The notes below the pieces were generated by a model. The model worked only from the letters and a program-made list of their open reading frames with translations. It did not search any database and was not told the DNA's origin. Shown here one piece after another: positions 1-64,000 of a stretch of 64,000 bases of DNA (position 1 is the stretch's first letter; each line of letters starts with the position of its first letter). The stretch comes from an uncultured Alphaproteobacteria bacterium (GTDB lineage Bacteria > Pseudomonadota > Alphaproteobacteria > RF32 > CAG-239): the NCBI GenBank assembly GCA_944391335.1, contig CALXTF010000004.1:16412-80411 (forward strand), read 5' to 3'. The translations under genes were made by a program, and so were the position numbers.

Positions 1-72
1 TTGAAGATAGTTTATTTATAAGTAAAAAATAAAAAAAATATATATGAGTGAAGTATTTATTCTCAAGAGTTG

Positions 73-103
73 AAAAGCTCCGTATTTTTAATACGGAGCT
101 TTT
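73..103. terminator. Stem-loop terminator downstream of the 113..535 (-) gene
   Basis: Inverted repeat AAAAGCTCCGTAT / ATACGGAGCTTTT around a short AT loop. The A-run and T-run are part of the arms, so it could terminate in either direction. Confidence 0.6.
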
Positions 104-112
104 CATGATTTG

Positions 113-535
113 TCATTGTTTGAAATTCCAAATAATGGCCAAAGCACTTAGGCGATTCCAATAGGTTCGACTCGTCTCGGTTTTCTGATAGAGATCCAAG
201 TTAGGATCTTGCCAGATAGTTTCCAATTTCTTGAGGTATTTATCTACCAAGAAATTGAAGCCGTTTTCTTTGACGATCCTGTGCAAGTAGAAATCTTGAC
301 TGGAAAGGGGAAGTTCCCAAAAGAAATTGTCGAATTCCGGTGCATCATAGGCAATAGGATGTCTCAACCAATAAATTTTTTGTTTTTGCTGACGTCTGTA
401 ATTTGCGATGTAAATACATCCGGAGATGAAACATACTGCAAAAATAAGACCTCCGATTGTCAGAGGAAGCAAGAAATAACATAACAATGCAATGCAGGCC
501 AAACTGAGACCTAAAACAATTAAACGTTTTTTCAT
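113..535 (-). CDS. Hypothetical small membrane protein
   Basis: 140-aa ORF with two hydrophobic N-terminal segments (LIVLGLSLACIALLCYFLL, GGLIFAVCFISGCIYIA). No family motif recognised. Confidence 0.5.
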   Translation of the reverse strand: MKKRLIVLGLSLACIALLCYFLLPLTIGGLIFAVCFISGCIYIANYRRQQKQKIYWLRHPIAYDAPEFDNFFWELPLSSQDFYLHRIVKENGFNFLVDKYLKKLETIWQDPNLDLYQKTETSRTYWNRLSALAIIWNFKQ

Positions 536-700
536 GATAATAAAATTAAAAATAAAAAACTAAAAATAAACGACATATTGACAAAATATAACAGAAAATA
601 TCAAATGTCAAGTATAAAAATATTATATTTTATGAAAAGTTATAAAAACTATATAGGATAAATATTTCAATAAGAGAAAGATTAAGTTTAATTTTAAAAC

Positions 701-733
701 ATAAAAATACCGGTTATAACTGACCGGTATTTT
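701..733 (-). terminator. Rho-independent terminator of rpmG
   Basis: ATACCGGT-N8-ACCGGTAT hairpin about 25 nt past the rpmG stop. On the minus strand it is followed by TTTTAT. Confidence 0.6.
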
Positions 734-754
734 CAGTTAGATAAAATAAAAGAA

Positions 755-922
755 TTACTTTAATTTCTTTTCAACAAATTCTTCATGTTTTTTTGTTTTT
801 TTATCATATTTTTTCATGGATAATTTTTCCGGATGAGTTCTGGGATTTTTTTCTGCAATGAAAAAAGTTCCTGTTCCGGCTGTACTTTCCATTTTAACTT
901 TAACTTTTACTGCTTTTGCCAT
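755..922 (-). CDS. rpmG: 50S ribosomal protein L33
   Basis: 55-aa ORF below the track size cut-off, translated by hand: MAKAVKVKVKMESTAGTGTFFIAEKNPRTHPEKLSMKKYDKKTKKHEEFVEKKLK. It carries the L33 hallmark S(T/S)AGTG.F....KN.R..PEKL...KYD. Confidence 0.85.
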   Translation of the reverse strand: MAKAVKVKVKMESTAGTGTFFIAEKNPRTHPEKLSMKKYDKKTKKHEEFVEKKLK

Positions 923-1036
923 CTCTTTATACTCTTAAAATTTTAAGTTAAACACAATTTTCTGTAATATAACGTTTTTTGTTTTCTTGTCAACAGCTTT
1001 TTATACGATAGTTTTTTGTAGTATAAAGAATGTATT

Positions 1037-2296
1037 TTAAGCTGTTTGTTTGATAAGTCCAAATTTCTTTTTACCCTGAGTAATTTTAATTTGTCCATCA
1101 ATAATATCTTTATCATTAAAAATATAATTTTCATCATTAATGACTTTATCATTTATTTTAATACCGTTTTGTTTGATTAATCGTCGTACTTCACCTTTAC
1201 TTGAGCAAAATCCGATTTCAACAAATGCGTCTAAGACGGATAAACCGTTAAGTATTTCTTTTTCCAATACGGGCAGTTCATTTCCGGTACCGCCTTGTTC
1301 GAAAGTTTGAACGGCTGTTTGTTGAGCGGCTATAGCTTGTTTTTCACCTCGGCAAATTTTAGTTGCCTCATAAGCGAGAATTTTTTTAGCTTCATTAATC
1401 TCTTGATCTTTTAATTTTTCCAGTCGGTGAATTTCATCTATTGGCAAATCTGTATATATGCGTAAACATTTTCCGACTTCACTATCATTAAGATTGCGAA
1501 AATATTGATAATAGGCATAAGAAGAAAGTTTATCCTCATTAATCCATATAGCGTTTCCTTCTGATTTTCCCATTTTTTTACCGGCAGAATCAGTGATAAT
1601 CGGACTTGTGAAACCAAATAGTTCTACATCATATTTTCGTCGCCCGAGTTCTGTTCCGGAAGTAATATTGCCCCATTGATCAGATCCGGCTATTTGAGCG
1701 CGGCATCCATGTTTTTTATAGAGTTCGCAAAAGTCGTAACCTTGAAGCAGCATATAATTAAATTCAAGAAAACTCATCGGCTGTTCACGTTCTAGTCTGC
1801 TTTTTACACTATCCATTGTCAACATCCGGTTTACCGAATAATATGTACCGATATCACGAAGAAAAGAAAGATAATTGATATTTTCAAACCATTCCCAATT
1901 ATCAACCATTAGAGCATCTGTTTTCCCATCGCCGAATTTTAGGAAATTGGCAAAAGATTTTTTTAATCCTTTAATATTATATTCTAAAGTTTCCGCGCTT
2001 AAAAAAGGGCGTAATTTATCTTTTCCGGACGGATCTCCAATACGAGCTGTTGCTCCTCCGACAAGGGCGATAGGTTTATGTCCGCATTTTTGAAACCATC
2101 GTAACATCATTAAAGGAACGATATGACCGACATGCAAACTATCTCCGGTTGGATCGGAACCCAAATATCCTATTGCAGGAATTCCTTTTTTTTCACATTC
2201 AAAGAGATAATTATCAAAGCCTTCTTCATTTGTGCATTGATTGTAAAAACCACGTTCCAGCATAATATTGAGAAATTCAGATTTAAATTGCGTCAT
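1037..2296 (-). CDS. tyrS: Tyrosine--tRNA ligase
   Basis: 419 aa. HIGH-type motif (DSLHVGH), KMSKS-type motif (KMGKS), GDPSGK, and a C-terminal S4-like domain. Confidence 0.95.
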   Translation of the reverse strand: MTQFKSEFLNIMLERGFYNQCTNEEGFDNYLFECEKKGIPAIGYLGSDPTGDSLHVGHIVPLMMLRWFQKCGHKPIALVGGATARIGDPSGKDKLRPFLSAETLEYNIKGLKKSFANFLKFGDGKTDALMVDNWEWFENINYLSFLRDIGTYYSVNRMLTMDSVKSRLEREQPMSFLEFNYMLLQGYDFCELYKKHGCRAQIAGSDQWGNITSGTELGRRKYDVELFGFTSPIITDSAGKKMGKSEGNAIWINEDKLSSYAYYQYFRNLNDSEVGKCLRIYTDLPIDEIHRLEKLKDQEINEAKKILAYEATKICRGEKQAIAAQQTAVQTFEQGGTGNELPVLEKEILNGLSVLDAFVEIGFCSSKGEVRRLIKQNGIKINDKVINDENYIFNDKDIIDGQIKITQGKKKFGLIKQTA

Positions 2297-2366
2297 TGTT
2301 TTTGCCCTTTATAAAATTTTAACGTCTAACAACATATAATCATAATGAATTGAATGCAATAATTTC

Positions 2367-3491
2367 TTGAATAAATTAATGAACAATAATATCAAAAGTA
2401 TAACAACATTAGGAATTTCCGGTTCGACATCGCTTGATGGACTTGGTTTGTCGCTTATGGAAACAGATGGTATAGATGTATATCGACAAGGAACATCATA
2501 TATTGTACCATATGAAGATAATTTATTAGAGCAAATATATTCGATTTTAGGGAAAAGAGCCGATTCGCAGTCGGATATGGAAAAGATTCAAAAAGTTCAA
2601 AAGAATTATACCGAGTTTGCGGTAAAAATGGCAAAAGAATTTATTAATGACGAAGGTTTAAGACCAGATATTATAGGATTTGCTGGTCATACGACCTGCC
2701 ACCGCCCTCAAGAACATTATACCCATCAAATTGGTGATGGGCAAATGATGGCAAATTTGATGGAAATTAAAACAATAGCTCATTTTCGTAATGCTGATAT
2801 TTTAGCCGGTGGTCAGGGAGCTCCTTTCGCTCCGGTCTATTATCAAGCATTAACGTCTAAGATGGAACATCCGCTTGTTGTTATTGATATAGGGGGAACA
2901 GCAGAGATAGTTTGGTTCGGCTCGAACGGAGAAATGAAAGCTTTTGTCAGTGGTCCGGGAAATGCGATTATTAATGATTGGGTTATAAAGCATAGTGGGC
3001 AACAAATGGACTATAATGGAAGATTGGCAATTAGTGGTAAAACTGATGAAAAAATATTAGCGACATTGATGCATCATAAATATATAGCACTTAATCCGCC
3101 TAAAGCTTGTGATCGGACGATTTTTTTAGAAAAAGCGGAACATTTGGAAGGATTGTCATTAGAAGATGGGGCGGCAACGGCAACCTCATTTGTCGCTGAG
3201 TCGATTGCTTATTCCATGGCTTTGTTTTTACCGGAACCGCCGCAAAGAGTAATCGTTTGTGGAGGAGGTGCAAAAAATCCAACATTAATGCGTTTTATAC
3301 GTCAACGGCTTAGTGATATAACAATAGAAACAGCTGTTGATGTTGGGTGGCAACCGGAAGCAGTGGATGCTCAAGAAGCGGCTTTTTGGGCTGTTCGACG
3401 TTTGTATTATTTGCCGATAAGTTTTCCCTCGACAACCGGGGCGGTTGAACCGGTTATAGGCGGAGAAATTTTTGAACCATCTTCTGGGTAA
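2367..3491 (+). CDS. anmK: Anhydro-N-acetylmuramic acid kinase
   Basis: N-terminal GISGSTSLDG and C-terminal GGGAKNPTLM are typical AnmK signatures. The track start is TTG at 2367; ATG at 2379 is an alternative. Confidence 0.85.
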   Translation: MNKLMNNNIKSITTLGISGSTSLDGLGLSLMETDGIDVYRQGTSYIVPYEDNLLEQIYSILGKRADSQSDMEKIQKVQKNYTEFAVKMAKEFINDEGLRPDIIGFAGHTTCHRPQEHYTHQIGDGQMMANLMEIKTIAHFRNADILAGGQGAPFAPVYYQALTSKMEHPLVVIDIGGTAEIVWFGSNGEMKAFVSGPGNAIINDWVIKHSGQQMDYNGRLAISGKTDEKILATLMHHKYIALNPPKACDRTIFLEKAEHLEGLSLEDGAATATSFVAESIAYSMALFLPEPPQRVIVCGGGAKNPTLMRFIRQRLSDITIETAVDVGWQPEAVDAQEAAFWAVRRLYYLPISFPSTTGAVEPVIGGEIFEPSSG

Positions 3492-3583
3492 CATTTCAAA
3501 TAAAGAAAAATTAATGAATTTATAAACTAATTTTTGACTATAAAATCGTTTTTTAAAGGTTGAGATAAAATTTTCCCGAATTT

Positions 3584-4252
3584 TTAGCGAGACAATTTCT
3601 CTTGAACCATTCGATTGACAATATCCGTTGCCGATAGATTCTTTTCTTTTTCGGCAATAGGTGTCAATCTTTGTTTGTTTTCTTCTTCTATTTGTTTTAT
3701 TTTGTTTTCATCTTGTTTTTGAAAAGCAAGATCAAGAGGTGTCTTTATATCTTGATTCTGATAGGGCGTAGAAGCGTAAACATCGTTTACACTATGATAA
3801 TCCGTTGATTTTCTAACCTCTCGGTCAAGTTTTCTTTTAATGCGGATTTTTTCCCGTAAATAGGCAATTTTGTTTAGAGTGTCTTCACGGGTTTCTCCTG
3901 TTCGTTTATTAGTTATTTTGCGAAAGCCGGTCGCAGCATCTGTATCCATAAAAACAGAAGTTTCTTTACGTTTTTTGTTAATGTATTTAGAAAGCAGACT
4001 TCCATTGTCTTGAGAATTATATTGTTTTTTTAAATTTCCTTCTTTGGCTAAAGGCGATGGTTCTTGAGTGTTTATTTGTTCGCGGGTTGTTGTTTCTTCG
4101 CGCAATCTTTCTTTACTGTCGAAAGTTTTCTCTGTTGTAATTTTGTGTTCTTTAATATTTTGACCATTTTCATAATTAATTTTAATATTTGTTGTAGATT
4201 GAGAAATAGTTTTGTTTGTTCCAATTCCCCTTGCGTTTTTCTCTTTTTCCAC
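3584..4252 (-). CDS. Hypothetical charged low-complexity protein, possibly the distal part of a gene cut by a nonsense codon
   Basis: 222-aa ORF beginning at GTG. The same frame stays open for 40 more codons upstream, to a TAA that follows an ATG with a good RBS (see findings). Confidence 0.45.
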   Translation of the reverse strand: MEKEKNARGIGTNKTISQSTTNIKINYENGQNIKEHKITTEKTFDSKERLREETTTREQINTQEPSPLAKEGNLKKQYNSQDNGSLLSKYINKKRKETSVFMDTDAATGFRKITNKRTGETREDTLNKIAYLREKIRIKRKLDREVRKSTDYHSVNDVYASTPYQNQDIKTPLDLAFQKQDENKIKQIEEENKQRLTPIAEKEKNLSATDIVNRMVQEKLSR

Positions 4253-4501
4253 GGTTTTTACGGTTGTAGATGTAATTAATTGATTATCATCAAGACTATC
4301 GACGGTTCGTGAGACATTGATATCGGTGGTTGAATTTCCATTGACCAGATGAGCCTGATCCTCAGAATATTTTTAATATTCCGAGTTATCTGTATCATTA
4401 ACATCATTGTTCATTTTGTGTCTCCATAAAAGATAAAGCTAAGATTAGTATACTTTAAAATGCGGTTTTAATCAATATTTCAATGGGGGTATTTAAAATA
4501 A

Positions 4502-4789
4502 TTATTCATGAAAATGAATGGTTGTCTGATAATCATAGATTGTTTGTCTGGTATTATAATCGGTTTCGATGATGACGACAGATTGTTTTGTTTTTAATAA
4601 TTCTTGAGCTTTTGGGTGAAGATTATCAAGAACCAAGACATCTCCTGTACTCCGATAAAGAAGAGCGGAATTGCCGCCATTATAAATTATTTCAGTTTTT
4701 TTCCCAGGAGGTGTTGTTTGAGCTGGCAAAATAAAAGCAGCTTTACCATCTGTGGTGACAAGCAGTTGATAATTTTTAGCGCATTCCAT
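4502..4789 (-). CDS. Hypothetical protein
   Basis: 95-aa ORF with no recognisable motif, co-oriented with its neighbours. Confidence 0.4.
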   Translation of the reverse strand: MECAKNYQLLVTTDGKAAFILPAQTTPPGKKTEIIYNGGNSALLYRSTGDVLVLDNLHPKAQELLKTKQSVVIIETDYNTRQTIYDYQTTIHFHE

Positions 4790-4798
4790 GATTGAAAA

Positions 4799-5053
4799 TT
4801 ATCTTTTGTGAGCATTATCCGCGGCGTTTTTTAATGCTAAAACCTCGCCGATGTTTGTAACTTTGCAGGCAAGATTAGAAACATCCTTAACCTTTTCGGC
4901 AAGAGCGGTGCTTCCAAGGACAGATGTGAGATTATTCATTTCTGTCATCACAAAGCCGGTTGCGTTCATTCCGCAAAAGATAAGGAAAGCGGAACCCATA
5001 AAGCCGTATTTTGCAGATAGTGTGTCAGCGACAGAATTTTTGTTTTGTGCCAT
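4799..5053 (-). CDS. Hypothetical small protein
   Basis: Start moved to the internal ATG (MAQNKNSV...) because AAAGGAG lies 8 nt upstream. The longer track ORF (to 5170) has no RBS. Confidence 0.45.
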   Translation of the reverse strand: MAQNKNSVADTLSAKYGFMGSAFLIFCGMNATGFVMTEMNNLTSVLGSTALAEKVKDVSNLACKVTNIGEVLALKNAADNAHKR

Positions 5054-5357
5054 TATCAACAGCTCCTTTCTTAAACATCTAAAATATTTAACATTTAGAC
5101 AAAAGGTAGCATTTTTTTTAGTCTGTGTCAATAAAAATATTTCACTATATGATATAAATTCTTGACTCAATATTTTTGTTGTATTAAATTAGCATAACAA
5201 AAGATAAAAAGACAGGATTGTCAAAGATGTGCAGCCATTATATATATTTCTTCTCGACTATTATCCCCTAAGGGGATTATATTTACACACATAAAATTCA
5301 AAAATCAAATAAATAAAATTCGTTTGTAAAATTATCAAATTTTAGGATATTGAAATA

Positions 5358-8300
5358 ATGACAAAACATTATGCAGAGCAGCAGGCAAAGCCGGATTTTG
5401 CCGCAATGGAAAAAAATGTTCTCAAATTTTGGGAAGAAGATAAAACCTTTGAAAAATCAGTTCATAACCGAGATAAAGCCGCCGAATTTGTCTTTTATGA
5501 CGGTCCCCCGTTTGCCAACGGAACACCGCATTACGGACATATTATGATTTCTTATGTTAAAGATGTGGTTGCACGTTTTCAAACAATGAACGGTAAAAAA
5601 GTCGATCGCCGTTTGGGATGGGACTGTCATGGTTTGCCGGCAGAAATGTCTGCCGAAAAGCAGTTAAATGTTTCGGGCCGTAAACAAATTGAAGAATATG
5701 GAGTTGAAAAATTTAATAATTTCTGTCGTCAGGATGTGCTTAAATATTCGGGTATTTGGGTAGATATGTTCAAGCGTATCGGTCGTTGGGTTGATTTTTC
5801 TCACGATTATAAAACGATGGATTTGCCGTTTATGGAAAGTGTTATTCATAATTTTAAGGATTTATACGACAAGGGCTTGGTTTATGAAGATTTTAGAGTT
5901 TTGCCCTATTCTTGGGCGGCGGAAACCCCGCTTTCAAACTTTGAAGTCAATCAAGGTTATCAAGATAAAACAGATAACGCTATTACGGTTATGTTTAAGC
6001 TCGAAAACGGGATGAAAATTTTAGTGTGGACAACGACGCCATGGACCTTGCCTTCCAACTTAATGTTAGCAGTTGGAAAAGACATCAGTTATGCGGTTAT
6101 GGAAGAAGACGGGGAAAAATATATCCTGGCAGAGGCTTTGCTTGGCCGATATAAAAAACAATTAGAACACGCCGAAAAAGTGGGTACGATAAAAGGTTTC
6201 GATTTGGTTGGTTTAAGCTATGAACCGATGTTTCCTTACTTTAAACATTTGAAAGAAAAAGGAGCGTTTAAAGTTTTATCTGGTGAATTTGTTTCAACCG
6301 AAGATGGCACCGGTATTGTTCATATTGCCCCTGGCTTTGGTCAGGATGACTTTGAAGCTTGCCGCGCTTATGATGAAAATTTTCCGATAGTTTGCCCTGT
6401 TGACGAAGCGGGAAAATTTACTTCAGAAGTTTCTGATTACGAAGGGAAACAAGTATTTGAAACCAATGAACCAATAATGCAGTGGTTAAAACAAAACGGC
6501 TTGTTGGTTAAAAAAGAACAGTATACACACTCATACCCCTTTTGTTGGCGTACGGATACTCCGTTGATTTATAAAGCTATGTCTTCATGGTTTGTTAAAG
6601 TTACCGATTTTAGAGATGAAATGGTTAAACTTAATCAACAAATCAACTGGGTGCCGGAACATATTAAAGATGGTCGATTCGGTAAATGGTTGGAAGGAGC
6701 CAGAGATTGGTCAATTTCACGCAACCGCTTTTGGGGTACGCCGATTCCGGTATGGAAATCCGATGATCCGAGATATCCCAATATTGATGTTTTTGGTTCT
6801 ATTGCCGAAATTAAAGAAAAAACAGGTGTTGAAATTAAGGATTTACATAAACCTTATATTGATAATGTAGTTTATCCCAATCCCAAAGATCCAACAGGTA
6901 AAAGTATGATGCGCCGTGTATCAGATGTTTTTGATTGTTGGTTTGAATCGGGATCAATGCCTTATGCGCAAATACATTATCCGTTTGACAATAAAGAGTG
7001 GTTTGAAAATCATTTTCCGGCAGATTTTATTGTTGAAGCCATGGATCAAACTCGTGGTTGGTTTTATACTTTAACGGTATTGTCAACGGCTTTGCATCAT
7101 AAACCGGCGTTCAAAAATTGTGTTTGTACCGGTTTACTGATGGCCGAAGGAGGTCAAAAACTGTCTAAACGCCTGAAAAACTATCCAGATCCGAATGAGG
7201 TTTTGGATAAAATTGGTTCCGATACCCTGCGTTGGTTTTTGATATCCTCTCCGGTTTTAAAGGGAGGATGTGTCGCTATTGATAAAGAAGGGAAAGAAAT
7301 AATCAAAGCCGCGCGTGTGGCTCAAATTCCATTATGGAATGCGTTTTATTTCTTTACCTTATATGCTAATGCCGAAGGTTATAAAGCTAAAGAAGTCAGT
7401 TCGTCAAATGAATTTTTAGACAATTATATTTTAGCGAAATTAAAAAAATTATCGCAAGAGGTAAAAAAAGGCCTTGAGATATATGATATAGCTCATTCCT
7501 GCAACGAAACAGCATCATTTATGGAAGTTTTAAACAATTGGTATATTCGCCGTACACGTGATCGTTTTTGGGAAGGAGATGAACAAGCTTTTGATGTTTT
7601 ATACACTGTTTTGGTGAACTTGTGTAAAATTATGGCTCCATTAATGCCGTTTACCACCGAATATGTTTATCAGTCCTTAGTTGACGCCAAAGCTTCTGTG
7701 CATTTGACAGACTATCCTGTGCTTAATGAAATTAAATCCGATGACGATTTGGTTAGTGAAATGGATTTTGTTCAAGATTTATGTTCGGCCGGTAAATTTA
7801 TTCGTGAAGAAAAAAATTTGCGTAATCGTTTACCTTTGGCAAGTTTGACAGTTGCCGGTTCGAATCTCGGATTCTTAAATCAGCAATATCAAGACATCAT
7901 CAAAGATGAACTTAATGTTAAAGCTGTTAATGTTGATGAAAACGTAACCAACTATGCAATACGCTCTTTATATCTTTATACGCCGCTTTTAGGTAAAAAA
8001 TTAGGTAAAGATATGGGTAAAGTTATGGCTGCGTATAATCAATATAAAAAATCTGGTGAAGTTTGTTGGCAAGAGCAGGGAGAAGGAATTATGATAGCCG
8101 ATATTGAACTTTCTCCGGACTTATACGAAGAACGTTTGGAGATTATAGGTGGTAAGGCCGGAAAATCTTTTGCCGATAATAAAGCGGTGGTTGTCCTTGA
8201 TACAGAAGTTACACCTGCTTTAGCTAAAGAAGGTATGGCGCGTGATTTTGTTCGTTTAATTCAAAATCTGCGTAAAGAAAAAGATTTTAATATTTCCGAT

Positions 8301-8495
8301 CGCATTAAACTTTGTTGGCAAACTGAAAATGAAACTTTGCGTGAAGCTCTAAGAGAAAACGAGGCTTATATTAAATCACAGGTTTTGGTTCCGCAAGAAG
8401 AAAAGGTTGTTGAAACCTGTTCTAATGGGACACAAGGCGAAATTGAAGGAATTGTCCTTAGTTTTAATGTCGAAGTCTTGAAAAAGGGAGCTTAA
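5358..8495 (+). CDS. ileS: Isoleucine--tRNA ligase, type 2 (eukaryote-like) form
   Basis: 1045 aa. PPFANGTPHYGH (HIGH region), KLSKRLKN (KMSKS region), a CP1 editing-domain region and a long type-2 C-terminus. Confidence 0.95.
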   Translation: MTKHYAEQQAKPDFAAMEKNVLKFWEEDKTFEKSVHNRDKAAEFVFYDGPPFANGTPHYGHIMISYVKDVVARFQTMNGKKVDRRLGWDCHGLPAEMSAEKQLNVSGRKQIEEYGVEKFNNFCRQDVLKYSGIWVDMFKRIGRWVDFSHDYKTMDLPFMESVIHNFKDLYDKGLVYEDFRVLPYSWAAETPLSNFEVNQGYQDKTDNAITVMFKLENGMKILVWTTTPWTLPSNLMLAVGKDISYAVMEEDGEKYILAEALLGRYKKQLEHAEKVGTIKGFDLVGLSYEPMFPYFKHLKEKGAFKVLSGEFVSTEDGTGIVHIAPGFGQDDFEACRAYDENFPIVCPVDEAGKFTSEVSDYEGKQVFETNEPIMQWLKQNGLLVKKEQYTHSYPFCWRTDTPLIYKAMSSWFVKVTDFRDEMVKLNQQINWVPEHIKDGRFGKWLEGARDWSISRNRFWGTPIPVWKSDDPRYPNIDVFGSIAEIKEKTGVEIKDLHKPYIDNVVYPNPKDPTGKSMMRRVSDVFDCWFESGSMPYAQIHYPFDNKEWFENHFPADFIVEAMDQTRGWFYTLTVLSTALHHKPAFKNCVCTGLLMAEGGQKLSKRLKNYPDPNEVLDKIGSDTLRWFLISSPVLKGGCVAIDKEGKEIIKAARVAQIPLWNAFYFFTLYANAEGYKAKEVSSSNEFLDNYILAKLKKLSQEVKKGLEIYDIAHSCNETASFMEVLNNWYIRRTRDRFWEGDEQAFDVLYTVLVNLCKIMAPLMPFTTEYVYQSLVDAKASVHLTDYPVLNEIKSDDDLVSEMDFVQDLCSAGKFIREEKNLRNRLPLASLTVAGSNLGFLNQQYQDIIKDELNVKAVNVDENVTNYAIRSLYLYTPLLGKKLGKDMGKVMAAYNQYKKSGEVCWQEQGEGIMIADIELSPDLYEERLEIIGGKAGKSFADNKAVVVLDTEVTPALAKEGMARDFVRLIQNLRKEKDFNISDRIKLCWQTENETLREALRENEAYIKSQVLVPQEEKVVETCSNGTQGEIEGIVLSFNVEVLKKGA

Positions 8496-8496
8496 A

Positions 8497-8967
8497 ATGC
8501 GTTTGGCACTCTTTCAACCGGATATGCCGCAAAACACAGGTACCATGCTTCGGCTTGGTGCCTGCGTCGATGTTGAGGTCGATATTATTGAACCTTGCGG
8601 TTTTGTGTTTGATGAGCGGGCTTTGCGCCGCTATGGAATGGATTATTTGGAATTAGTAAAATATCGTCATCATAATTCTTGGGATGATTTTTGCAACTAT
8701 GCATATTCGCATCCGGAAGAATATGGCAGAATTATCTTGCTGACGACAAAATCCTTGATACCATACTATAATTTTGAATTTCGCCCGAATGACGTATTGT
8801 TGGTTGGACGTGAGAGTGCCGGTGTTCCCGAAGAGGTTCATAATACAGTGGATGCAAGATTGACCATACCGATGACAGATGCCGCTCGTTCAATCAATGT
8901 GGCTGTATCGGCAACAATGGTTTTGGGTGAAGCATTGCGCCAAACAAATCTATTTCCACATAAATAA
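8497..8967 (+). CDS. trmL: tRNA (cytidine/uridine-2'-O)-methyltransferase, SpoU/TrmL family
   Basis: 156 aa. The N-terminus LFQPDMPQNTGTMLRLGA...IIEP and the C-terminal SINVAVSA knot region match the TrmL (YibK) pattern. Confidence 0.85.
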   Translation: MRLALFQPDMPQNTGTMLRLGACVDVEVDIIEPCGFVFDERALRRYGMDYLELVKYRHHNSWDDFCNYAYSHPEEYGRIILLTTKSLIPYYNFEFRPNDVLLVGRESAGVPEEVHNTVDARLTIPMTDAARSINVAVSATMVLGEALRQTNLFPHK

Positions 8968-9066
8968 AACAAAAAAAGAAAAAATAGACTGGATTTATGT
9001 GTAAAAATATGATATACTCCTTTTTGTTTAAGATAATAAAAGGCTTCTAAGTATAATTTTAATAAT

Positions 9067-9609
9067 ATGGGAAAACAGCTAATGAATAAAAAAACAACAT
9101 TTAAAAACGCCTTTAATTCCGGAGAATTTGTCGTCTATCCTGCACACGGCGTTGGTCAAGTCTCCGATATTTCTAAACAAAAAATCGGCGGAGCAGAATT
9201 AGAACTGATTGTTGTTAATTTCGATAAAGATAAAATGACTCTACGTATACCTCTTAATAAAGCAGAAAGTGTCGGATTGCGTAAAATTTCCGAAACATCA
9301 ACGATGAATGAAGCTTTAAATGTATTAAAAGGTAAAGCCAAAACAAGAAAAATTATGTGGTCGCGCCGAGCTCAGGAATACGAAAATAAAATTAATTCCG
9401 GAAATCCCGTGGCTATCGCAGAAGTCGTTCGCGATCTTCACCGACGTGAAAATCTGTCGGAACAATCTTATAGTGAACGACAAATCTATGAACAAGCACT
9501 CGATCGGTTAGCCAATGAATATGCTATTTGCAATAATATGAGTTCCGGTGACGCGACAAAACAACTCTTAAATATTTTATCGGCAGAAACAATAGAAGCT
9601 GCAGAATAA
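9067..9609 (+). CDS. carD: CarD/CdnL family transcriptional regulator
   Basis: F..GEFVVYPAHGVGQV N-terminal Tudor-like signature and a size of about 170-180 aa. ATG at 9082 is an alternative start. Confidence 0.85.
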   Translation: MGKQLMNKKTTFKNAFNSGEFVVYPAHGVGQVSDISKQKIGGAELELIVVNFDKDKMTLRIPLNKAESVGLRKISETSTMNEALNVLKGKAKTRKIMWSRRAQEYENKINSGNPVAIAEVVRDLHRRENLSEQSYSERQIYEQALDRLANEYAICNNMSSGDATKQLLNILSAETIEAAE

Positions 9610-9624
9610 ATTCTTTGATGTAAA

Positions 9625-9666
9625 AATAATATTCCCATGCTAAAACTCATGGGAATATTATTTTAA
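9625..9666 (+). terminator. Rho-independent terminator after carD
   Basis: AATAATATTCCCATG / CATGGGAATATTATT perfect 15-bp stem with an 8-nt loop, followed by TTTT. Confidence 0.75.
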
Positions 9667-9779
9667 AATGTTATCATAAAGATGTGTATAACTTTGTGAA
9701 CAAAAAAAATCCTATTTGCAATTTATAAAGAGTCTGACTAACCTTTAATTAAGATATATTAATAAAGGGTTAAACAGAA

Positions 9780-10196
9780 ATGTCTGATATAAATGAAATC
9801 AATATAGTTAAAACAGATGGCGTTGTTATTACAGGTGGTTCGGAATTAGTCGATTCGTCTGTATTAAATACCGGAGAATTTCTGTGGGGGTATTATTTCT
9901 GTATTGAGAATAATTCTGACGAGAAAATTACTTTAATCGGAAAAGACTGGAATATTACAGATGAAGAAGGACGTCATTTTTGTGATAATTCGGAAGGCTT
10001 TTCCGGAGAAATTCCGGAATTGGAACCGGGAGAATATTTTGAGTTCAGTGCGACAGCCCCTCTTAAAACGGCTCATGCTGTATTTTATGGTAGTTGTAAA
10101 ATTCTTAAAGGTGCGGCAAAAATTGCTAAAAATATACGTTTACCTATACTTACCTTTGATGTAAAACAACAAAAATCATTAGCGACCCTTAATTAG
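9780..10196 (+). CDS. apaG: ApaG-like (DUF525) protein
   Basis: YYFCIENNSDEKITLIGKDWNITDEEG...GEIPELEPGEYFEFSA follows the ApaG pattern (Y.I.IeN.s...vqLl.R.W.ItD..G....V.G.GVvG.qP.l.PGe.F.Y.S). Confidence 0.7.
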   Translation: MSDINEINIVKTDGVVITGGSELVDSSVLNTGEFLWGYYFCIENNSDEKITLIGKDWNITDEEGRHFCDNSEGFSGEIPELEPGEYFEFSATAPLKTAHAVFYGSCKILKGAAKIAKNIRLPILTFDVKQQKSLATLN

Positions 10197-10267
10197 ATTA
10201 TAAAAAACTCTAAGTAAATTAATTTCTTTAGGTATTAAAATTCATTTTATCCGCTTGCTTTAATGGT

Positions 10268-10298
10268 AAAAAAAAAGCCTCATTTAAGAGGCTTTTTT
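10268..10298. terminator. Bidirectional terminator between convergent apaG and the lipoprotein gene
   Basis: A-run, GCCTC, ATTTAA, GAGGC, then a T-run. Confidence 0.6.
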
Positions 10299-10322
10299 AA
10301 AATAAATCCATGAAAAATATTT

Positions 10323-10940
10323 TTAATTTCCATAATCTTGAATATAATCAGAATCAGCAACATACATATTGAGATATTTATTAATATTCATTTGCATACG
10401 AGCATCAAACTCTTCAAAAAGTTTTTCCACCATGGAATTCCAATATTTTTCTTTATCTTCAATTGTTGTATCAACAGGAATTGTTAATTCACGCCATGCT
10501 TCCAAAGAAGTTTCGGCACTAGAAAAATTATAAGGATCCTTAACCGTTAGCACGACCGATAATTTTGCTCGATATTTTAAACTATCTTTTTCAAAAATTT
10601 TATCGGATTTAATAACTTCTTCTGTCACACTTGCATCTTTAATAACAAAAGTGGCTTGTTTGTCTGAAGCAAAATCGACGGCTTTTAATCTGTCATTAGC
10701 CCATAATTTAGCTGTTTTTTCGATAGATACGGGAAACAAGTGTTCAACATTTGGTCGAGTAAAAGATGGTGTAAATTCAGAAACCACCTCTACCTTATTA
10801 ACTTTCAAATTAATAAGATTATTATTATCAAAGCGTGGTTCGTTATATTTCTGAGGAACCGCTTCGTCAGAAGAAGCACAAGCAGAAAGTAAAGAAACTA
10901 AAGCAAGTGCATAAAATATAGAAAGAATATTTTTTATCAT
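10323..10940 (-). CDS. Hypothetical lipoprotein
   Basis: Signal peptide ending in the lipobox LLSAC. No family recognised. Confidence 0.55.
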   Translation of the reverse strand: MIKNILSIFYALALVSLLSACASSDEAVPQKYNEPRFDNNNLINLKVNKVEVVSEFTPSFTRPNVEHLFPVSIEKTAKLWANDRLKAVDFASDKQATFVIKDASVTEEVIKSDKIFEKDSLKYRAKLSVVLTVKDPYNFSSAETSLEAWRELTIPVDTTIEDKEKYWNSMVEKLFEEFDARMQMNINKYLNMYVADSDYIQDYGN

Positions 10941-11043
10941 AGATTTAATCCATAGCTTGTTAATATGTTTTATACTTATTAATTCTATAATACTTTTTTA
11001 TATGTTAAATACATAAAAATCAAGTATAAATAGGATTTTTATA

Positions 11044-11601
11044 ATGGAAAAAGCACAAAATGGATTAAAACAACCGAAAAAAGAAAAAAAAATGACGGTT
11101 GAACGTTTAAAAAATATCGCTCTTTATTATTTACAACGTTTTGATTCTTCTAGCGAAAATTTACGACAGGTTCTTTTACGCCGCATAAAAAAATATGCGC
11201 GGAATAATCCCGATTTCAATCAGCAAGAAGCCTTTGAGTGGGTTGAAAACATAATTGCCTCTTTTTTTCGTGTTGGATATTTGGATGACACACGTTTTGC
11301 TGAAGCAAAAATTATAGAGTATCTTAATATGGGAAAGTCCACACGTTATATTAAACTTAAAATGAAAGAAAAAGGCGTTGATGAAAAGACGGTTAATATG
11401 ATTTTATCGATATCAAAAATTGATGAAGAAACAGCAGCCATAAATTTTATCCGTAAGAAAAAGATAGGTCCTTTTCGATTAAACGAACAACAAAGAAAAT
11501 TATATAGGCAAAAAGATTTAGCAACAATAATTCGCGCAGGGTTTGATTATGAACTGGCAAAACATATTGTTGATATGAAAATGTTTGACGAAAATGTATA
11601 A
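11044..11601 (+). CDS. recX: RecX-like regulatory protein
   Basis: 185 aa of repeated three-helix units. ALYYLQRFDSSSENLRQVLLRR resembles the RecX N-terminal repeat. Confidence 0.55.
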   Translation: MEKAQNGLKQPKKEKKMTVERLKNIALYYLQRFDSSSENLRQVLLRRIKKYARNNPDFNQQEAFEWVENIIASFFRVGYLDDTRFAEAKIIEYLNMGKSTRYIKLKMKEKGVDEKTVNMILSISKIDEETAAINFIRKKKIGPFRLNEQQRKLYRQKDLATIIRAGFDYELAKHIVDMKMFDENV

Positions 11602-11674
11602 AACATTTGTAAAATTATATTTCTTAAGCTAATATAACAATAGATTGTTGATAAAAACAACACAAGGACGAATA

Positions 11675-12880
11675 ATGACTTCTGATAAAGAAAAAATAGC
11701 TGCGTTAAAAGCAATTAGAGATAAAACTCGTGCTGAACTTCAATCCAGAAGTGAAGATGGTTCTTTTGCTGTTTATGATGAAAAAGATGATGAAAATTAC
11801 GATAAAGTAAGTGAAGATAATTATGACGAGGATTATGATTATTATGATGATGAAGAAGATGATGATAAAAAAAATCCTCTAGATGATGATAGCGGAGGAG
11901 AAAATTTACCGAACCCGTGGCATGCCGTTTCACATACATCTGAGGATGATCTTCCTTTGCTAAATATAGAATTTAATGGAAAGAATTTGGAAGATGGTGA
12001 ATTTGATCATGAAGACTTGTCTAATGCAAATTTTTCAGCAGCAAATTTATCCGGTGTTAATTTTTCACACTCTAATCTTCAAGGAGCGGATTTTTCCGGA
12101 GCAAATTTAACAAATACGAACTTATCCGGAGCAAATTTAACAGGAGCCATATTTTCCGGAGCTCAGCTTATTAATACAAATTTTACCGGAGCAATTATGA
12201 ATGACGTCGTTTTAACGGATGTTTATTTCCAAGACGCCATTTTGATTGATGTTGCAATGAATGAAATTAGTTTACAGGAATTGCAAGAGTTGGTTGAATA
12301 TTTGGCACAATACTATCCGCATAAACTTAATCTAAGTCGTATAAATTTAACTTTGCTTGATTTAAAAAAAATAGATTTAAGTCGGGTTAATCTGCGAGGT
12401 GTTGATTTTACAGGTATAGATTTTACCGGTATTAATATTATGGAGTTGGATTTAAGCGAGTGCATTATTACTCCGGAACAAATAGCACAAGCCTTGGGAC
12501 GAGTACCGACAGCATTGGAACTAAAAAAAATACTGGCTCCTAAAAAGAAAAAACAACAAGGATTTCAAGGAATTGATATGACAGGTTTGTTCCTTGATGA
12601 TGGAAAGGAATTCGGCGTTCTTGATGTTTCCGGTTTTGATAAAGGTGTGGATATTGATAAAATATTAAAGTTTGGAAAGAAAGTTTTTCAACATAAAGAA
12701 AAAGCCCCCGTAAAAGATGAACAAGCATTGGAATATATAAGAGAACAAAATCGTGTTAATAAAGAAGAACTGCGAAACGTTATAGAAGAACGTAAACGTC
12801 GGGTGTTAGAAAATAAAAGACGTCAAAAAGAAAATCAAGATATGTTTAATAACCGTGATCGTGGTGGATATCACAGATAG
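11675..12880 (+). CDS. Pentapeptide-repeat protein with an acidic N-terminal region
   Basis: Runs of A(D/N)LSG/ANFSG pentapeptides (ANFSAANLSGVNFSHSNLQGADFSGANLTNTNLSGANLTGAIFSGAQL). Start set at the ATG behind AAGGA; the track start is TTG at 11645. Confidence 0.8.
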   Translation: MTSDKEKIAALKAIRDKTRAELQSRSEDGSFAVYDEKDDENYDKVSEDNYDEDYDYYDDEEDDDKKNPLDDDSGGENLPNPWHAVSHTSEDDLPLLNIEFNGKNLEDGEFDHEDLSNANFSAANLSGVNFSHSNLQGADFSGANLTNTNLSGANLTGAIFSGAQLINTNFTGAIMNDVVLTDVYFQDAILIDVAMNEISLQELQELVEYLAQYYPHKLNLSRINLTLLDLKKIDLSRVNLRGVDFTGIDFTGINIMELDLSECIITPEQIAQALGRVPTALELKKILAPKKKKQQGFQGIDMTGLFLDDGKEFGVLDVSGFDKGVDIDKILKFGKKVFQHKEKAPVKDEQALEYIREQNRVNKEELRNVIEERKRRVLENKRRQKENQDMFNNRDRGGYHR

Positions 12881-12888
12881 GTGGCAGT

Positions 12889-14214
12889 ATGGAAGAAACA
12901 TTGTTTTCACAAAAAATGAAACGCCCGCTTGCAGATAGATTACGTCCGCAAAATTTAAATGAAGTTGTTGGTCAAGATCAAGTTGTTGGTACGGATGCCC
13001 CTTTGGGAAGAATGCTTAAATCAGGTAAAATCACATCATTCATATTATGGGGACCTCCGGGATGCGGTAAAACCACAATAGCTCGATTGATAGCCGAGCA
13101 TACCAATCTTTATTTTGAACAAATTTCTGCAGTATTTTCAGGCGTTGCAGATTTAAAAAGAGTTTTTCAGTACGCAGAAGAAAGAAGAGCCAATCAAGGT
13201 AAAGGAACCTTATTGTTTGTTGATGAAATACATCGTTTTAATAAGTCACAACAAGATGGCTTTTTGCCATATGTGGAAAATGGTACAATAATCTTAGTCG
13301 GTGCGACTACGGAAAATCCATCATTTGAGCTTAACGCGGCTCTTTTATCTCGTTGTCAGGTATTTGTTCTCAATCGTCTCAGTTATGATGATTTTGATAT
13401 ATTGCTTACACGAGCAGAAAAAGAAATGGGCAAAAAACTCCCCGTAGATGAGGAAGCAAGAGATTTAATGAAGTCTATTGCAGATGGAGATGGACGTTAT
13501 ATATTAAATCTAGCCGAAAGTGTTTTTAATTATGCTCAAGCCGATGAAATTTTTGATAAAGAAGGCTTACTCAAAATAATTCGTTCCCGCGCTCCTGTTT
13601 ATGATAAAGGAAGAGACGGACATTATAATCTTATTTCCGCCGTTCATAAGTCTTTAAGGGGATCAGATGTCGATGCGGCGCTGTATTGGGTGGCGCGTAT
13701 GTTGTCAGCAGGAGAAGATCCTAAATATATCTTTCGGCGATTGACACGTTTCGCTGTTGAAGATGTTTCAATGGCGGATCCTAACGCGGTAACACAAGCC
13801 ATTTCATGTTGGGAGACATATGAAAGATTAGGTTCTCCCGAAGGAGATTTAGCTTTAATGCAATTGACGGTTTATTTGGCAACAGCTCCTAAATCGGCAG
13901 CAGTTTATAAAGCAATGGATAAAGCTTTGTCTTTAGCTCATAAAACAGGATCGTTAATGCCGCCTAAACATATTTTAAACGCACCGACAAAATTAATGAA
14001 ACAACTCGGTTATCATGATGGATATATTTATGATCAGGATTTGGAAGATGGTTTTTCGGGACAAAATTATTTTCCGGATGGTATTAAACATCAAAAACTC
14101 TATCATCCTGTGGAACGAGGTTTTGAAAGAGAAATCAAAAAACGAGTGGAATATTTTGAAAAACGTCGATATGAAAAACAAAAAACAATAGCGCAAGGAG
14201 GAAAAAATGATTGA
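12889..14214 (+). CDS. rarA: Replication-associated recombination protein A (AAA+ ATPase)
   Basis: LADRLRPQNLNEVVGQ, Walker A GPPGCGKTT, Walker B LFVDEIHRFNK, and a MgsA C-terminal domain. Confidence 0.9.
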   Translation: MEETLFSQKMKRPLADRLRPQNLNEVVGQDQVVGTDAPLGRMLKSGKITSFILWGPPGCGKTTIARLIAEHTNLYFEQISAVFSGVADLKRVFQYAEERRANQGKGTLLFVDEIHRFNKSQQDGFLPYVENGTIILVGATTENPSFELNAALLSRCQVFVLNRLSYDDFDILLTRAEKEMGKKLPVDEEARDLMKSIADGDGRYILNLAESVFNYAQADEIFDKEGLLKIIRSRAPVYDKGRDGHYNLISAVHKSLRGSDVDAALYWVARMLSAGEDPKYIFRRLTRFAVEDVSMADPNAVTQAISCWETYERLGSPEGDLALMQLTVYLATAPKSAAVYKAMDKALSLAHKTGSLMPPKHILNAPTKLMKQLGYHDGYIYDQDLEDGFSGQNYFPDGIKHQKLYHPVERGFEREIKKRVEYFEKRRYEKQKTIAQGGKND

Positions 14215-15121
14215 ATTAGCCGATGATGAACAAGAAATTTTTACCAAAAGAATGGTAAAAGAGGCCATGGAAGGTAAAACCCCTTCATCTCGACCAACCT
14301 TTTATGCCTTGGTTGGAGCTCCCGGATCAGGCAAATCATCAATGGCAAAAAATATTAAAAATGCGGTTGTTATTTGCTCAGATCATGTTATAGGCGAATA
14401 TGCAAAAGAACTTGATATAGATATCAGTAATGATTTTTATGATAAAGATGTTAGCCTTTTTGCCGTTAAAGTATCCAATGAAATATATAAAGCGGCCGTA
14501 AAAAATAAAATGGATATAGTCTATGACACATCCGTTTTGTATAATACCAAAAAAATGGTGGAGCATGTTAAGAAGTTTGGTTATCAAACACAAATTAAAT
14601 TAATGCTAACGGATGAGTATCAAGCGGCGATGAATGTTATTGAACGCAAAATGAATGTTGATAATCAATATTTTATGCATAAAAGATATAGGGATTTTTG
14701 CCATTATCCTTCAGGGAATTTATTTGCGGTTAGTCCATATGTTTCAATGAATGTTTCAGCTGCGGTAGAAGATTTTTTAGGTGAAATGCAATTAAAAAAA
14801 GAACCCATTGAAGTCTATGAATTTGGTAAAACCGAACCATCATTTAAAACAGGAGATGATTTTGATAAATTTATAGATAATATGAGATTAATACCAATGG
14901 AAGACCATATCAAACGTTGTGATAAATTAATAAAACGAGCAATGAACGAAGGTCGAGATGATGATGCCATCAACTTAATTGCTCTAAAAAAAGAAATGAC
15001 AATAAGACAACAAGAGGAACAAAAAGATCCTTGTGAAAAATTAACAGATGTTCTAGAAAAACAAAATCATAAAAATATTTCTATTAAGGACATAAAACAA
15101 GGAATGACAGGAAGATCATAA
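14207..15121 (+). CDS. P-loop kinase-like protein (zeta-toxin / AAA_33-like fold)
   Basis: Walker A VGAPGSGKSS near the N-terminus and a strong AAGGAGG RBS. The gene overlaps the rarA stop by 8 nt. Confidence 0.45.
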   Translation: MIELADDEQEIFTKRMVKEAMEGKTPSSRPTFYALVGAPGSGKSSMAKNIKNAVVICSDHVIGEYAKELDIDISNDFYDKDVSLFAVKVSNEIYKAAVKNKMDIVYDTSVLYNTKKMVEHVKKFGYQTQIKLMLTDEYQAAMNVIERKMNVDNQYFMHKRYRDFCHYPSGNLFAVSPYVSMNVSAAVEDFLGEMQLKKEPIEVYEFGKTEPSFKTGDDFDKFIDNMRLIPMEDHIKRCDKLIKRAMNEGRDDDAINLIALKKEMTIRQQEEQKDPCEKLTDVLEKQNHKNISIKDIKQGMTGRS

Positions 15122-15122
15122 A

Positions 15123-16055
15123 ATGGCGGTAGAACAAATTAAAGTTAAAGACATTGATGATGGAATGCGTCTTAATCGTTGGTTTTTAAAATACTATCCT
15201 AATTTGACACTCGGCCGTTTACAAAAATTACTTAGAACCAAACAAATTAAAGTAGACGGGAAAAGAGCGGAAGCGGGATTAAAACTTACAGCCGGTCAAA
15301 TTATAAGGATCCCCCCCTTAAAAGAAGGAGAAACAGAACCCCAAAAAGATAAAGAACTTTCAAAAAAAGAAATAGATTTTATTCGTCAATTGGTTCTTTT
15401 TAAAGATGATAACATTATTGCTATAAACAAACCTTCAGGGTTAGCGGTTCAAGGTGGAACAAATACACATTTTCATGTCGATGGACTTCTTGATGGTTTA
15501 AAATATGAAAAAGAAGAACGTCCTAAATTAGTTCACAGATTAGATAAAGACACAAGCGGTCTCTTGCTTTTAGCCAGAAATCGACATTATGCGGAAGTAT
15601 TAACTAAAGCTTTTAGCAGCCACCGATTACCTAAAACATATTTAGCTTTTACAAAAGGTGTTCCACATCAAGAATATGGGGAAGTCAACGCGCCGTTGAA
15701 AAAAAACGGTGAAAAAATGATTATTAGTGTTGAAGGACAAAATTCCCGTACATTATACCGCGTTCTTGATAAAATAGGGGAACATTTTGCTTTACTTGAA
15801 GTATCACCCCTAAGCGGCAGAACACATCAGATACGTGTGCATTTGGAATCAATAGGTTGTCCTATTGTCGGTGATGAACGATATTATGGTTTGATTCGGC
15901 AAAAAAATGAATTATTTAGTGATAAATTACATTTACATGCCTATAAAATAGATTTATCAGCTATATATAATAAGCAAATGCAGATTACAGCACCATTGCC
16001 GGAATACTTTAAAACGGATTTAAGAACAGCAGGATTAGAATTTAATATTTTATAA
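15123..16055 (+). CDS. rluC: 23S rRNA pseudouridine synthase, RluA/RluC family
   Basis: N-terminal S4-like domain, catalytic HRLDKDTSGLLLLA and GRTHQIRVHL. Confidence 0.85.
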   Translation: MAVEQIKVKDIDDGMRLNRWFLKYYPNLTLGRLQKLLRTKQIKVDGKRAEAGLKLTAGQIIRIPPLKEGETEPQKDKELSKKEIDFIRQLVLFKDDNIIAINKPSGLAVQGGTNTHFHVDGLLDGLKYEKEERPKLVHRLDKDTSGLLLLARNRHYAEVLTKAFSSHRLPKTYLAFTKGVPHQEYGEVNAPLKKNGEKMIISVEGQNSRTLYRVLDKIGEHFALLEVSPLSGRTHQIRVHLESIGCPIVGDERYYGLIRQKNELFSDKLHLHAYKIDLSAIYNKQMQITAPLPEYFKTDLRTAGLEFNIL

Positions 16056-16066
16056 AAGGAAATAAA

Positions 16067-18211
16067 ATGAGGATTATTAAATTATTAATAGGAATTTTTA
16101 TGCTTTTAATTGTGTCAATAGCAATTGGCAGTTATGTTTTTTTAAAAAATTTTGATTTGAATAAATATAAGACATTAATAGAACAAATTGTATATGAACA
16201 AACAGGACGTAAATTAATTGTTAAAGGAGAGGCCTCTCTTGGAATATCACTTATCCCGACTTTAATTATTAATGATATTAGTTTTTCTAATCCTACTTGG
16301 GCAATAAATCCGCAAATGGCGGAAATAGGATCGTTGGAGCTTAAATTTTCTTTATTGCCTTTGTTGAAAAAACAAATAATTATTGATAGAGCTATTGTTA
16401 ATAACGCTCAAATTTATTTAGAAACAACTTCTAGCGGAAAAAATAATTGGATATTTGAACAGATTAAAAAAACAGAACCGACAGTTAAAAAAACAGGTTT
16501 AATAAATGGTCTATTGATAAAAACAGCTCATGCGGAGGAAGTTAAGACTTCAACACCGGAAATTTTAGATATTTTAACAGATATAGCCGCTCATGAAGTA
16601 TCTATAAATAATAGTAGAGTTTATTATATAAGCGAGCAAGAAGAAAAAATCAGTCTTCAAATAAACAATTTAACATTATCAACAGAAGGAATTAATGCCC
16701 CCATAAATATTGATTGGGATATTATTTTAAATGATATAAATATTGTTGGTCAAGGAACAACAGGTTCACTAAGCGGAATATTTTCCATATCATCACCTTG
16801 GCCTATGAATGTTGATGTTGAAGCGTTAAACATAAAGACATCAATAACAGCAAATGTTTATGATATACTGAATAAACCCAGAGCGGAATTTTCTATTAAC
16901 CTCTATAATCCTGCAGGAAACTTTAATGCTCCCGAAACGACATTAATAGGCAGTGGTAATGTTGATTTAGAAAAAATAAGCTTGAATATTTCATCTCTTG
17001 ATATTGTTAATAATGTTGTTTCTGGTAGTCTAGCAGCGGATATAAGTGGAAAAGTTCCATATATAGCGGCAGATTTATACAGTAAATATATCAATTTAGA
17101 AATATTTAATCCCGCAAAACCGACGGCATTTATTTTACCGGAGATTGTATCATCAGCACAAGCAAGTGAGTTAATTCCTGATGAAAAAATACCTTATGAT
17201 CTTTTGCAAAAAATAAATGGAAATTTTCACTTTAATATAGATAAATTAGTTATTAATGATGATTTTTCGTTTAATGATGTTCAATTAACAGCGTTTTTAG
17301 ATCAAGGTGTTTTAAAAATAACCCCTTTACAAATGAGATTTGGAAAGGGTTTGGTTAATGTAAATGCTGTTGTTAAAGCATCTAATCAATCACTTACACT
17401 AAAGATTGATACTCAAGACTTGTTGCTACAACAATTACATCAAGAATTTCAAATTAAAGGAAAGAATGATTTTGGTGTAATTCAAGGGGGAAAAACGCAA
17501 GTTTACGCAGATATACAAGGACAAGGTTCGACTTATCGCTCATTAATAAATTCATTATCCGGTCAAATATTGGCGGCAGTTGAAGATACGGAAATACAAA
17601 GCGGTACTTTAAGCTTTTTAAGCGGCAGCATTATTAAGCAAGTACTGGATTTATTAAAAATAGATACAACCAAAAGCAAAAAAGTAGATTTAAAATGTGC
17701 TGTTGTTCGTGGAGATATTAATAACGGACATATTAATTTTCCTAAAGGAATAGCTCTTGATAGTGATAGATTAAGTATTGTAAGCGGTGGCACAATTAAT
17801 ATGCATAATGATGAAATTAAGTTGAGTCTTAATGCTTATGGCAGTGGCGCCACGGATATTAATATCATGCAAACCTTGAGTAGTTTAATTGAAATTAAAG
17901 GCACATTGCAAAATCCTAAAGTTGTTTTGGATAAAAGCGGAGCTTTGAAAACAATAGCAGGATTAGCTGCGGGTCCGGCCTATGCGGGAGCGGATATGTT
18001 TTTTGATAGAGATCCGGCACCTTGCAATACGGCACTTAAAGGTACAATATGGCAGGATCATTTTCCGGCGGCTTCAATGGTCAGAGGAGCAGCTTATGAT
18101 ACATATAAAGGAGCATCGGATGTTGTGACTAATAGCGTTGACGCCGCAGGTGATGCGGCAAAAGCAATTAGCAATACGGCGCGTCAATTGATTAAGAACT
18201 TATTAAAGTAA
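16067..18211 (+). CDS. AsmA-family outer-membrane biogenesis protein
   Basis: 714 aa with a single N-terminal TM helix followed by a long beta-rich periplasmic region, the AsmA-like architecture. Confidence 0.55.
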   Translation: MRIIKLLIGIFMLLIVSIAIGSYVFLKNFDLNKYKTLIEQIVYEQTGRKLIVKGEASLGISLIPTLIINDISFSNPTWAINPQMAEIGSLELKFSLLPLLKKQIIIDRAIVNNAQIYLETTSSGKNNWIFEQIKKTEPTVKKTGLINGLLIKTAHAEEVKTSTPEILDILTDIAAHEVSINNSRVYYISEQEEKISLQINNLTLSTEGINAPINIDWDIILNDINIVGQGTTGSLSGIFSISSPWPMNVDVEALNIKTSITANVYDILNKPRAEFSINLYNPAGNFNAPETTLIGSGNVDLEKISLNISSLDIVNNVVSGSLAADISGKVPYIAADLYSKYINLEIFNPAKPTAFILPEIVSSAQASELIPDEKIPYDLLQKINGNFHFNIDKLVINDDFSFNDVQLTAFLDQGVLKITPLQMRFGKGLVNVNAVVKASNQSLTLKIDTQDLLLQQLHQEFQIKGKNDFGVIQGGKTQVYADIQGQGSTYRSLINSLSGQILAAVEDTEIQSGTLSFLSGSIIKQVLDLLKIDTTKSKKVDLKCAVVRGDINNGHINFPKGIALDSDRLSIVSGGTINMHNDEIKLSLNAYGSGATDINIMQTLSSLIEIKGTLQNPKVVLDKSGALKTIAGLAAGPAYAGADMFFDRDPAPCNTALKGTIWQDHFPAASMVRGAAYDTYKGASDVVTNSVDAAGDAAKAISNTARQLIKNLLK

Positions 18212-18249
18212 TTACTTCTGTAATAAATTAAGGATTAGGGAAAGAAGAA

Positions 18250-18750
18250 ATGACTGTAAAAAAACTTACACAAGCGATTGATGAAATACAAAATCACAAA
18301 GAAGACATCATAGATAAATTGTTACAATTTGCTCCAACCGATTCATTGTTATTTTGGGGTAATAATGAAAGTTTGGTTAAGAAACAAGAGCAATTATGGA
18401 CACCGATTTTAAGTTGGGCGAATAAAGAAATAAATGTAAAATATGTAACGACCAATGATTTAAAAGTACCGGAACAAGAGCAATATTCGCTTAATAATTT
18501 AAAGAAGTTTATGGAAAATTTATCCGATAAAGAATTAGCGGGATTTTATTTAGCTTCAATTAACATGAGATCAGAATTATTGGCTGCGGCACTGGTTAAA
18601 GGTTATATTAATGCTGAGCAAGCTTTTAATGCGGCGAATATAGAAGAATTATGGCAAGCGGAACATTGGGGAAAAGAAGATGTTTCAGAAGAAAGACGCC
18701 AAGATCTCAAACAAGAATTAGAGGAAATTGAAAGGTTTTTGCGTCAATAA
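18250..18750 (+). CDS. ATP12-family F1-ATPase assembly chaperone (short form)
   Basis: SELLAAALVKGYINAEQAFNAANIEELWQAEHWGKEDVSEERR matches the conserved C-terminal ATP12 block found in alphaproteobacteria. Confidence 0.55.
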   Translation: MTVKKLTQAIDEIQNHKEDIIDKLLQFAPTDSLLFWGNNESLVKKQEQLWTPILSWANKEINVKYVTTNDLKVPEQEQYSLNNLKKFMENLSDKELAGFYLASINMRSELLAAALVKGYINAEQAFNAANIEELWQAEHWGKEDVSEERRQDLKQELEEIERFLRQ

Positions 18751-19040
18751 TGGAAAGGACAGTTTATCTTAGATTATACGGACGCGTACAGGGTATAGGT
18801 TTTCGTCGATGGGTGCAAAAGACAGCAGAAAAATTAGGAAAAATTTCTGGGTGGGTTCGTAATGTTGAAGATGGAAGTGTAGAAATTTATATGTGTGGAC
18901 AAGAAGAAGCGATTGATCAAATGATACTGGCCTGTCATCAAGGTCCCGTTCTTTCCAGAATTGATAAAATATCCTTTCAACCCCCGATTATTAAAGGTTT
19001 TTTACCGGACATAACAAATGGCCGATTTGAAATTATTTAA
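18750..19040 (+). CDS. acyP: Acylphosphatase
   Basis: GRVQGIGFRRWV....A..LGKISGWVRNVEDGSVE signature; 96 aa. Confidence 0.85.
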   Translation: MERTVYLRLYGRVQGIGFRRWVQKTAEKLGKISGWVRNVEDGSVEIYMCGQEEAIDQMILACHQGPVLSRIDKISFQPPIIKGFLPDITNGRFEII

Positions 19041-19110
19041 AACTAATTTCCAATAGAATAAAGCCATCTAAAGATATATCTTCATATTTATAATAAAGGA
19101 GATATGTTCT

Positions 19111-19701
19111 ATGAAGGTTGATAAGGTCAATATTTTTAATATCTATAAAACAGCAACGGAAAATGCAGAAAAACTCATTTTATGGCAAGATAAATTAAAA
19201 GTCTGGCAGATAGTTATAGATTATTGTTTGAATGAGAAAAATTATAATCGCGAAAATAAACGAATAAGAGATAAAATACTATATTGGACATGGAATAATA
19301 TAGGAGATATATGGATAACAAGGGATACGGATAAAGCTATAGAATGTTATAGCAATGCTTTGCCATACGCGTTTGAAAAAGATGAAAAAGTAGGTATATA
19401 TCGTCGAATTGCCTATTTGCATAAGCAATCCGGAGACATTTCTGGTTGGTTGGATATAACAAAAGAAATTGTCGGAAAAGAAGATATGTTGGAAATAAAA
19501 TCCTATATTGAACAGGCCAGACATATAACAGAAGCTACAGAAAAGAAAAAGTATTTACAAAAAGCTTGGGCAAAAGCGGAAAGTGCTTCGAATAGGGAAA
19601 GTTTGGTTTTTTCTGCTGTCAGCGTCAATAAAGAAGCGTCTTCTTTAGAGAAGACGCGGGATAAAAAACAAAAAGTAGAATTATTTGATAAACGTATTTA
19701 A
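19111..19701 (+). CDS. Hypothetical protein (helical, TPR-like impression)
   Basis: 196-aa ORF with no diagnostic motif. Confidence 0.4.
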   Translation: MKVDKVNIFNIYKTATENAEKLILWQDKLKVWQIVIDYCLNEKNYNRENKRIRDKILYWTWNNIGDIWITRDTDKAIECYSNALPYAFEKDEKVGIYRRIAYLHKQSGDISGWLDITKEIVGKEDMLEIKSYIEQARHITEATEKKKYLQKAWAKAESASNRESLVFSAVSVNKEASSLEKTRDKKQKVELFDKRI

Positions 19702-21092
19702 CTTTTTTTGACCATTAATTCCAATTCATCTTTTTGATTTGTAATAATTGATTTTATGTCATTTTTTAATGAAGCCGGTTTTCGCGCGACAGTATATTGT
19801 GGTAATTTTTGTTTGATTATATTTATAGATAATCCAAAAGCCTTAGCCGGAATACGAATTTTTTTACCTTGACCGGCGGACACTTTTGAAGAAATCTCAC
19901 CTGTTTCGGCATCCGTAAATTCATTTAAAGTCAAACGAATATTTTCTAGAGATCCCGGAACAAGGAATTCAATAAATTCACCGGCGTTGATATAGTTGCG
20001 TAATTCGAAAATGATATCATCATTTTGCCATTCAATAATAGAACCGGCAAATAACCATTCCCCCAAAGTACGCGTGTAATCGTAACTTTGAGCCAAATTA
20101 GAGAGATGACCGTCATAAAAACCGAGACAATACCCTCGATTTTGCAGTGTAAATATTTCCTTCATATAAAGCTCCGGAGACCAAGATTGAGGATTTTTGT
20201 AATAATCATCAATAGCCTGTCGGTAACTTCTTGCGGTAACGGCGGCATAATATTCAGTTTTGTTTCTTCCTTCGATTTTTAAGGAATCGAGACCGATGTC
20301 AAGAATATTGTTAAGTTTTGGCATAAGGCACAAATCTTTAGAATTCATGATGTAAGATCCATGTTCATCTTCAATAATTTCATATAATTCACCTGGTCTA
20401 AAATCTTCTTGTACCATAAATTCAAATAGATCTTTATTTTCAGGTGTAATCAAAATATCTTTAATTGTTCCATCTTTAAGCCGCAGATGGAGCTGATAGT
20501 GCCAACGGCAGCAATGTGCGCATTTCCCTTGATTAGCACTTCTTCCGGCAAGGAAATTTGAAATTAAACATCGTCCGGAATAAGACATGCACATAGCACC
20601 ATGAATAAAAGTTTCGAGCATAATATCCGGACATTTTTTTCGGATTTCGAGCATTTCTTGACAAGAGACCTCTCTTCCGAGGACACAAAGATCGGCACCA
20701 ATAGATTTCCAAAACTTAACAGTTTGATAAGAACAAATATTTGCTTGAGTTGATATAAAACGTTTGAGTTCCGGAGCGTGTTCTTTAAGGTAAAGGAAAA
20801 CACCGGGATCAGCGACAAGAACGCCGTCAGGTTTTAATTCTCTTAATGTGTTAATAAAATGAGGCAATTTATCGGCATCTTTATTGTGAGTGTATAAATT
20901 AAGAGTTAAATATATTTTTTTACCATGATTATGCACAAAATGGATACCCTCATTAATATCATCGAGAGAAAATTGAGACTGAGTTCGCAAACTCATATCC
21001 GGAGTACCGGCATAAACAGCATCGGCACCATATAGAAGGGCTGTTTTTAATTTAACCGGTGAACCGGCGGGAAGTAAAAGTTCAGAAACCAT
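19698..21092 (-). CDS. Peptidase U32 family protein
   Basis: ELLLPAGS...ALLYGADAVYAG N-terminus and E.FIHGAMCMSYSGRCLIS, the U32 signature. Confidence 0.8.
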   Translation of the reverse strand: MVSELLLPAGSPVKLKTALLYGADAVYAGTPDMSLRTQSQFSLDDINEGIHFVHNHGKKIYLTLNLYTHNKDADKLPHFINTLRELKPDGVLVADPGVFLYLKEHAPELKRFISTQANICSYQTVKFWKSIGADLCVLGREVSCQEMLEIRKKCPDIMLETFIHGAMCMSYSGRCLISNFLAGRSANQGKCAHCCRWHYQLHLRLKDGTIKDILITPENKDLFEFMVQEDFRPGELYEIIEDEHGSYIMNSKDLCLMPKLNNILDIGLDSLKIEGRNKTEYYAAVTARSYRQAIDDYYKNPQSWSPELYMKEIFTLQNRGYCLGFYDGHLSNLAQSYDYTRTLGEWLFAGSIIEWQNDDIIFELRNYINAGEFIEFLVPGSLENIRLTLNEFTDAETGEISSKVSAGQGKKIRIPAKAFGLSINIIKQKLPQYTVARKPASLKNDIKSIITNQKDELELMVKKS

Positions 21093-21868
21093 TATTTATG
21101 TACCTCAATTTTAGTAGTGTAAACATTCATTTCTCCGAGAGGAGTATGATTAATTTTAATTTGAGCAATAAAAGGCGCACCGCTATTTTTATCTTTTAAT
21201 ATCCAGAAATAAATTGGTTGGTCAGAAGAAAGCTGCCATAATAAATCATCATCTTTAGCATTGAGTTTATCAATATACATAGAACATTTTACAGCCTTTC
21301 CCGAATAAGGTAAATATTTATTGGCATTAATTTGTTCAGTACCTTCGTCACGAAAGATAACATCAAAGCGTTTTTTCCCGTCAAAAATAGGAATTCTTGA
21401 ATCACAAAAACCAAGATTTTGATATTGATAAGCAATAAAAGCTAAAACAGTTTGCAAATTAGTTGTATCTTCAATATTAGCAGGCAGTTGGATTATTTTT
21501 TTCTTTTGTTGATTGTTTTTTGTTGAAAGAGCGTAAATAGGTACGCCGTCATTATAAATCATTTCTTTTCGTCTTTGATTAAAGCGGGAACGAGATGAAT
21601 AATGATAATTTTGTGTAATCATTTTATCGTTACGGATGTATCCGCTTGTAAAATAATCTGCTTCGAAAGGATACAAAAAACCGAAAGTCCCAAAAGTTCT
21701 TACAGTTGAACGAACAGAATACTCATTAGGTTTTAAGGAATATTCAAACTCAGCGGTGCTTGCGTTGAATAAACCGATAAAAGCGGTAAAATAATGTTTA
21801 ACGGTAAGTGCTTCGGCATTTTTGAATAAAGATACCCAAAAAAACAATATTAGAAAAAATTTTATCAA
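21092..21868 (-). CDS. Hypothetical secreted protein (possibly DUF3108-like)
   Basis: N-terminal signal peptide. The stop/start is shared with the downstream U32 gene. The family call is tentative. Confidence 0.4.
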   Translation of the reverse strand: MIKFFLILFFWVSLFKNAEALTVKHYFTAFIGLFNASTAEFEYSLKPNEYSVRSTVRTFGTFGFLYPFEADYFTSGYIRNDKMITQNYHYSSRSRFNQRRKEMIYNDGVPIYALSTKNNQQKKKIIQLPANIEDTTNLQTVLAFIAYQYQNLGFCDSRIPIFDGKKRFDVIFRDEGTEQINANKYLPYSGKAVKCSMYIDKLNAKDDDLLWQLSSDQPIYFWILKDKNSGAPFIAQIKINHTPLGEMNVYTTKIEVHK

Positions 21869-21940
21869 TTTTATGGCTTTCTTAAAATTTATTTGTTATA
21901 TCTAATGAAAGTAATAAATCTTTATAAGGAAATTCAATAA

Positions 21941-22858
21941 ATGTCAAAGAAAGTTTTGATTCTTTCGGGAGGATTTTCTGCAGAAAGAGAAATTAGCCTG
22001 ATTAGCGGTCGTGGAGTAAGTTTAGCTTTACGCCAAAGCGGTTATCAAGTTATAGAATATGATTTAACGGATATTCCATCTTTCATTAAAGAATTAGAAA
22101 AACAAAAACCAGATGTTGTTTTTAACGCATTACATGGTAATTGGGGGGAAGATGGTGAAATACAAGGACTACTTGATCTTTTGCAGATACCCTATACTCA
22201 TTCGGGATTGAAAGCTTCAGCCATAGGCATGGATAAGGAAATAACGAAACTTATTTGTCAGACATCCGGAATAAAAGTTCCCAAAGGAGAAAAACAGACA
22301 TATATTGAGTTTAAAACCCAAGGGACAAAGATAACAATGCCATATGTTATCAAACCGGTAAGCGATGGTTCAAGTGTCGGTGTATATATTATTAAAAGCC
22401 CGTCTGATTTATTAAAAGTTGATTATAAAGATTCTGATCAAGAAATTTTAATAGAGGAATATATAGAAGGAAAAGAATTAACCGTAAGCGTTCTTGATGG
22501 AAAAGCATTAGCTGTTACCGAAATGCGCCCTAAAAAGAATTTTTATGATTATGAAGCTAAATACACGGATAATATGACCGAACATATTCTACCGGCGGAT
22601 ATACCCGTTAAAGCATATAATACAGCTCTTAATTATGCGGAAAAATTGCATAAAATTTTAGGCTGTCATAGCGTTTCACGAACAGATATGCGTTATAACG
22701 AAAAAGATGGTGTTGTTGTCTTGGAAATAAATACCAATCCAGGGATGACGCCCCTTTCTCTAGTACCGGAACAATTTAAGTATATTGGCGGCAGTTATGA
22801 AGAATTATGTCGAATTTTAGTGGAGAAGGCCCATTGTCGGAAAATGTCCCAATTATAA
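21941..22858 (+). CDS. ddl: D-alanine--D-alanine ligase
   Basis: 305 aa with ATP-grasp layout. ALHG..GEDG.IQGLL and EINTNPGMT motifs. Confidence 0.9.
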   Translation: MSKKVLILSGGFSAEREISLISGRGVSLALRQSGYQVIEYDLTDIPSFIKELEKQKPDVVFNALHGNWGEDGEIQGLLDLLQIPYTHSGLKASAIGMDKEITKLICQTSGIKVPKGEKQTYIEFKTQGTKITMPYVIKPVSDGSSVGVYIIKSPSDLLKVDYKDSDQEILIEEYIEGKELTVSVLDGKALAVTEMRPKKNFYDYEAKYTDNMTEHILPADIPVKAYNTALNYAEKLHKILGCHSVSRTDMRYNEKDGVVVLEINTNPGMTPLSLVPEQFKYIGGSYEELCRILVEKAHCRKMSQL

Positions 22859-23784
22859 TAGGCGGTCCAACAGCTTCAGGAAAATCGCAATTAGCCATAG
22901 ATTTAGCAACAGCCTTAAATGGTGTTGTTATTAATGCGGATGCCAGTCAGGTTTATAAATCAATACCGATAATTTCAGCTGCACCATCATTAGAAGATAA
23001 AGAAAAAGTAGTTCATCGTCTTTATGAGTATTTAGATGATGAAGATACTAACAATGTTGTTTCATGGCTTTCGTCGGTTGAAGTAGAGATTCGCAGAGCA
23101 TGGTTATTAGGGAAAACCCCGATTATTGTCGGCGGAAGCGGATTATATATTGATAATTTAATTAATGGGACAACACCTATACCGGAAGTTAATCCGGAGA
23201 TTCGTGAAGAAGCATTTGAAATTTTAGCAAAAGAAAATGTAGATGGCTTGTATAAAAGATTATTATCAATTGATCCGGCAGGTTCTTTATTAGTCAATTC
23301 ATCAGACAGTACAAGAGTTCGCAGAGCATATGAAATTTTTAAGACCACAGGCGTATCCATAGCGCAATGGTTTAATGAACCACTTGTTAAGAAAATACCG
23401 GAAACAGATTTTTTTGTAATAAAACTATTGCCGGATAAGACGATTTTAGACAATCGCTGTGATTTGCGTTTTGATATTATGATATCCCATGGAGCAATAC
23501 AAGAGGTTAAGAATTTATTATTACATAAAGTTTCACCGATGCTTCCGGTAATGAAAGCCAAAGGCATACCGGAGCTTTGCGCATATTTAACCCATACGAT
23601 AAGCCTTGAAGAAGCAATTCAAACAGCAAAAATCCACACTCATCAATATGCAAAAAGACAATTGACATGGTTTCGTCATAAACTTAAAGCCAATATTGTT
23701 TTGCCAAAATGTTATGATGGAAATAATGAAATATTAAATGATGTGAAAAAACAATATAAAATGTTGCAGAATTTAAACAAATGA
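22807..23784 (+). CDS. miaA: tRNA dimethylallyltransferase
   Basis: GGPTASGKSQLAIDLA P-loop, plus the GGSGLY and R..T.QYAKRQ.TWF motifs. The track ATG overlaps ddl by 52 nt. TTG at 22834 behind GGAGA is an alternative start. Confidence 0.9.
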   Translation: MSNFSGEGPLSENVPIIIGGPTASGKSQLAIDLATALNGVVINADASQVYKSIPIISAAPSLEDKEKVVHRLYEYLDDEDTNNVVSWLSSVEVEIRRAWLLGKTPIIVGGSGLYIDNLINGTTPIPEVNPEIREEAFEILAKENVDGLYKRLLSIDPAGSLLVNSSDSTRVRRAYEIFKTTGVSIAQWFNEPLVKKIPETDFFVIKLLPDKTILDNRCDLRFDIMISHGAIQEVKNLLLHKVSPMLPVMKAKGIPELCAYLTHTISLEEAIQTAKIHTHQYAKRQLTWFRHKLKANIVLPKCYDGNNEILNDVKKQYKMLQNLNK

Positions 23785-23805
23785 TATAAAAAAACTAAAT
23801 TATAA

Positions 23806-24870
<1,065 letters not shown>

Positions 24871-24927
24871 TTCATATTAAGCCTTTGGGGGCTGTATTTT
24901 AAAGATTAAAGTAAAGCCCTCAAAAAG

Positions 24928-25461
24928 TTAATTTAGATTAAGAGGTTTTTTGTTTCCAAAAGAATCATCAACCCATAATATTTTACCATCTTTCATTTTT
25001 TCTAATGTTGTATTAACATTAGAATTTTCGGGAGCTTTACCGGTTTTAGCAATAACTTTTAAATCATGGGCATAGCTTTTGCGTATTTCTTGATAGTTTT
25101 GTGTTTTTTCAAAATTTTCATCAATAGGGGTATCGTTTTGCGTTGGAAAAAGATGATTGATTTCATTTGTTTCTAATAAATTATCCGTTAGAGCCTCATC
25201 AGAATTTTGTTCTGTATTTTCTTCCGTTAATAATTCATCTTGATTATTTTGTGCGTCCAGAGCAGCTTGAGCTGCGGCTTTTTGCCGCAGATAATCGGCT
25301 TTTACTTTTTCCCAACCGGGAAACGGAGGAAGTTTTTCCGTACGTTTAATAGCACCGACCGGCATAAAAAAAGCAGGATTAATTGTTTTGCGTATATATT
25401 CGGCATAAACATTATTAATTTCAAATATTGCTATACATAAACAGAATATAAATTTTTTCAT
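24928..25461 (-). CDS. Hypothetical secreted protein
   Basis: 177 aa with a signal peptide and an acidic, Q/E-rich middle. Confidence 0.45.
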   Translation of the reverse strand: MKKFIFCLCIAIFEINNVYAEYIRKTINPAFFMPVGAIKRTEKLPPFPGWEKVKADYLRQKAAAQAALDAQNNQDELLTEENTEQNSDEALTDNLLETNEINHLFPTQNDTPIDENFEKTQNYQEIRKSYAHDLKVIAKTGKAPENSNVNTTLEKMKDGKILWVDDSFGNKKPLNLN

Positions 25462-25504
25462 ATTTATAACCTAATCTTAACTAATCCGATATAAAATAAT
25501 ATAC

Positions 25505-26191
25505 ATGAAAAAATTATATTTAACATTAATATTTTGCATTTGTGCAGGATTAAATACAGCAGCAGCTATAGAAAAATCTGTAGCAGAAAATCCATGCAAG
25601 CAAATGAGGTATTCAACTCGGTTGAATCTGACGACCTCTTATGGTCAACTTAAATACAATCAGAATTACAATAATATAGAATTAACAAAATTAGGATATC
25701 GTTATGGTTTAGTTCAATCGGGTATGTATATATCCGGTTTATCTCTTATAGGCGTTGATTGGTCTGTATCGCTTAATACAGTAGCCCGTGGGGCTAAAGA
25801 TAATAGTGTTTGTGTTTTACCAACCAGTATAGATGTCTTTATAGGTTATCGAGAACCGACAGTTTATTTGGATAAAAATCTTTTGCCGCAAAGTTGTCGA
25901 TATCAACAAGTTTTGCGTCATGAACATCAACATCTTCAAGTTAGTGTGGCAGCACTTGAATATTTTTTACCGCAAATACGTCGACAAATATATGAGCAAA
26001 TAGCCTTAGTTGAGCCACGCCATATAGATAGTCTTTCCGAAATAGATGCCGCAACCGCGGAGATGAATGAAGAATATGTTATATTGATTCGTCCGATGGT
26101 TGATAGTTTTAAAGCTACTTTATTACATGAACAAAAGAAATTAGATAATAAAGAAAACTATCAATACGAAAGTAAGATTTGTCCTAAATAA
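25505..26191 (+). CDS. Hypothetical secreted protein with an HExxH motif (putative Zn-peptidase-like)
   Basis: Signal peptide and LRHEHQHLQV (H-E-x-x-H). Confidence 0.45.
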   Translation: MKKLYLTLIFCICAGLNTAAAIEKSVAENPCKQMRYSTRLNLTTSYGQLKYNQNYNNIELTKLGYRYGLVQSGMYISGLSLIGVDWSVSLNTVARGAKDNSVCVLPTSIDVFIGYREPTVYLDKNLLPQSCRYQQVLRHEHQHLQVSVAALEYFLPQIRRQIYEQIALVEPRHIDSLSEIDAATAEMNEEYVILIRPMVDSFKATLLHEQKKLDNKENYQYESKICPK

Positions 26192-26195
26192 TATT

Positions 26196-27932
26196 TTAGG
26201 GTTGAAAAGCAGCTTCAATTAATTTAGCTTGTCCGTCATCGTTATTATAATTAGCTTTAATATTTAGTTGAGGCGCAATAGCAGCAATAATGTTTCCTGC
26301 AGAAGGAACCACATTCCAACCAGCTGTTACAAAACCAAAAGTTTCTTTAGAAGGTTGAGGTTCATCCATCATAAGGAAAAGAGCATATTTAGGGTTTGAT
26401 TTTGGAAATGCAGCCAAGAAGGTTGTCATAACTTTTTTATTGATGTATTGTCCATTAACCAATTTATTAGCGGTTCCTGTTTTACCAACCACCTCATATC
26501 CTGACACATTAGCTTGCTTAGCAGAACCTTTAGTAACAACAGAACGTAAGAGTTTGCGCATTGTTAAGGATGTTTTTTCGGATAAGACGCGTCGTCCTTT
26601 ATTTTGATGATTTTTAAGTAAAGTAGGATTATGATATATTCCGCCATTGACTACGGCACTAAAAGCGGAAATCAAATGTAAAGGAGTTAAAGATAAACCA
26701 TAGCCGTATGCGACAGTAGCCGTTGTTGCGTCCCCCCATCTTTTAGGAATACTAGGTGTTGCCTTTTCAGTTACTTCAAAAGACGAAATAGGATCAAATA
26801 ATCCCATATTTTTTAAGAATTTTTTTTGATTTTCTTGTCCGACCTTTAAGGCAATTTGAGCAGAACCGATATTTGAAGAATAAATCATAATTTCTTCGAG
26901 ATCAAGCCATCTGTTTTCACCGCGATAGTCCTTGATAATATTATATTTTAGCTTAAGAGGTTTGGTTGCATCGAAACGATCAGAAAGTTTTATTTTTCCA
27001 CTTTCCAAGCCAAGAGCGGCATTAAAAATTTTTAAGACGGATCCCGGTTCATAAAGACCTTTTGTCGCAAAATTAAATTGAGCGCGTTCATTTGGTAAAA
27101 TACCTAAATTAGGATCAAAATCAGGAAGTGACATTATAGAAATAATTTCACCATTTGTGACATTCATTAAGATAGCTGTTCCCCCAAGAGCATGGTATTT
27201 GTCGATAGCTTTTTTAAATTCACGTCGAATAGTGTCTTGGATTCCTAAATCTATGGTCAGTTGCAAAGGAACATCAGAAGAGATTAATCTATCATCTAAT
27301 TGTTTTTCCAAACCGGAAATACCAATGTTATCAATATTTGTTTTACCAATAATATGTGCGAATAAATTTTTTTGCGGGTAGATTCTTTTTTCGACATTTT
27401 CAAAACCCAGTCCTTGAATTCCAAGAGCGTATATCTGGTAGCGTTGAGCTAAAGAAAGATTGCGTTTAATATAAACGAAATTAGATTTTTTATTAAGTAA
27501 GGCTAAAATATCTTCGTATAGCATATCGGGGATATATTCGCAAAGTTTAGCGGCAGTTTTTTCTTTATCTTTAACTTTTTTGGGATGTGCATATAAATTA
27601 GCGGTCGGTAGAGAAGTTGCAATTATAGCTCCATTTCTGTCAACAATATCGGCGCGTAAAATCGGGTTTTCGATTTTTAATTGAGGCAGTTCATTTTCAT
27701 TTTGTTTATTTTTCGGATTAAAGCCGCTGATACAAATTGTCAAGGTTCGAATTGCAATGATTAAATATACTAGAATAAAAGCGCAGACAACAAGGAGTAA
27801 GCGATTTTTGCATTCCTGTAAAGGATCTTTTTCCATATCATAACCGGCAAAAGAATAATGACGATTGATTTTGATCTCTTCGCCCGGATGGTAAAATTTT
27901 CCGGTTTTTTTAGTATTCCAAAGTCCAACCAT
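26196..27932 (-). CDS. ftsI: Peptidoglycan D,D-transpeptidase FtsI (PBP3)
   Basis: N-terminal TM helix, SxxK (GSVLK), SSN (YSSNIG) and KTGT (GKTGTA). The gene sits in dcw context. Confidence 0.9.
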   Translation of the reverse strand: MVGLWNTKKTGKFYHPGEEIKINRHYSFAGYDMEKDPLQECKNRLLLVVCAFILVYLIIAIRTLTICISGFNPKNKQNENELPQLKIENPILRADIVDRNGAIIATSLPTANLYAHPKKVKDKEKTAAKLCEYIPDMLYEDILALLNKKSNFVYIKRNLSLAQRYQIYALGIQGLGFENVEKRIYPQKNLFAHIIGKTNIDNIGISGLEKQLDDRLISSDVPLQLTIDLGIQDTIRREFKKAIDKYHALGGTAILMNVTNGEIISIMSLPDFDPNLGILPNERAQFNFATKGLYEPGSVLKIFNAALGLESGKIKLSDRFDATKPLKLKYNIIKDYRGENRWLDLEEIMIYSSNIGSAQIALKVGQENQKKFLKNMGLFDPISSFEVTEKATPSIPKRWGDATTATVAYGYGLSLTPLHLISAFSAVVNGGIYHNPTLLKNHQNKGRRVLSEKTSLTMRKLLRSVVTKGSAKQANVSGYEVVGKTGTANKLVNGQYINKKVMTTFLAAFPKSNPKYALFLMMDEPQPSKETFGFVTAGWNVVPSAGNIIAAIAPQLNIKANYNNDDGQAKLIEAAFQP

Positions 27933-27945
27933 AAATAATCTCCAA

Positions 27946-28329
27946 TTAATGTTGAGCTTTGGCGAGATGTTTCATTTCTTTATTACGGGAAGCTAGAGTA
28001 TTTAAATTATGTCGAGCGATCATTTTGCGATTATTTTCATAATTAAAAGGAATAGAGGCATAATTAATGATTTGTTGCGCTTTAAGAGGTTTAAGATTAC
28101 TATGTTCCGCTGCTAATTTACGCAGGCGATCCGGATTATTTAAGTGGCTCCATTCGGCGTTAAGAATGTGTATTGTCTGTATATCTTCATTAATTTGAGA
28201 ATTGATAAAAGCTAATTCTTTTTCGAGATTTTGAACTCTGTTTTTCATGATAAAAGTTGCAAAAATAACAGCGGTTAAAACAATTAAAGCAGACCATAAA
28301 CAGATAGCGGCATATCTTGTTGTATACAT
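27946..28329 (-). CDS. ftsL: Cell division protein FtsL-like
   Basis: 127 aa with a single TM helix then a coiled coil, positioned between rsmH and ftsI. Confidence 0.55.
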   Translation of the reverse strand: MYTTRYAAICLWSALIVLTAVIFATFIMKNRVQNLEKELAFINSQINEDIQTIHILNAEWSHLNNPDRLRKLAAEHSNLKPLKAQQIINYASIPFNYENNRKMIARHNLNTLASRNKEMKHLAKAQH

Positions 28330-29258
28330 TATTTTGTCTCCTTATCATTTTTAATGGCATATCTCAATTTAGCCGAATGAGCGCGAGGATTAGCTTCAAT
28401 TTCAGCCAAAGATGGGCGTATAGCTTTGGAACAAAAACTAAAAACATTTGGTTTATTATCGTTAATATCAGGTAAATAACGAGAAACATGAGATTTTTTG
28501 CCACTTTTTTGATTAAAAAAGTTTTTTACGATTCGGTCTTCAAGAGAATGAAAAGTAATTACGACCATACGTCCGCCGTAATTAAGGCATGACAGAGCAC
28601 CGTTAAGACCTCGATCTAATTCTCCAAGTTCGTCATTAACGGCAATTCTTATTGCTTGAAAAGTTCGTGCAGCAGGGTCCGGTTGTCCATTTTTTTTAAA
28701 AATCACTTGATAAACAATTTCAGCAAGTTGTTTTGTGGTTTCAATAGGTTTGATTTTTCTTTGTTGAACGATTTTTGCTGCAATTTGTCGAGATTTTTTT
28801 TCTTCACCATATTTATAAATAATATCTGCCAGTTGTTTTTCATTAAGATTATTAATTAAATAAGCAGCCGAAAGACCATTACAAGACATACGCATATCAA
28901 GCGGTGCATCTTTATTATATGAAAATCCTCGTTCTTTTTGATCTACTTGCATAGAAGATACGCCGATGTCAAAAACAACGCCATCAATAGGTTTATCAAT
29001 AAGTTGTTCAATGTTGCCGAAGCACCCGTTAATAAAATTAAAACGGCTTCCGTAAATTTGTTTAAATTCTTCAGCCCGAGATTGAGTATTAGGGTCGCGG
29101 TCAATAGCAATAACTTGACATTTTGCAGCATCAAGCAGAGCTTTGGTGTATCCACCATTACCGAAAGTGGCATCAACGTAGATTTTGTCGTTTTGAGGAG
29201 ATATAGCGGCAAGCATTTCATCGAGCATTACTGGAATATGAGGAGTTTGATTAATCAT
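28329..29258 (-). CDS. rsmH: 16S rRNA (cytosine1402-N4)-methyltransferase
   Basis: HIPVML.E, DATFG.GGY and HSLEDRIVK motifs. Start placed at the ATG preceded by AAGGAG; the track start at 29273 is also possible. Confidence 0.9.
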   Translation of the reverse strand: MINQTPHIPVMLDEMLAAISPQNDKIYVDATFGNGGYTKALLDAAKCQVIAIDRDPNTQSRAEEFKQIYGSRFNFINGCFGNIEQLIDKPIDGVVFDIGVSSMQVDQKERGFSYNKDAPLDMRMSCNGLSAAYLINNLNEKQLADIIYKYGEEKKSRQIAAKIVQQRKIKPIETTKQLAEIVYQVIFKKNGQPDPAARTFQAIRIAVNDELGELDRGLNGALSCLNYGGRMVVITFHSLEDRIVKNFFNQKSGKKSHVSRYLPDINDNKPNVFSFCSKAIRPSLAEIEANPRAHSAKLRYAIKNDKETK

Positions 29259-29721
29259 AGCGTTCTCCTTCATATTTAAGTGATGGACGATTTTTTAAGA
29301 CTTCGTTCCGAAGACGGGCTTCTTCTTTTGCCCAATTTTGAGGATTCCATATTTGAAATTTACGACCTTTGCCAACAAAAACGGCTGTATTTGAAATAGA
29401 TGCGTGTTTAAGTAATTTTTCTGACAGCATAATCCGACCTGTACTGTCAAAAGGAAATCGTTTAGCATCGCCGAAAATAAGATTAGTGAGAGTGTCTTGT
29501 GTTTGAGAGAAAAAATCAAGAGAGTTTTCAATATCATTTGCCAATTTATCAAGCAATTCTTCTGTGCAACCCTCAATACAAGGAGAGAAAAGACTACGAT
29601 AACAGACAATTTCCGTAGATAAATCTTTAACGATTGTGCGATAATCAGACGGCAGGGAAACACGCCCTTTGGTGTCCACCTTGTTGGTTATAGTATCCAT
29701 GAAGAGAAAATTTTTTCTCAT
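29251..29721 (-). CDS. mraZ: Transcriptional regulator MraZ
   Basis: VDTKGRVSLP and a second GRIMLS repeat (duplicated SpoVT/AbrB-like). Start moved to MRKNFLF... behind AAGGA. The track start at 29769 lies inside the TGGGA repeats. Confidence 0.85.
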   Translation of the reverse strand: MRKNFLFMDTITNKVDTKGRVSLPSDYRTIVKDLSTEIVCYRSLFSPCIEGCTEELLDKLANDIENSLDFFSQTQDTLTNLIFGDAKRFPFDSTGRIMLSEKLLKHASISNTAVFVGKGRKFQIWNPQNWAKEEARLRNEVLKNRPSLKYEGERYD

Positions 29722-29768
29722 GCCGTTATCCTTTAAATTATCCATCTCTCTCAATATATGGTATATCA

Positions 29769-29793
29769 TGGGATTTTTTGGGAATCAATGGGA
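29769..29793. promoter_or_regulatory. Candidate MraZ operator: three TGGGA boxes with 10-bp periodicity
   Basis: TGGGA-TTTTT-TGGGA-ATCAA-TGGGA, about 50 bp upstream of the revised mraZ start. Confidence 0.5.
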
Positions 29794-30034
29794 ATTTTTA
29801 AGAAAATACAAAGTGTTCATGGTTTGTTCTTTATTTTTCTAAAAATAATAAACAGCTAAAGCTTTTTCTTCTTTGCTTTTTTATAAAAAATGACGAAAAA
29901 ATTTTTTTTGTTATTTTTTATAAAAAAAATGTGAATAATCCCCTAAATAAATAAACACGAATCTATGGTTAATAAAATATAATGAAAAAATTAAAAATAA
30001 CTTGCTTTTCTGATGGCTTCAGATTAGTTTAAAC

Positions 30035-30437
30035 AAAAGGCAGTTGGATAGCCGCGTCATGGAAGGAAAAATCCACAGATGAGGAAAGTCCGGGCTTCAT
30101 GGAAACAAAACACCGGATAACATCCGGCTGGAGCAATCCAAGGGAAAGTGCCGCAGAAAAATACCGCCGAGTATAATTCGGTAAGGTTGAAAAGGCGAGG
30201 TAAGAGCTCACCGCGAAATCGGCAACGATTTTGGCAAAGGTAAACCCTGTTTGAAGCAAGACCAAGTTAGGAGATCCGGAATAACCGGTTATATAGAGCG
30301 TTTCCACTCTACTCCAGAGGTAGGTCGCATGGAATTATTCGGTAACGAATAATCAAGATGAATGGCTGTCAATTTTAACCTTTACTTTAAACGGTAAAGA
30401 TAGTGAAATACAGAACCCGGCTTATAGACTGCCTTTT
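30035..30437 (+). ncRNA. rnpB: RNase P RNA, bacterial type A
   Basis: GAGGAAAGTCCGGGCT (CR-I) near the 5' end and ACAGAACCCGGCTTA (CR-V) near the 3' end. P1 pairing is AAAAGGCAGT (30035-44) with ACTGCCTTTT (30428-37). Confidence 0.9.
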
Positions 30438-30459
30438 GTTTTATTTGAAATGGGGAAAA

Positions 30460-31314
30460 ATGTTGCAACATACAATTGATCATGAAATTGTCATTGAAGG
30501 AATAGGTCTTCATTCAGGAGTTAATTCAAAATTGACGCTAAAACCACTAGCTGCAAATAAGGGCGTGGTATTTGAACAAAAACAAGGATCAATCACCGAA
30601 GAGATTAAAGCTCAGTGGTCAAATGTCGTTGATACGCGCAATTGTACTTGTATAGGGAAACAAAATGGTGTTAAAATAAGTACAATTGAACACTTAATGG
30701 CCGCCCTTTATATCAGAGGTATTGATAATGTGCTGATACAAACGGATAGTCGGGAATTGCCGATTATGGATGGCAGCGCAGCTTATTTCTATAAAAAGTT
30801 GATATCTGCCGGAATAAAAGAGCAAGAAGAACCCAGACAATATCTCAAAATAAAACGAGACATTTCATTTGAAGATGAAAAAAATAATAAAATTGAGTTG
30901 AAACCTTATGATAAAGGGCTAAAAATTCATTTTGAAATAGATTTTCCTTCAAAAATTGTCGGTCATCAAATATTTGATAGCGACATCACAGAAGATGTTT
31001 TTCTTTCAGAAATAGCACCCTGTCGAACCTTTTGTGAAAAATATCAAGTTGATTATTTGCAATCTATTGGACTAATTAAAGGAGGAAGTTTGGAAAATGC
31101 CGTTGTCCTTGACGGAGATAAAGTTCTTAATCCGGAAGGATTGCGTCATCCTCATGAATGTGTTAATCATAAGGTTCTTGATGCCATAGGAGATCTTTAT
31201 ACTTCGGGATATCAAATTATAGGAGAATTAAAAGCATCAAGAACGGGACATTACCATAACAATGAATTATTAAAAATTTTATTTGCGGATCAATCAAATT
31301 ATGAATTGGTGTAA
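30460..31314 (+). CDS. lpxC: UDP-3-O-acyl-N-acetylglucosamine deacetylase
   Basis: GIGLHSG, TIEHLMAAL and HKVLDAIGDL motifs. Start moved to MLQHTI because the track extension overlaps rnpB. Confidence 0.9.
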   Translation: MLQHTIDHEIVIEGIGLHSGVNSKLTLKPLAANKGVVFEQKQGSITEEIKAQWSNVVDTRNCTCIGKQNGVKISTIEHLMAALYIRGIDNVLIQTDSRELPIMDGSAAYFYKKLISAGIKEQEEPRQYLKIKRDISFEDEKNNKIELKPYDKGLKIHFEIDFPSKIVGHQIFDSDITEDVFLSEIAPCRTFCEKYQVDYLQSIGLIKGGSLENAVVLDGDKVLNPEGLRHPHECVNHKVLDAIGDLYTSGYQIIGELKASRTGHYHNNELLKILFADQSNYELV

Positions 31315-31317
31315 AAC

Positions 31318-32061
31318 ATGAAAAAATATAAAATCTTGTCAATACTTATAGCTCCGTTTTTTATATGGAGCTGCGCTTCCGATGAAATCGATTATAACAA
31401 TATGACGGCAGAAGAGCTTTATAATCAAGCACATGATTATTTAAGTGAAACACGCTATAAAAAATCTGCGGAAACTTTTGAAAAAGTAGAACTTGAATAT
31501 CCATATTCACGTTGGGCGACAGATGCAAAAATTATGGCGGCATACGCTTATTATAAAAATGAAAATTATGATGATGCCGTCCTTGCACTTGACCGTTTTA
31601 TTCGTTTTCATCCCGGAAACTCTAATATAGCATACGCCTATTATTTAAAAGCTATGTGCTATTATAACCAAATATCCGATACCAACAGAGAACAAAGTGA
31701 AACACAAAAAGCCTTAGATGCATTCAATCAATTGGTGACACGTTTTCCAAATAGTAAATACGCGGCGGATGCTCGTCAGAAAATGGTTTTGGCACGGGAT
31801 AATCTGGCAGGTAAAGAAATGGAAGTCGGACGTTATTATCTTGAACAAAAAAACTATCTTTCTGCCTTAAATCGGTTTTCTGTGGTGGTAACAGATTATA
31901 GTCAAACCGGCTATATAGAAGAAGCTTTGTATAGACAAGTTGAAATTTATACCATTCTCGGTTTAACAAAAGAGGCGGTTTCAGCATATCATGTCTTATC
32001 ATATAATTATCCTAAGGGGGAATGGACGGCAAAAGCACAAAAATTGATTACAGGTAAATAA
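31318..32061 (+). CDS. bamD: Outer membrane protein assembly factor BamD
   Basis: Lipobox (FIWSCAS) and TPR-like repeats, in the conserved lpxC-bamD-recN position. Confidence 0.8.
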   Translation: MKKYKILSILIAPFFIWSCASDEIDYNNMTAEELYNQAHDYLSETRYKKSAETFEKVELEYPYSRWATDAKIMAAYAYYKNENYDDAVLALDRFIRFHPGNSNIAYAYYLKAMCYYNQISDTNREQSETQKALDAFNQLVTRFPNSKYAADARQKMVLARDNLAGKEMEVGRYYLEQKNYLSALNRFSVVVTDYSQTGYIEEALYRQVEIYTILGLTKEAVSAYHVLSYNYPKGEWTAKAQKLITGK

Positions 32062-32065
32062 TCGA

Positions 32066-33730
32066 ATGTTAAATTTTTTATCTATTAGAAATGTCGTGCT
32101 TATAGAACGGTTGGATTTGGATTTTTCCGAAGGTTTAAGCGTTTTAACAGGAGAAACTGGCGCCGGTAAATCTATTTTGCTTGATTCTTTGGGACTGGTT
32201 TTAGGCAACAGGGCGGAAACATCGCTTATACGTCACGGAGCCGATAAATTAAGTGTGACAGCAGTTTTTGATATCTCATCAGTCCAAGACTTTATATCCC
32301 AATTGGCAAAAGAATATGATCTTGAAATTGAAAATGAAGTGATAATCAAAAGGACATTAGATATTAACGGCCGCAGCAAAATATTTATAAATGATCAATC
32401 AGTTTCGTTAAAAGTTTTAAAAGAATTTGCTTCATATTTAGTGGAAATTCATGGACAGTTTGATAATCAAGGACTTCTTAATCCGAGTTTTCATCGCGAT
32501 ATTTTAGATAACTATGGTAAATATTCAGAAATTTTAACGGATGTTAAAAATAAATTTTTATATTATCAACAAGCAACCAAAGAATATTTAGCTTATGAAC
32601 AAGAAATACAGCAAGCTAAAATAGATGAGGATAATCTGCGTTGTTGGATAGATGAATTAGAAAAACTAAAACCGGTTGAAGGGGAAGAAGAAGAAATAAC
32701 ACATCGACGAACGGAAATGATGAATTCCGAAAAAATATTGGAAAATTTGAATATAGCTTATAATAGTCTTACAGTAGGAAATGATATAATAACATCTATT
32801 CGTCATGCGCAAGGAGCAATCAATCGAGCAAATAGGCTGGCGGAAGGGAAGTATAATCTTCTGGAAGAAACATTAGAACAAACATTGATTAATGCACAGG
32901 AAAGTTTAAATCAATTGGAAGAAATGAGTTCTTCAATCAATCTTAACCAAAACGAAATTGATCATATAGAACAAAGATTATATGCTTTAAGATCTGCGGC
33001 AAGGAAACATCAAACAAGTGTTGATGATTTACCTAATGTTTTGGAGAAATTAAAACATCAATTGTCAACGATAGAGTTAGGTGAAGAAAATTTAGAAAAA
33101 TACAGATTAAAAAAAGAACAAAGCCGATTGGATTATATGGCGGCAGCAAATAAACTTAGTGAAAAGCGCAAACAAACAGCTAAACAACTTGATGAAAAAG
33201 TACGAAGCGAGTTATCTCCGCTTAAAATGGAAAAAGCTCGTTTTATAACAAATATTGAACAAATGCCGGAAACAGGATGGAATGAAAAAGGAATTGACAC
33301 AGTTAGTTTTACGGTGTCAACAAATCCTAATTCCCCACAGGGAGCCTTGAACAAAATAGCATCTGGAGGAGAGTTGGCAAGATTTATGTTAGCTTTAAAA
33401 GTTAATTTAGCAGAAACAGGTCATTGTCAAACAATGATTTTTGATGAAGTAGATTCAGGTATTGGCGGAGCAACAGCGCAAGCGGTTGGCGAAAGATTGG
33501 CACAATTGGGAAAAACCGTACAGGTTTTGGTTGTAACTCATTCGCCGCAAGTCGCGGCTTGCGGCCATCACCATTTTAAGGTGGAGAAGAAAACAGAAAA
33601 TAATGAAACAACAACTTATGTATATGAATTAAATGAAATTTCTCGTTTTGAAGAAATAGCGCGAATGTTGGCGGGAGAACAAATTACAGATGAAGCTCGC
33701 GCAGCGGCGAAAGTTTTATTAACAGCTTAA
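32066..33730 (+). CDS. recN: DNA repair protein RecN
   Basis: N-terminal Walker A GETGAGKS, a long coiled coil, and C-terminal SGGE + FDEVDSGIGG. Confidence 0.9.
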   Translation: MLNFLSIRNVVLIERLDLDFSEGLSVLTGETGAGKSILLDSLGLVLGNRAETSLIRHGADKLSVTAVFDISSVQDFISQLAKEYDLEIENEVIIKRTLDINGRSKIFINDQSVSLKVLKEFASYLVEIHGQFDNQGLLNPSFHRDILDNYGKYSEILTDVKNKFLYYQQATKEYLAYEQEIQQAKIDEDNLRCWIDELEKLKPVEGEEEEITHRRTEMMNSEKILENLNIAYNSLTVGNDIITSIRHAQGAINRANRLAEGKYNLLEETLEQTLINAQESLNQLEEMSSSINLNQNEIDHIEQRLYALRSAARKHQTSVDDLPNVLEKLKHQLSTIELGEENLEKYRLKKEQSRLDYMAAANKLSEKRKQTAKQLDEKVRSELSPLKMEKARFITNIEQMPETGWNEKGIDTVSFTVSTNPNSPQGALNKIASGGELARFMLALKVNLAETGHCQTMIFDEVDSGIGGATAQAVGERLAQLGKTVQVLVVTHSPQVAACGHHHFKVEKKTENNETTTYVYELNEISRFEEIARMLAGEQITDEARAAAKVLLTA

Positions 33731-33831
33731 TTGAGCAATATTATTTTAGAATCAAAAATACTTGTGAAAAAATTAAATTGCGCTATCTTCAAATAAAGAT
33801 TCATATTAACAAACGGAAATAAGAGGAACAC

Positions 33832-35274
33832 ATGAAAGCAAGAACCAGATTTGCCCCATCACCTACAGGTTATATGCATATTGGTAATTTACGCACGGCA
33901 CTTTATGAATATTTAATTGCTAAATCTTCAGGCGGCTCTTTTCTTCTTCGAATAGAAGATACAGATCAAAAACGATATGTTCAAGGAGCAACGGATATTA
34001 TCTATTCAACTTTAAAAACCGTAGGTATGAATTGGGATGAAGGTCCTGATATCGGAGGAGCATATGGTCCATATGTTCAATCGGAAAGAAAATCCATATA
34101 TGCCGAATATGCCCATAAATTAGTTGAACTTGGAGGCGCGCATTATTGCTTTTGCGCTCAAAAAGAAGAAGCGGAAAATAATGATGATGATAATAATGTT
34201 ATACCGATTAAATTTCAAGATCCGTGTAAACAGATGCCGCTAAATGAAGCAAGAGCTAAAATTGCAGCAGGTCAACCCTATGTTATTCGTCAAACAATTA
34301 ATAAAAAAGGTAAATCGCATTTTCATGATGAAGTATATGGAGATATTGAAATTGATTATGATGATTTAGATGAAGGCGTTTTACTTAAAACAGATGGTTT
34401 TCCGACCTATAATTTTGCAAATGTTATAGATGATCATCTTATGGCAATTACTCACGTTGTCCGCGGTAATGAATATATATCTTCTACACCTAAATATAAT
34501 TTAATTTATGAAGCATTTGGTTGGACGCCGCCTGTATATGTTCATGTTCCCCCGGTGATGAAAGATGCTCAACATAAACTTTCTAAACGTAATGGAGACG
34601 CCTCTTTTCAAGATTTAACGGCAAAAGGATATTTGCCGGAGGCAATATTGAATTATATTGCGCTGCTTGGTTGGAATCCCGGAGATGATCAAGAAATCTT
34701 TTCTCTTAGTGAATTAGAAAAAATTTTTAGTATCTCTCGATTGAATAAATCACCGGCAATTTTTGATATTATCAAACTCACATGGATGAATGGTTGTTAT
34801 ATTCGCTCGCTAACAGCAGATGAATTTCATAAAATTGCCTTACCATGGTATAATAAATGTATCACTCGTAAACTTAATTTAGAAAATTTGAGTAAAGTTT
34901 TGCAGCCTCGGGTAGAAACATTCGCGGATATTATACCGCAAACGGATTTTTTGGAAAAGATGCCAGAATATGATATATCGTTATATGAGAATAAAAAAAT
35001 GAAAACAGATACCGATGTTGCAAAACAAACATTAAAATTGACAATTCAATTGTTATCAGATGTTAAGGATTGGAATAATGAAAATCTGTTTGCCGCTCTC
35101 AAAGAACTGGCGGCTATACATGAACTTAAAAATGGTCAAATACTTTATCCGCTGCGTATAGCTTTAAGCGGTAAAGAAACAACGGCAGGCGGAGCTACAG
35201 AAATTGCTTCTATTTTAGGAAAAGAAGAAACGATTTTTCGGATAAAAGAAGCGTTAAAAAAATTAGAGGCATAA
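33832..35274 (+). CDS. gltX: Glutamate--tRNA ligase
   Basis: RFAPSPTGYMHIGN (HIGH) and KLSKRNG (KMSKS). Confidence 0.95.
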   Translation: MKARTRFAPSPTGYMHIGNLRTALYEYLIAKSSGGSFLLRIEDTDQKRYVQGATDIIYSTLKTVGMNWDEGPDIGGAYGPYVQSERKSIYAEYAHKLVELGGAHYCFCAQKEEAENNDDDNNVIPIKFQDPCKQMPLNEARAKIAAGQPYVIRQTINKKGKSHFHDEVYGDIEIDYDDLDEGVLLKTDGFPTYNFANVIDDHLMAITHVVRGNEYISSTPKYNLIYEAFGWTPPVYVHVPPVMKDAQHKLSKRNGDASFQDLTAKGYLPEAILNYIALLGWNPGDDQEIFSLSELEKIFSISRLNKSPAIFDIIKLTWMNGCYIRSLTADEFHKIALPWYNKCITRKLNLENLSKVLQPRVETFADIIPQTDFLEKMPEYDISLYENKKMKTDTDVAKQTLKLTIQLLSDVKDWNNENLFAALKELAAIHELKNGQILYPLRIALSGKETTAGGATEIASILGKEETIFRIKEALKKLEA

Positions 35275-35667
35275 ATGATAAAAGAAGTAAGTGCCGCTTT
35301 AATTGTCCGTAATGGGAAAATTTTCATAGCCCAAAGACCTGAAGGCAAACCTTTGGCTAATTTATGGGAATTTCCGGGCGGAAAAAAAGAACCAGAAGAA
35401 ACACTTTCGCAGTGTTTGCAAAGAGAGCTTAAAGAAGAATTAAATATCGATGCGGAAATTGAAGAATTTTTAATGGATACAACATATTCCTATCCAACAG
35501 GTACATTTAAGATAAATTTTTTTCGTGTTCATATAGCTAATGATGATGAACCACAATTAAATGTACATAAAGCTTCAGCTTGGGTTACCCCTGAGGAAAT
35601 GAAAAATTATAATTTTCCTCCGGCAGATGAAAAAATTATTTATTATTTGCAAAAAATAAAGCTTTAA
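35275..35667 (+). CDS. mutT: NUDIX hydrolase, MutT-like
   Basis: Nudix box GGKKEPEETLSQCLQRELKEELNI preceded by WEFPGG. Confidence 0.8.
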   Translation: MIKEVSAALIVRNGKIFIAQRPEGKPLANLWEFPGGKKEPEETLSQCLQRELKEELNIDAEIEEFLMDTTYSYPTGTFKINFFRVHIANDDEPQLNVHKASAWVTPEEMKNYNFPPADEKIIYYLQKIKL

Positions 35668-35788
35668 CCTAAATTTCAAAAGAGTAAAATAACCCATTAT
35701 TTGAAAAACAAATATCTATATGCCTTGACGATATAAATAATTGTGAATACATTATATAAAAATATTTTCTCAATAAATGGTATGAAAA

Positions 35789-36895
35789 TTGAAATATAAA
35801 GTTGAAAAAAACATTTTACATCTTGAACTGTCGGGCAATTATCTTGAATATGCCGATGATAAAACCATCACATCGCTTTACCTCGCCATACAAGATAAAG
35901 CCGTAAAAGTAATAGAAATATCAGCGGCAGGATTGCAAAAATGGGATTCAACGTTGGTTGTTATTCTCTTTTCTTTAGAAAAATTAGCTCGTGATAGACA
36001 TATACAAATCAAAGATAATCAACTTCCGCTCAATTTGAAACAATTGTTGGAATTAGCTTTTTCAGTTAATCGCAATCCCGTTTTAAAAGTTCCTAAGCAA
36101 CAAGGGCTATTGGAAAAAATAGGCGACTGGGGAATAAATATTGTCCAAGGAAGCTCTAAAGGTTTTTATTTTTTATATGAATCTTTTTGTTCTTTTGGTC
36201 GTTTATTAAAAGGATCAGCGGTAATGCGTCCGGTCGATTTTTTGTTTTCGTTAGAAGATTGTGGCTATAAAGCAATACCAATAGTATCTCTTATCAGTTT
36301 TATGGTTGGTTTAATTTTAGCCTTTGTTGGAGCAGTTCAGCTTAAAGTTTTTGGAGCGGAAATTTATGTTGCCAGTTTAGTTACGATAGGAATGACGCGT
36401 ATAATGGGAGCAATTATGACCGGAGTTATTATTGCCGGTCGAACAGGAGCATCATATGCGGCAACAATAGGAACAATGCAAGTTAATGAAGAAATAGACG
36501 CTCTCAAAACAATGGGAATATCTGTTAGTGATTTTCTTGTTTTACCAAGAATGTCTGCCTTAATTTTAACAATGCCCTTATTAACCATGTGGTCGGATTT
36601 TATGGGAATGATAGGTGGAGCATTTGTAGGGATAACAATGCTTGATATACCTTTTCAACGTTATTTTGAACTTTCAATAGAAGCCATAAATTTGAGTAAT
36701 TTTTTGGTTGGAATATTTCATGGTTTTGTCTTCGGTTTTGTTATTGCTATTTGTGGTTGTTACTATGGGGTTAATTGTGGTCGTAATGCCGATAGTGTTG
36801 GTTTAGCGACAACAAAAGCAGTTGTTGCAGCAATTGTCTGGATGATTGTAATGACAGGTATTATTACAATTCTCTGTGAGGTACTGGGTATATGA
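35789..36895 (+). CDS. MlaE-family ABC permease with an N-terminal STAS-like domain
   Basis: About 110 aa of soluble N-terminus followed by the MlaE/Ttg2B-type permease core (EIDALKTMG motif). TTG start. Confidence 0.75.
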   Translation: MKYKVEKNILHLELSGNYLEYADDKTITSLYLAIQDKAVKVIEISAAGLQKWDSTLVVILFSLEKLARDRHIQIKDNQLPLNLKQLLELAFSVNRNPVLKVPKQQGLLEKIGDWGINIVQGSSKGFYFLYESFCSFGRLLKGSAVMRPVDFLFSLEDCGYKAIPIVSLISFMVGLILAFVGAVQLKVFGAEIYVASLVTIGMTRIMGAIMTGVIIAGRTGASYAATIGTMQVNEEIDALKTMGISVSDFLVLPRMSALILTMPLLTMWSDFMGMIGGAFVGITMLDIPFQRYFELSIEAINLSNFLVGIFHGFVFGFVIAICGCYYGVNCGRNADSVGLATTKAVVAAIVWMIVMTGIITILCEVLGI

Positions 36896-37653
36896 TAAAA
36901 GAAAAGCAAATAGAGGTTAAAAATTTAACGATCGGCTATGGTGATTTTGTTTTATTAGAAAACCTTAATTTTGTAATAAATAAAAGTGATGTTTTTATTA
37001 TTATGGGAGGTTCAGGTTGTGGAAAAAGTTCAATGTTAAGAGTTTTAACAGGGCTTCTTGAACCACAAAAAGGAAATGTGATTATAGATGGAAAAAATTT
37101 TACCAAATCCACAACAATAGAACGTGGTGCCATTATGCGTAAATTAGGTATATTGTATCAAAGCGGAGCACTTTTTAGTTCAATGACATTAGCGGAAAAT
37201 ATCGCTTTACCATTACAACAATATACAAAGTATTCTTTAAGAGAAATAAATGAATTAGTATCTTTAAAATTAGCGTTGGTAGGTTTGGCAGGTTTTGAAG
37301 AATTCTATCCATCAGAAATTAGCGGCGGTATGAAAAAGAGAGCCGGTTTGGCACGAGCTTTAGCCCTTGATCCGGAAATTGTTTATTTTGATGAACCATC
37401 AGCAGGTCTTGATCCAATTAGTTCACATCTTCTTGATAAATTGATTTTAGATATTAATCACAGTCTTGGAACAACAATAGTTATTGTTACCCATGAATTA
37501 GCTTCAATTTTTGCGGTTGGCAATAATTCTATTTTTTTAGACGGTGAAACAAAATCTATCCAAGGGTACGGAAATCCCAAAGAATTGCTTAAAAACCCGC
37601 CTAATGAAAAAGTATATAAATTTTTAACCCGAGGGGAAAAAGAACATGAGTAA
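36892..37653 (+). CDS. ABC transporter ATP-binding protein (MlaF-like)
   Basis: Walker A GGSGCGKSS, signature SGGMKKR, Walker B VYFDEPSAGLD. Confidence 0.85.
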   Translation: MIKEKQIEVKNLTIGYGDFVLLENLNFVINKSDVFIIMGGSGCGKSSMLRVLTGLLEPQKGNVIIDGKNFTKSTTIERGAIMRKLGILYQSGALFSSMTLAENIALPLQQYTKYSLREINELVSLKLALVGLAGFEEFYPSEISGGMKKRAGLARALALDPEIVYFDEPSAGLDPISSHLLDKLILDINHSLGTTIVIVTHELASIFAVGNNSIFLDGETKSIQGYGNPKELLKNPPNEKVYKFLTRGEKEHE

Positions 37654-38458
37654 ACAGCCAAATAGAAAACTGATAGGATTATTTATTATTAGTGGCGTTG
37701 TTTTGTTTCTGGCAACGATAGGAATGTTTGTTTCAGAAAAGATAACAGCAAATAAGAAAAATATGGTTGTTATGTATTTTTCCGAGTCAATTAAAGGCTT
37801 GGATGTAGGTTCACCAGTTGTTTTCAAAGGTGTTAATATTGGTCGCGTGGCTAAAATAGACTTAATTACCGATACCGAAGATTCAACTTTTAGTATACCG
37901 GTTTTTGTAACTTTTAATCGTCAAAATTTTAATCCTGCCGTACCGCGCGGAACGCGTCGTGAACTATTGCAGCAATTAATAGATAAAGGATTGCGCGCAC
38001 GTTTAAATACACAAAATTATCTTACCGGTCAGCTCATGATAGAATTGGAAATGATAGATAACGCTCCATCTCCGGTTTATCGTCGCCAAGATGATAACAA
38101 TTTAGCGGAAATACCAACCGTATTATCACCATTAGCAAAACTATCAATGGATTTTCAAGAAATACCTCTTAAACAATCCATCACGAAGTTAAATATGTTT
38201 CTTGATACTCTTAATGATCATGTTGTTCCACAACTTAGCACTGTTCTTACGGAGTATGCAAAAATACCGGAACAAACTAAAGGAATACCTAAAACCTTGA
38301 ATAATTTAAATCAAGTAACAAAAGAAATTCCAGAAACGATAAGAAACTTTAATCGCGCAATGATTAATATATCAGATGCAGCAAAATCACTTAATAATTT
38401 TGCCGATTATATTGAGCGGCATCCGGAATCATTATTAAAAGGAAAAGGGAGATATTAG
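37646..38458 (+). CDS. MCE-domain substrate-binding protein (MlaD/PqiB-like)
   Basis: N-terminal TM helix plus the MCE core GLDVGSPVVFKGVNIGRVAKI. Confidence 0.75.
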   Translation: MSKQPNRKLIGLFIISGVVLFLATIGMFVSEKITANKKNMVVMYFSESIKGLDVGSPVVFKGVNIGRVAKIDLITDTEDSTFSIPVFVTFNRQNFNPAVPRGTRRELLQQLIDKGLRARLNTQNYLTGQLMIELEMIDNAPSPVYRRQDDNNLAEIPTVLSPLAKLSMDFQEIPLKQSITKLNMFLDTLNDHVVPQLSTVLTEYAKIPEQTKGIPKTLNNLNQVTKEIPETIRNFNRAMINISDAAKSLNNFADYIERHPESLLKGKGRY

Positions 38459-38459
38459 A

Positions 38460-39026
38460 ATGAAAAAAATAAGTTGTTTGGTCGTATTTGTATTTCTTTC
38501 GGGTTGTTTAGGAGGAATCAGCAGTCCATCGCATTTTTATCGTTTAAAAGCGATAACAGAAAATATACAACCTATTTCTTCACAAAAGATGGAAATTGGT
38601 GTTGAAGAAGCCTTAATTCCACAATATCTTAATCGCCCTCAAATTGTAACCATGGAAAAAGGTTCAAATGAGTTAAAAATTTCCGAATTTGAGCGTTGGG
38701 CCGAACCTTTATCCGATTCTTTTTCCCGTATATTAGCTGATGATATTTCTAATTATTTGCCGCAATCGACAGTAAAATACAAAATGTTGGCAAGTGAGGA
38801 TTTTACATATAACATAAGTGTTGAAGTTAATAAAATAGATGCAGTTTTAGGTGAAAAATTAGAACTTGACGTATGGTGGACGATATATAAACAAGGTCGG
38901 ATGATATATAGAAAAAGAAGTGATAAAACAAGTCCACTTACAAATAGCTATGAAGATTTAGCTAAGCAATTAAGTCTCTTAATTAATGATTTAGCCAAGG
39001 AAATTGCGGTAAATTTGGCTAAATAA
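38460..39026 (+). CDS. ABC-transport auxiliary lipoprotein (PqiC/DUF330-like)
   Basis: Lipobox LSGC, about 190 aa, immediately after the MCE gene. Confidence 0.6.
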   Translation: MKKISCLVVFVFLSGCLGGISSPSHFYRLKAITENIQPISSQKMEIGVEEALIPQYLNRPQIVTMEKGSNELKISEFERWAEPLSDSFSRILADDISNYLPQSTVKYKMLASEDFTYNISVEVNKIDAVLGEKLELDVWWTIYKQGRMIYRKRSDKTSPLTNSYEDLAKQLSLLINDLAKEIAVNLAK

Positions 39027-39028
39027 AA

Positions 39029-39052
39029 GAATCCCCCGAAAAAGGGGGATTC
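39029..39052. terminator. Bidirectional terminator between convergent operons
   Basis: GAATCCCCC-GAAAAA-GGGGGATTC perfect 9-bp stem. Confidence 0.7.
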
Positions 39053-39069
39053 TGGATTAAATAGCAATT

Positions 39070-39573
39070 TTATTCAACGACGGGTGGTAATTCTGGAGTA
39101 TCCGGCAAGGGAGGCATAGGTTCTTTATCTTGTGGTTCCATAGGCATTGGGTGATGCGGCGGTCGTTTCATTTTTCTATGATGACGAGGCCCTTTTTCTT
39201 CCATCATTTTTTTAAATTCTTGTTTTTGTTCTGGGGTTAATTGACTTTCAAAAGCTTCCATGTTTGCTTTACGAATTTCATTCATTTGTTTACGAATTTC
39301 CTTCATTTGGGCAAAGAGAGGTTTTAGTTTTTCACGATCAGCTTTTCTTCTTTCTTCAATAGCTTTTTGTTGTTCTTCTGTTAATTTCAAACGTTGAGCC
39401 AATTTTTGTTCCATCATTTTAGGTGAAGGACATTCAGCCAATATTTTAGGATCAATAGGTTCATTAATTTGTGCTTCTAAAGATTTAGGTTGTGGTTTAT
39501 CTTCAAGAGCATAGACATTAGCCGTTCCCGCCAAAAGAGTGGCAATTGTAAGAGCTAAAAATTTATGTTTCAT
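39070..39573 (-). CDS. Periplasmic LTXXQ-motif (Spy/CpxP-family) protein with a Pro/His-rich tail
   Basis: Signal peptide, LKLTEEQQKAI and QLTPEQKQEF LTXXQ repeats, and C-terminal PPHHPMPMEPQDKEPMPPLP. Confidence 0.65.
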   Translation of the reverse strand: MKHKFLALTIATLLAGTANVYALEDKPQPKSLEAQINEPIDPKILAECPSPKMMEQKLAQRLKLTEEQQKAIEERRKADREKLKPLFAQMKEIRKQMNEIRKANMEAFESQLTPEQKQEFKKMMEEKGPRHHRKMKRPPHHPMPMEPQDKEPMPPLPDTPELPPVVE

Positions 39574-40073
39574 TTTGTTTCTCCTTGTTTTAAATAACTA
39601 AGTTTTTGACTTAAAATTTGTTTAGCATTAAATAGTCTAGATTTCACAGTTCCGAGAGGTATATTAATTTTTTTTGCAATTTGTTCCTGACTTAGTCCTT
39701 CAAATTCAAACAAAATAATTACCTTCCGCATTTTCGTCGGTAACTCATTGACAGCTTTAAGAATGAGTTTTTGCCGAGTCTTGCTATCAAGAGTTTCTTC
39801 CTGAGAAATATTAAAGGGAATGGTATTTAAAATTTCTTCATCAGTAATTTCCAGAGTATTTTGATGGTATAATTTTGATTTGAAATAATCTCGGCAAACA
39901 TTTGCAGTAAGGGCGGCAATCCATTGTTTGAATTTTCCCTGTTCTTTATATTTTTCGAGATTTTTCCACGTTTTGATATAAACTTCTTGTTCAATATCTT
40001 CATTGTAAGAGCCGGTTGTTTTACGAATAATTGAACGAATAAATCCTTTATTTTCTGTAATAATTTTTTTCAT
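39570..40073 (-). CDS. ECF-type RNA polymerase sigma factor
   Basis: Region 2 (DIEQEVYIKTW) and region 4 HTH (LSQEQIAKKINIPLGTVKSRL). Confidence 0.85.
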   Translation of the reverse strand: MKKIITENKGFIRSIIRKTTGSYNEDIEQEVYIKTWKNLEKYKEQGKFKQWIAALTANVCRDYFKSKLYHQNTLEITDEEILNTIPFNISQEETLDSKTRQKLILKAVNELPTKMRKVIILFEFEGLSQEQIAKKINIPLGTVKSRLFNAKQILSQKLSYLKQGETK

Positions 40074-40346
40074 CTAACTAACCATTAAAAGACCATAATC
40101 ATCAACAGGAAGTCCTAAATCTTTAATTGTAGATTGTTCTTCAACGATAGAAATTTGTTGTTCTAGCATCGAAATTAAAGCCAAAGTGCTATATTCATTA
40201 TAATTTGTTTTTTGTTCAATTCTCATAAAATTAATACCAATAACCAAAACTAACATTAATAATGTTGTCTTTATTCGATTGTTTCTTTTTTTTCGAGCAA
40301 AATAAAGTGGTTTTGCTTCTTGAAGTAATTTTGAAATATCATCCAT
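40074..40346 (-). CDS. Small single-pass membrane protein, first gene of the ECF operon (possible anti-sigma)
   Basis: 90 aa with one TM helix (TTLLMLVLVIGINF). Its stop abuts the sigma start. Confidence 0.4.
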   Translation of the reverse strand: MDDISKLLQEAKPLYFARKKRNNRIKTTLLMLVLVIGINFMRIEQKTNYNEYSTLALISMLEQQISIVEEQSTIKDLGLPVDDYGLLMVS

Positions 40347-40512
40347 ATTAACCTCCGTACAATTATTGAAACGAAAAGTTTTTAATTATGGTTCATTTTT
40401 TTTTGTTAATTTAAAGGTAATATAAGTTTTTTTATTTACAATAGAAATATCTTTATTGTCATTATAAAAAATTTAAATTATAATCTAAAATAAAAACAAG
40501 AGGAGTTTTGTC

Positions 40513-41130
40513 ATGACCTTGGAATTACGCCCTAATGAATATGTTAAAATAGAAGTTCATTTTAGTTATAAAGTTTTTGTAGCTCCGACATTGCTAATGT
40601 CTATAGGTATTTTAATGTTTCTGGCTGTTTGGAGCGGGGTAGGAGAGGGGGAACATATTCAATTAATAGGTCATGTATATTCTGTTGCTGGAATATTAAT
40701 GATTTTAGGCGGTCTCCTCTTTATTCCTTATATTTATCGTAGAGTTGATAATAGATTAAAAATTTATGCGGTTACCAATCAACGAGTTTATGTTCGTAGA
40801 GGTATTATTAATATAAAAGAAAAAGATATTCCATTAGCAAAAATTAATGACGTTCAAATTGTTCAGAGTTTAGTGCAACGTATTTTTGGCGCTGGAGATG
40901 CCATAGTTCAAGTAGGTAATGATGAAAGTAGTATGGTGATACAAGATATAGCCCATCCCAGAGAATTTCGTGATGTAATAATATCTGCTATATATGAAGC
41001 GGCGGCGGAACAAGAGGCCAGATCAAGACAGCAACGTCTTTATGAACAACAACAACAAAGACAATATGAACAACAAAATCAATATGGTAATTATCCGCCA
41101 TCATCTTCAGGCAACTATGGCGGGTATTAA
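40513..41130 (+). CDS. Membrane protein with a bacterial PH (bPH_2, YdbS/YdbT-like) domain and a Q-rich tail
   Basis: Two TM helices, then YAVTNQRVYVRRGIINIKEKDIPLAKINDVQIVQSLVQRIFG. Confidence 0.65.
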   Translation: MTLELRPNEYVKIEVHFSYKVFVAPTLLMSIGILMFLAVWSGVGEGEHIQLIGHVYSVAGILMILGGLLFIPYIYRRVDNRLKIYAVTNQRVYVRRGIINIKEKDIPLAKINDVQIVQSLVQRIFGAGDAIVQVGNDESSMVIQDIAHPREFRDVIISAIYEAAAEQEARSRQQRLYEQQQQRQYEQQNQYGNYPPSSSGNYGGY

Positions 41131-41212
41131 ATATGGATCATAAGCCCCTATCAAAGAATTTTAAAAACAAAAAGTAGGGCGAAAAGAACATTAAAAACTT
41201 TCTAATATAAAA

Positions 41213-42028
41213 TTATAATTCTTTGTTTTTAATATCTTTTAACCATTGATTAATAAAAGCATTTTCTTTAGATAAAGATTCAAGAGAAGGTTCGCTTGGA
41301 CTATGCTTCTCAAAAACATCTTCCTCTTGAGTTATTGTTTTTAAGGCTTCTTGAGATATTTTTAATAGTTGTTCATCACTTAATTGATGAACAGAAGAAC
41401 TGTTGTATTTAAGAATGATGCCTTTATTAAGATCCTTTTCACAAATAGATTCTTTTAGCCATTTCGGATATTGATAAAAAAAACGAAAACTTTTATCATC
41501 CATTAAAAAAGTGAGATCAAAAGGTTTCTTACCGGAATTATTAAAAATAGCAACGACATCGCTTCTTTTAAGGATTTGAGGAAATTTCTTTAAAATTTGA
41601 GGATAACACCTGACAATATCCGCATAAGGTATATTATGTCCGCCATTTAACACGCGTTGTTGTACGCGAAGATAAGATAACAGATGATTGGAAAGACCGA
41701 TAAATATTGTTGCGATTTTAAAACCTTTTTTACGAGCTGCATCCATAAAATGTAAATGAGTATTGCCTGCGGAAATCGTTTCATATGAAAAACTTTGTTG
41801 ATTTTCAATACAATCTTGAGCTATCTTACAAGTCATTACACCTGCGTTATAAAGATTAGTAAGTTGATCCTTTTTAGGATTAAAAGTTTCTTTAATCATA
41901 TTATCTAAATTAACAAATGGCGCATTTTTCATGAGAGGATCCTTTTTTATGACCAAGTCATAAAAAGTTGATTTACCTGCTCCATTAGGACCAGCAATCA
42001 TAATCATCCATGGCGTTCTCTTTTTCAT
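41213..42028 (-). CDS. Zeta-toxin-like P-loop ATPase/kinase (COG4185-type)
   Basis: IAGPNGAGKST Walker A, FVNLD, SFSYETISAG and RVQQRVLNGGHNIPYADIVRCY follow the zeta/COG4185 pattern. There is an extra C-terminal region of about 80 aa. Confidence 0.65.
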   Translation of the reverse strand: MKKRTPWMIMIAGPNGAGKSTFYDLVIKKDPLMKNAPFVNLDNMIKETFNPKKDQLTNLYNAGVMTCKIAQDCIENQQSFSYETISAGNTHLHFMDAARKKGFKIATIFIGLSNHLLSYLRVQQRVLNGGHNIPYADIVRCYPQILKKFPQILKRSDVVAIFNNSGKKPFDLTFLMDDKSFRFFYQYPKWLKESICEKDLNKGIILKYNSSSVHQLSDEQLLKISQEALKTITQEEDVFEKHSPSEPSLESLSKENAFINQWLKDIKNKEL

Positions 42029-42210
42029 TTAAGTAGTCCTAAAATAACTTCTTTATGATTTTCATCAAGAGTGATAACGTATTTTTTTCCATTTTCCATT
42101 TCTTTGATTAACAGCCCGTTATCTTCATAATATCGTGGATAAGGAATTTGTTTTTGATAAGTATCACAATTGTTAATACGCGTAAATTTTCTTTTAAAGT
42201 ATTCCATCAT
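42025..42210 (-). CDS. Small protein upstream of the zeta-like gene (candidate antitoxin)
   Basis: A 61-73 aa ORF whose stop overlaps the downstream start by 4 nt (ATGA). The start is ambiguous (42210 or 42246). Confidence 0.4.
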   Translation of the reverse strand: MMEYFKRKFTRINNCDTYQKQIPYPRYYEDNGLLIKEMENGKKYVITLDENHKEVILGLLK

Positions 42211-42409
42211 ATTGATTAACCTAAAATTTTTTATTATAAATGGCAAAGAAATATAAATTAAACATTTTCATTATAATATTTTATATAAAGTTCAACATGG
42301 TTTTATATAATCATTATATATGAATAAAATCAAATAAATTCTTTGAAAATTTAAATTAGAATACTTATATCTTATTTAAATAAATAATTTAGATAGAAAG
42401 GAGATAAAT

Positions 42410-42940
42410 ATGGCAGATTCAGAAACATATGGAAAACTAAAAACGGCAGCTTTCTGGCATTTGTTTGCCGGAATTATAATGATTATCTTGGGACTTTACA
42501 TTCTTTTTAATCCGATAGCCAGTTTGCTTGGATTAGCTCTTTATGTTGGAATAGCTTTTGTTGTCATAGGGGCGGGTTATCTTCTAGCCTCGTTTTCATT
42601 TCAATCCGGTTGGTATTTATTTGTTGGTCTGTTGGATTTTTTTGTTGGTATTATATTAATATCTAATATAGGTGTAACAGCATCAACATTACCAATTATC
42701 TTTGCCTTGTGGTGTCTAGCTGTTGGCGTTATTCAACTGTCAACCTCATTAAATTTACGGAGAATAGGTTTCCCTTGGGGATGGACTTTAAGCACAGGTA
42801 TTTTAGGCATTGTTTTTGCTTTTTTGATACTCATTTTTCCAATATTAGGTGCTGTGACAATTACGACTATAATGGGACTTTATGTGTCGCTTTATGGAAT
42901 AATTGCTGTTGCCGAATATGTATATTCCCAAAAAAGATAA
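42410..42940 (+). CDS. HdeD-family (DUF308) membrane protein
   Basis: Six hydrophobic helices with repeated G-rich DUF308-type units. Confidence 0.6.
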   Translation: MADSETYGKLKTAAFWHLFAGIIMIILGLYILFNPIASLLGLALYVGIAFVVIGAGYLLASFSFQSGWYLFVGLLDFFVGIILISNIGVTASTLPIIFALWCLAVGVIQLSTSLNLRRIGFPWGWTLSTGILGIVFAFLILIFPILGAVTITTIMGLYVSLYGIIAVAEYVYSQKR

Positions 42941-42964
42941 AAATTGGCTCAATATCTTATAAAA

Positions 42965-42997
42965 ACAAGTGCCGTTTGTTGCGGCACTTGTTTTTTA
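42965..42997 (+). terminator. Rho-independent terminator
   Basis: AAGTGCCG / CGGCACTT stem followed by a T-run. Confidence 0.7.
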
Positions 42998-43019
42998 TAA
43001 TAAAAAACCATGACTTAGA

Positions 43020-43739
43020 TTAGTTTTCCGAAATTTCTTTTAAAATCAGTCCTTCCAATGCAATGACAGCAATAAAGAAAATAAGCCAACTGCTAAAGCC
43101 AAACAAAGAAAGAAAGATAAATACAGTATAAGTAACAATAAAAGAAAACATACTTAAGCGCATTCTTAGATTAAACTCGAATTTTTTCTTTAAAAGCAAA
43201 GATACGGCATATGAACAACCGGCATAGAAAAGAGTCGCAAGAAGATAAAAGATAAATAACCCAATAAATCCAAAAACAAAAAGGAAAGCTATACTCCAAT
43301 TAAGAATAGATGAAAAAAATTCGGTATAGTCATCTTTGGGTAAATAAATGGAATCTTCAAATTTATAGATTTCAATTTGATTGTTAGCAATAGTATAAAG
43401 GGCATTTTTAGTAATAAAAATACCATTTTTGATTTTAGACATATCTAAAGTATCAAGAGCGGTATCCATAATGATATCAATTTGTTGCGGATTGTTGTTT
43501 TCATCGCCGACAAGGATTGTATATGTTTTAATTGTATCAACAGGGTCAGTAATAATACCGTTTTCAATTTTTATGGGTAAAAATTCATCGGCGATTTTTT
43601 GAGCTGTAGGAACAAATGTTTCATCGCCGACTAATTTTAAGTTAATTGTTAAAAATATAGTTATGATAAGAGAAAACAAGAGCAGCCATTTAATTCCAAC
43701 GCCGCGTCCGTTTTTAATGTAATTGAGTAATTTTTCCAT
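43020..43739 (-). CDS. Hypothetical multi-pass membrane protein
   Basis: 239 aa: an N-terminal TM helix, a soluble middle and three or four C-terminal TM helices. Confidence 0.45.
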   Translation of the reverse strand: MEKLLNYIKNGRGVGIKWLLLFSLIITIFLTINLKLVGDETFVPTAQKIADEFLPIKIENGIITDPVDTIKTYTILVGDENNNPQQIDIIMDTALDTLDMSKIKNGIFITKNALYTIANNQIEIYKFEDSIYLPKDDYTEFFSSILNWSIAFLFVFGFIGLFIFYLLATLFYAGCSYAVSLLLKKKFEFNLRMRLSMFSFIVTYTVFIFLSLFGFSSWLIFFIAVIALEGLILKEISEN

Positions 43740-43827
43740 ATTTACCTCGTTATTTGTTTATTGATTTTCTTCTTTTATATAATCATTTAGAATAGAAAGC
43801 AATAAGGGTTATAAAAAACATTAAGGA

Positions 43828-45162
43828 TTAATCAGTATCTTGATTATTTGGTGCAGGTTTTATTTTTGCTTTAACACGTGTAATTCTCATATTGTCAACC
43901 CCGATAATTTCGTATTCGCAATAAACATCTTCGACTTTATCGCCGACTTTAGGAAGACGTCCCAACAATCCAAAGACATATCCGCCCATAGTACTTTCTT
44001 CATGTTCACATTCAGGAAGATTCATGGTTTCAAAAGCGTCTTCGACCAAGACAATACCGTCAAACTCTAATACTTGATCATCAATTTTTTTAATAGGTTC
44101 GACAGTAATATCATCATGTTCATCCATAATATCGCCGACGAGTTCTTCAAGAATATCTTCCATGGAAAGGAGACCGGCCGTACCGCCGTATTCATCGACG
44201 ACAATGGCGAGATGAATATGTCGAGCCATCATTTGGTGCAATATTTCAGAAATTGATTTATTTTCAGGAACGAAAAGGATTTTCCGAGCGATTTTATTTA
44301 AAACATCTTTATCATTTGCATCGCCGTCATATTCAAGAAGGTCACGAATGTGAAGCATACCGGTGATATGATCTTTATCTTTGTCACATAGAGGGAAGCG
44401 AGTATGATTATTATTTTTTACAAAATCCATAGCTTGGGCAAAAGTGTAATCCTGATATAAGCATTTCATATCTTGCCGAGGGATCATAATTTCATGGGCG
44501 TAGATTTCAGAAAAGTCGATAGCGTTTTGAATAATTTCACCTTCGGTATCGTCAATAACGCCGCCTTTTTGGGAAGCATCAATAATAAGTTTAATTTCTT
44601 CTTCGGAATGAGCATCGTCATTTTCATTAGTTTGAGGCACGCGCATTAAATATAAAATGCCAGCCGTAACTTTATCAAATACCCAAATAAAAGGGGCAAA
44701 AATATGTTTAAATATATATAAAGGTTTAGCAATAATTAAAACGAAATTTTCGGTATTTTGGATAGCTAAGGATTTAGGGACAAGTTCACCTAAGACAACA
44801 TGTAGTAAGGTAATAAAGCCAAAAGCCACACCGAAACTGATAGAATGCAATAAAATTTTATTATCGGCGAAGTAGTGTCCGAAGACATCTTCTAGCAGAT
44901 GGGATACTGCAGGTTCTCCAATCCATCCCAGTCCTAGAGAAGCGAGAGTAATTCCGAGTTGGATAGCACTTAAATAAGTATTAAGATTTTCAGTAATTTT
45001 TAGAGCGATATTAGCTTTTTTATTACCGAAATGAGCTAATTCTTCAAGTTTAGTGCGTCGAATTTTAACGATAGCAAACTCGGAAACAACAAAAAAAGCG
45101 TTGGCAAACACCAATAAAAGTACTAGTGCCAAATTAAATACATAAACATATAGGGGACTCAT
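43828..45162 (-). CDS. CNNM/TlyC-family transporter (DUF21 + CBS pair + CorC_HlyC)
   Basis: N-terminal DUF21 membrane domain (FFVVSEFA), a CBS pair and a C-terminal CorC/HlyC domain. Confidence 0.8.
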   Translation of the reverse strand: MSPLYVYVFNLALVLLLVFANAFFVVSEFAIVKIRRTKLEELAHFGNKKANIALKITENLNTYLSAIQLGITLASLGLGWIGEPAVSHLLEDVFGHYFADNKILLHSISFGVAFGFITLLHVVLGELVPKSLAIQNTENFVLIIAKPLYIFKHIFAPFIWVFDKVTAGILYLMRVPQTNENDDAHSEEEIKLIIDASQKGGVIDDTEGEIIQNAIDFSEIYAHEIMIPRQDMKCLYQDYTFAQAMDFVKNNNHTRFPLCDKDKDHITGMLHIRDLLEYDGDANDKDVLNKIARKILFVPENKSISEILHQMMARHIHLAIVVDEYGGTAGLLSMEDILEELVGDIMDEHDDITVEPIKKIDDQVLEFDGIVLVEDAFETMNLPECEHEESTMGGYVFGLLGRLPKVGDKVEDVYCEYEIIGVDNMRITRVKAKIKPAPNNQDTD

Positions 45163-45263
45163 GATGGGTTAATTTTTAAACCTCAAATTGTTTTAACACT
45201 TAGCTATGGTACAAAGAAGAAAAGTATTTGTCAATAGCTTTACTAAAAAAAGATAAGATGTAT

Positions 45264-45806
45264 TTATGGTAAGATTTCTATTTCAGTACCATTTTCAACC
45301 AAGGACCAGATTTCTTCAATTTCAGTGTTAGTTACGGCAATACATCCGGCAGTCCAATCAACAAGAGTATGGGCTGTTCCTAAAAAAGATTTTTTATTAG
45401 GTAGTCCATGTATCATGATATCTCCTCCTGGAGAAACATTTTTAAGTTCGGCTTCTTTTTTATCTTGTTCACTTGGATAAGAAATTCGAAGAGAAAGATG
45501 GAATTTACTTTTTGGATTTCGTCCTGAGATATAATAAATTCCTTCAGGAGTTTTACCATCTCCCTCCTGTTTCTTATCACCATTAGGATTAAATCCGAGA
45601 GCAATTTTATATTTTCGAATAATTTTACCGTTTTTTAAAAGCAGGAGTTTTCTTTCTCCTTTTTTGACCACTATTTTATCTGCTTGATTATAAGGTTCAG
45701 CCATAAGAGGAGTTTTGTTAGTATAAGTATTATGAAGCATAAAAATAGACGCGATTAATATAATAATAAAGAAAGTGATAGTGATAACCTTGAAATAAAT
45801 AGACAT
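45264..45806 (-). CDS. L,D-transpeptidase (YkuD domain)
   Basis: IMIHGLP...TAGCIAVTN catalytic His/Cys block. Start moved to the ATG behind GGAGG. Confidence 0.8.
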   Translation of the reverse strand: MSIYFKVITITFFIIILIASIFMLHNTYTNKTPLMAEPYNQADKIVVKKGERKLLLLKNGKIIRKYKIALGFNPNGDKKQEGDGKTPEGIYYISGRNPKSKFHLSLRISYPSEQDKKEAELKNVSPGGDIMIHGLPNKKSFLGTAHTLVDWTAGCIAVTNTEIEEIWSLVENGTEIEILP

Positions 45807-45879
45807 TATAACCTCCATGGACAGGAGGCAATAAAACAGATTTCAGTATAAGTGTCAAGGTTATTTTATTATGGCATGG

Positions 45880-48204
45880 TTAGGTTGATTGTTGGCAAAT
45901 AAATAATTTTTGAGGAGTTGATATATTAATACCGGCTTCATGGAAACGGATAATAATTTTTTGCCGCAAAGATGAAGATATAGAACCTTTTTTGAAAACA
46001 TCATTTGTATAACAATAAAGGATTAATTCGGGTCCGTTTGTACCAAGGTTTGTAATTTGAACTGTAGGTTTAGGTTCATTAAGTACGTCGGCGTGATTTT
46101 GTGCCAGCTCAAGGAGAATTTTTTCAGCAAGATTAATGTCATTATCATAGTCAATATTGACATTAATACAAATACGTCCGTTTAAACCGGAATAAGTATA
46201 ATTAATTAAGCTTTGAGAAAGGATAGCGGAGTTAGGAACAATAACTGTTGATTTATCCCAAGTTTCTATTTCTGTTGATCGCATATTTATTTTACGCACG
46301 AGGCCATCCCAACCGTCGATTACGACCCAATCACCGATTTTTATAGGTCTTTCCCATAAAATAGTCAAACCAGCGGCAAGATTACTGACCATATTTTGCA
46401 ACCCTAAACCGACTCCAAAAGAAAGAGCCCCTGCGATAATAGTGATACTGCTAAGACTTCCTCCCATGACGGCAATAGCAGCGATAGCAGAGATAATAAA
46501 TCCCAGGAAATTAATAGATGAAATGAGTGAATTTTTAAGTCCTTTATCCATTTCGATTTTACTTAAATTTCCGTTGATAAAGCTATTTTTTAATAAGTTA
46601 AATAAGAATAATAAAAAGAAAAAGAAAATAAGCCCTAATCCGATTGAGCTGATAGAAATATGAATGCCACCGATATTAAATCCGATAAGGAAATTTTTTA
46701 ATCTTGTTAATAGCAAGTCAACAGATACGCCCCAAATAGCCAATAAAAGGAGAGATGAAAGCAGCCATGTAATAGGAGTTAATAATAAACCGAACCAGAA
46801 TTCACATTTTTGCAAAAATTTTTTGTTTAAGCGAAAAGTTTGACGCCATAAACGGATTTGTAAGATCCAATGGATAAAACTACGTAATAAACGATCTAAG
46901 ATATATAAGAGAGAAAGAGCCGTAGAAGAAATAATAAAACGATTTATAATATATTCAGAGAGTCTAATATATCCGAATAAAGAAATACCAAAAGCGATCA
47001 CCATAAAAGCAGTTACGGCAAGACTTATTTTTGCTGATAGACTTAAATTTTCATTGATATTATCCTCATTATCATCGATTAGCAAAGGTTTATCGTTAGG
47101 TATTCTACGAACAATCCAAGATATAAAGAAGGCTTTTACAGCGTTTGCAAAAATAGTTAAAGAATAGATAATAGAATTATTGTCATTAATTTGTTTTGCA
47201 AGTGTTTGGAAAAAAGAGACGCAACAAATAGCGAAAGCGGCGGCAATTAAGGATTGAGAGATGCTTTTAGCTTTTTCGTCGCTAAAGTTGATTATTTTGG
47301 TTTTATTATTGTTTGAAATGAAGATAGAGATAACGATTGCTTTTATAAGATAGTAATATAAGATATATGTGACAGATGTTTGTATTAATATTCCGATTTG
47401 ATGATTATCAACCGGTACATTGTTATTAAACCAAAATAAGAAGCACAGAGACAAAGAGCTTGGAATTAGGAAATTAGCAAAGAATGATAATAAAGAGGAA
47501 AAGATTGCAGTAGGCGGGTTAAATTTAGTTAACAAATAAAATTTAAGTATATATGTACATGCGAGAAGAGAAGAAAGAATTAAGCAAAGATAAAATAAAT
47601 TTTTTAAAACAATTTTTTGAGAATTTTCGGGTAAATTTTGATACCATAATAGAGGTGTTTTAATAAGATTAAAAACAAATTTTGAAAAAGAGGCGAGAGA
47701 TATCCAAAATTCTTTTGGATGGAAAAGGGAGCTTTGTTTTGTTAGAATATTATCCAAGAGTTGTCGGTTACGGATTTTAAGGATTAAAGTATTAATTTCA
47801 TCGATTCTAGTAAAGAGGAAATCGATTTGAGCGATTTGCGCTTTATAATAATCCGCGTCAGAATTTAATTCTTTACGTTTTTTTGCGATATTTTGAGGTT
47901 CACTTTTTCCTTTTTCAGGTTCATCACCGAGAGTTTTAAGTTTTTTCTGATTAGATTTTAGTTCTTCAGTATAGTATTGTCGTGCGATATTTAAGGTTTC
48001 ATTTTTTTGCTCGAGTTCATTTAGAACATTAGAAATAACATCTTTACTTATATTTCCGATTTTAAGTTTTGAAATAGTTTTATCGAAAGCTAAGCCGATT
48101 AGATTAAGGTTAGGCGGAATAAAATCGACAGTATTCTGTTGAGCAGACACATAGTTAATCTGGATTAAAGCAGAGAAGATTAAAGACATTAGAAAGATTT
48201 TCAT
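45880..48204 (-). CDS. Mechanosensitive channel, MscK/KefA-like (MscS family)
   Basis: Signal peptide, a periplasmic coiled coil and many TM helices. C-terminal MscS core PIKIGDWVVIDG..G.V.KINMRSTEIETWD. Confidence 0.8.
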   Translation of the reverse strand: MKIFLMSLIFSALIQINYVSAQQNTVDFIPPNLNLIGLAFDKTISKLKIGNISKDVISNVLNELEQKNETLNIARQYYTEELKSNQKKLKTLGDEPEKGKSEPQNIAKKRKELNSDADYYKAQIAQIDFLFTRIDEINTLILKIRNRQLLDNILTKQSSLFHPKEFWISLASFSKFVFNLIKTPLLWYQNLPENSQKIVLKNLFYLCLILSSLLACTYILKFYLLTKFNPPTAIFSSLLSFFANFLIPSSLSLCFLFWFNNNVPVDNHQIGILIQTSVTYILYYYLIKAIVISIFISNNNKTKIINFSDEKAKSISQSLIAAAFAICCVSFFQTLAKQINDNNSIIYSLTIFANAVKAFFISWIVRRIPNDKPLLIDDNEDNINENLSLSAKISLAVTAFMVIAFGISLFGYIRLSEYIINRFIISSTALSLLYILDRLLRSFIHWILQIRLWRQTFRLNKKFLQKCEFWFGLLLTPITWLLSSLLLLAIWGVSVDLLLTRLKNFLIGFNIGGIHISISSIGLGLIFFFFLLFLFNLLKNSFINGNLSKIEMDKGLKNSLISSINFLGFIISAIAAIAVMGGSLSSITIIAGALSFGVGLGLQNMVSNLAAGLTILWERPIKIGDWVVIDGWDGLVRKINMRSTEIETWDKSTVIVPNSAILSQSLINYTYSGLNGRICINVNIDYDNDINLAEKILLELAQNHADVLNEPKPTVQITNLGTNGPELILYCYTNDVFKKGSISSSLRQKIIIRFHEAGINISTPQKLFICQQST

Positions 48205-48516
48205 ATTTATATCCTTTTTTATAAAAGAATATGGTAATGTAAAGAGAATATACCAATAATTCCAAAGTTATAAATAATCTATTTTTGTAAAGACAAAGAG
48301 TATATATAAGATTAAGAAAGTCAACTTATCTGAGTAAAGAAACGAATGGTTATTTGAGGTTACAATGAAAAGAAAAACAAATATTAGGAGATGGAATTTA
48401 TTAAGGAATGGAAAAAATAAAAAAAAATAAAAAAAAGACTTGCCAAACGGAAAAAAGTATCATAAATATATTTTCAGTTTAAAAATTGAACATAAATTAT
48501 GGTCAAGAATAAAGAA

Positions 48517-48591
48517 TGGGGTGTCGCCAAGAGGTAAGGCAACGGTTTTTGGTATCGTCATTCGTTGGTTCGAATCCAGCCACCCCAGCCA
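48517..48591 (+). tRNA. tRNA-Gln (anticodon UUG), copy 1
   Basis: The 75-nt cloverleaf was folded by hand: acceptor TGGGGTG/CACCCCA, anticodon stem ACGGT/ATCGT, loop TTTTGGT, T-arm GTTGG-TTCGAAT-CCAGC, encoded CCA. It is close to E. coli tRNA-Gln. Confidence 0.9.
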
Positions 48592-48653
48592 GTACATTGT
48601 AAGTATTTGATTTTACAGAATATTTACAAAAATTTATCAAAATTTAGACGTCT

Positions 48654-48699
48654 TGCTAATTGCAGACGTCAATTTTTTTAACCCAAAATTGCTAATGTT
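48654..48699 (+). repeat. Two TGCTAAT boxes upstream of int, shared with the far end of the island
   Basis: TGCTAAT at 48654 and TGCTAATGTT at 48690. The identical 10-mer TGCTAATGTT recurs at 63850. Confidence 0.6.
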
Positions 48700-48737
48700 T
48701 AATGTCAAATTTTAGCCTATTTTATGAGGTGAATTTG

Positions 48738-50510
48738 ATGCTTTTTAAACGTAACTCCATTTATTATGCCGTTATAAATATTCCTAAATCACTGGTTCCT
48801 ATCTACCACCGCAAGCAAATCTGGCAATCATTACATACCAAAGACCGACGAATTGCCTCACTTCGGGTTGAACTTGAAACAATGGCGATACGACAACGAA
48901 TATTAAATGACTTGGAAAACCTTAAACATATCCAAAAAACTACTACCCCAAAAACACCACCTAAACCAGAGCCACCTATTATTTGCCGAGAAGTTGAATA
49001 TACCGAAGAAGAAGCCGAATTACACGCTTATGACTGGTTGACGCAAAAGTCCCATACTGAAAGCAGAAGGTTATTAAATGGCGCAAATCGAATGGAAGAA
49101 CGCAAATATTTTCAAAATCTCCTTTCTGCTTATGAATACAAATATCTCCAACGCAACTACCAAGACATATATGCAGAAACCAATAATTACTTCCAAGAAA
49201 AACAACTTGCGACACCTACCAAAACTTGCGCCGAGATGATATTTAATGCTTTTATGAGGGCAAAAATTCAGCTTTTACGGTATCTGATTGAGTTTTTGAA
49301 TGGCTATTGTGGTGAAATTGATGCCAGCCTTATTGACCGTATGTATTTTAAGCAACTGGATATATCAGCCGAACTCAAACAAAAGAAACAACACAAACCC
49401 GATATGTCTTTGATGCAAGTTGTTAAACATTATAATCAGACTGTATCACGCAACAAAACATCTGACGCAACTAAGGAACGTGTGGCATCAAAAATGGAAT
49501 TGATTGCTGAAATAATCGGGAAAACCAAACCTATGCGACAAATTTCCGCTGATGACTTAAACGACGTGATACAAAATATTCCATATATACCGAAACGTTT
49601 TGGTGAAGGTGTAACCAAAGGAAAAACCATCATCCAAGCAATCAATATGGCAAAACATAACAAAGCCCCTACTCTTTCCGAAAAAACACAAACTGATTAC
49701 ATTCACACATTAAGCTCAATATTTAAATGGGCAAAACAAAAGAAATTTATTGAAGAAAACCCAATGGAAGAAGTGGAAATCCCCTCAATTACCATCAATA
49801 AAAACCAAGACAAATACCTCCCATTTTCGATTAACCAGCTCAATATTATATTTCACTCGACGGTCTATCGTGGATGTTTAAATAATCGTATTGGTCGTTT
49901 CAAAGCTGGTGACAAGATTTATCGTGATGGCTTTTACTGGGTGCCTTTAATCGCCTTATTTTCTGGTATGAGACTTAATGAAATTTGCCAACTCACCACC
50001 GTAGATATTATTACTAAAGATGACGTTGTTTGTTTCAGTATTAACGATAAAAACGGAAAAAAAGTCAAAACCGCCAATGCCATTAGAATTATACCAATAC
50101 ACCCGATGTTAATAAAATGTGGCTTTCTGCAATATGTGGAACAACAAAAAAATAACGTTACCAACAAAACCCTGCGCATATTCCCCGAACTTGTGCCGAA
50201 TTGCCGTGGTGAATTATCAGCCAGCGTATCAAAGTTTTTTAATCGATTATTGGATAAACTTAATGAAACGATTGATAATGATGACGATAAATTTTTGCCT
50301 AAACACGTAGCGCACTCATTCAGACACACTTTTCGCAGTGAACTCCGTAACCATCAAGTTCCGCAGGAAAGAGTTGTTATTTTAGGTGGTTGGGATCAAG
50401 GTTCAAGTTTGGCATCACATTATGGGAGTATATCTGCCAAAGAACTCTATAAAACCGTTTCCGAAAATTTAACCTTTGATGGTTTAGATTTAAGTCATCT
50501 TTATGTATGA
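48738..50510 (+). CDS. int: Tyrosine recombinase / phage-type integrase
   Basis: Catalytic signature SGMRLNE (Arg), HSFRHTFRS (H-x-x-R), LGGW, SHYGS (Tyr). Start set at the ATG behind GAGGTG; the track start at 48702 is possible. Confidence 0.85.
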   Translation: MLFKRNSIYYAVINIPKSLVPIYHRKQIWQSLHTKDRRIASLRVELETMAIRQRILNDLENLKHIQKTTTPKTPPKPEPPIICREVEYTEEEAELHAYDWLTQKSHTESRRLLNGANRMEERKYFQNLLSAYEYKYLQRNYQDIYAETNNYFQEKQLATPTKTCAEMIFNAFMRAKIQLLRYLIEFLNGYCGEIDASLIDRMYFKQLDISAELKQKKQHKPDMSLMQVVKHYNQTVSRNKTSDATKERVASKMELIAEIIGKTKPMRQISADDLNDVIQNIPYIPKRFGEGVTKGKTIIQAINMAKHNKAPTLSEKTQTDYIHTLSSIFKWAKQKKFIEENPMEEVEIPSITINKNQDKYLPFSINQLNIIFHSTVYRGCLNNRIGRFKAGDKIYRDGFYWVPLIALFSGMRLNEICQLTTVDIITKDDVVCFSINDKNGKKVKTANAIRIIPIHPMLIKCGFLQYVEQQKNNVTNKTLRIFPELVPNCRGELSASVSKFFNRLLDKLNETIDNDDDKFLPKHVAHSFRHTFRSELRNHQVPQERVVILGGWDQGSSLASHYGSISAKELYKTVSENLTFDGLDLSHLYV

Positions 50511-50523
50511 TGGAGTAGTTAAG

Positions 50524-51456
50524 ATGCTTGATATAAAAACACCATATTTTAATAGACGTATTCGCCTTTCTAAAAAATCAATAAATGATGCAAAAGAAAA
50601 TATTATATTCCACCTACTCCCTTATATCGTTGCTAGAGAAAGACCTGAAAAACGTGAAGACCTTTCTTATTTTGAAAAAGAAGTAAAACAATGTAAAGCA
50701 ATGATTTCTTTTACTTTGATGGATGGTATTTTATTTAATAATGTTCCGAATACAGAAAAACGTCTTCAATTTAAAATCAAAGCTCTCAAAGGTGGGCAAT
50801 TGAAACAAGATTATTTTGACTTATACAAAATCGAATACAATCACTACATTAATAATAACGGCGACGATACTATTATAAATGGTTTAAGTTATAAAGATAT
50901 ACAAGACCGTATTCGTGAAGATGCTCTTTCTTTAATGATAATGTACTTTTTTGTTTTCAACTTATTACGCCTAGCTCAATATGGCAAAGATGATGACTAT
51001 AGAATAGACAACGCTCGCCGTTTAACGAATAGTATATCTTTTACTATTAATGAAGATGGTAGTCCTATCAAAGTATTTAGCTATGATAAAATTGAAAAAG
51101 CTCGCTCCAGATATATAAAAGCTGCAGCCATTGTCTTTGGTTATATACATACACTATTTAAATATGACAAATTACAATTTACCCACCTTGATTTTAACAA
51201 TGAGGACAATCTCAAGCAAATTAAATCTGCTCTATCTAAATTAGATGATACAGAAATTTATGAAAAATACGACGATATAATGGGCTACATCTTATATGCA
51301 CAAAAGATTCTAACTACAAAGGTATGTAAACACGCTGACAAAAATGAAGATTGGTTCGTTATAAATAAAAGCGATATACGTCGCTATGGGTTTACCGAGT
51401 CGAAGCCGATTCTACCCGATTTTTCCGAATCTGAACGAAAAATCATCAAAAAATAG
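50524..51456 (+). CDS. Hypothetical island protein
   Basis: About 310 aa with no recognisable motif. Start set at the ATG behind GGAG; the track start at 50503 overlaps int. Confidence 0.4.
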   Translation: MLDIKTPYFNRRIRLSKKSINDAKENIIFHLLPYIVARERPEKREDLSYFEKEVKQCKAMISFTLMDGILFNNVPNTEKRLQFKIKALKGGQLKQDYFDLYKIEYNHYINNNGDDTIINGLSYKDIQDRIREDALSLMIMYFFVFNLLRLAQYGKDDDYRIDNARRLTNSISFTINEDGSPIKVFSYDKIEKARSRYIKAAAIVFGYIHTLFKYDKLQFTHLDFNNEDNLKQIKSALSKLDDTEIYEKYDDIMGYILYAQKILTTKVCKHADKNEDWFVINKSDIRRYGFTESKPILPDFSESERKIIKK

Positions 51457-51822
51457 CATTAAATTTCCGATTTTTCACCTCAAAAATTTTTAAAATTTCG
51501 ACCTTTTTTGCCTTTTCAAACTCTTAATAGAATTACTATAATGAGTTATGGATTTTTTTATCAAAATTAACACTATTTTTTTAAATTAAATTTTTGCAAA
51601 CATCTATATTTTACTGCATTATATAAATAACATAAAATAACTTTTCTATAATATGTTAAAATTCAAGAAAAACCGCTGTTTTGTTGTTATTTTCAGCATT
51701 TTATGCTATAGTTAAACTGTTCTTAACGAACAAGTCTCGCACGTATTCTTATTAATAATATAGAGACGTCTGAACAGCTTATTCGTTGAGGTTTGTTTCA
51801 ACTCATAAAATGGAGAATTACC

Positions 51823-52575
51823 ATGGCAAAAGTAAATAAAAAGGTGTCGAAGTCCACCTATAAAAAAACTTCAAAAAGAACAGTTAATGGCGCTCGTCGT
51901 CATAATACTAAGGCAACTTCTGCTACTCGTAAAAGAGAAACAGAAAGCCAACGTCTTGAAAAGACTATGGATAAGATTGCTGCATCTTCCCAGTTTAAGA
52001 AAGCTCAAAAACTTCTTGAACAGATTGGAACGTGCATCTCTCAAACCAGAGAAGCAAGATATAATTTTATGGCTACGATTTATTGCCATATTGGTGATAC
52101 TTTTGGAAATGATGACTTTGAGAAAGGTGCTAAAAAGTATCTTTTGCGTCTTTTCCCTGTATCTGAAGACGAAGACCAGAAGAAACTACACCAGAGTTTC
52201 CGCAACAAATACAATCGTGCTTTAAGATTTTTACGAGATAAAAAAGTTTCTTATGCTGATGTTGACAAAGTCGTGAAGATAATTGGAAAAATCGGTCTCC
52301 AAGCCCTCTTTAATGGTAAAGAAAATGATACTGGTAAGAAGTCTTCTTCCAAAGCAACATTAAAGGACAATGTCCAGAATTTGATGAAGAAGAATGATGC
52401 CGTTAAAATCATTCAGCAGGTTTTGAGTATTCAAGCCGATGAAAAAATCAAAGGTGATTTTGTTCTTTGTTATGCTGATGGGAGACTTTCTTATTCAACA
52501 AAGTCTAAATGGGCAAATAAGTTGGCAAATGGCGATAATTCGTTAGAAGAATTGCCAACTGCCAATGACAAATAA
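51823..52575 (+). CDS. Hypothetical island protein with a Lys/Arg-rich N-terminus
   Basis: Start at MAKVNKK behind GGAGA. The first 45 residues or so are strongly basic, suggesting possible nucleic-acid binding. Confidence 0.45.
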   Translation: MAKVNKKVSKSTYKKTSKRTVNGARRHNTKATSATRKRETESQRLEKTMDKIAASSQFKKAQKLLEQIGTCISQTREARYNFMATIYCHIGDTFGNDDFEKGAKKYLLRLFPVSEDEDQKKLHQSFRNKYNRALRFLRDKKVSYADVDKVVKIIGKIGLQALFNGKENDTGKKSSSKATLKDNVQNLMKKNDAVKIIQQVLSIQADEKIKGDFVLCYADGRLSYSTKSKWANKLANGDNSLEELPTANDK

Positions 52576-52582
52576 GTCATAC

Positions 52583-52622
52583 ATGGCTGCGGTGCTGAAA
52601 TACGCATCGTAGCCATATTTTT
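52583..52622 (+). terminator. Stem-loop followed by a T-run between the basic-protein gene and the Rep-helicase gene
   Basis: ATGGCTGCG / CGTAGCCAT (9 bp including one G-U pair) with a 16-nt loop, then ATTTTT. Confidence 0.45.
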
Positions 52623-52641
52623 CTACGAAAGGTATAAAGAA

Positions 52642-54783
52642 ATGACATTACGCACGATTAAATCCACCAAATTTATGTCTGGCGCAGAAATTGCCGAAGA
52701 AAGTGATGCTCGCCTTGATAGCTTAAATAATGAAATTCGCATAACAAAAGATAACACGCACAAACAAAAGCTGATTAATTTAAGAAACCGATTGCAGCAT
52801 CATTCATCAGAAACGTTTGCCAATATCATTTACGCATCGCAACAACAAGAAATAAAATACGTTGAAATTAAGCATCTGATTGACAATTACAAGCTCTTAG
52901 CCGAAAGCAAAAAACTTAATCCAGATGATGTTTATTTCATAACCATTAACTGCTGCGAAGGTCATATCAATAAAAAGCCCTATTTTGTTGCGCCTAAAGA
53001 TTTAGCTAACTTCAACGTCAAGACTTCTAAAAATACTATTATTAAACAACTACGTGGATTAGGAACAGCTTTCGGTTATGTGGCATTTGAGGTAAAATAT
53101 GATATACGCATGGGAGCATTTTTGCCCCATTTTCATATTTTAATTTGTGGCATTAGTAAAAAGAACATAGAAGACTATTTCACTTGTTTATACCCTCTCG
53201 AATATCAATTTAAATTAAATCGAGATACTTTTATTGTGTCAAAGAAGAATGATCCACTCATTTATGAAAGACCGCAAAAACTAAAGGTAGTTGATATTGA
53301 GACCGTTAAAGATTCTGAAAAAGTAGCTAGTTATATGTGCAAATTCAAGACATATATGACAAACTATCAACAACAAGATTTAACAGCTTTACCATATTCT
53401 GAAAAGCGCCAAGATTACCACACAAGACCAGAAGATAAAATTCATAATTACCATTTATTGTTTTTGGATAAGTTGTCATTTGGTGAACAGGTGTTTTGTT
53501 TCAATAAGGGTTTACTGACGAACTTCATCAACAACAAAGCCGATAAAATGGCTCAAAACTGCATAAGAATAGCTAAAAGAGGCAAAAAAACGGGGAAATT
53601 GGGTAAAAAAGCCCCAAACCACAACACATACGCCAAGCCTATATCAACTAATAAGATTGTGTTACAATTTTTAAAGTATGATTCTTATAAACCAAAACAA
53701 GAAAAAATCATTGATTATATTAAAGACCATAAATCTTGTATTGTTATTCAACCTACTAATTTTGGTAAGAGTTTATGTTATTATGCATCAGCTTTACAAT
53801 TAAAAGGGTTATGTGTAGTTATAGAGCCTTTAGTATCTTTAATTTATGACCAAGTATCTAAACTTAATAAGATACATAAAAAGTTAGCTCTTGCATTTAC
53901 TGGTGAAACTAAACATAGAGATAAAAAATTAAAGAGATTAAAAAGAGGTATATATAAGTTTTTATATATAGCTCCTGAAATGTTAAAAAATATAGAGTTA
54001 AAAAAGGTATTGTCTAAATTAGATATTTGTATGATAGCCATTGATGAAGCGCATTGTATTGATGTATGGGGTGAAGATTTTAGACCTGATTATCAAGAGC
54101 CATTAAATAAACTTATAAAGAAATACCCAGATGCAAAAGTTATGGCATTGACGGCTACTGCAGGCGACATCACACAAAACGTTATTAAAAAAGTGTGCAA
54201 TATGCCTAAAAAAGCCAAAGTATTTAAAGGCAACTTAAACAGACCGAATATTAAGTATAGCGTAGTTAAAAAAGAATATGATGGATTACAACAGTTATTA
54301 GATACACTCAAACCATACCTTGATAAAGATAATAAACCGACAACTTCGATTATTATATATTGTGCTCATATTGATTATACTTTAGGACTTCAAGATATAT
54401 TAAAAGAGCGTGGTATTAATAGCTATGTATTTAATGGAAAGAGTGATAATAAAAAAGAAATACTCAAAAAATTTAAAAAGGAAAAATGTATTGTTCTAGC
54501 AACCAGTGCTTTCGGTATGGGGATTGATAAACCAGATGTACACTTAGTTATTCACTTTGAGGGTACGTATAATCTTGAAATGTATTATCAAGAATCTGGT
54601 CGGGTTGGTCGTGATGGTGAAAATTCTAAAGCTGTATTGTTTTATTCTGATATAGATATTGAAAGAATGACATATTTTGCCAAGAATGATACAATGAAAG
54701 AAAAGTTAAAGCTGGCTATTAAATATATGCAGATGACAAACAATAAAAAACGTCGTGAATTTTTATTAAATAGTATTGTCTAG
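52642..54783 (+). CDS. Fusion protein: N-terminal HUH-type rolling-circle Rep-like domain plus C-terminal RecQ-family SF2 helicase
   Basis: The N-terminus has YFITIN (motif I-like), LPHFHILICG (HUH) and KVASYMCKFK (Y-x-x-K). The C-terminus has PTNFGKSLCY, VVIEPLVSLIYDQV, DEAHCIDVWGEDFRPDY, ALTATA, SAFGMGIDKPDVHLVIH and YYQESGRVGRDG, all RecQ motifs. Confidence 0.8.
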   Translation: MTLRTIKSTKFMSGAEIAEESDARLDSLNNEIRITKDNTHKQKLINLRNRLQHHSSETFANIIYASQQQEIKYVEIKHLIDNYKLLAESKKLNPDDVYFITINCCEGHINKKPYFVAPKDLANFNVKTSKNTIIKQLRGLGTAFGYVAFEVKYDIRMGAFLPHFHILICGISKKNIEDYFTCLYPLEYQFKLNRDTFIVSKKNDPLIYERPQKLKVVDIETVKDSEKVASYMCKFKTYMTNYQQQDLTALPYSEKRQDYHTRPEDKIHNYHLLFLDKLSFGEQVFCFNKGLLTNFINNKADKMAQNCIRIAKRGKKTGKLGKKAPNHNTYAKPISTNKIVLQFLKYDSYKPKQEKIIDYIKDHKSCIVIQPTNFGKSLCYYASALQLKGLCVVIEPLVSLIYDQVSKLNKIHKKLALAFTGETKHRDKKLKRLKRGIYKFLYIAPEMLKNIELKKVLSKLDICMIAIDEAHCIDVWGEDFRPDYQEPLNKLIKKYPDAKVMALTATAGDITQNVIKKVCNMPKKAKVFKGNLNRPNIKYSVVKKEYDGLQQLLDTLKPYLDKDNKPTTSIIIYCAHIDYTLGLQDILKERGINSYVFNGKSDNKKEILKKFKKEKCIVLATSAFGMGIDKPDVHLVIHFEGTYNLEMYYQESGRVGRDGENSKAVLFYSDIDIERMTYFAKNDTMKEKLKLAIKYMQMTNNKKRREFLLNSIV

Positions 54784-54830
54784 ATTAGATAATTTGAAAG
54801 TGTGTAAAATATCTAAATTAGATAATTTGA
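54784..54830 (+). repeat. Two perfect 14-nt direct repeats ATTAGATAATTTGA (33-bp spacing)
   Basis: Copies at 54784..54797 and 54817..54830, between the Rep-helicase stop and its terminator. Confidence 0.8.
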
Positions 54831-54833
54831 TGT

Positions 54834-54865
54834 TCGGTATGGGCGTAGTGTTCATACCGATTTTT
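54834..54865 (+). terminator. Rho-independent terminator of the Rep-helicase gene
   Basis: TCGGTATG / CATACCGA stem with an 11-nt loop, followed by TTTTT. Confidence 0.6.
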
Positions 54866-55406
54866 ATATATAATTATAAACCGTTCTTCTTGAAACATTA
54901 TATTGTTTAGCGATGGTGGTTATTGGAGTGCGTTTATTTACAAGCTCTTTTATCTCTGCAACTTGTTCGTTGGTTAGTTTATGTTGTCCACCTTTATATT
55001 TACCTTTAAGTTTAGCCAAAGCAATTCCTTCTCGTTGTCGTTCTAAAATTAAATTTCGTTCAAGCTCTGCCACAGCACCAAGCATTGTCATCATCATTTT
55101 TTGATATGGGTCTTGTTTATCAGGGGCAAATATCAAGTTTTCCTTGTGAAATATAATTTTTGCCCCTTTATTGGTTATTTCCTCAACCAAATTCAGCAAG
55201 TCTTTGGTGTTGCGAGCGAGCCTATCCATAGAATGCACATTAACCACGTCACCAGCACGGATATTGAGTAACATCGCTTGAAGTTCGGGACGGTTGGTGT
55301 TTTTACCACTGATTTTTTCGACATACTCCCTATCGCAAGCAACATTTAATAGTTGGCGTTCGGTATTCTGGTCGGTAGTGGAAACTCTCTTGTAATTAAA
55401 AATCAT
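54864..55406 (-). CDS. Serine recombinase (resolvase/invertase family)
   Basis: YKRVSTTDQNTERQ catalytic-serine block, the small (180 aa) form, and a C-terminal HTH IAKQYNVSRRTVYNYI. Confidence 0.85.
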   Translation of the reverse strand: MIFNYKRVSTTDQNTERQLLNVACDREYVEKISGKNTNRPELQAMLLNIRAGDVVNVHSMDRLARNTKDLLNLVEEITNKGAKIIFHKENLIFAPDKQDPYQKMMMTMLGAVAELERNLILERQREGIALAKLKGKYKGGQHKLTNEQVAEIKELVNKRTPITTIAKQYNVSRRTVYNYI

Positions 55407-55423
55407 ATTTTTTATCTCCTATG

Positions 55424-55455
55424 TGTGAAATTTAAATTTATGACTCGGTTTCACA
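55424..55455. promoter_or_regulatory. Inverted repeat TGTGAAA-N18-TTTCACA just upstream of the serine recombinase RBS
   Basis: Seen directly. On the gene strand one arm reads CTGTGAAACCGAG, reminiscent of invertase/resolvase half-sites. Confidence 0.35.
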
Positions 55456-55464
55456 GATGTGCAA

Positions 55465-56037
55465 TTAATCGGGCTTTCGATTTAGTTTGCACACTTTTGA
55501 GGCTGTGTTATCGAGGTATACCTTGTTTATACAGTAGATATTCCTTGTCATTAGTTGATATTTTTTCTCTCCTTTCTTATGGGATATACTATTCATATTG
55601 ATACTAGGCATGCCATCGCTATCGAAAAACCTTAGCTTGTTATTGGATAGACCTTTATAAACTGAGTAATGATCCCACTCCTTACACTTAACTCTTACTA
55701 TTAAAGAATTATCAAATTTGAGTTGCTCCATTTGATTAACTATCTCATCAAAACTCAGCTTGTTATTATAAAATGGGCGCATAAATTTTATTTGAGGCTG
55801 TTTCGTTGTTTTTAGATAATCGTTTATAAAAGTCAGTATTTGCTCCAATCTCTTATAATCAGCTCCATTCTCGGCAACATCAAAAAATGAGCTATAACAC
55901 TCTAACTGGTCGATAACATAGTCATATAAGGCTTGAGCTTTCTTTTGTGGTAAATCATATCCAAGCATAACTAACGAGTTAATTCCCGAATATACACTAC
56001 AAAAACGGTCTAATGCTCCTTGCTTAAAAGGTTTCAT
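55465..56037 (-). CDS. Hypothetical protein with possible papain-like Cys/His peptidase fold
   Basis: QGALDRFCSVYSGIN (Q...C) and WDHYSVY (H) are spaced like C39-type peptidases; this is a tentative call. The start ATG lies 1 nt after the upstream stop (TAATATG). Confidence 0.35.
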   Translation of the reverse strand: MKPFKQGALDRFCSVYSGINSLVMLGYDLPQKKAQALYDYVIDQLECYSSFFDVAENGADYKRLEQILTFINDYLKTTKQPQIKFMRPFYNNKLSFDEIVNQMEQLKFDNSLIVRVKCKEWDHYSVYKGLSNNKLRFFDSDGMPSINMNSISHKKGEKKYQLMTRNIYCINKVYLDNTASKVCKLNRKPD

Positions 56038-56038
56038 A

Positions 56039-56362
56039 TTAATACTCACTCGCAAACATAACTGTTAAAACCCTATTAGTTACTTCTTCTAACTCTGGAT
56101 TGGGCGAGTAGTATTCGTAATTCAAATCATACATATCAATCTTCCAGAAAATTTGTTGCTCGTGATAATCAAAACAGCCAAAATCATGTTCGCCATAAGG
56201 GTCATTGTCTTCGGTAAAGATATTAAATGTTTTTACTTTATTTATAATCTCTTGTTGCTGTTCGGTTGGTAGGCTAGCAATCCCACTTGTTAAAATAACT
56301 TTGCCACTGATTAGAGTAGTCCTAAATTTATCATTTAATTCAGCAATGCGTTTTGTATTCAT
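56039..56362 (-). CDS. DUF3768-family protein
   Basis: NDPYGEHDFG...IFWKIDMYD...NRVLTVMFASEY matches my recollection of the conserved DUF3768 blocks common on plasmids and ICEs. Confidence 0.6.
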   Translation of the reverse strand: MNTKRIAELNDKFRTTLISGKVILTSGIASLPTEQQQEIINKVKTFNIFTEDNDPYGEHDFGCFDYHEQQIFWKIDMYDLNYEYYSPNPELEEVTNRVLTVMFASEY

Positions 56363-56724
56363 ATTTTTACTCCTTTAAAATAAAAAAAGAGCCGAGGTAT
56401 TTAACCAAGGCTCTGAATAGTTGCGGATTGAGGTAAGTGATATGCCCTACAAAACTTATTTTCTACGTATGTAATGTAAAGCATATCACACCTCACTTTC
56501 AAAACATAAAAACCTTTTCTGCTCTGATGAAAAAGCAGACTAAATAAGGCTTATATGTCAGTGATTTCATATTCGAAATTAACGAATCGGCTCAACTTTG
56601 AATATAATTAATTGTATTATATTCTACCGCAAATTGCAAGTTTAAAATTAAACAAAACAAAGGAAAATCAAGCGTTTAATAATTTTGTTTATATAAAAAT
56701 AAACTAATTTTAGGAGCTCAAAAA

Positions 56725-56906
56725 ATGAAAAAAGATGATGCAAAGCTATTCGTGAAATTCTAGAAAGACTGAAGAAGGATTTAATCCACCGCCGAGGCTT
56801 TGTTTGCCAATGGTGTGGACATAAAGCCTTAACCCCAACTGGCGGAACTTGCCCCAACAGCCCCAATGACAAACATCAATACATCAAAGCTAATGTTGAT
56901 GAGTAA
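56725..56906 (+). pseudogene. Decayed Cys-rich (zinc-ribbon-like) mini-gene, copy 1
   Basis: AGGAG RBS and ATG at 56725 run into TAG after 12 codons. A different frame (from 56745) reads AIREILERLKKDLIHRRGFVCQWCGHKALTPTGGTCPNSPNDKHQYIKANVDE but has no start codon. Confidence 0.45.
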
Positions 56907-56955
56907 AAATATGCTCTAAATCAATAAACAGAATGTTTGAAAAACAGCGAAATAA

Positions 56956-57104
56956 TTGCACGTTCAAAAAAATAACACACCAAGCACACCAGCATATATC
57001 TGCCAATTTTGCGGAAAGAAAACCACAACTCCCACGGTGGTATCTGTCGCTTTTCCCCATACCAAAACAAAACCCATAAGTTTATCAAGGCTGAAATAAT
57101 ATAG
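56956..57104 (+). pseudogene. Decayed Cys-rich mini-gene, copy 2 (frameshifted paralogue)
   Basis: ...YICQFCGKKTTTP in one frame continues as HGGICRFSPYQNKTHKFIKAEII in another. It is collinear with copy 1 (CQ[WF]CG.K..TP.GG.C..SP...KH.[YF]IKA). Confidence 0.45.
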
Positions 57105-57186
57105 GTTTATACAAAATATTTTACTAAATTAACTAACTCTTATCTTTTTTGATTCTAAGATGCATAAGGTTGAAAGGAATCAATGA

Positions 57187-57906
57187 ATGATTAATACGTT
57201 AGAAGAATTTATTGCCTGTTATAAAGAAATTAAACAGCAAGGATGGATTAGAACACATAGAAGTGGTCCTACTGGAATCGGTAAAACATTGGAAGATTTA
57301 CTAGGAATTCCAGAAAATAATCTACATGAACCTGACTTTGGTGATTATGAACTTAAATCGTGTCGAATAGGTTCTAATAGTATGCTAACATTATTTACCC
57401 AGACACCTCAACCGCCAAGAGCTAATTCTTATCTGCGTGAAAAGTATGGTTATTCCAGTGACGCTTATGATAATGATGAAAAAGTTTTACATGCTACATT
57501 AACTGCATCAAGGTACACTTCAATTGCAAACACTAGTAAATCATTAAAAATTACGTGTTCATCTGATAAAATTTTTATAAGCTCAAATACAGAAGATGAA
57601 GATGTATATTGGAATAAAAATGAACTAGAAAAAAGTTTTAATAAAAAATATAAAAACAAATTTGTATATGCAAAAGCTTTATGTCGTGGAACAAGAGATA
57701 GTGAAGAATTTCTTTTCACGGAAGCTTATGAAGTTTCTGGATTCTCATATGATTCATTTATACGGCTTTTAGAAGAAGGTAAAATATATGTAGATTTACG
57801 TATAGGGCAATATCCTGATGGAAGAACTCATGACCATGGGACAGGATTCCGTATTAGAGAAGAAGACCAAAACCTTCTTTTTACAATAAACAGAAAAATT
57901 GTATAA
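57187..57906 (+). CDS. Type II restriction endonuclease, MvaI/BcnI family (MutH-like PD-ExK)
   Basis: 239 aa. GPTGIGKTLEDLLGI, EPDFGDYELKS (PD...ExK), LTLFTQTP and GRTHDHGTGFRI are collinear with my recollection of the R.MvaI/R.BcnI blocks. The size matches those monomeric enzymes. Confidence 0.8.
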   Translation: MINTLEEFIACYKEIKQQGWIRTHRSGPTGIGKTLEDLLGIPENNLHEPDFGDYELKSCRIGSNSMLTLFTQTPQPPRANSYLREKYGYSSDAYDNDEKVLHATLTASRYTSIANTSKSLKITCSSDKIFISSNTEDEDVYWNKNELEKSFNKKYKNKFVYAKALCRGTRDSEEFLFTEAYEVSGFSYDSFIRLLEEGKIYVDLRIGQYPDGRTHDHGTGFRIREEDQNLLFTINRKIV

Positions 57907-60099
57907 TTAACTGATTTTCTTCAATACAACGATATGCTCATTTGTCATTGTTGCAACTTTCTCACCACTTATATTTGTTGGAGAGTTTAGAGAAGGCATA
58001 ACTTTATTTGATATATTTCTATCAATAGTATAAATATGTTTAAGCCCATAATTTTGAGCCAATTCCGAAATAATTTTATCAGTTTGCAGATAAATATTTT
58101 TAACCGTTCTATTACCAACCACCCAGAATTGATATCCTGCTTTTTTGGTTTTTTGGGCTATCGTACGTATGGATTCATCTAACTCTTTGTAAAAACTAAA
58201 AACATCACCAGACCTTTCTATATCTATATCTTTTATTCTTTCTAATGCCTTTCTTAAAGTCTCACTATGTAATGAATATTCAAAGCCATTTCTGTATTTT
58301 TTTCCACCCATTAAAGATTTATCTATGCTCATTATTTCTTGGTTAGTTAAATTATCAATATTAAGCCATTGTAAAGACAAACGACTATATTCACCATATG
58401 CTACCGTAGTCCTGCTGTCACCATAAGGCGGAGACGTTATAATTAAATCATATTCATTATCTTCCACATCAGTTAATGTTATGGCATTATTATTCAAAAT
58501 AGATACCAGTGGTTTTGTATCTATTGTATTTAAAATTTCTCCAAATTCATTCATTTTTTCAATATTGCGTGTCAATATATCTTCAAAAATTTTTATTACA
58601 TTTGGTGAAAAGGCGTCTAATTTATTTTTGGGAAGACGAAACATTTTAAATTCACCATTTCTGCGGTTAGAAACGTACCTAATTGTCTCACTCATCGCAA
58701 TATAACAAAAATCACGAATATAGATATTTTTAATTTCAGCAATACAATTTTTAATTAATTGCAGCAATAATATCACATTTGGTTTAAACCAATACCCTAA
58801 ATTTTTAAATGATGGCAATGAGAAGTCCTTATTTTTTAATCTACAATATTTTTCTAAATACAAATGAGCGTTTTCACCCCATCCATCTTTGGCCGATATA
58901 TCAAGTTTTTCTTGTTCAATTATATATGCATTTACAGAATCATAGAAGTCCTTATCGTTATTATAATTTTCTTTGATTCTATGCATTAGCAAAATTGTTT
59001 CTTGCTGTAATAAATTAATATCTATATTGGTTGTCTTAACTTTCGACAAATACAAAGCCAAAGGATTAATATCGCAACCTGTAACTTTATTAATACCTGC
59101 TAATAATCCTTCAACAAGTACTGTTCCTGAACCAACAAAAGGATCTAACAATGAATTGATATTTTTTACTTTTTTCACCAATCTAATTATATTTTTACTA
59201 ATAGGTGCGACCATAACTGCTGGATAAGAATGTAGTCCATGTGTATATTCGTGTACATCATTTCCTTTAAAATCCCAAAATCTCTCTGGTAACTCTTTTA
59301 ATCTCTTAACTAAATTTTCCTCTTCTTCGGTATGATTCTCAAATAAATCCATTTGTTGCTCATCTTCTATAGAATTTGATATTTTATCATTTATACCTTT
59401 ATGGGTCTTTACTTCTACTGTGCAAATAGTATCATTATGCCAACCACCATGTGGAACCATTAAAATTCGCTCTATTTCAAAACCGTATTTATATCCAATA
59501 CCTCCACTATTCCATCCGAAAGTGATTACTTTTCCTCCAATCTTAACAATACGTGAAATTTCTTTTTTATGATTTCCCCAAAAAGATGCTTTAGTTGTAT
59601 CCCATGTTACATTGTAACCAACATCATTATAGCACTCACTAACTTGTCTTGGGGAATATGGTGGGTCATATAAAACACCATCAATACTATCGTCTTCAAA
59701 AATTTTTAAGAAATCAAGTGCATCCAAATGATAATCTGTATCGTATTTTTCATTTAAATCATTCGTAATATTAGCAAATTTGTTCTTATTGGCAAATGGG
59801 TCGATCCATGTACCTTGTGTCATTTCATCTTGTATTAAGGATGCAATAGGTTTGATGTCAAAAGTATTTTTGTTCGGCATAGCCCATACTCTTTCAATAA
59901 TGACATCTTTATTGTTATTTGGAATAATCGAATTTATTTTCTTTCTAGCATCATTCGGTTTAGAAGCATTCAACGGAATACACCATACATTACCTATACG
60001 TTCAACTCCATCTATTCTATTTTGTGTGCATAATGCCTGCACTCGTCTTGCAGTCATATTCCACTTCGTTGCAGCTTCTTTAACACTTAAATATTTCAT
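57907..60099 (-). CDS. HTH + two DNA methyltransferase domains in one polypeptide
   Basis: N-terminal excisionase/MerR-like HTH (LSVKEAATKWNMTARRVQAL...WCIP). Domain 1 has WIDPFANKNK ... VLYDPPYSPRQ. Domain 2 has HSYPAVMVAPI, LLDPFVGSGTVLVEG ... IITSPPYGDSR. Start at the ATG behind GAGAGG (60099). Confidence 0.8.
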   Translation of the reverse strand: MKYLSVKEAATKWNMTARRVQALCTQNRIDGVERIGNVWCIPLNASKPNDARKKINSIIPNNNKDVIIERVWAMPNKNTFDIKPIASLIQDEMTQGTWIDPFANKNKFANITNDLNEKYDTDYHLDALDFLKIFEDDSIDGVLYDPPYSPRQVSECYNDVGYNVTWDTTKASFWGNHKKEISRIVKIGGKVITFGWNSGGIGYKYGFEIERILMVPHGGWHNDTICTVEVKTHKGINDKISNSIEDEQQMDLFENHTEEEENLVKRLKELPERFWDFKGNDVHEYTHGLHSYPAVMVAPISKNIIRLVKKVKNINSLLDPFVGSGTVLVEGLLAGINKVTGCDINPLALYLSKVKTTNIDINLLQQETILLMHRIKENYNNDKDFYDSVNAYIIEQEKLDISAKDGWGENAHLYLEKYCRLKNKDFSLPSFKNLGYWFKPNVILLLQLIKNCIAEIKNIYIRDFCYIAMSETIRYVSNRRNGEFKMFRLPKNKLDAFSPNVIKIFEDILTRNIEKMNEFGEILNTIDTKPLVSILNNNAITLTDVEDNEYDLIITSPPYGDSRTTVAYGEYSRLSLQWLNIDNLTNQEIMSIDKSLMGGKKYRNGFEYSLHSETLRKALERIKDIDIERSGDVFSFYKELDESIRTIAQKTKKAGYQFWVVGNRTVKNIYLQTDKIISELAQNYGLKHIYTIDRNISNKVMPSLNSPTNISGEKVATMTNEHIVVLKKIS

Positions 60100-60192
60100 A
60101 TTATTACCTCTCACATTTGTTTTATACGCAAAAACGAACAAATGCAAGGCAAAAATATTTTTAATAACAAAACATTTGGTATGTATTATTTA

Positions 60193-61971
60193 TTAACCAT
60201 TAAAAAATTGTTCATATAAGTCTCTTCCCATTTGGGCATAATGACTGGCTTTATAATTCAAAAAATTAAATTTAGAAACATCTTGAAGTTTTTCTTTATA
60301 ATAAGTGACATTTCCTGTTTTTTTATTTATAATTAAATTTCTCAAACAGTTAATAATCCCATTAATAAATGTAACATTTAACACGTTATTTGTATTTTTT
60401 CTTCTAAATTTCCATTGATCTTGCCCTATAGCTTCCTTAAAAGCTATAAATAAGAACCTTAATTGTTCCGCACAAAAATCTCTATATTCATTTAAGATAT
60501 CATATTCTTCACTTGTATATACTTCTTTATTTTCTTTACTTGCTATTTTTAATCTTTCCTTATTTGTGTTACCCCATAAAGAATATAAACTATCATCCCC
60601 TTCTAGCTTGACTAAAGGTTTTAATCCATAACTGATAATGGAAGCCGTTTTAATTTTTTCCTTTTCAAATGCCAGTGTTTCAAATTTATCGCAGAGAGGG
60701 CCAGATTCATTCAATTTCAATAAAATTTTTCTGGCAATTGCAACTGTCGAAAATGGCTTTTGAACTTCTTCTATTATCTGCAACAATTCAGAACTAACTT
60801 TCTTCTGATTAGAATTAATTTCTTTAAAAATCGTTGCTTCAAATTTTAAACAATCTTGTTTTGGTAAGTTGCGAGGAAATAAAATTGCTGTAACTAAAAG
60901 ATTTTGTTTTACTCTCAACTTTGCAATTTTTTCCTCATAAGTATCTGTTCCTTCATGATATGTATAAACTCTATGCTGACCATCTATAATGCCAATAATA
61001 TTTGCATGATCTTTAATCTCTACGGAAATTGGATCAGTTTTTATTGTTCTGCTTGAACCATCAGCTTGGAACTCACCATTATCATCTATTATTATTTTTT
61101 CCGATTTTTCGTTATATAATGTAATTTCATCTATAGGAATCGTAACTATAATATTGTTTATGAATACTCTATCATTATCATATAAAAATTTACGCATTGA
61201 TTTTATCTTAGATGGATTTAACATTCTCTGATAAAAAACTACATCGTCATCATCATTCCAACCATCTTTTCTCAAGACTTGCGCTCGTCTTAACAAGGAA
61301 GCTGCATCGATGTAAAAAGATATTATTTTAAAACCATTATTAAATGAAGAATGATGTTCTGGTAAAATGTTTCCTTTAAAACTATTTGTAGACAATGACG
61401 TTGATTGCAAAACTTTTACTCCTATACAGTCATCATCTATATTCAAAAATTTAAAAAATTCAGACTTTGCTGATCTTTTAATTACTGAAACTATTTTCTT
61501 AAAATATAACAAAGTCGGATATTCTATGTATGTAACATTAGAAACGACTTCTTTATGTTCATTAGCTATTTTTTGTTTAGAAATATAGACTATTCTCACT
61601 TGTGCTTGATCTAATGAATACATATTATCAAAACGATCCCGCATAAAATCCCTAAATCCTGAAAATTTCTCATGATTTTTTAAGAATTCTATAAATTTTT
61701 TAGGATTTTCGTTTATTTTACTATATATCACATTTTTTTTAAGCAAATGAGTAGATGTGTCCCCTACAGTATCTTCTATCAGTAAAATTACATTTTCATA
61801 AACATAAATTGCATCTAATTCACTTGTCCTACTTTCATACTCAAATTCTGTTCCGTTAATACGAGGAACTGAAGAAAAACCCATATTTATCAGAAAGTCT
61901 CGTATCTCTTTTCTGAATGCCCTCTGTTCTTTTTCTTGATCGGTTAATTTTCTCTTTCTTTTCTTTACCAT
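60193..61971 (-). CDS. DGQHR-domain protein (DndB-like, ParB/Srx superfamily) with an extra N-terminal domain
   Basis: Literal motif IIGIIDGQHRVYTYHEG in the middle of a 592-aa protein. The first 200 aa or so are unassigned. Start ATG lies 1 nt after the upstream MTase stop (TAATATG) with AAGGA as RBS; the track start at 61998 is less likely. Confidence 0.75.
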   Translation of the reverse strand: MVKKRKRKLTDQEKEQRAFRKEIRDFLINMGFSSVPRINGTEFEYESRTSELDAIYVYENVILLIEDTVGDTSTHLLKKNVIYSKINENPKKFIEFLKNHEKFSGFRDFMRDRFDNMYSLDQAQVRIVYISKQKIANEHKEVVSNVTYIEYPTLLYFKKIVSVIKRSAKSEFFKFLNIDDDCIGVKVLQSTSLSTNSFKGNILPEHHSSFNNGFKIISFYIDAASLLRRAQVLRKDGWNDDDDVVFYQRMLNPSKIKSMRKFLYDNDRVFINNIIVTIPIDEITLYNEKSEKIIIDDNGEFQADGSSRTIKTDPISVEIKDHANIIGIIDGQHRVYTYHEGTDTYEEKIAKLRVKQNLLVTAILFPRNLPKQDCLKFEATIFKEINSNQKKVSSELLQIIEEVQKPFSTVAIARKILLKLNESGPLCDKFETLAFEKEKIKTASIISYGLKPLVKLEGDDSLYSLWGNTNKERLKIASKENKEVYTSEEYDILNEYRDFCAEQLRFLFIAFKEAIGQDQWKFRRKNTNNVLNVTFINGIINCLRNLIINKKTGNVTYYKEKLQDVSKFNFLNYKASHYAQMGRDLYEQFFNG

Positions 61972-61972
61972 A

Positions 61973-63250
61973 TTAAAGTTCCTTGTATTCATTTTCATCT
62001 ATATCTAATTTAATAGGACTTAAAATCACCTCTTTTTCATTAATTCGATCATCTAAATTGATACCCCTAATAAATTTATGCGTTATCTTATTTGAATAGG
62101 AATACAATTTTTCTTTAGGGCTTATTAATTTATCAATTTTATCTACATAAGAAAAAAGAGCGTCAATGCCAAATTTAGACAACGGAGCTTTAGAAATTAG
62201 TGCATTAATTATTTTTTCTATCTTTTCTTTTTCTTTTAATGTAGATAATAATATTGTGTACTTGTAGCAATCAACACTGTTTTTCTTTAAACATTTTTCT
62301 GATGATTTTTCAACTTTTATCTTTTGTACAATCCTTACATCTTGATCATCTATCTTTTTTAACAATATTCTTGCATATTTAAGAGCTCTCAATTGCAAAA
62401 TTATTTTTTCAAAATCCATTTGATTGACCAAATACTTTTTCTCTTTTTCATATTCCGATTGCTTCTCTGTATTCGTATTTTTTATATAATTTTTAAACAT
62501 CGAAATATATTCAGAATTTAGCTCCGTTCCTATATATCTTCTATTCATATTTAAGGCTTTAGCTAAAACAGTTCCGCTTCCACTAAAAGGATCTAAAACA
62601 ACATCATTTTCTTCTGTTGATAACGTCAATATCCTCGCAACAAGATCTTCTGGGAGTGGGCAAAAATGGCGTATATAACCTTTTCCCCAAGAACCTTGAG
62701 TTGGTATTGGATAATGCCAAATACCATCGGGAGTTTTTCCTTTAGGGTTATAACGCTCTGGATATCTTATCCACCAAGATTTAAGTACTTCATAATCTCT
62801 GATTTTATCAATGAAAAACTTGTAATCGTCTGTTTTAGAAAACATCAAAATATACTCAAAAGAATTTCGCATCTGCCCTTTATGCGTCCATGGAACTGTT
62901 TTATCTTTTTCCCATATAATGATTTCTCGGAATATCCATCCAGCTTCTCTTATTTTATTTGCTATATCGAAAGGCAATGCAACAATTTCACCATCTTTTC
63001 TCAACGCATCAACTATAACCCATAAACTTCCTGTAGATTTTGTACATGCATAAACACTCTTAAAAACTGTACCAATATCGTTTAGATATTCTTTATAAGA
63101 CTGACCAAAACCTATTTGTTCTTTGTAGCCATAATCCTTCATATCAAAATATGGAGGAGATGTTACAGTAACATCCACTATTGGCTCTTTTATTAGTTTA
63201 TCAATCTTACGAGCGTCGTATTTATGTATATTACACAGCTTATCGTTCAT
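61973..63250 (-). CDS. Beta-class N4/N6 DNA methyltransferase with an unassigned C-terminal extension of about 170 aa
   Basis: Motif IV VTVTSPPYFD near the N-terminus, followed later by motif I VVLDPFSGSGTVLAKA (IV-then-I order, the beta class). Confidence 0.85.
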   Translation of the reverse strand: MNDKLCNIHKYDARKIDKLIKEPIVDVTVTSPPYFDMKDYGYKEQIGFGQSYKEYLNDIGTVFKSVYACTKSTGSLWVIVDALRKDGEIVALPFDIANKIREAGWIFREIIIWEKDKTVPWTHKGQMRNSFEYILMFSKTDDYKFFIDKIRDYEVLKSWWIRYPERYNPKGKTPDGIWHYPIPTQGSWGKGYIRHFCPLPEDLVARILTLSTEENDVVLDPFSGSGTVLAKALNMNRRYIGTELNSEYISMFKNYIKNTNTEKQSEYEKEKKYLVNQMDFEKIILQLRALKYARILLKKIDDQDVRIVQKIKVEKSSEKCLKKNSVDCYKYTILLSTLKEKEKIEKIINALISKAPLSKFGIDALFSYVDKIDKLISPKEKLYSYSNKITHKFIRGINLDDRINEKEVILSPIKLDIDENEYKEL

Positions 63251-63469
63251 ATTCTTTACTTAACATTACTCCAAACTGTTATAATAGTATATTTTATATC
63301 AATTCATAGCAACAAAAATATACTTACTACACCCAATTTATAGCATGCTAACCTATCATACAAAATTTACGACCAGTTTTGCATATAAATTACGACTTCC
63401 ACACTCAAAACCGATTAAATTGAAGATAAACCGCATACTATTATCTCTTAGAAGCAAAATGATAGTTGC

Positions 63470-63508
63470 AAAAATGAAACTATTATCGCCAAAAAATGAA
63501 ACTATTAT
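63470..63508 (+). repeat. Two perfect 17-nt direct repeats AAAAATGAAACTATTAT with a 22-bp period (iteron-like)
   Basis: Copies at 63470..63486 and 63492..63508. A further ACTATTAT lies about 35 nt upstream. Confidence 0.8.
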
Positions 63509-63570
63509 TTTTAGAACCACCGCAAACTAAAATATATCAACATTAATTCCCTTGCATTTTTTCGTCATAC

Positions 63571-63705
63571 AATGCGGTGGTGCTGTTTTGTGCATCATTT
63601 ATCGTGAAAAATCAATTTTCACACTCAAAACTCAGGAAAACGAAGGCAAACGATATATGAAACTTAATACAAAACGCACACCGACGACATTCAGACCACC
63701 GCATT
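63571..63705. repeat. 11-bp inverted repeat AATGCGGTGGT / ACCACCGCATT, plus a third ACCACCGCA copy at 63516
   Basis: Arms at 63571..63581 and 63695..63705. A direct copy of the 9-mer core is at 63516..63524. Confidence 0.75.
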
Positions 63706-63826
63706 AATTTTTGTAAATTTGAATTAACAAAATCCACGGAAATGAAGTTTTTGTAAAATAGAATTTACACTTTTAGCAAATAAAATTCCACAAAGCCTAA
63801 AAATGACCTATTGACAAGGAGTTAGC

Positions 63827-63873
63827 TGCTAATATATGGTGATGGAAAGTGCTAATGTTAACTGCTAATATTT
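63827..63873 (+). repeat. Three TGCTAAT boxes just upstream of tRNA-Gln copy 2
   Basis: TGCTAATATAT (63827), TGCTAATGTT (63850) and TGCTAATATTT (63863). The same core occurs twice at 48654/48690 next to int. Confidence 0.7.
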
Positions 63874-63934
63874 GACAGCAAACAGCATATAGCAAGAAGG
63901 TCGCTTAATATTGATAAACGATTGGAAAATTATT

Positions 63935-64000
63935 TGGGGTGTCGCCAAGTGGTAAGGCATCGGCTTTTGGTGCCGACATTCGTTGGTTCGAATCCAGCCA
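63935..64000 (+). tRNA. tRNA-Gln (anticodon UUG), copy 2, truncated by the window edge
   Basis: Same acceptor, T-arm and anticodon loop as copy 1. The anticodon stem is TCGGC/GCCGA and there is one D-loop change. The last 9 nt or so lie beyond position 64000. Confidence 0.9.

Follow-up and report, generated by a model that had tools for sequence, protein, structure and literature searches.

A 15.4-kb defence island between two complete tRNA-Gln(UUG) genes, probably an integrative element with a whole tRNA gene in its attachment site

The window analysed here is a stretch of 64,000 nucleotides from an uncultured gut member of the Alphaproteobacteria (GCA_944391335.1, CALXTF010000004.1:16412-80411). 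It contains two full tRNA-Gln(UUG) genes in the same orientation, with a repeat period of 15,418 bp and 15,343 bp between the genes. Copy 1 (v1) lies at 48517-48591 (+), where ARAGORN calls a tRNA-Gln(ttg) and the Rfam tRNA model scores 54.8 bits; MFE folding did not recover its cloverleaf, although both the covariance model and ARAGORN recognise it. Copy 2 (v2) occupies 63935-64000 (+), where its 3' end is cut off by the end of the window (47 bits with the Rfam tRNA model). In contigs identical to the window this gene is whole (75 nt, 61.6 bits), and its end would fall at 64009. These data confirm the description, given in an earlier sequence-only reading of this DNA, of two complete but divergent genes on the same strand bracketing approximately 15.3 kb. 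The copies differ by exactly six mismatches, one in the D-loop (48532) and five in the anticodon stem (48542, 48546, 48554, 48555 and 48558), the latter representing two fully compensatory pair swaps (A-T to T-A and T-A to C-G) and one change from G-T to G-C. Identity is complete over the first 15 nt and over the 3'-terminal 33 nt (48559-48591, +), i.e., the variable loop, T arm, 3' acceptor and CCA, so that the pattern of shared ends and compensatory differences noted before now has all of its positions mapped. A 23-nt probe of the tRNA 3' end had no further match in the window (0 expected by chance). For copy 2, no convincing promoter was found, only a weak promoter-like site at 63811-63840.

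A gene for a tyrosine integrase of 590 aa, with an N-terminal DUF6538 domain followed by a Phage_integrase domain, is located at 48738-50510 (+). Its most likely start lies 147 nt past copy 1, close to the 150 nt estimated before. The protein scored 41.8 bits for Phage_integrase (cut-off 27.1) and matched the integrase family phrog_1 at 1.2e-26. Based on its sequence and on an alignment to the Tn1549 Int, the R-K-H-R-(H/W)-Y catalytic set that characterises the tyrosine recombinases of tRNA-targeting islands is complete, with R (GMRLNE), K (KVKT), HxxR (HSFRHTF), W (LGGW) and Y (SHYG), and the integrase reads as an intact enzyme. The interval between copy 1 and the integrase gene (48592-48737, +), here termed the P' arm, contains two TGCTAAT motifs (48654 and 48690) and is conserved before the integrase in the related contigs L019-L026. 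The non-coding distal end of the element (63251-63934, +), termed the P arm, contains three (63827, 63850 and 63863). Five of the nine plus-strand copies of TGCTAAT in the window thus lie in the two arms, and we consider these motifs candidate arm-type integrase sites.

The integrase gene is followed by an ORF of 317 aa (50503-51456, +), the start of which overlaps the integrase stop and which is conserved in L019-L024, by an ORF of 250-260 aa (51793-52575, +), and by a helicase gene of 713 aa (52642-54783, +) with DEAD and Helicase_C domains. The helicase had been read as a Rep-helicase, an assignment that did not hold, as it belongs to the RecQ family (TIGR00614, 296 bits, cut-off 219.8); it is possibly a replication module. 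The 317-aa ORF, the 260-aa ORF and the N-terminal 340 aa of the helicase had no match in Pfam, NCBIfam, PHROG, PADLOC or PDB sequences. Single-sequence AlphaFold models among the unassigned backbone proteins reached pLDDT values of 34 and 41, too low to be of use, the latter for the AF2 model of the 250-260-aa ORF. On the opposite strand, we detected the serine recombinase noted before in the island, a small protein of 180 aa with resolvase and HTH_7 domains (54864-55406, -), with a mosaic breakpoint just upstream of it, an ORF of approximately 190 aa (55465-56055, -) that is common to elements using a large serine recombinase, and a DUF3768 protein of 107 aa (56039-56362, -; 110 bits). The conserved backbone comprises the integrase, two ORFs without assigned function, the RecQ-type helicase, the small resolvase, the ~190-aa ORF and DUF3768.

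The cargo proper consists of a type II restriction endonuclease of the MvaI/BcnI family (57187-57906, +; 172 bits), a type II DNA methyltransferase of 730-746 aa (57907-60147, -; PADLOC MTase_II, 414 bits), a protein with a DndB/DpdB-like DGQHR domain (60193-61998, -; TIGR03187, 68.8 bits, cut-off 58.85) and an N6/N4 DNA methyltransferase of 425 aa (61973-63250, -; MTase_II, 172 bits). The restriction-modification/DGQHR cluster of the sequence-only reading is hereby substantiated, and the restriction endonuclease, two MTase_II proteins and a DGQHR domain above its cut-off qualify the locus as a defence island. This defence cargo is swappable, being type II restriction-modification plus the DGQHR protein here, with AIPR, GmrSD or type I systems in its place in other family members. 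As for the class of the element, no island ORF matched a relaxase, a coupling protein or type IV secretion genes of integrative conjugative elements in Pfam, NCBIfam or PHROGs, in accordance with the earlier remark that no conjugation genes are visible. With regard to an integrative mobilizable element, no relaxase was recognised; the N-terminal part of the helicase lacks a family assignment, as do three ORFs of the backbone (317, 260 and ~190 aa). Capsid, terminase and packaging families gave no match for any island ORF in Pfam and NCBIfam, and the integrase was the only match among the seven proteins searched against PHROGs (integrase, unassigned backbone ORFs, helicase N-terminus, DUF3768 and a 74-aa ORF).

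The left boundary of the island is defined by five island-free contigs (L012, L013, L015, L016 and L017) that are 99.7-99.8% identical to the window core and in which similarity stops exactly after the CCA of copy 1, between 48591 and 48592. Copy 1 and its upstream flank are identical in these strains, which carry other variable DNA after it. At least four different sequences follow copy 1 among near-identical strains, marking the site as a hotspot. A clean empty site, with copy 1 leading directly into core genes, was not seen for the window's own host in the island-free strains examined, and a scan of a genome collection with the MscS flank protein returned only proteins of 30-33% identity, all in unrelated MAGs. 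The comparison with relatives suggested in the sequence-only reading, i.e., for an empty site with a single tRNA-Gln, was successful in a second context. In L027, the same island lies behind another flank, with genes for a 441-aa protein and a DUF3078 protein, and differs from the window by 1 SNP and the six tRNA positions. L046 (GCA_949288025.1), with flanks 98.5% (left) and 95% (right) identical to those of L027, has no island and only one tRNA-Gln, which is identical to copy 2. Between L027 and this empty site, the direct repeat of the inserted DNA is exactly the whole 75-nt tRNA gene, and because L046 is empty with one tRNA-Gln, a full 75-nt tRNA gene must be part of the inserted DNA. Neither the distal tRNA nor the arm upstream of it varies between the two host contexts, but the DNA beyond the CCA of this tRNA does, with a terminator and a CBASS system in L001, L003 and L004, and a large serine recombinase gene in L002. 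Since the distal tRNA and its upstream arm travel with the element, its attP contains a complete tRNA-Gln.

The two contexts also differ in composition. GC content is approximately 34% in the window core versus 38.5% in the L046 core, and the two cores correlate in tetranucleotide composition at 0.80-0.82, compared with 0.92-0.94 within the window and 0.65-0.73 between the island and the window core. The two attB loci appear to lie in compositionally different hosts, composition being the sole ground for preferring different species to one genome, and the single SNP in 15.4 kb points to a very recent transfer of the defence island between them.

Considering these findings, it is highly probable that the locus holds an integrative element of 15.4 kb, with an entire tRNA-Gln(UUG) gene in its attP and a tyrosine integrase that mediates integration in the 3' part of the tRNA. 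The integrase would recombine the 3' part of the attP tRNA with that of a chromosomal tRNA-Gln. Beside the integrase, attL (48517-48591) would then be the host tRNA, with its 5' 42 nt supplied by the host and its 3' end exchanged, the last 33 nt being common to the element. At the far end, attR (63935-64000, cut by the window end) would be the element tRNA, equal to the native tRNA of the second host, with the 5' 42 nt and the upstream arm derived from the element and followed by the DNA downstream of the host tRNA. The sequence-only reading had proposed an element with its own tRNA-Gln as attP that recombined within the shared 3' segment, and this is supported by L046, by the same distal tRNA and arm in two contexts and by the break at 48591/48592. 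The element may still excise, its circular form may replicate, and copy 2 may be expressed. Neither a circular attP junction nor an excised form appeared in two viral-contig scans (P' arm and P arm patterns) and one metagenome-contig scan (P' arm); the arm patterns, matched exactly, gave only integrated copies or nothing, with three further integrated attL copies among them.

The crossover must fall within the shared 33 nt (48559-48591). The anticodon stems of host and element differ and each copy's stem is self-consistent, which places the strand exchange 3' of the anticodon stem; a crossover in the anticodon loop was considered and rejected, as it would yield chimeric, non-pairing stems. Within the shared segment, the exchange probably took place in the last 17 nt (48575-48591), at the T-stem/acceptor junction, a proposal based on the 17-nt repeats of the Paracoccus and Azospirillum islands described below. 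The attL tRNA of L024 is a hybrid of a copy-1-like 5' part and G67, which otherwise goes with that element type, thus placing the exchange 5' of nt 67.

An exchange without the integrase, either through RecA-dependent homologous recombination between the element and the host tRNA or through an assembly chimera across the shared tRNA segment that created the context of copy 1, is a rival explanation, and identities of 33-75 nt could support rare homologous exchange. All sequences compared here are metagenome assemblies, and several contigs end inside the tRNA (L005, L006 and L007 break there), so that single joins could be mis-assembled. On the other hand, L008, L009 and L028 each represent an independent assembly of the junction between copy 1 and the integrase, with attL independently assembled from three or more samples and attR from four or more, and the 33-nt exact repeat is shorter than both the usual final assembly k-mers and the reads. 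The intact integrase adjoining the tRNA, and the 17-nt repeats at tRNA-Gln in isolate genomes of this clade, also argue against this explanation, which we regard as improbable. Still less probable is the alternative already raised in the sequence-only reading, that copy 2 marks the left end of a second, tandem element beyond the window, with the tRNA as its part or its target. One aspect of it did materialise: in L002/L028, which matches the window at 100% identity, copy 2 is met by a convergent gene for a large serine recombinase, and elements with related recombinases adjoin the 3' ends of genes for tRNA-Asp and tRNA-Glu. This gene does not account for copy 2, however, since the island carries copy 2 also in contigs that lack the recombinase; copy 2 and its upstream arm are present in L001, L003, L004 and L027, with the native terminator and the CBASS system following; moreover, the empty site L046 implies that one tRNA-worth of DNA comes in with the tyrosine-integrase island. 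Finally, the hotspot character of the site and the occupation of the copy-2 locus in L050/L051 by another island, ending in only '...CAGCCA', might suggest two native chromosomal paralogues around a variable defence region rather than a discrete element, the least likely reading of all given that island-free strains have a single tRNA-Gln within 5.2 kb (L012) or 1.8 kb (L016), that L046 has one, and that unrelated flanks enclose the entire interval as one mobile unit, differing by 1 SNP.

The usual signature by which islands at tRNA genes are recognised is a tRNA gene on one side and a tRNA fragment on the opposite side. As in the classical tRNA-targeting tyrosine-integrase genomic islands and prophages of the Islander catalogue (PMC4383910) and in actinomycete integrative elements such as pSAM2 (PMC2440964), a tyrosine integrase lies beside an intact tRNA, the island lies 3' of that tRNA, integration restores the target gene, the 3' part of the tRNA is repeated in the same orientation at the far end, and the cargo is of the accessory or defence type. 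In the classical islands, attP holds only a tRNA gene fragment, as in pSAM2 (PMC2440964), and leaves a fragment at the far end, whereas here the distal repeat is a complete 75-nt gene (61.6 bits), giving the far end an intact second tRNA that has an upstream arm of its own. The mechanism is that of tRNA-targeting islands already known, and the complete tRNA gene in attP is a new variation of it. Among the publications searched, none describes an attP with a complete tRNA gene. Long identity blocks are known from phage HP1 and plasmid SLP1. Known tandem arrays, such as AICESav3728/AICESav3708 of Streptomyces avermitilis, where a 44 bp att fragment separates two elements at one tRNA (PMC2440964), and the tandem islands in Islander, resemble the successive elements at one tRNA in L002/L028 and L019/L023; their separator is a short att fragment, in contrast to the complete tRNA gene and the neighbours of another recombinase family found here.

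Closer in target are two unannotated islands at tRNA-Gln(UUG) that came to light in this analysis, one of 21.3 kb in Azospirillum brasilense Sp7 p1 (NZ_CP012915.1) and one of 16.8 kb in Paracoccus versutus pTAV4 (NZ_CP035287.1), each bounded by a complete tRNA-Gln(UUG) on one side and by a repeat of just its 3'-terminal 17 nt on the other (17/17 and 16/17 matches, respectively). The Azospirillum integrase is 28% identical to that of the window over the C-terminal 64%, and the Paracoccus integrase 24.5% over the entire length, N-terminal region included. These islands have the same target tRNA species and no other backbone gene in common with the window island, and in Paracoccus the integrase lies at the fragment end in opposite orientation, unlike in the window.

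An attP with a whole, apparently functional tRNA gene implies that integration duplicates the tRNA. Besides, the differences between host and element tRNA represent a natural marker experiment, confining the crossover to the 3' 33 nt. The Islander 'tDNA filter' (PMC4383910) rejects repeats inside a full-length tRNA gene, and this architecture is therefore discarded by design; elements of this type may be under-counted, since a standard island finder filters them out. We tentatively suggest, as a possibility that is not the favoured one at present, that selection, not accident, accounts for the complete attP tRNA in a family of defence-carrying elements of gut Alphaproteobacteria, with distal targets driving tandem accretion and module swapping. 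If so, the host would gain an expressed tRNA-Gln with every integration, a full-length tRNA target would be re-formed distally, where other integrases could use it, among them those of the related elements with large serine recombinases at tRNA 3' ends, and such islands would be hidden from fragment-based island finders.

The complete attP tRNA is documented for the element of this window only, the distal ends of other family members not being reached. In L020, L024, L025 and L026, integrases 96-97% identical to that of the window are located directly after tRNA-Gln at several other host flanks, and the elements that they head have the RecQ helicase (92-94%) and also the resolvase (94-95%) in common with the window island. 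An integrase of 96% identity also occurs at the extreme end of an IMG/VR contig, in which the adjacent 11.7 kb contain no tRNA. A serine-recombinase element directly after copy 1 in L016/L017 was considered and rejected, as tblastn detected no recombinase within 1.7 kb and the resemblance to L002 is limited to ~63 nt after the tRNA. A search for homologues of the ~190-aa ORF brought up serine-recombinase elements or their remnants, and in L019/L023 such an element precedes a related tyrosine-integrase element. The data also point to relatives with the same DUF3768-resolvase module that use a large serine recombinase abutting tRNA genes, which would be of interest given that, according to a 2014 survey, only tyrosine integrases were known to target tRNA genes.

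Based on comparisons with other assemblies, the island bounded by two whole tRNA-Gln genes is real and carries a complete tRNA in its putative attP, on what is otherwise the textbook mechanism of tRNA-targeting islands. ARAGORN called a single complete tRNA-Gln(UUG) in the window, at 48517-48591 (copy 1, on the attL side), and Rfam tRNA matches were obtained both there (54.8 bits) and for a 3'-truncated tRNA at 63935-64000 (copy 2, on the attR side; 47 bits). Copy 2 is whole in contigs that match the window exactly, where it is a 75-nt tRNA-Gln(UUG) scoring 61.6 bits; the tRNA repeat has a period of 15,418 bp. The two copies are the same over their initial 15 nt and final 33 nt, and both possess U1-A72, G73 and an encoded CCA. 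They differ at six positions (48532, 48542, 48546, 48554, 48555, and 48558), with one difference in the D-loop and the anticodon stem changed by two compensatory pair swaps and one replacement of G-T by G-C. The sequence-only reading was thus accurate in describing two complete, sequence-divergent tRNA-Gln(UUG) genes. Nothing stronger than a weak promoter-like site (63811-63840) was detected for copy 2, and promoter-like sites were no more numerous in this region than in shuffled sequence. In one sample, the attL tRNA (contig L009, 1049-1123) combined the D-loop base of copy 2 (T, at the equivalent of 48532) with the anticodon stem of copy 1, which could reflect polymorphism, gene conversion between the copies, or assembly mixing.

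The tyrosine integrase, of 590 aa, starts at 48738 (DUF6538 and Phage_integrase) and keeps the R, K, HxxR, W, and Y residues. The other genes between the tRNAs code for two ORFs of 317 aa and about 250-260 aa of no recognisable family, a 713-aa protein, a small resolvase, a ~190-aa ORF, a DUF3768 protein, an MvaI/BcnI endonuclease, two DNA methyltransferases, and a DGQHR-domain protein. The C-terminal half of the 713-aa protein, previously labelled a Rep-helicase, is a RecQ-family helicase (TIGR00614, 296 bits). The island genes gave no match to relaxase, type IV secretion, capsid or terminase families. The GC content of the island is 31%, versus 32-34.5% in the rest of the window, and its tetranucleotide correlation with the window core is 0.65-0.73, versus 0.92-0.94 for core segments among themselves.

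Exact-protein look-ups matched the window to metagenome assemblies, and members of the 90%-identity cluster of the integrase (120 members) are named by NCBI as 'Alphaproteobacteria bacterium' MAGs. One scaffold in ENA (L002/L028) matches the window at 100% identity throughout the island and for 2.5 kb of its left flank. In five contigs drawn from different samples or MAGs (L012, L013, L015, L016, and L017), identity to the window core is 99.7-99.8% up to 48591, the last base of copy 1, and the sequences are unrelated to the window past this point. Since at least four different sequences come after the CCA of copy 1 among these near-identical strains, copy 1 has a hotspot at its 3' end. No second tRNA-Gln was present in the island-free contigs, within the 1.8-5.2 kb of sequence available after copy 1.

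The same island was found in contig L027 (also L001), where the left flank is wholly different and contains genes for a 441-aa protein and a DUF3078 protein. Compared with the window, the island in L027 has one SNP (53826) and the six tRNA differences, the integrase-side tRNA being also of the copy 2 type; there is no change in the distal tRNA or in the 680-nt arm that precedes it. A MAG contig (L046, GCA_949288025.1) matches L027 at 98.5% over 2.5 kb of the left flank and at 95% in the right flank, and contains one tRNA-Gln only, of the copy 2 type, without the island. Because the repeat identity ends at the 5' end of the tRNA, the insertion relative to L046 amounts to the island together with precisely one entire tRNA gene. 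After the distal CCA, a terminator, a CBASS pair, and a DUF2130 gene follow in L001, L003, and L004, and a different sequence with a large serine recombinase gene follows in L002. Considering that the distal tRNA and its arm are constant and the sequence past the CCA is context-dependent, copy 2 and its upstream arm move with the island, and attP holds a complete tRNA-Gln. The proposal that the element carries its own tRNA-Gln as attP was therefore right, given the empty site in L046 and the constancy of copy 2 and its arm in both contexts. The predicted attP junction would comprise the P arm (63251-63934), copy 2, and GTACATTGTAAGTATTTG. In the window's own genome, the sequence beyond 64000 is presumably as in L002.

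The L046/L027 host core has a GC content of 38.5% and a tetranucleotide correlation with the window core of 0.80-0.82. Based on this composition, the two host contexts probably belong to different species; that they are two loci in one genome is possible. In the second host, a two-gene CBASS (CD-NTase and Cap15) lies beyond the distal tRNA, directly downstream of the native tRNA-Gln terminator (L003, 3154-4544), and an unrelated 271-aa gene takes this position in L046. An insertion at the 3' end of a DUF2130 gene (L003, 1-3140; also L050, 10710-14805) consists of a lone AAA_11/AAA_12-DUF2726 helicase gene and comes with a 161-nt duplication of the end of the DUF2130 gene, 92% identical; L046 (7289-8595) is without this insertion. 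Another island, which carries a KAP NTPase, Mrr, AAA_15/DUF4435, and a 199-aa integrase fragment, occupies the same copy 2-type attB in L050 (about 9000-9010) and L051; it ends in just '...GGGCAGCCA' ahead of the native downstream flank, a classical short remnant. In the island-free strain L012 of the window's species, other mobile-looking DNA follows the tRNA (1-5260), with a 666-aa C5 DNA methyltransferase and a 328-aa ORF without Pfam match; no integrase was found within 5.2 kb after the tRNA, and the first ~70 nt past it are similar to native flanking sequence in the second host.

Regarding the position of the exchange, both halves of the copy 1 anticodon stem are kept in attL of the window and both halves of the copy 2 stem in attR. 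Because each copy keeps both halves of its own stem, the exchange took place 3' of 48558, inside the shared 33 nt. A crossover in the anticodon loop is ruled out, as chimeric stems would not pair. Related elements with integrases 96-97% identical to that of the window and a slightly different P' arm ('ACACC...'; 48592-48737 in the window) follow tRNA-Gln genes that have C6-G67 as an acceptor pair in L020, L021, L025, and L026. The adjacent tRNA in L024 has a copy 1-like 5' part (T6) but G67; the simplest reading would be that this G67 came from the element, which would place the exchange 5' of nt 67. In Azospirillum brasilense Sp7, a distant integrase homologue lies ~100 nt after a tRNA-Gln(UUG) whose last 17 nt are repeated without mismatch 21.3 kb away. 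For the distant homologue in Paracoccus versutus pTAV4, a copy matching at 16/17 positions is found at a distance of 140 nt, and a complete tRNA-Gln(UUG) 16.8 kb from this copy. These islands of isolate genomes indicate that the clade targets the T-stem/acceptor junction of tRNA-Gln and that ~17 nt of identity is enough. A crossover near the tRNA 3' end is thus supported by the sequence comparisons, and the 75-nt identity block of the window's island is an elaboration. The motif TGCTAAT, of which five of the nine plus-strand copies in the window fall in ~280 nt of the two arms, is proposed as a candidate arm-type site; the chance of this clustering is ~1e-9 by our own Poisson estimate, for a motif picked after looking.

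In actinomycete integrative elements, the identity segments overlap the tRNA 3' end, and a 44-bp att site is left between tandem copies (PMC2440964). A 2014 survey described tyrosine integrases as the only ones known to target tRNA genes, and its island-finding pipeline discards repeats lying inside a full-length tRNA gene (PMC4383910). No description of an attP with a complete tRNA gene was found in the literature searched; most subscription-journal papers fell outside this search, and a precedent may exist.

Five loci (L019; L020, contig JAFUBQ010000013.1; L021; L023, ERZ1048095 scaffold_276; and L024, ULOG01008990.1) have a common backbone and different cargo, either AIPR with a C5 methyltransferase or GmrSD with a type I system; the short contig L022 covers the start of the backbone only. 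An IMG/VR contig (L059) lacks the RecQ helicase and the 260-aa ORF, and carries a truncated resolvase and a split 317-aa ORF. The window shares 92-97% identity with tyrosine-integrase relatives (L020/L023/L024) in its integrase, RecQ helicase, and resolvase; for its DUF3768 and ~190-aa genes, identity is 86-94% with large-serine-recombinase elements and only 45-52% with tyrosine-integrase relatives. The mosaic breakpoint adjoins the small resolvase gene (window 55406-56362 compared with L041 9676-11176 and L020/L023/L024). This switch of identity between element types beside the resolvase gene suggests that modules were exchanged at a res site or close to one.

Elements with the DUF3768/~190-aa/resolvase module and a large serine recombinase (L033, 14283-15856; L034, 14468-16054; L036, 5197-6783; L041, 13251-14836; L042; L002, 3-1184) abut the 3' ends of tRNA-Asp, tRNA-Glu(CTC), tRNA-Glu(TTC), and tRNA-Gln, with the 3' end of the recombinase gene running in antisense. 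The tRNA-Glu 3' end recurs as a 16-nt direct repeat 10.2 kb away in L041 (at 4534) and L042. In L002, the serine recombinase ORF reads antisense through the entire tRNA copy 2 (1040-1184) and stops 70 nt inside the P arm of the tyrosine-integrase island, so that its C-terminus depends on the neighbouring element. In L019 (about 9830-9860), L022, and L023 (about 9870-9900), related tyrosine-integrase elements come after a serine-recombinase element, and no tRNA separates the two; the junction holds a degenerate tRNA-like remnant, 'GTTCGAGAATTGCAAGCTCACTCCAGCCA', with only CCAGCCA in common with the tRNA 3' end.

Elsewhere in the window, a class A bacterial RNase P RNA was detected on the plus strand at 30036-30440 (276 bits). 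A zeta-toxin-family gene on the minus strand (41213-42028) belongs to the core region and is conserved in all strains examined, and it is adjoined by a small 61-aa ORF, called beside the equivalent gene in L007/L012.

Follow-up and report, generated by a model that had tools for sequence, protein, structure and literature searches.

The Rep-RecQ gene and the island that carries it

Positions 52642–54783 (+ strand) of the window, i.e. of the whole stretch of 64,000 nucleotides that was analysed, hold an open reading frame of 713 amino acids with an ATG start, in which an HUH endonuclease domain is followed by a minimal RecQ helicase core; it is called Rep-RecQ below. An earlier note, made from the sequence alone, had delimited the same ORF, and every motif string quoted in it was found at this gene. 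Homologues exist and dN/dS is low in both halves of the protein, so Rep-RecQ is not a chance ORF. The protein begins with a helical region (aa 1–89; 52642–52908, +), modelled by AF2 as three long helices (14–34, 38–52 and 62–89). It is followed by the HUH endonuclease-like domain (aa 90–300; 52909–53541, +), which was assigned from invariant residues, hhalign, and AF2 with Foldseek, by a Lys-rich linker (aa 301–338; 53542–53655, +) and by the RecQ core (aa 339–713; 53656–54780, +). When the window is compared with locus L011, dS is 1.9 in the N-terminal region versus 0.057 in the helicase half, and aa 1–89 have been swapped by recombination among close relatives. The linker, which holds A7 and A6 runs, is modelled with low confidence (pLDDT <50 at 304–335 in AF2) and has a dN/dS of 0.4–0.8; the frameshifted relatives P0026/P0032 are broken at the corresponding stretch. 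A single-sequence AlphaFold model of the whole protein was discarded (pLDDT 31.5).

Rep-RecQ belongs to an island of roughly 15 kb at tRNA-Gln. The left border is a tRNA-Gln(UUG) gene (48517–48591, +), and related islands also adjoin tRNA genes (tRNA-Gln, Asn, Ser and Trp). The right border region contains a second copy (63935–64000, +; 91% identical over 66 nt), which is cut by the end of the window and is complete in L001/L002, two loci where the same island lies between different neighbours. Judging by the integrase, the flanking tRNA repeat and the different flanks, the element is a tRNA-targeting integrative genomic island. Rep-RecQ is always found within one backbone, consisting of integrase, X, Y, Rep-RecQ, resolvase, Z and DUF3768. 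The tyrosine integrase (48702–50510, +; PF20172, PF00589) has a DUF6538 N-terminal domain and is conserved upstream of Rep-RecQ. Gene X (317 aa; 50503–51456, +) has syntenic homologues with 25–41% identity, and gene Y (250 aa, with a Lys-rich N-terminus; 51823–52575, +) is in all cases directly upstream of Rep-RecQ. Convergent with Rep-RecQ lies a serine recombinase (resolvase and HTH_7; 54864–55406, −; PF00239, E 4e-38) that is 51–95% identical across nearly all related islands, followed by gene Z (190–196 aa; 55465–56055, −) and by the backbone gene for a DUF3768 protein (107 aa; 56039–56362, −; PF12599, E 6e-32). The X, Y and Z proteins have no match in PDB, Pfam or PADLOC, the DUF3768 protein has none in PADLOC, and literature searches for DUF3768 and DUF6538 came back empty.

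The remainder of the island is variable cargo (57187–63250), which here includes an MvaI/BcnI-like restriction enzyme, two DNA methyltransferases and a DndB/DGQHR-like protein. The cargo of the relatives differs, and comprises Lamassu, DpnII R-M, OLD/AAA, KAP NTPase, HEPN, CBASS and MmeI-like genes. The constant place of Rep-RecQ in the backbone, the swapped cargo and the varied tRNA flanks suggest that it is an element-maintenance gene. Neither an excised form nor a circular contig was found, and there is no terminal overlap among the 36 loci.

An HUH domain of the Rep type

Conservation within the HUH domain was assessed on nine homologues sharing 28–43% identity in this region, and T101, E150, R156, P162, H163, H165, Y231, K234, T237 and Y238 are invariant. 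Motif I (YFITIN, aa 98–103; 52933–52950, +) has the form F-x-T-x-N, includes the invariant T101, falls on a predicted strand (97–103) and aligns with the FLTLT of both the microvirus initiator and pC194 RepA. The stretch FEVKYDIR (aa 149–156; 53086–53109, +), on a predicted strand (144–154) next to the HUH strand, aligns with GEYGDR in the microvirus initiator and EITYN in pC194 RepA, and its invariant E150 is a candidate third metal ligand. Motif II (PHFHILICG, aa 162–170; 53125–53151, +) lies on predicted strand 159–169 and provides the HUH itself as H163-F-H165; PHxH is seen in 19/19 further metagenome loci. The likeness of this motif to that of pC194 Rep, pointed out in the earlier note, is borne out by RepA, which has NPHFHVLIAV, and pUB110 RepU reads NQHMHVLVCV. 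Motif III (SYMCKFKTY, aa 230–238; 53329–53355, +), assigned from conservation and alignment, combines Y231-x-x-K234 with a second invariant tyrosine, Y238. Y231 is situated at the end of a predicted helix (225–232) and, of the tyrosines in the microvirus initiator, aligns with the first. The motif is kept in every metagenome copy unless the copy ends before it.

The AF2 model of the N-domain, built from the 9-sequence alignment, has a pLDDT of 84.3 and a pTM of 0.80, and arranges its elements as beta1 (motif I), helices, beta2 (E150), beta3 (HUH) and the helix with Y231. A Foldseek search of BFVD with this model returned 18 matches at E<=1e-3, the best of which, and the sole named one, is 'Replication initiator protein [Microvirus mar5]' (E 6.6e-5, probability 1.0). 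There was no match at E<=1e-3 in the PDB, where the best hit, wheat dwarf virus Rep (6q1m), is weak with an E of only 0.058 and the nuclease domains of PCV2, AAV and MVM rank lower; on PDB models alone, support for the HUH fold would be weak. Profile comparison with hhalign gave the family a score of 47.2 against pC194 RepA (probability 88% here and 80–88% over the comparisons made; motifs I and II in register) and of 45.7 against the microvirus initiator, a bona fide PF23343 member (motifs I–III in register), to be compared with 12–18 for eight unrelated proteins and <=21 for 100 shuffles. The tblastn search of phages with the N-domain had given one insignificant match, to a microvirus initiator (E 0.9), which served only as a lead for hhalign.

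The curated families are approached from below. The best family member for Rep_1 (PF01446) is P0022, with 20.3 bits (E 4e-4, profile positions 6–114) against a Pfam gathering cut-off of 33.2 bits, and for REP_ORF2-G2P (PF23343) P0009 and P0012 reach 17.2 and 16.4 bits (E 0.006–0.012) against a cut-off of 27.8 bits. For aa ~90–300 of the window protein itself, Pfam yields neither a Rep_1 nor a PF23343 match, nor any curated HUH family at threshold. The sequences thus indicate a family that is related to Rep_1, yet is not a member of it by the curated criterion. Relaxase families gave nothing at E<=1 in Pfam or NCBIfam, and the N-domain profile found nothing relevant among PDB sequences. In Rep proteins, unlike relaxases, the motifs run I-II-III and the tyrosine comes after HUH, and the catalytic-type tyrosine of Rep-RecQ is likewise C-terminal to HUH. 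The HUH reading put forward in the earlier note could have failed on the fold or on conservation; the model is confident, its best matches are HUH replication initiators, and all nine homologues keep the His and Tyr residues. An HUH Rep fold is therefore supported for the N-terminal domain of Rep-RecQ, with nicking as its putative activity.

In comparison with the Rep_1 initiators (pC194/pUB110 type), the order and spacing at motif I are the same (FxTLT versus FxTxN in the family), an acidic residue on the preceding strand is common to both (EITYN versus EVKYD), PHFHVLI corresponds to PHFHILI, and both have a Tyr with Lys at +3; the CPVC motif of Rep_1 is even retained in P0022. The family departs from Rep_1 in its additional helical N-terminus of 90 residues, in a second Tyr that is invariant at +7, and in lacking a conserved Glu four residues before the Tyr (the Glu210 position of pC194). 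Rep_1 proteins are found on small plasmids and recruit the host PcrA, whereas the family is helicase-fused, chromosomal and integrative. The microvirus/inovirus initiators (PF23343, phiX174 gpA-like) resemble Rep-RecQ in having two tyrosines in motif III, although with a spacing of +4 instead of +7, and they borrow the host Rep helicase while Rep-RecQ has one fused to it, with no phage genes nearby.

A minimal RecQ helicase core

The assignment of the C-terminal half to the RecQ family, made in the earlier note, is confirmed by TIGR00614, the NCBIfam RecQ family (296 bits vs a cut-off of 219.8), and by 1oyw, the core of E. coli RecQ, as the best solved match (E 6e-63, aligned over its residues 16–346 only). 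Pfam places DEAD at 351–508 and Helicase_C at 554–659. Two RecA-like domains and an aromatic-rich loop make up the core, and that loop and helicase motifs I, II, III, V and VI are all intact. These include, from a motif scan, the Walker A PTNFGKS (aa 371–377; 53752–53772, +), DEAHC (aa 468–472; 54043–54057, +), then VWGEDFRPDY (aa 475–484), and YYQESGRVGRDG (aa 648–659; 54583–54618, +), which contains QESGRVGRDG. The bacterial RecQ equivalog TIGR01389 is not reached (306 bits vs a cut-off of 640). As had been noted for RQC and HRDC, Pfam finds no match to RecQ_Zn_bind (PF16124), RQC (PF09382) or HRDC (PF00570) in Rep-RecQ, whereas the nearest cellular RecQ proteins (35–41% identity) do have the Zn, RQC and HRDC modules. 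The alignment to 1oyw stops at residue 346, and Rep-RecQ breaks off at the helical hairpin that precedes the Zn cluster (KKRREFLL, versus CRRxxLLxYFGE...C..C in RecQ). The Walker A, TNFGKS, is indeed atypical, and T[NSAD][FY]GKS in place of the TGGGKS of RecQ is a trait of the whole family. The Zn and winged-helix modules serve stability and strand separation in canonical RecQ. Since these modules are missing and the Walker A is deviant, helicase activity is not assured.

Both RecA-like domains, with motifs 0–VI, and the aromatic-rich loop are shared with bacterial RecQ, DpdF and PsyrT, and the helicase half matches DpdF (E 7.5e-90) and PsyrT (E 8.7e-71) in PADLOC. Considering that the islands are rich in defence systems, Rep-RecQ could be a defence or toxin effector, in which a motor like those of DpdF and PsyrT would act with a nickase damaging phage or plasmid DNA. 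Such a role is improbable, as the matches span the generic RecQ core only and the HUH domain matches nothing in PADLOC, while the gene stays in the invariant backbone near the integrase as defence cargo is swapped between islands. In addition, no Dpd or PsyrA partner set travels with Rep-RecQ across islands, and HUH enzymes are sequence-specific, self-directed nickases. Membership in a Dpd system, considered from the DpdF match and a weak DpdB match in the cargo, was rejected, since Rep-RecQ persists in other islands whose cargo is different.

Distribution, selection and an unfused relative

The survey of databases for this domain architecture returned about 7 fusion clusters among 1.84 billion representatives. 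The HUH and RecQ parts are fused in 7/7 full-length clusters, in 5 close genomes and in 14/19 further metagenome loci, and the fusion is rare but real. It was unfamiliar to the author of the earlier note, and in the searchable literature, likewise, neither an HUH-RecQ nor an HUH-SF2 fusion was found described. A word-index protein search found only two close relatives, both truncated, to which a profile search added three fragments. No relatives of Rep-RecQ were found among IMG/VR viral contigs, and tblastn with the N-domain gave nothing in 72,556 plasmids.

The dN/dS is 0.15–0.27 for the HUH part and 0.14–0.18 for the helicase part, which indicates that purifying selection acts on both halves. 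Most copies are intact, many being nevertheless inactivated, including the most abundant variant; the frequent truncated copies fit a function that is needed for mobility and not for the host. In locus L033, a stand-alone HUH protein of the family is followed 56 nt on by a separate gene for a full RecQ with RQC and HRDC. The retained fusion, this gene pair and the low dN/dS suggest that both halves are functionally linked. The presence of RQC and HRDC in the partner of the unfused relative, as well as the fact that no curated HUH model is reached, could be taken to mean that the HUH-like domain does not cut and is only a DNA-binding or oligomerisation module for RecQ in recombination or repair of the island. 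We give this very little credence, as the catalytic residues are all invariant over deep divergence while their surroundings vary freely, and as the dN/dS of the domain is low.

Candidate cis elements around the gene

A terminator-like hairpin of 13 pairs with a T-run (52583–52622, +) ends some 20 nt upstream of the start codon of Rep-RecQ. Its stem is preserved in L022 by compensatory changes, and it is a possible attenuator. Alignments of the X-Y and Y-Rep intergenic regions of distant islands show terminator-like hairpins and no conserved origin-like block. At the other end of the gene, two direct copies of an 18-nt palindrome-containing element (TCTAGATTAGATAATTTG / TCTAAATTAGATAATTTG) are located 33 nt apart (54779–54829, +), the first overlapping the stop codon. 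The exact motif TCTARATTAGATA occurs 3 times in the 64 kb, against 0.02 expected. Repeats of the TCTARATTAGATA type are kept in L009–L012, the exact form being confined to the closest relatives, and L022, L014, L021 and L016 have another odd-centred palindrome at the stop codon. The 18-nt repeats are candidates for a protein-binding, iteron or nick-recognition site. The repeat scan also found the palindrome a third time, within the helicase-coding sequence (54013–54025, +; codons LSKLDI), where it is part of a 19-nt stretch, the longest run of identical nucleotides shared by the window and L022 genes. This copy was downgraded as an intragenic cis site, since SKLD with identical codons is also present in gene X at 51235, and is possibly a coincidence of codon usage. 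Just 3' of Rep-RecQ lies a hairpin, TCGGTATG...CATACCGA, with a T-run (54834–54865, +), whose conserved stem sequence recurs in distant islands (L009–L012, L014, L022). Classical nick sequences (CTTGATA, TAGTATTAC, TACTACGAC) have only chance-level short matches in the island core, and no origin, nick site or copy-number signal was found for the island.

A palindrome and then a conserved hairpin at the end of the gene recall many oriT regions, which brings in conjugative mobilisation: Rep-RecQ would be a relaxase-helicase that nicks oriT, guides the strand into the mating pore supplied by a co-resident conjugative element and unwinds the transferred DNA like TraI/TrwC, the island being an integrative mobilisable element. 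HUH and helicase in one chain follow the TraI/TrwC logic, and the island, which encodes an integrase of its own, is devoid of genes for packaging or capsids. On the other hand, RecQ moves 3'->5', whereas the SF1B helicases linked to relaxases have the reverse polarity; the motifs follow each other as in Rep and unlike in classical relaxases; the nearest proteins by profile and fold are replication initiators; and none of the examined islands contains a gene for a coupling protein or for type IV secretion. Reviews (PMC5704250, PMC5357655) reportedly count Rep-related proteins among the putative relaxases of such elements, which is in favour of mobilisation. On balance we find it unlikely, though compatible with replication (cf. 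the ICEBs1 relaxase).

The direct repetition of one motif on the same strand, the two invariant tyrosines (Y231 and Y238) and the combination of HUH and helicase in one protein, which is the Helitron RepHel layout, would also be expected of a rolling-circle transposase of the Helitron/IS91 kind, moving the segment between two end sequences by peel-and-paste. In those systems, however, the helicase is SF1B Pif1-like or absent, while the Rep-RecQ motor is an SF2 RecQ, and there are no multiple dispersed copies within the window. Moreover, the tRNA-gene borders and the tyrosine integrase already explain the insertion of the island, and a transposase is hardly to be expected here.

Proposed role in replication of the excised island

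We infer that Rep-RecQ most likely serves to replicate the excised island by nicking and unwinding, or to transfer it. That it is the DNA-processing enzyme of the tRNA-Gln island and that it acts through such replication is a reading we hold with about as much confidence as doubt. The tyrosine integrase would excise the island as a circle, and the HUH domain would then make a site-specific nick in one of its strands, with H163, H165 and probably E150 holding the metal and Y231 as nucleophile, leaving the protein covalently on the 5' end. The RecQ core (a 3'->5' motor) would load onto the intact strand where the nick lies and unwind in front of a host polymerase, which would extend the free 3'-OH. 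The displaced strand could be closed by a second transesterification, involving Y238 or a second subunit. The neighbouring resolvase would break down multimers, and the integrase would insert copies anew. The 3'->5' polarity of RecQ is that of rolling-circle helicases (PcrA, Rep, SF3), and the fused helicase would free the element from the need to recruit a host SF1 helicase. What is observed is the two-domain layout, the conserved catalytic residues of both domains, purifying selection on both halves and the constant backbone placement; around this frame we infer that the protein nicks DNA, in which direction its helicase runs, that the island replicates and where its origin lies. As no circular form was seen among the 36 loci and relatives are absent from the plasmids and viral contigs searched, autonomous replication is put forward as a hypothesis.

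Encoding the initiator on an integrated element, beside the integrase, is common to Rep-RecQ, the Pri-Rep of SaPI and the NicK of ICEBs1, and the SaPI ori lies just 3' of rep as the repeats described above lie immediately downstream of Rep-RecQ. Replication after excision is thought to stabilise replicative integrated elements. Rep of SaPI, an AAA+/SF3-type helicase accompanied by a primase, performs theta-type initiation, and ICEBs1 NicK is a Rep_trans relaxase using a host SF1 helicase (PcrA, with HelP), whereas Rep-RecQ combines nickase and SF2 helicase in one chain and its island, in contrast to SaPI and ICE, is without packaging or conjugation genes.

HUH nickases are known to pair with SF1 helicases (host PcrA/Rep/UvrD, or fused as in TraI and Helitron) or with SF3 helicases (viral and plasmid Rep). 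The known fusions are those of parvovirus/CRESS-DNA virus and plasmid Rep (SF3), TraI/TrwC (SF1B) and Helitron RepHel (Pif1-like SF1B), which have in common with Rep-RecQ that one polypeptide nicks and then unwinds. The viral Rep proteins have the same arrangement, with the nuclease N-terminal and the motor C-terminal, and the 3'->5' polarity of SF3 is the one expected for RecQ. The motor of Rep-RecQ differs in being of superfamily 2 and monomeric or dimeric, not a hexameric ring, and its host element, a tRNA-integrating island with tyrosine integrase and resolvase, is unlike those of the known fusions. A bolder proposal, which we advance tentatively and with somewhat more doubt than confidence, is that with Rep-RecQ begins a third class of HUH-helicase fusions (HUH+SF2), of independent evolutionary origin, and that the protein is a self-contained initiator that would drive rolling-circle replication of previously unrecognised defence-carrying islands in gut Alphaproteobacteria without host SF1, with L033 as a snapshot of the origin of the fusion.

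If true, nick-and-unwind would have arisen for a third time, now driven by another engine, a RecQ-type SF2 helicase. If active, such a minimal RecQ, with no Zn, RQC or HRDC module and with an altered P-loop, would test the core requirements for DNA unwinding, and Rep-RecQ could be a natural HUH-tag with a motor for DNA-protein conjugation tools. For the bacteria concerned, it would identify a replication or transfer module for tRNA-integrated islands that carry restriction, Lamassu, CBASS and other defence systems. These islands would shuttle defence among uncultured gut Alphaproteobacteria, so that the module may bear on how defence islands spread and persist.

Domain composition of Rep-RecQ

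The open reading frame at 52642..54783 (+) encodes a protein of 713 aa (Rep-RecQ), in whose translation all the motif strings listed in the earlier note were found. Pfam places DEAD at residues 351–508 and Helicase_C at 554–659, the NCBIfam model TIGR00614 matches with 296 bits (cut-off 219.8), and the top solved relative of the helicase half is the catalytic core of E. coli RecQ (PDB ID: 1oyw, E 6e-63). The alignment with the latter ends at RecQ residue 346, short of the Zn-binding and winged-helix modules, and the protein itself ends in KKRREFLLNSIV, which we take to be the point where the canonical RecQ cysteine cluster starts. The Pfam search found no RecQ_Zn_bind, RQC or HRDC domain in Rep-RecQ, while all three are present in the nearest cellular RecQ proteins (35–41% identity), and the protein scores below the cut-off of the RecQ equivalog model. 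Compared to RecQ, it is a RecQ-family helicase without three of the four RecQ modules, in agreement with its first description as a RecQ core lacking RQC and HRDC. Motifs III, V and VI, the DEAH box and the aromatic-rich loop are intact, and the Walker A motif (TNFGKS), which had been singled out as atypical, is a trait of the family (T[NSAD][FY]GKS among homologues).

Neither the models of Pfam, NCBIfam, PHROGs and PADLOC nor the PDB sequences gave a match to residues 1–335. We conclude from profile comparisons and a predicted structure that this N-terminal domain belongs to the Rep class of HUH endonucleases, since three independent comparisons point to it. The first is given by the sub-threshold Pfam matches of individual family members, which are limited to two HUH families: Rep_1 (P0022, E 4e-4, profile positions 6–114) and REP_ORF2-G2P (P0009 and P0012, E 0.006–0.012). 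In the second, hhalign scored the family profile at 47.2 (88%) against RepA of pC194, at 45.7 (probability 84%) against the replication initiator of a microvirus, a genuine PF23343 protein, with motifs I, II and III in register, and at 29.8 against RepU of pUB110; eight unrelated proteins gave 12–18, and 100 shuffled targets no more than 21.0. The third is an AlphaFold2 model built from a nine-sequence alignment (pLDDT 84.3, pTM 0.80), in which a strand carrying motif I (97–103) is followed by helices, a strand with E150 (144–154), the HUH strand (159–169) and a helix (225–232) with Y231 at its end. Of the 18 BFVD matches that Foldseek returned for this model at E<=1e-3, the best is annotated as 'Replication initiator protein [Microvirus mar5]' (E 6.6e-5, probability 1.0), and the others are unnamed, with an accession series that presumably denotes metagenomic Microviridae. 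The PDB matches are weaker, none reaching E 1e-3, with the HUH domain of wheat dwarf virus Rep first and the nuclease domains of PCV2, AAV and MVM further down. The model is thus confident and its best named matches are HUH replication initiators, as the proposed fold would have it. The domain is related to Rep_1 and to the G2P/microvirus initiators, although it does not reach the thresholds of the curated Rep_1 and REP_ORF2-G2P families.

In an alignment of nine members (28–43% identity in the domain), E20, T101, E150, R156, P162, H163, H165, Y231, K234, T237 and Y238 are invariant, a set which covers the motif I Thr, the HUH pair, the Glu one strand before it and the Y-x-x-K motif; the His and Tyr residues on which the initial reading depended (H163, H165 and Y231) are therefore kept throughout. 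Together with the hhalign scores, the fold model and the TIGR00614 match, this supports the reading of the protein as an HUH Rep-like domain joined to a RecQ helicase.

Occurrence and conservation of the fusion

The N-terminal domain is rare among the sequences searched. A word-index protein search retrieved two close relatives, both truncated; phmmer, run exhaustively against 1.84 billion representatives, retrieved 23 proteins, and a metagenome scan added 19 further loci. The fusion itself is real: the domain occurs together with DEAD and Helicase_C in all seven full-length clusters (667–711 aa), and the gene is intact (713–719 aa, 79–94% identity in the N-terminal domain) in four MAG contigs, three of them from uncultured gut Alphaproteobacteria and the fourth from a genome labelled Lachnospiraceae, which may be mis-binned. 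The gene is likewise intact in 14 of the 19 loci added by the metagenome scan, where PHxH, YxxKxxTY, TxxGKS, DEAH and QExGR are all kept. The dN/dS ratio is 0.15–0.27 for the HUH part and 0.14–0.18 for the helicase, and is relaxed in the linker only. Rep-RecQ thus has the catalytic residues of both an HUH nickase and a RecQ motor, in two domains that are conserved and under selection, and we consider it very improbable that the HUH module is catalytically dead.

The arrangement is not the same in all relatives. P0022 (2221–3123 of locus L033) is a stand-alone HUH protein of 300 aa that retains a Rep_1-like CPVC motif, and is followed 56 nt downstream, in another frame, by a separate RecQ gene (3179–5032, 617 aa) with RQC and HRDC, a canonical Walker A (TGTGKS) and 37% identity to the helicase half of Rep-RecQ. 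The same HUH-then-RecQ order recurs in a second sample (L034), where the RecQ gene as called has only 567 aa, with RQC but no HRDC match. Since the two genes are adjacent in one lineage and fused in others, which is classical evidence of this kind, the HUH and RecQ activities are taken to work together.

Other copies are decayed, by 3' truncation (P0001) or internal deletion (P0002) at loci L005–L008, while P0026/P0032 carry a frameshift within a poly-A run of the linker, which may stem from a sequencing error, mark a pseudogene or allow an HUH-only isoform to be made. A 5'-truncated, helicase-only remnant (P0029, L028–L032) adjoining a different integrase of 257 aa outnumbers all other forms in the collection, being listed in 130 blocks. 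In P0003 (583 aa), the HUH domain and linker are as in P0004, and an HNH-like C-terminus (CxxC...EIEH...CxxC; PF01844 sub-threshold, E 0.072) replaces the RecQ half exactly at the domain boundary; locus L048 has a similar ORF of 585 aa from which helicase motifs are absent. Between the window and locus L011, codons 1–89 (52642–52908 versus 10001–10290) are saturated (dS 1.9, dN 0.33) beside a nearly identical helicase half (dS 0.057), which implies that recombination has occurred within the gene and that its N-terminal helical module can be swapped.

The island and its cargo

The island that carries the gene measures about 15.3 kb and extends from a tRNA-Gln gene (48517–48591) to a second copy starting at 63935. 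A DUF6538-type tyrosine integrase (48702–50510) comes first, followed by X (317 aa) and Y (250 aa), two genes of no known family, then by Rep-RecQ and a convergent serine resolvase (54864–55406), beyond which are Z (196 aa, also of no known family) and a DUF3768 gene. Order and orientation of this backbone are the same in nearly all related loci, at identities from 25% (X) to 95% (resolvase). In this integrative island, the Rep-RecQ gene is a fixed part of the maintenance backbone. Related islands adjoin tRNA genes for Gln, Asn, Ser or Trp, and L001 and L002 hold an identical island with different neighbours. Searches of plasmids, phage genomes and viral contigs (IMG/VR) gave no relatives, and none of the 36 loci examined looked circular. 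The window also contains a class A bacterial RNase P RNA (30036–30440, 276 bits), well outside the island, and is therefore chromosomal.

The cargo in the window consists of an MvaI/BcnI-like restriction enzyme, two methyltransferases and a DndB-like protein; that of other islands includes Lamassu, DpnII R-M, OLD-family, KAP NTPase, HEPN, MmeI-like R-M or CBASS. The islands are thus a family of defence-carrying integrative islands that was uncharacterised until now. Among such cargo, Rep-RecQ could itself be thought of as a defence effector, which we regard as improbable for a backbone gene. The DGQHR/DndB-like protein (60193–61998, 601 aa; weak DpdB match, E 2.8e-5) is encoded between the two DNA methyltransferase genes and near the endonuclease gene, in an unusual restriction-modification-like cluster. 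About 820 nt without a called gene (56363–57186) separate DUF3768 from the restriction enzyme gene, and hold a minus-strand terminator-like hairpin (56518–56539) as well as two short reading frames, rich in Cys and Pro, that resemble gene remnants.

The flanking tRNA-Gln(UUG) genes (the second seen at 63935–64000 in the window, with L001 and L002 used as well) are two complete copies, 91% identical, rather than a tRNA and a short 3' repeat. Further mobile or defence genes (Apyc1-like, CD-NTase) border the island unit in L002, and the two observations together suggest tandem island arrays at tRNA-Gln. Resolvase identity is 82–95% between most islands, compared to only 25–55% for the integrase, X, Y and the HUH domain, and the two sides of the backbone thus seem to be exchanged or constrained independently of each other, the right-hand module being formed by the resolvase, Z and DUF3768 (54864–56362).

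Candidate cis elements

Two terminator-like hairpins bracket Rep-RecQ. The upstream one (52583–52616, T-run to 52622) leaves about 20 nt to the start codon, and its stem is kept in L022 via compensatory changes, which suggests that expression is under read-through or attenuation control. The hairpin and T-run leave no room for a promoter between Y and Rep-RecQ. The downstream hairpin (54834–54860) has the stem TCGGTATG/CATACCGA, whose sequence is conserved in L014 and L022, where the encoded proteins are merely 41–54% identical.

Between the stop codon and the 54834 hairpin, an 18-nt element with the palindrome TCTAAATTAGA is present in two direct copies, 33 nt apart, and is kept in L009–L012. 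In the 64-kb window, the exact 13-mer of the palindrome is found three times (0.02 expected). The third copy is inside the helicase coding region, within the longest stretch of nucleotides that genes of the window and of L022 share unchanged; it may be a codon-usage coincidence, since the peptide SKLD is encoded by the same codons in gene X. More distant islands have other odd-centred palindromes in the same place (TCTAG.A.CTAGA, GTCTAC.C.GTAGAC, AAAGTCAAC.C.GTTGACTTT and GACGTT.CTT.AACGTC). With a null rate of about 22% per 57-nt window in these AT-rich sequences, the recurrence of a gene-end palindrome in five of seven lineages (P roughly 0.01) is suggestive. We regard these elements as candidate sites of initiator binding or nick recognition, or of resolvase action.

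Proposed role

The biological role proposed for Rep-RecQ is plausible. The protein probably nicks and unwinds the DNA of its own island for replication and/or transfer. More specifically, the integrase would excise the island as a circle, on which the HUH domain would then nick a site, with Y231 binding the 5' end of the nicked strand. The RecQ core would travel 3'->5' on the intact strand, unwinding in front of the host polymerase; PcrA, Rep and SF3 helicases travel in this manner in other rolling-circle systems. Y238 or a second subunit would carry out the closing transesterification, and multimers would be reduced by the resolvase. We give this sequence of excision, HUH nick, RecQ unwinding and rolling-circle type replication about an even chance.

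Known HUH-helicase fusions are the viral and plasmid Reps with SF3, TraI/TrwC with SF1B, and the Helitron RepHel with a Pif1-like SF1B helicase. Rep-RecQ resembles all of these functionally, but its motor is of the SF2 RecQ family instead of SF3 or SF1B. A relaxase-helicase for mobilisation, as in TraI/TrwC, is a possible though rather unlikely reading, and one compatible with replication; a Helitron-like transposase is far less likely. The earlier note knew of no HUH-RecQ fusion, and our searches of the full-text literature likewise found no description of an HUH domain fused to a RecQ, SF2, DEAD or DEAH helicase, a result that is provisional owing to incomplete coverage. Kazlauskas et al., surveying the diversity of Reps (PMC6668415), use none of the terms SF1, SF2, RecQ, UvrD and DEAD, and the mriyavirus paper describes HUH enzymes of eukaryotic viruses as paired with SF3 helicases, and phages as hijacking host SF1 helicases (PMC11253617). 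Provisionally, Rep-RecQ is therefore an HUH-helicase fusion whose helicase superfamily is new for such fusions.

Follow-up and report, generated by a model that had tools for sequence, protein, structure and literature searches.

The region between positions 57187 and 63250 of the window (the whole 64,000-nucleotide stretch analysed here) consists of two independent defence modules lying side by side on an integrated island. The first (57187-60099) is an MvaI-type restriction-modification (R-M) system, and the second (60193-63250) is, as judged from sequence comparison, a self-contained and widespread pair, without a name to date, in which a DNA methylase is joined by a DGQHR protein. For this pair we favour, with reasonable though not high confidence, the reading that it forms an R-M-like system not described before, with a ParB-fold, NTP-gated nuclease as its effector. 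Re-reading of the sequence confirmed four open reading frames, and these, like their motifs and junctions, all lie where the initial annotation had placed them:

57187 to 57906, plus strand: MvaI-like type II restriction endonuclease, 239 aa
57907 to 60099, minus strand: fusion of helix-turn-helix (HTH), small methylase and large methylase, 730 aa, the methylase of the MvaI-like R-M module
60193 to 61971, minus strand: DGQHR protein, predicted NTP-gated restriction nuclease, 592 aa
61973 to 63250, minus strand: beta-class DNA methylase of the pair, 425 aa

The stop codons of the nuclease and fusion genes abut at 57906/57907, a 93-nt gap separates the fusion from the DGQHR gene, and the junction between methylase and DGQHR gene reads TAAtATG; an alternative upstream ATG at 61998 would give a 601-aa DGQHR form overlapping the methylase. 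The 730-aa fusion starts at an ATG with GAGG ahead of it, while the mechanical ORF list begins it earlier, at TTG 60147.

The nuclease of the first module matches PF15515 (MvaI_BcnI) over the full profile (E=2.6e-50) as well as the PADLOC model REase_II (E=1.3e-34), and it is closer to R.MvaI (2oa9, 121 bits, E=5.5e-34) than to R.BcnI (2odh, 49 bits). The fusion protein, which has more than 100 full-length relatives at 64-66% identity, is composed of three parts:

about 59920 to 60096, minus strand: HTH, residues 2-60, excisionase-type (E=1e-6), with a weak match to HTH_17
about 59389 to 59874, minus strand: small methylase (DPPY), M1.BcnI-like, residues 76-237, matching phrog_11619 with 176 bits over a 186-aa family
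about 57916 to 59280, minus strand: large methylase (DPFVGSGT...TSPPY), matching PADLOC MTase_II PDLC03322 with 414 bits

The three methylase domains initially claimed for the region are real, two of them being part of the MvaI/BcnI-type module; the archetypal BcnI system likewise possesses two methylases, which are isospecific (PMC5974420; bioRxiv 10.1101/2023.12.13.571470). The module resembles the BcnI and MvaI systems in the family of its nuclease and in having two methylase activities, a small one without a target recognition domain (TRD) like M1.BcnI and a large one; it differs in that both methylases and the HTH are fused within 730 aa and that the nuclease has no separate C protein ahead of it. 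Fused M1-M2 methylases are known from other type II systems, e.g. MhoVII (PMC12898733). Nuclease and fusion are a conventional type II R-M system, in which a monomer-type PD-(D/E)xK nuclease would be accompanied by protection from a single polypeptide of HTH, TRD-less small methylase and large methylase.

Two hypotheses had been put forward for the four genes, namely two separate modules or one integrated system in which the DGQHR protein senses or loads on DNA and regulates or joins the MvaI-like nuclease and the three methylase domains. What speaks for the integrated system is physical adjacency alone: all four genes are contained in 6 kb, three of them (DGQHR, methylase and fusion) are encoded on one strand with the 93-nt gap, two stop codons abut, and the arrangement is repeated on a metagenome contig (L105) that is 99% identical to the window. 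This contig is, however, the only one among 80 metagenome loci with the pair that has an MvaI/BcnI nuclease or fusion methylase, and neither gene occurs in any of 80 genome loci or 12 viral loci with the pair. Conversely, the fusion methylase is convergent with an MvaI_BcnI nuclease in six other loci (from two look-ups) which lack a DGQHR gene, the combination recurring on other mobile elements, and the closest relatives of the pair (90-91% identity) have a type I R-M system beside them where the window has the MvaI-like module. These loci refute the integrated system, which we regard as highly improbable, and support two modules. The suggestion of a candidate undescribed defence system stands for the two-gene pair only.

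The pair is set in a defence island, as seen from the CBASS system which adjoins the methylase in the window and, in its closest relatives, from the type I R-M system. Chromosomal genes lie upstream of the following two features, so that 48517 to 50510 is likely the island boundary:

48517 to 48591, plus strand: tRNA-Gln, likely island boundary
48702 to 50510, plus strand: tyrosine integrase (DUF6538 and Phage_integrase), likely island boundary

The linkage between the two genes of the pair is strict and reciprocal. Among 80 genome loci, 79 have a PF01555-family methylase at no more than about 8 kb from the DGQHR gene, and the remaining locus is cut by a contig end. Both genes are intact in roughly 75 loci; in about 70 of these the methylase gene immediately precedes the DGQHR gene in the same orientation, with gaps mostly between -44 and +36 nt. 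Of the two linkages asked about initially, that of DGQHR genes of this family to PF01555 methylases holds almost without exception and that to MvaI/BcnI nucleases does not, the sole other locus being the one 99% identical to the window. In prophage contigs the pairing is kept in 8 of 9 cases, and in the Akkermansia phage Chantilly the two genes are convergent, suggesting that the link survives rearrangement. When the search was reversed and started from the C-terminal extension of the methylase, a DGQHR gene was present in 70 of 72 metagenome loci with room downstream. Beyond the two genes themselves, the 80 genome loci share no conserved neighbouring gene family. As had been noted for the window itself, no dnd, dpd or ssp gene accompanies the pair, and dndCDE, dpdA and dpdC are not nearby in any locus compared. 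The DGQHR family is distributed mainly over chromosomal islands and prophages of many phyla.

The methylase of the pair matches PF01555 on residues 25-253 (E=1.7e-45) and PADLOC MTase_II models, together with a weak match to MTase_III. Its TSPPY motif at residue 31 precedes DPFSGSG at residue 220, and two parts can be distinguished:

about 62444 to 63250, minus strand: catalytic region with TSPPY and DPFSGSG
61976 to 62443, minus strand: C-terminal extension of about 155 aa

The extension carries the conserved motifs LRALKYAR and APLSKFGIE and has no family match in Pfam and no match in the PDB. Of 75 partner methylases, 72 have SPPY as their motif IV, and this motif suggests that the beta-class enzyme probably makes N4-methylcytosine. 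The partners fall into two subfamilies of about 25% identity, a long one with the extension and a short one without it, which are interleaved on the DGQHR tree. The long form hardly ever occurs by itself, which is less usual for a type II methylase and counts against the favoured reading.

The DGQHR protein, which the sources name merely 'DGQHR domain-containing protein', scores 68.8 bits against TIGR03187 DGQHR (cutoff 58.85) and has 852 full-length relatives with about 50% identity across phyla. Profile Pfam searches gave neither a ParBc nor a DUF262 match, and there is no sequence-level match to a characterised restriction enzyme, a PADLOC REase model or a PDB chain. The full-length AF2 model (pLDDT 79.9) shows weak fold matches to the pNOB8 ParB N-domain and to BrxU, and three regions are distinguished:

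61399 to 61971, minus strand: N-terminal PD-(D/E)xK-like nuclease domain, residues 1-191, with D53...E66-x-T68...H75...K79
60610 to 61320, minus strand: DGQHR (ParB/Srx-fold) domain, with a QR pair (Q248 R249), RVFINNII, and DGQHR at residues 330-334
60196 to 60609, minus strand: C-terminal helical region, modelled helices with pLDDT 80-96

The N-terminal domain gives no family in a Pfam search and is confined to the N-terminal end of proteins no longer than 612 aa. Its own AF2 model (pLDDT 92.9, pTM 0.89) retrieved almost exclusively PD-(D/E)xK nucleases as top Foldseek matches in the PDB, with Cdn1 as the best (E=4.8e-4) and the R2 endonuclease domain, R.BspD6I, AF1548, Bax1, Can2 and Card1 among the others, at probabilities of 0.95-1.0 and TM scores of only 0.35-0.41. 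In the model, D53 starts one strand, E66-x-T68 ends the next, and K79 and H75 lie on the following helix. All 75 DGQHR sequences compared, down to 30% identity, share D53, N60, E66, T68, H75, K79, Y129 and Y156 without exception, as they do the DGQHR, QR and NN motifs of the central domain. As the invariant T68 occupies the canonical lysine position, catalysis would depend on K79 reaching the site, and for a lysine that has moved to the second core helix (PD-EXX-K) there is a published precedent (PMC3424549). On the strength of these models, the protein is predicted to be a nucleotide-switched nuclease and the restriction partner of the methylase; its own nuclease-like domain makes it more likely an effector than a regulator.

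DndB, the best-studied DGQHR protein, is nevertheless a regulator, and DpdB is reported as an ATPase helper of its modifying enzyme. The pair might likewise serve modification or regulation only, the DGQHR protein being a DNA-binding NTPase which, like DndB, controls transcription of the methylase gene or, like DpdB with DpdA, loads and assists the enzyme on DNA, and its nuclease-like fold serving DNA binding only. The domain family and the weak similarity to DndB, DpdB and dnd-associated DGQHR protein 1 are consistent with this, as is the rarity of extension-bearing methylases without a DGQHR gene, which an obligate helper predicts, and the high conservation of a protein that shows no variable recognition domain. 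A binding-only fold is, however, hard to reconcile with the invariance of the acidic, lysine and histidine residues, and the pairing with two methylase subfamilies as divergent as those described above, one of them without the extension, argues against a specific helper interface. The location of the pair, in defence islands and within a prophage's lysogeny module, also speaks against a regulator or helper, as do two loci (L023 and L071) that retain an intact methylase next to a frameshifted DGQHR gene. We therefore consider this reading unlikely. Such frameshifts are of the kind that befalls restriction genes.

The similarity to the known DGQHR proteins lies in the QR, FxxxN and DGQHR motifs of the domain and in an alignment of the whole of TIGR04172 (dnd-associated DGQHR protein 1) to residues 228-581, which is weak (E=1.7e-8) and includes the C-terminal helical region. 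The scores lie far below the cutoffs (24.8 vs 29.1 for the DndB Pfam family, 33.9 vs 450 for TIGR04172 and 21.4 vs 300 for DpdB), and the weak DpdB match is the only one of the pair to any PADLOC system model. Unlike these proteins, the DGQHR protein of the pair has an additional N-terminal nuclease-like domain of about 200 aa and a methylase as its partner. A literature search found no paper describing the pair.

In the reading that we favour, the beta-class SPPY methylase would mark host DNA and the translationally coupled 592-aa DGQHR protein would be the restriction component. Its N-terminal domain (D53, E66-x-T68, and K79 from the next helix) would cut or nick DNA, while the ParB-fold domain would bind and hydrolyse NTP and act as a switch by which the methylation state, once recognised, would control loading, release or licensing of the nuclease. 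A DndB-like protein has been shown to bind ATP and GTP, and mutation of the P-motif arginine abolishes binding in the ParB fold (PMC12704722). Against the favoured reading count the unusual conservation of the DGQHR protein (about 50% identity across phyla) and the lack of an obvious variable recognition domain; both would suit a type III-like protein that depends on the methylase, or a helper, no less than an independent nuclease.

A variant of the favoured reading is that the nuclease has no specificity of its own and is recruited by the methylase in the manner of Mod and Res, possibly via the C-terminal extension, or is switched on by the host's mark like SspE, the role of a helicase motor being taken by the ParB-fold NTPase as a sliding or conformational switch. 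It would account for the leading and tightly coupled position of the methylase, as in mod-res operons, for the weak MTase_III match of a beta-class PF01555 enzyme, for an extension specific to DGQHR-linked methylases and for the strong conservation of a DGQHR protein in which no recognition domain clearly stands out; precedents have been published with SspE and DndI (PMC11662687). However, the short methylases pair equally strictly without the extension, the convergent genes of the Akkermansia prophage are not co-translated, and an SF2 helicase domain is absent. In addition, the DGQHR protein has variable segments (residues 101-120, 281-320 and 481-500) that could be recognition elements. This variant is possible, if doubtful.

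Should the favoured reading be correct, the pair would be a methylation-based counterpart of DndI and SspE, in which a ParB-like NTPase fused to an HNH nickase is the partner of a phosphorothioate modification module (PMC11662687) and NTP hydrolysis couples reading of the mark to nuclease activity (PMC11662687; PMC4619093). Like these and the type IV enzymes GmrSD and BrxU, the latter a weak fold match only, the DGQHR protein would combine a ParB/Srx-fold NTPase (theirs with DGQQR, related to DGQHR) and a nuclease in a single polypeptide, and with DndI and SspE it shares the pairing with a DNA-modification module. Its ParB-fold domain is however of the DGQHR type and not DUF262, its nuclease is N-terminal and PD-(D/E)xK-like instead of a C-terminal HNH (DUF1524), and where those have a dnd or ssp operon for sulfur modification it is paired with a single methylase. 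With classical type II R-M systems the pair has in common a tightly coupled two-gene cassette with the methylase first, variable mobile or defence-island contexts, and a putative restriction gene that is sometimes disrupted beside an intact methylase; in contrast, its putative nuclease matches no characterised REase family and, unlike type IIP enzymes, has an NTP-binding ParB-fold domain. The initial view of the pair as a split version of the phage ParB-domain::PF01555 fusions finds no support, in view of the missing ParBc match and the different architecture. Both associate a ParB-superfamily domain functionally with an N6/N4 methylase (PMC12704722), but the pair consists of separate genes with a DGQHR-type instead of a ParBc-type domain, has a nuclease-like domain, and is found mainly in chromosomal islands and prophages.

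The four open reading frames of the initial annotation are all present as described in the ORF listing of the window, and the junctions between them (TAAtATG, a gap of 93 nt and two abutting stop codons) read as stated. In detail, the genes are:

57187-57906, plus strand: MvaI-like nuclease, matching PF15515 over its full length (E=2.6e-50)
57907-60099, minus strand: fusion methylase, 730 aa from the ATG at 60099, with GAGG ahead of it
60193-61971, minus strand: DGQHR protein, matching TIGR03187 with 68.8 bits (cutoff 58.85)
61973-63250, minus strand: pair methylase, a beta-class PF01555 enzyme with TSPPY followed by DPFSGSG and a C-terminal extension of about 155 aa

The ATG at 60099 behind the GAGG is most plausibly the start of the fusion methylase. 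The DGQHR gene has two candidate starts within 61969-61998: ATG 61998, used by the public gene call, gives 601 aa and an overlap of 26 nt with the methylase, and ATG 61971 gives 592 aa and the TAAtATG junction. The homologues start near ATG 61971 (M-A/V-K-K...), which favours the second start without settling the matter. A promoter and terminator scan of 56900-64000 gave counts (46 and 1) equal to those expected from shuffling (43.5 and 2.3), so the operon boundary cannot be read from it.

For comparison, relatives of the DGQHR protein were collected from one genome per species, yielding 80 loci of 35–75% identity from Bacteroidota, Alpha-, Beta-, Gamma- and Deltaproteobacteria, Bacilli, Fusobacterium, Patescibacteria, Acidobacteria, Calditrichota and a Thermoplasmatota archaeon. 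Neighbour conservation was determined by tblastn with the four window proteins and by all-against-all clustering of the neighbouring ORFs. Exactly two families are conserved across these loci, the DGQHR protein itself and the PF01555 methylase; neither the MvaI/BcnI nuclease nor the fusion methylase occurs in any of the 80. The closest relatives of the pair (90–91% identity) carry a type I R-M system in place of the MvaI-like module. In addition, two look-ups provided six other loci, all of them on integrative mobilisable elements, in which a fusion methylase is convergent to an MvaI_BcnI gene and a small C protein lies ahead of the nuclease; the DGQHR gene is absent from all six. As the pair is found without the nuclease and fusion methylase (module 1), module 1 without the DGQHR gene, and a type I system in the same place, we conclude that modules 1 and 2 are two independent cassettes. 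One of the two hypotheses put forward earlier, a single four-gene system, is rejected by the lack of module 1 genes in all 80 pair loci and is essentially excluded; the other, two modules, agrees with their independent recurrence. Nuclease and methylase genes packed closely together in a defence island can thus belong to two cassettes instead of one system, which calls for caution in annotation. The idea that the pair is a split version of a ParB::PF01555 fusion is not supported either, as methylase and DGQHR protein are encoded separately, each gene having its own stop and start codon, and no ParBc Pfam match was obtained.

Module 1 has the features of an ordinary type II R-M system of the MvaI/BcnI type, as far as its proteins can be classified by sequence. 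The nuclease covers the whole PF15515 profile with 172 bits (cutoff 25) and matches R.MvaI (2oa9; E=5.5e-34, 121 bits) better than R.BcnI (2odh; E=4.5e-12, 49 bits); it accordingly belongs to the MvaI/BcnI family and is nearer to R.MvaI. The fusion methylase is composed of an excisionase-type HTH (residues 2-60, profile match), a small methylase with DPPY (residues 76-237; phrog_11619, 176 bits) and a large methylase with DPFVGSGT...TSPPY (residues ~274-728; PADLOC PDLC03322 (MTase_II), 414 bits, and phrog_18146), and more than 100 full-length relatives exist at 64–66% identity. The small methylase spans almost the whole of phrog_11619, a phage methylase family of 186 aa, and in the translation IDPFANKN is found about 45 residues ahead of DPPY. 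The BcnI system contains two isospecific methylases (PMC5974420), and M1.BcnI is the type example of small methylases without a TRD insertion, which have fewer than 100 residues between SAM motif and catalytic motif (bioRxiv 10.1101/2023.12.13.571470). The first methylase domain of the fusion fits this small M1.BcnI-like type, and M1-M2 methylase fusions exist in other type II systems, e.g. MhoVII (PMC12898733). A separate C protein as in the related loci was looked for ahead of the window nuclease and not found; its regulatory role may be taken over by the N-terminal HTH of the fusion methylase. Between the resolvase and the MvaI-like nuclease, on the minus strand (55465-56362), a DUF3768 protein of 107 aa overlaps the start of a 196-aa protein without family match.

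In module 2, the pair, the two genes are closely linked, and the link is seen from either side. The methylase is present in 79 of the 80 genome loci, the 80th ending at a contig end. Both genes are intact in roughly 75 loci; in about 70 of these the methylase immediately precedes the DGQHR gene in the same orientation, with a spacing mostly between -44 and +36 nt; in the few exceptions it is divergent, three genes off or about 4.6 kb off. Nine full-length DGQHR relatives were obtained from IMG/VR, eight with an adjacent methylase and the ninth stopping at the contig end. On a Rhizobium plasmid, a 'site-specific DNA-methyltransferase' is followed after 1 nt by a 'DGQHR domain-containing protein'. 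The Akkermansia phage Chantilly and two related contigs carry, between integrase and repressor, a long-type methylase (56% identical) convergent with the DGQHR gene, which shows that the association is independent of operon order.

The association was also followed in the reverse direction by searching metagenomes with the C-extension of the methylase. Downstream sequence of 300 nt or more was available for 72 loci; the DGQHR gene is directly adjacent in 68 of them and nearby in two more, and the remaining two, without a DGQHR gene, are weak matches. This near-absence of solitary long methylases would be explained if the DGQHR protein were a helper or regulator of its methylase, as DndB or DpdB are. 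We consider such a role rather improbable, as it leaves the invariant catalytic-type residues in the N-terminal domain of the protein, described below, unexplained.

The partner methylases are of two kinds, a long one (about 420 aa) that has the C-extension and a short one (about 315 aa), which are about 25% identical. Both forms are interleaved on the DGQHR tree, so the partner has been exchanged several times. The C-extension gave no match of its own, and a PDB profile search with its alignment returned only a chance match; it is specific to DGQHR-linked methylases and dispensable in the short subfamily. Motif IV is SPPY, typical of N4-cytosine methylases, in 72 of 75 partner methylases, and the pair methylase probably makes N4-methylcytosine. 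The closest relative of the pair in the genome collection (L001:6690-9727, MAG 'Acetobacter sp. 46_36'; 75–85% identity) has methylase and DGQHR gene each split into two ORFs, either by decay or by assembly frameshifts, and in two other loci (L023, L071) a split DGQHR gene lies beside an intact methylase.

By score as well as by motifs the DGQHR protein is classified as a member of the TIGR03187 DGQHR family. The first search for its relatives gave 852 matches. The family of the pair forms about 270 clusters at 50% identity, one cluster having 585 member sequences; it is spread over Bacteroidota (including common human-gut Bacteroides), Proteobacteria, Bacilli, Fusobacteria, Patescibacteria, an archaeon and prophages. 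A megablast of 57000-64000 against plasmids gave no match. The DGQHR/DndB-like body comprises residues ~218-592. Its motifs QR, FxxxN and DGQHR, as defined in PMC4619093, correspond to Q248-R249, N272-N273 (RVFINN) and D330-R334, which vary hardly or not at all among 75 sequences. The full-length alignment had no match at E<=10 among PDB sequence profiles. Three distant relatives from IMG/VR (L099, L100 and L101; 22–24% identity) match only from residue 1 or 81 to 398, and no pair-type methylase was detected near them; they may represent a second architecture that shares the nuclease-like and DGQHR parts.

The N-domain (residues 1-191) has no match in Pfam, NCBIfam, PADLOC or PDB sequences, and when 40 N-domain sequences were compared with Pfam at E<=10, the few matches were scattered and at chance level, one of them Card1_endonuc at 0.045. 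As no sequence family matches it, its designation as a putative nuclease is based on fold and residue conservation. A phmmer search of 1.84 billion representatives found it in 268 proteins, none longer than 612 aa and always at the N-terminus, indicating that it is confined to the DGQHR-protein architecture; the shorter matches look like fragments.

An AlphaFold2 model of the N-domain, for which the input alignment was built from database proteins, was obtained with pLDDT 92.9 and pTM 0.89 and displays a helix, four strands, another helix and further elements. Nearly all of the top ~30 Foldseek matches in the PDB are PD-(D/E)xK nucleases (probability 0.8–1.0, best E=4.8e-4, TM only 0.35–0.41), including Cdn1, the R2 retrotransposon endonuclease domain, R.BspD6I, Nt.BspD6I, AF1548 and Bax1 as well as Can2, Card1, VC1899, LmuA and arenavirus cap-snatching endonucleases. 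With the full-length model these proteins came up again, along with weak matches to ParB-N and BrxU (7p9m, E=0.56). Five residues, D53, E66, T68, H75 and K79, do not vary in any of 75 sequences, which reach down to 30% identity and include phage and plasmid copies. In the model, D53 is placed just ahead of one strand, E66-x-T68 closes the next, and H75 and K79 are on the helix after it; D53 and E66 are thereby at the expected PD-(D/E)xK positions and T68 fills that of the lysine. In one documented variant of the superfamily (PD-EXX-K; PMC3424549) the lysine has shifted to the second core helix. By its place in the predicted structure K79 would match this variant, and these residues constitute a candidate active site.

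In the best-supported reading, the pair is an R-M-like system: the methylase would mark self DNA, and the DGQHR protein would be the effector, a nuclease controlled by an NTP that its ParB-fold domain binds and hydrolyses. Proteins of this ParB-like group are often fused to HNH, PD-(D/E)xK or HEPN nucleases and tied to modification systems (Makarova et al., PMC3632139). A DndB-like protein binds ATP and GTP, and in this fold NTP binding requires the P-motif arginine (PMC12704722). DndI, which joins a ParB-like NTPase to an HNH nickase, damages DNA without the PT mark and is released from marked DNA by way of stimulated ATP hydrolysis; SspE makes a related use of GTP (PMC11662687). The effector of the pair could recognise the DNA itself, comparable to type II enzymes, or need the methylase or its mark, comparable to type III or SspE. 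Whether the pair constitutes a so far unrecognised R-M class, with a variant PD-(D/E)xK nuclease (D...ExT...K) and a DGQHR NTP switch reading a methyl mark, probably N4-methylcytosine, is a proposal for which we see the chances as evenly balanced.

The likeness to GmrSD, SspE and DndI is one of architecture and logic, not of family membership: DUF262 (the DGQQR domain at the N-terminus of those enzymes), DUF1524 (their C-terminal HNH domain) and HNH Pfam domains had no match in the DGQHR protein. SspE and DndI read phosphorothioate, whereas the pair, if it is such an R-M class, would be their methylation-based counterpart. The resemblance to type III R-M systems (mod-res operon) is limited to gene order and the beta class of the methylase, and profile searches detected no helicase domain of the Res-type SF2 kind in the DGQHR protein. 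A HEPN C-terminal domain has been described for DndB (Makarova et al. 2013, PMC3632139); no conserved copy of the HEPN motif Rx4-6H is evident among the invariant residues of the DGQHR protein.

Membership in DndB was rejected both on sequence score (PF14072 24.8 bits, below 29.1; TIGR04172, the dnd-associated DGQHR protein 1, 33.9 vs 450) and on linkage, as dndC, dndD and dndE were not found in the island and the methylase is the sole conserved neighbour in the 80 loci. DpdB membership fails likewise, with 21.4 bits for NF041060 (vs 300) and neither DpdA nor DpdC nearby. The only dpd-like match in the island is a protein of 713 aa at 52642-54783 (plus strand) with a RecQ-like helicase core (~335-690) behind an unassigned N-terminal domain of about 330 aa, the core matching PADLOC DpdF with 300 bits and PsyrT with 237 bits. 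A dpd-like system including this helicase was also discarded, since the match is limited to the RecQ core, DpdA and DpdC are missing and the pair has no conserved helicase neighbour; the protein could serve island replication or be another defence or toxin gene.

Databases label the DGQHR protein as 'hypothetical' or as 'DGQHR domain-containing protein' and give it no other name. Among the PADLOC 2.0 models it matches DpdB weakly and no other, and our literature searches found no description of the methylase-DGQHR pair. The logic of a modification enzyme combined with a ParB-fold NTPase-nuclease is known; judged against the literature and PADLOC 2.0, its combination of domains, the methyl mark and the family itself are new. 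Should the pair work as an R-M-like system, it would represent a new restriction-enzyme architecture. The ParB-fold NTP switch, which is already found in chromosome segregation and in PT-sensing or type IV nucleases, would then read ordinary base methylation too. This would also provide a function for a family that is annotated by its domain only and present in many gut Bacteroides genomes, and it could explain orphan-looking m4C-type methylases in methylome surveys as well as barriers to genetic manipulation in organisms with the pair.

The genomic setting of the pair agrees with a role in defence. In the window, a tRNA-Gln (48517-48591) is followed by a tyrosine integrase of 602 aa (DUF6538 and Phage_integrase; both within 48517-50510), likely the left boundary of the island, and upstream of the tRNA are housekeeping genes (an MscS-type channel, a CNNM/CorC-type protein, IleRS, a PBP, AsmA and a RecN-like protein). 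On the 83-kb source contig, a CBASS operon, comprising a CD-NTase with PF26305 and a Cap15-type effector with PF18153, adjoins the pair methylase past the end of the window (L081:356-1743, equivalent to window positions ~64306-65693), so that the island has at least three defence modules in a row. In other loci the neighbours of the pair include type I R-M systems, an SLFN-like helicase, toxin-antitoxin and HNH genes, C5 methylases and integrases. In several Bacteroidota genomes (L005, L006, L031, L039) the pair is flanked by a trio of genes for a HATPase_c_3 (MORC-like) protein of 549 aa and two proteins of about 295 and 250 aa without Pfam match, which may be another defence system or an accessory. 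In one of them (L005) the ATPase and 295-aa genes are placed between methylase and DGQHR gene, and F2 of the trio is found alone in three further loci (L010, L044, L046).
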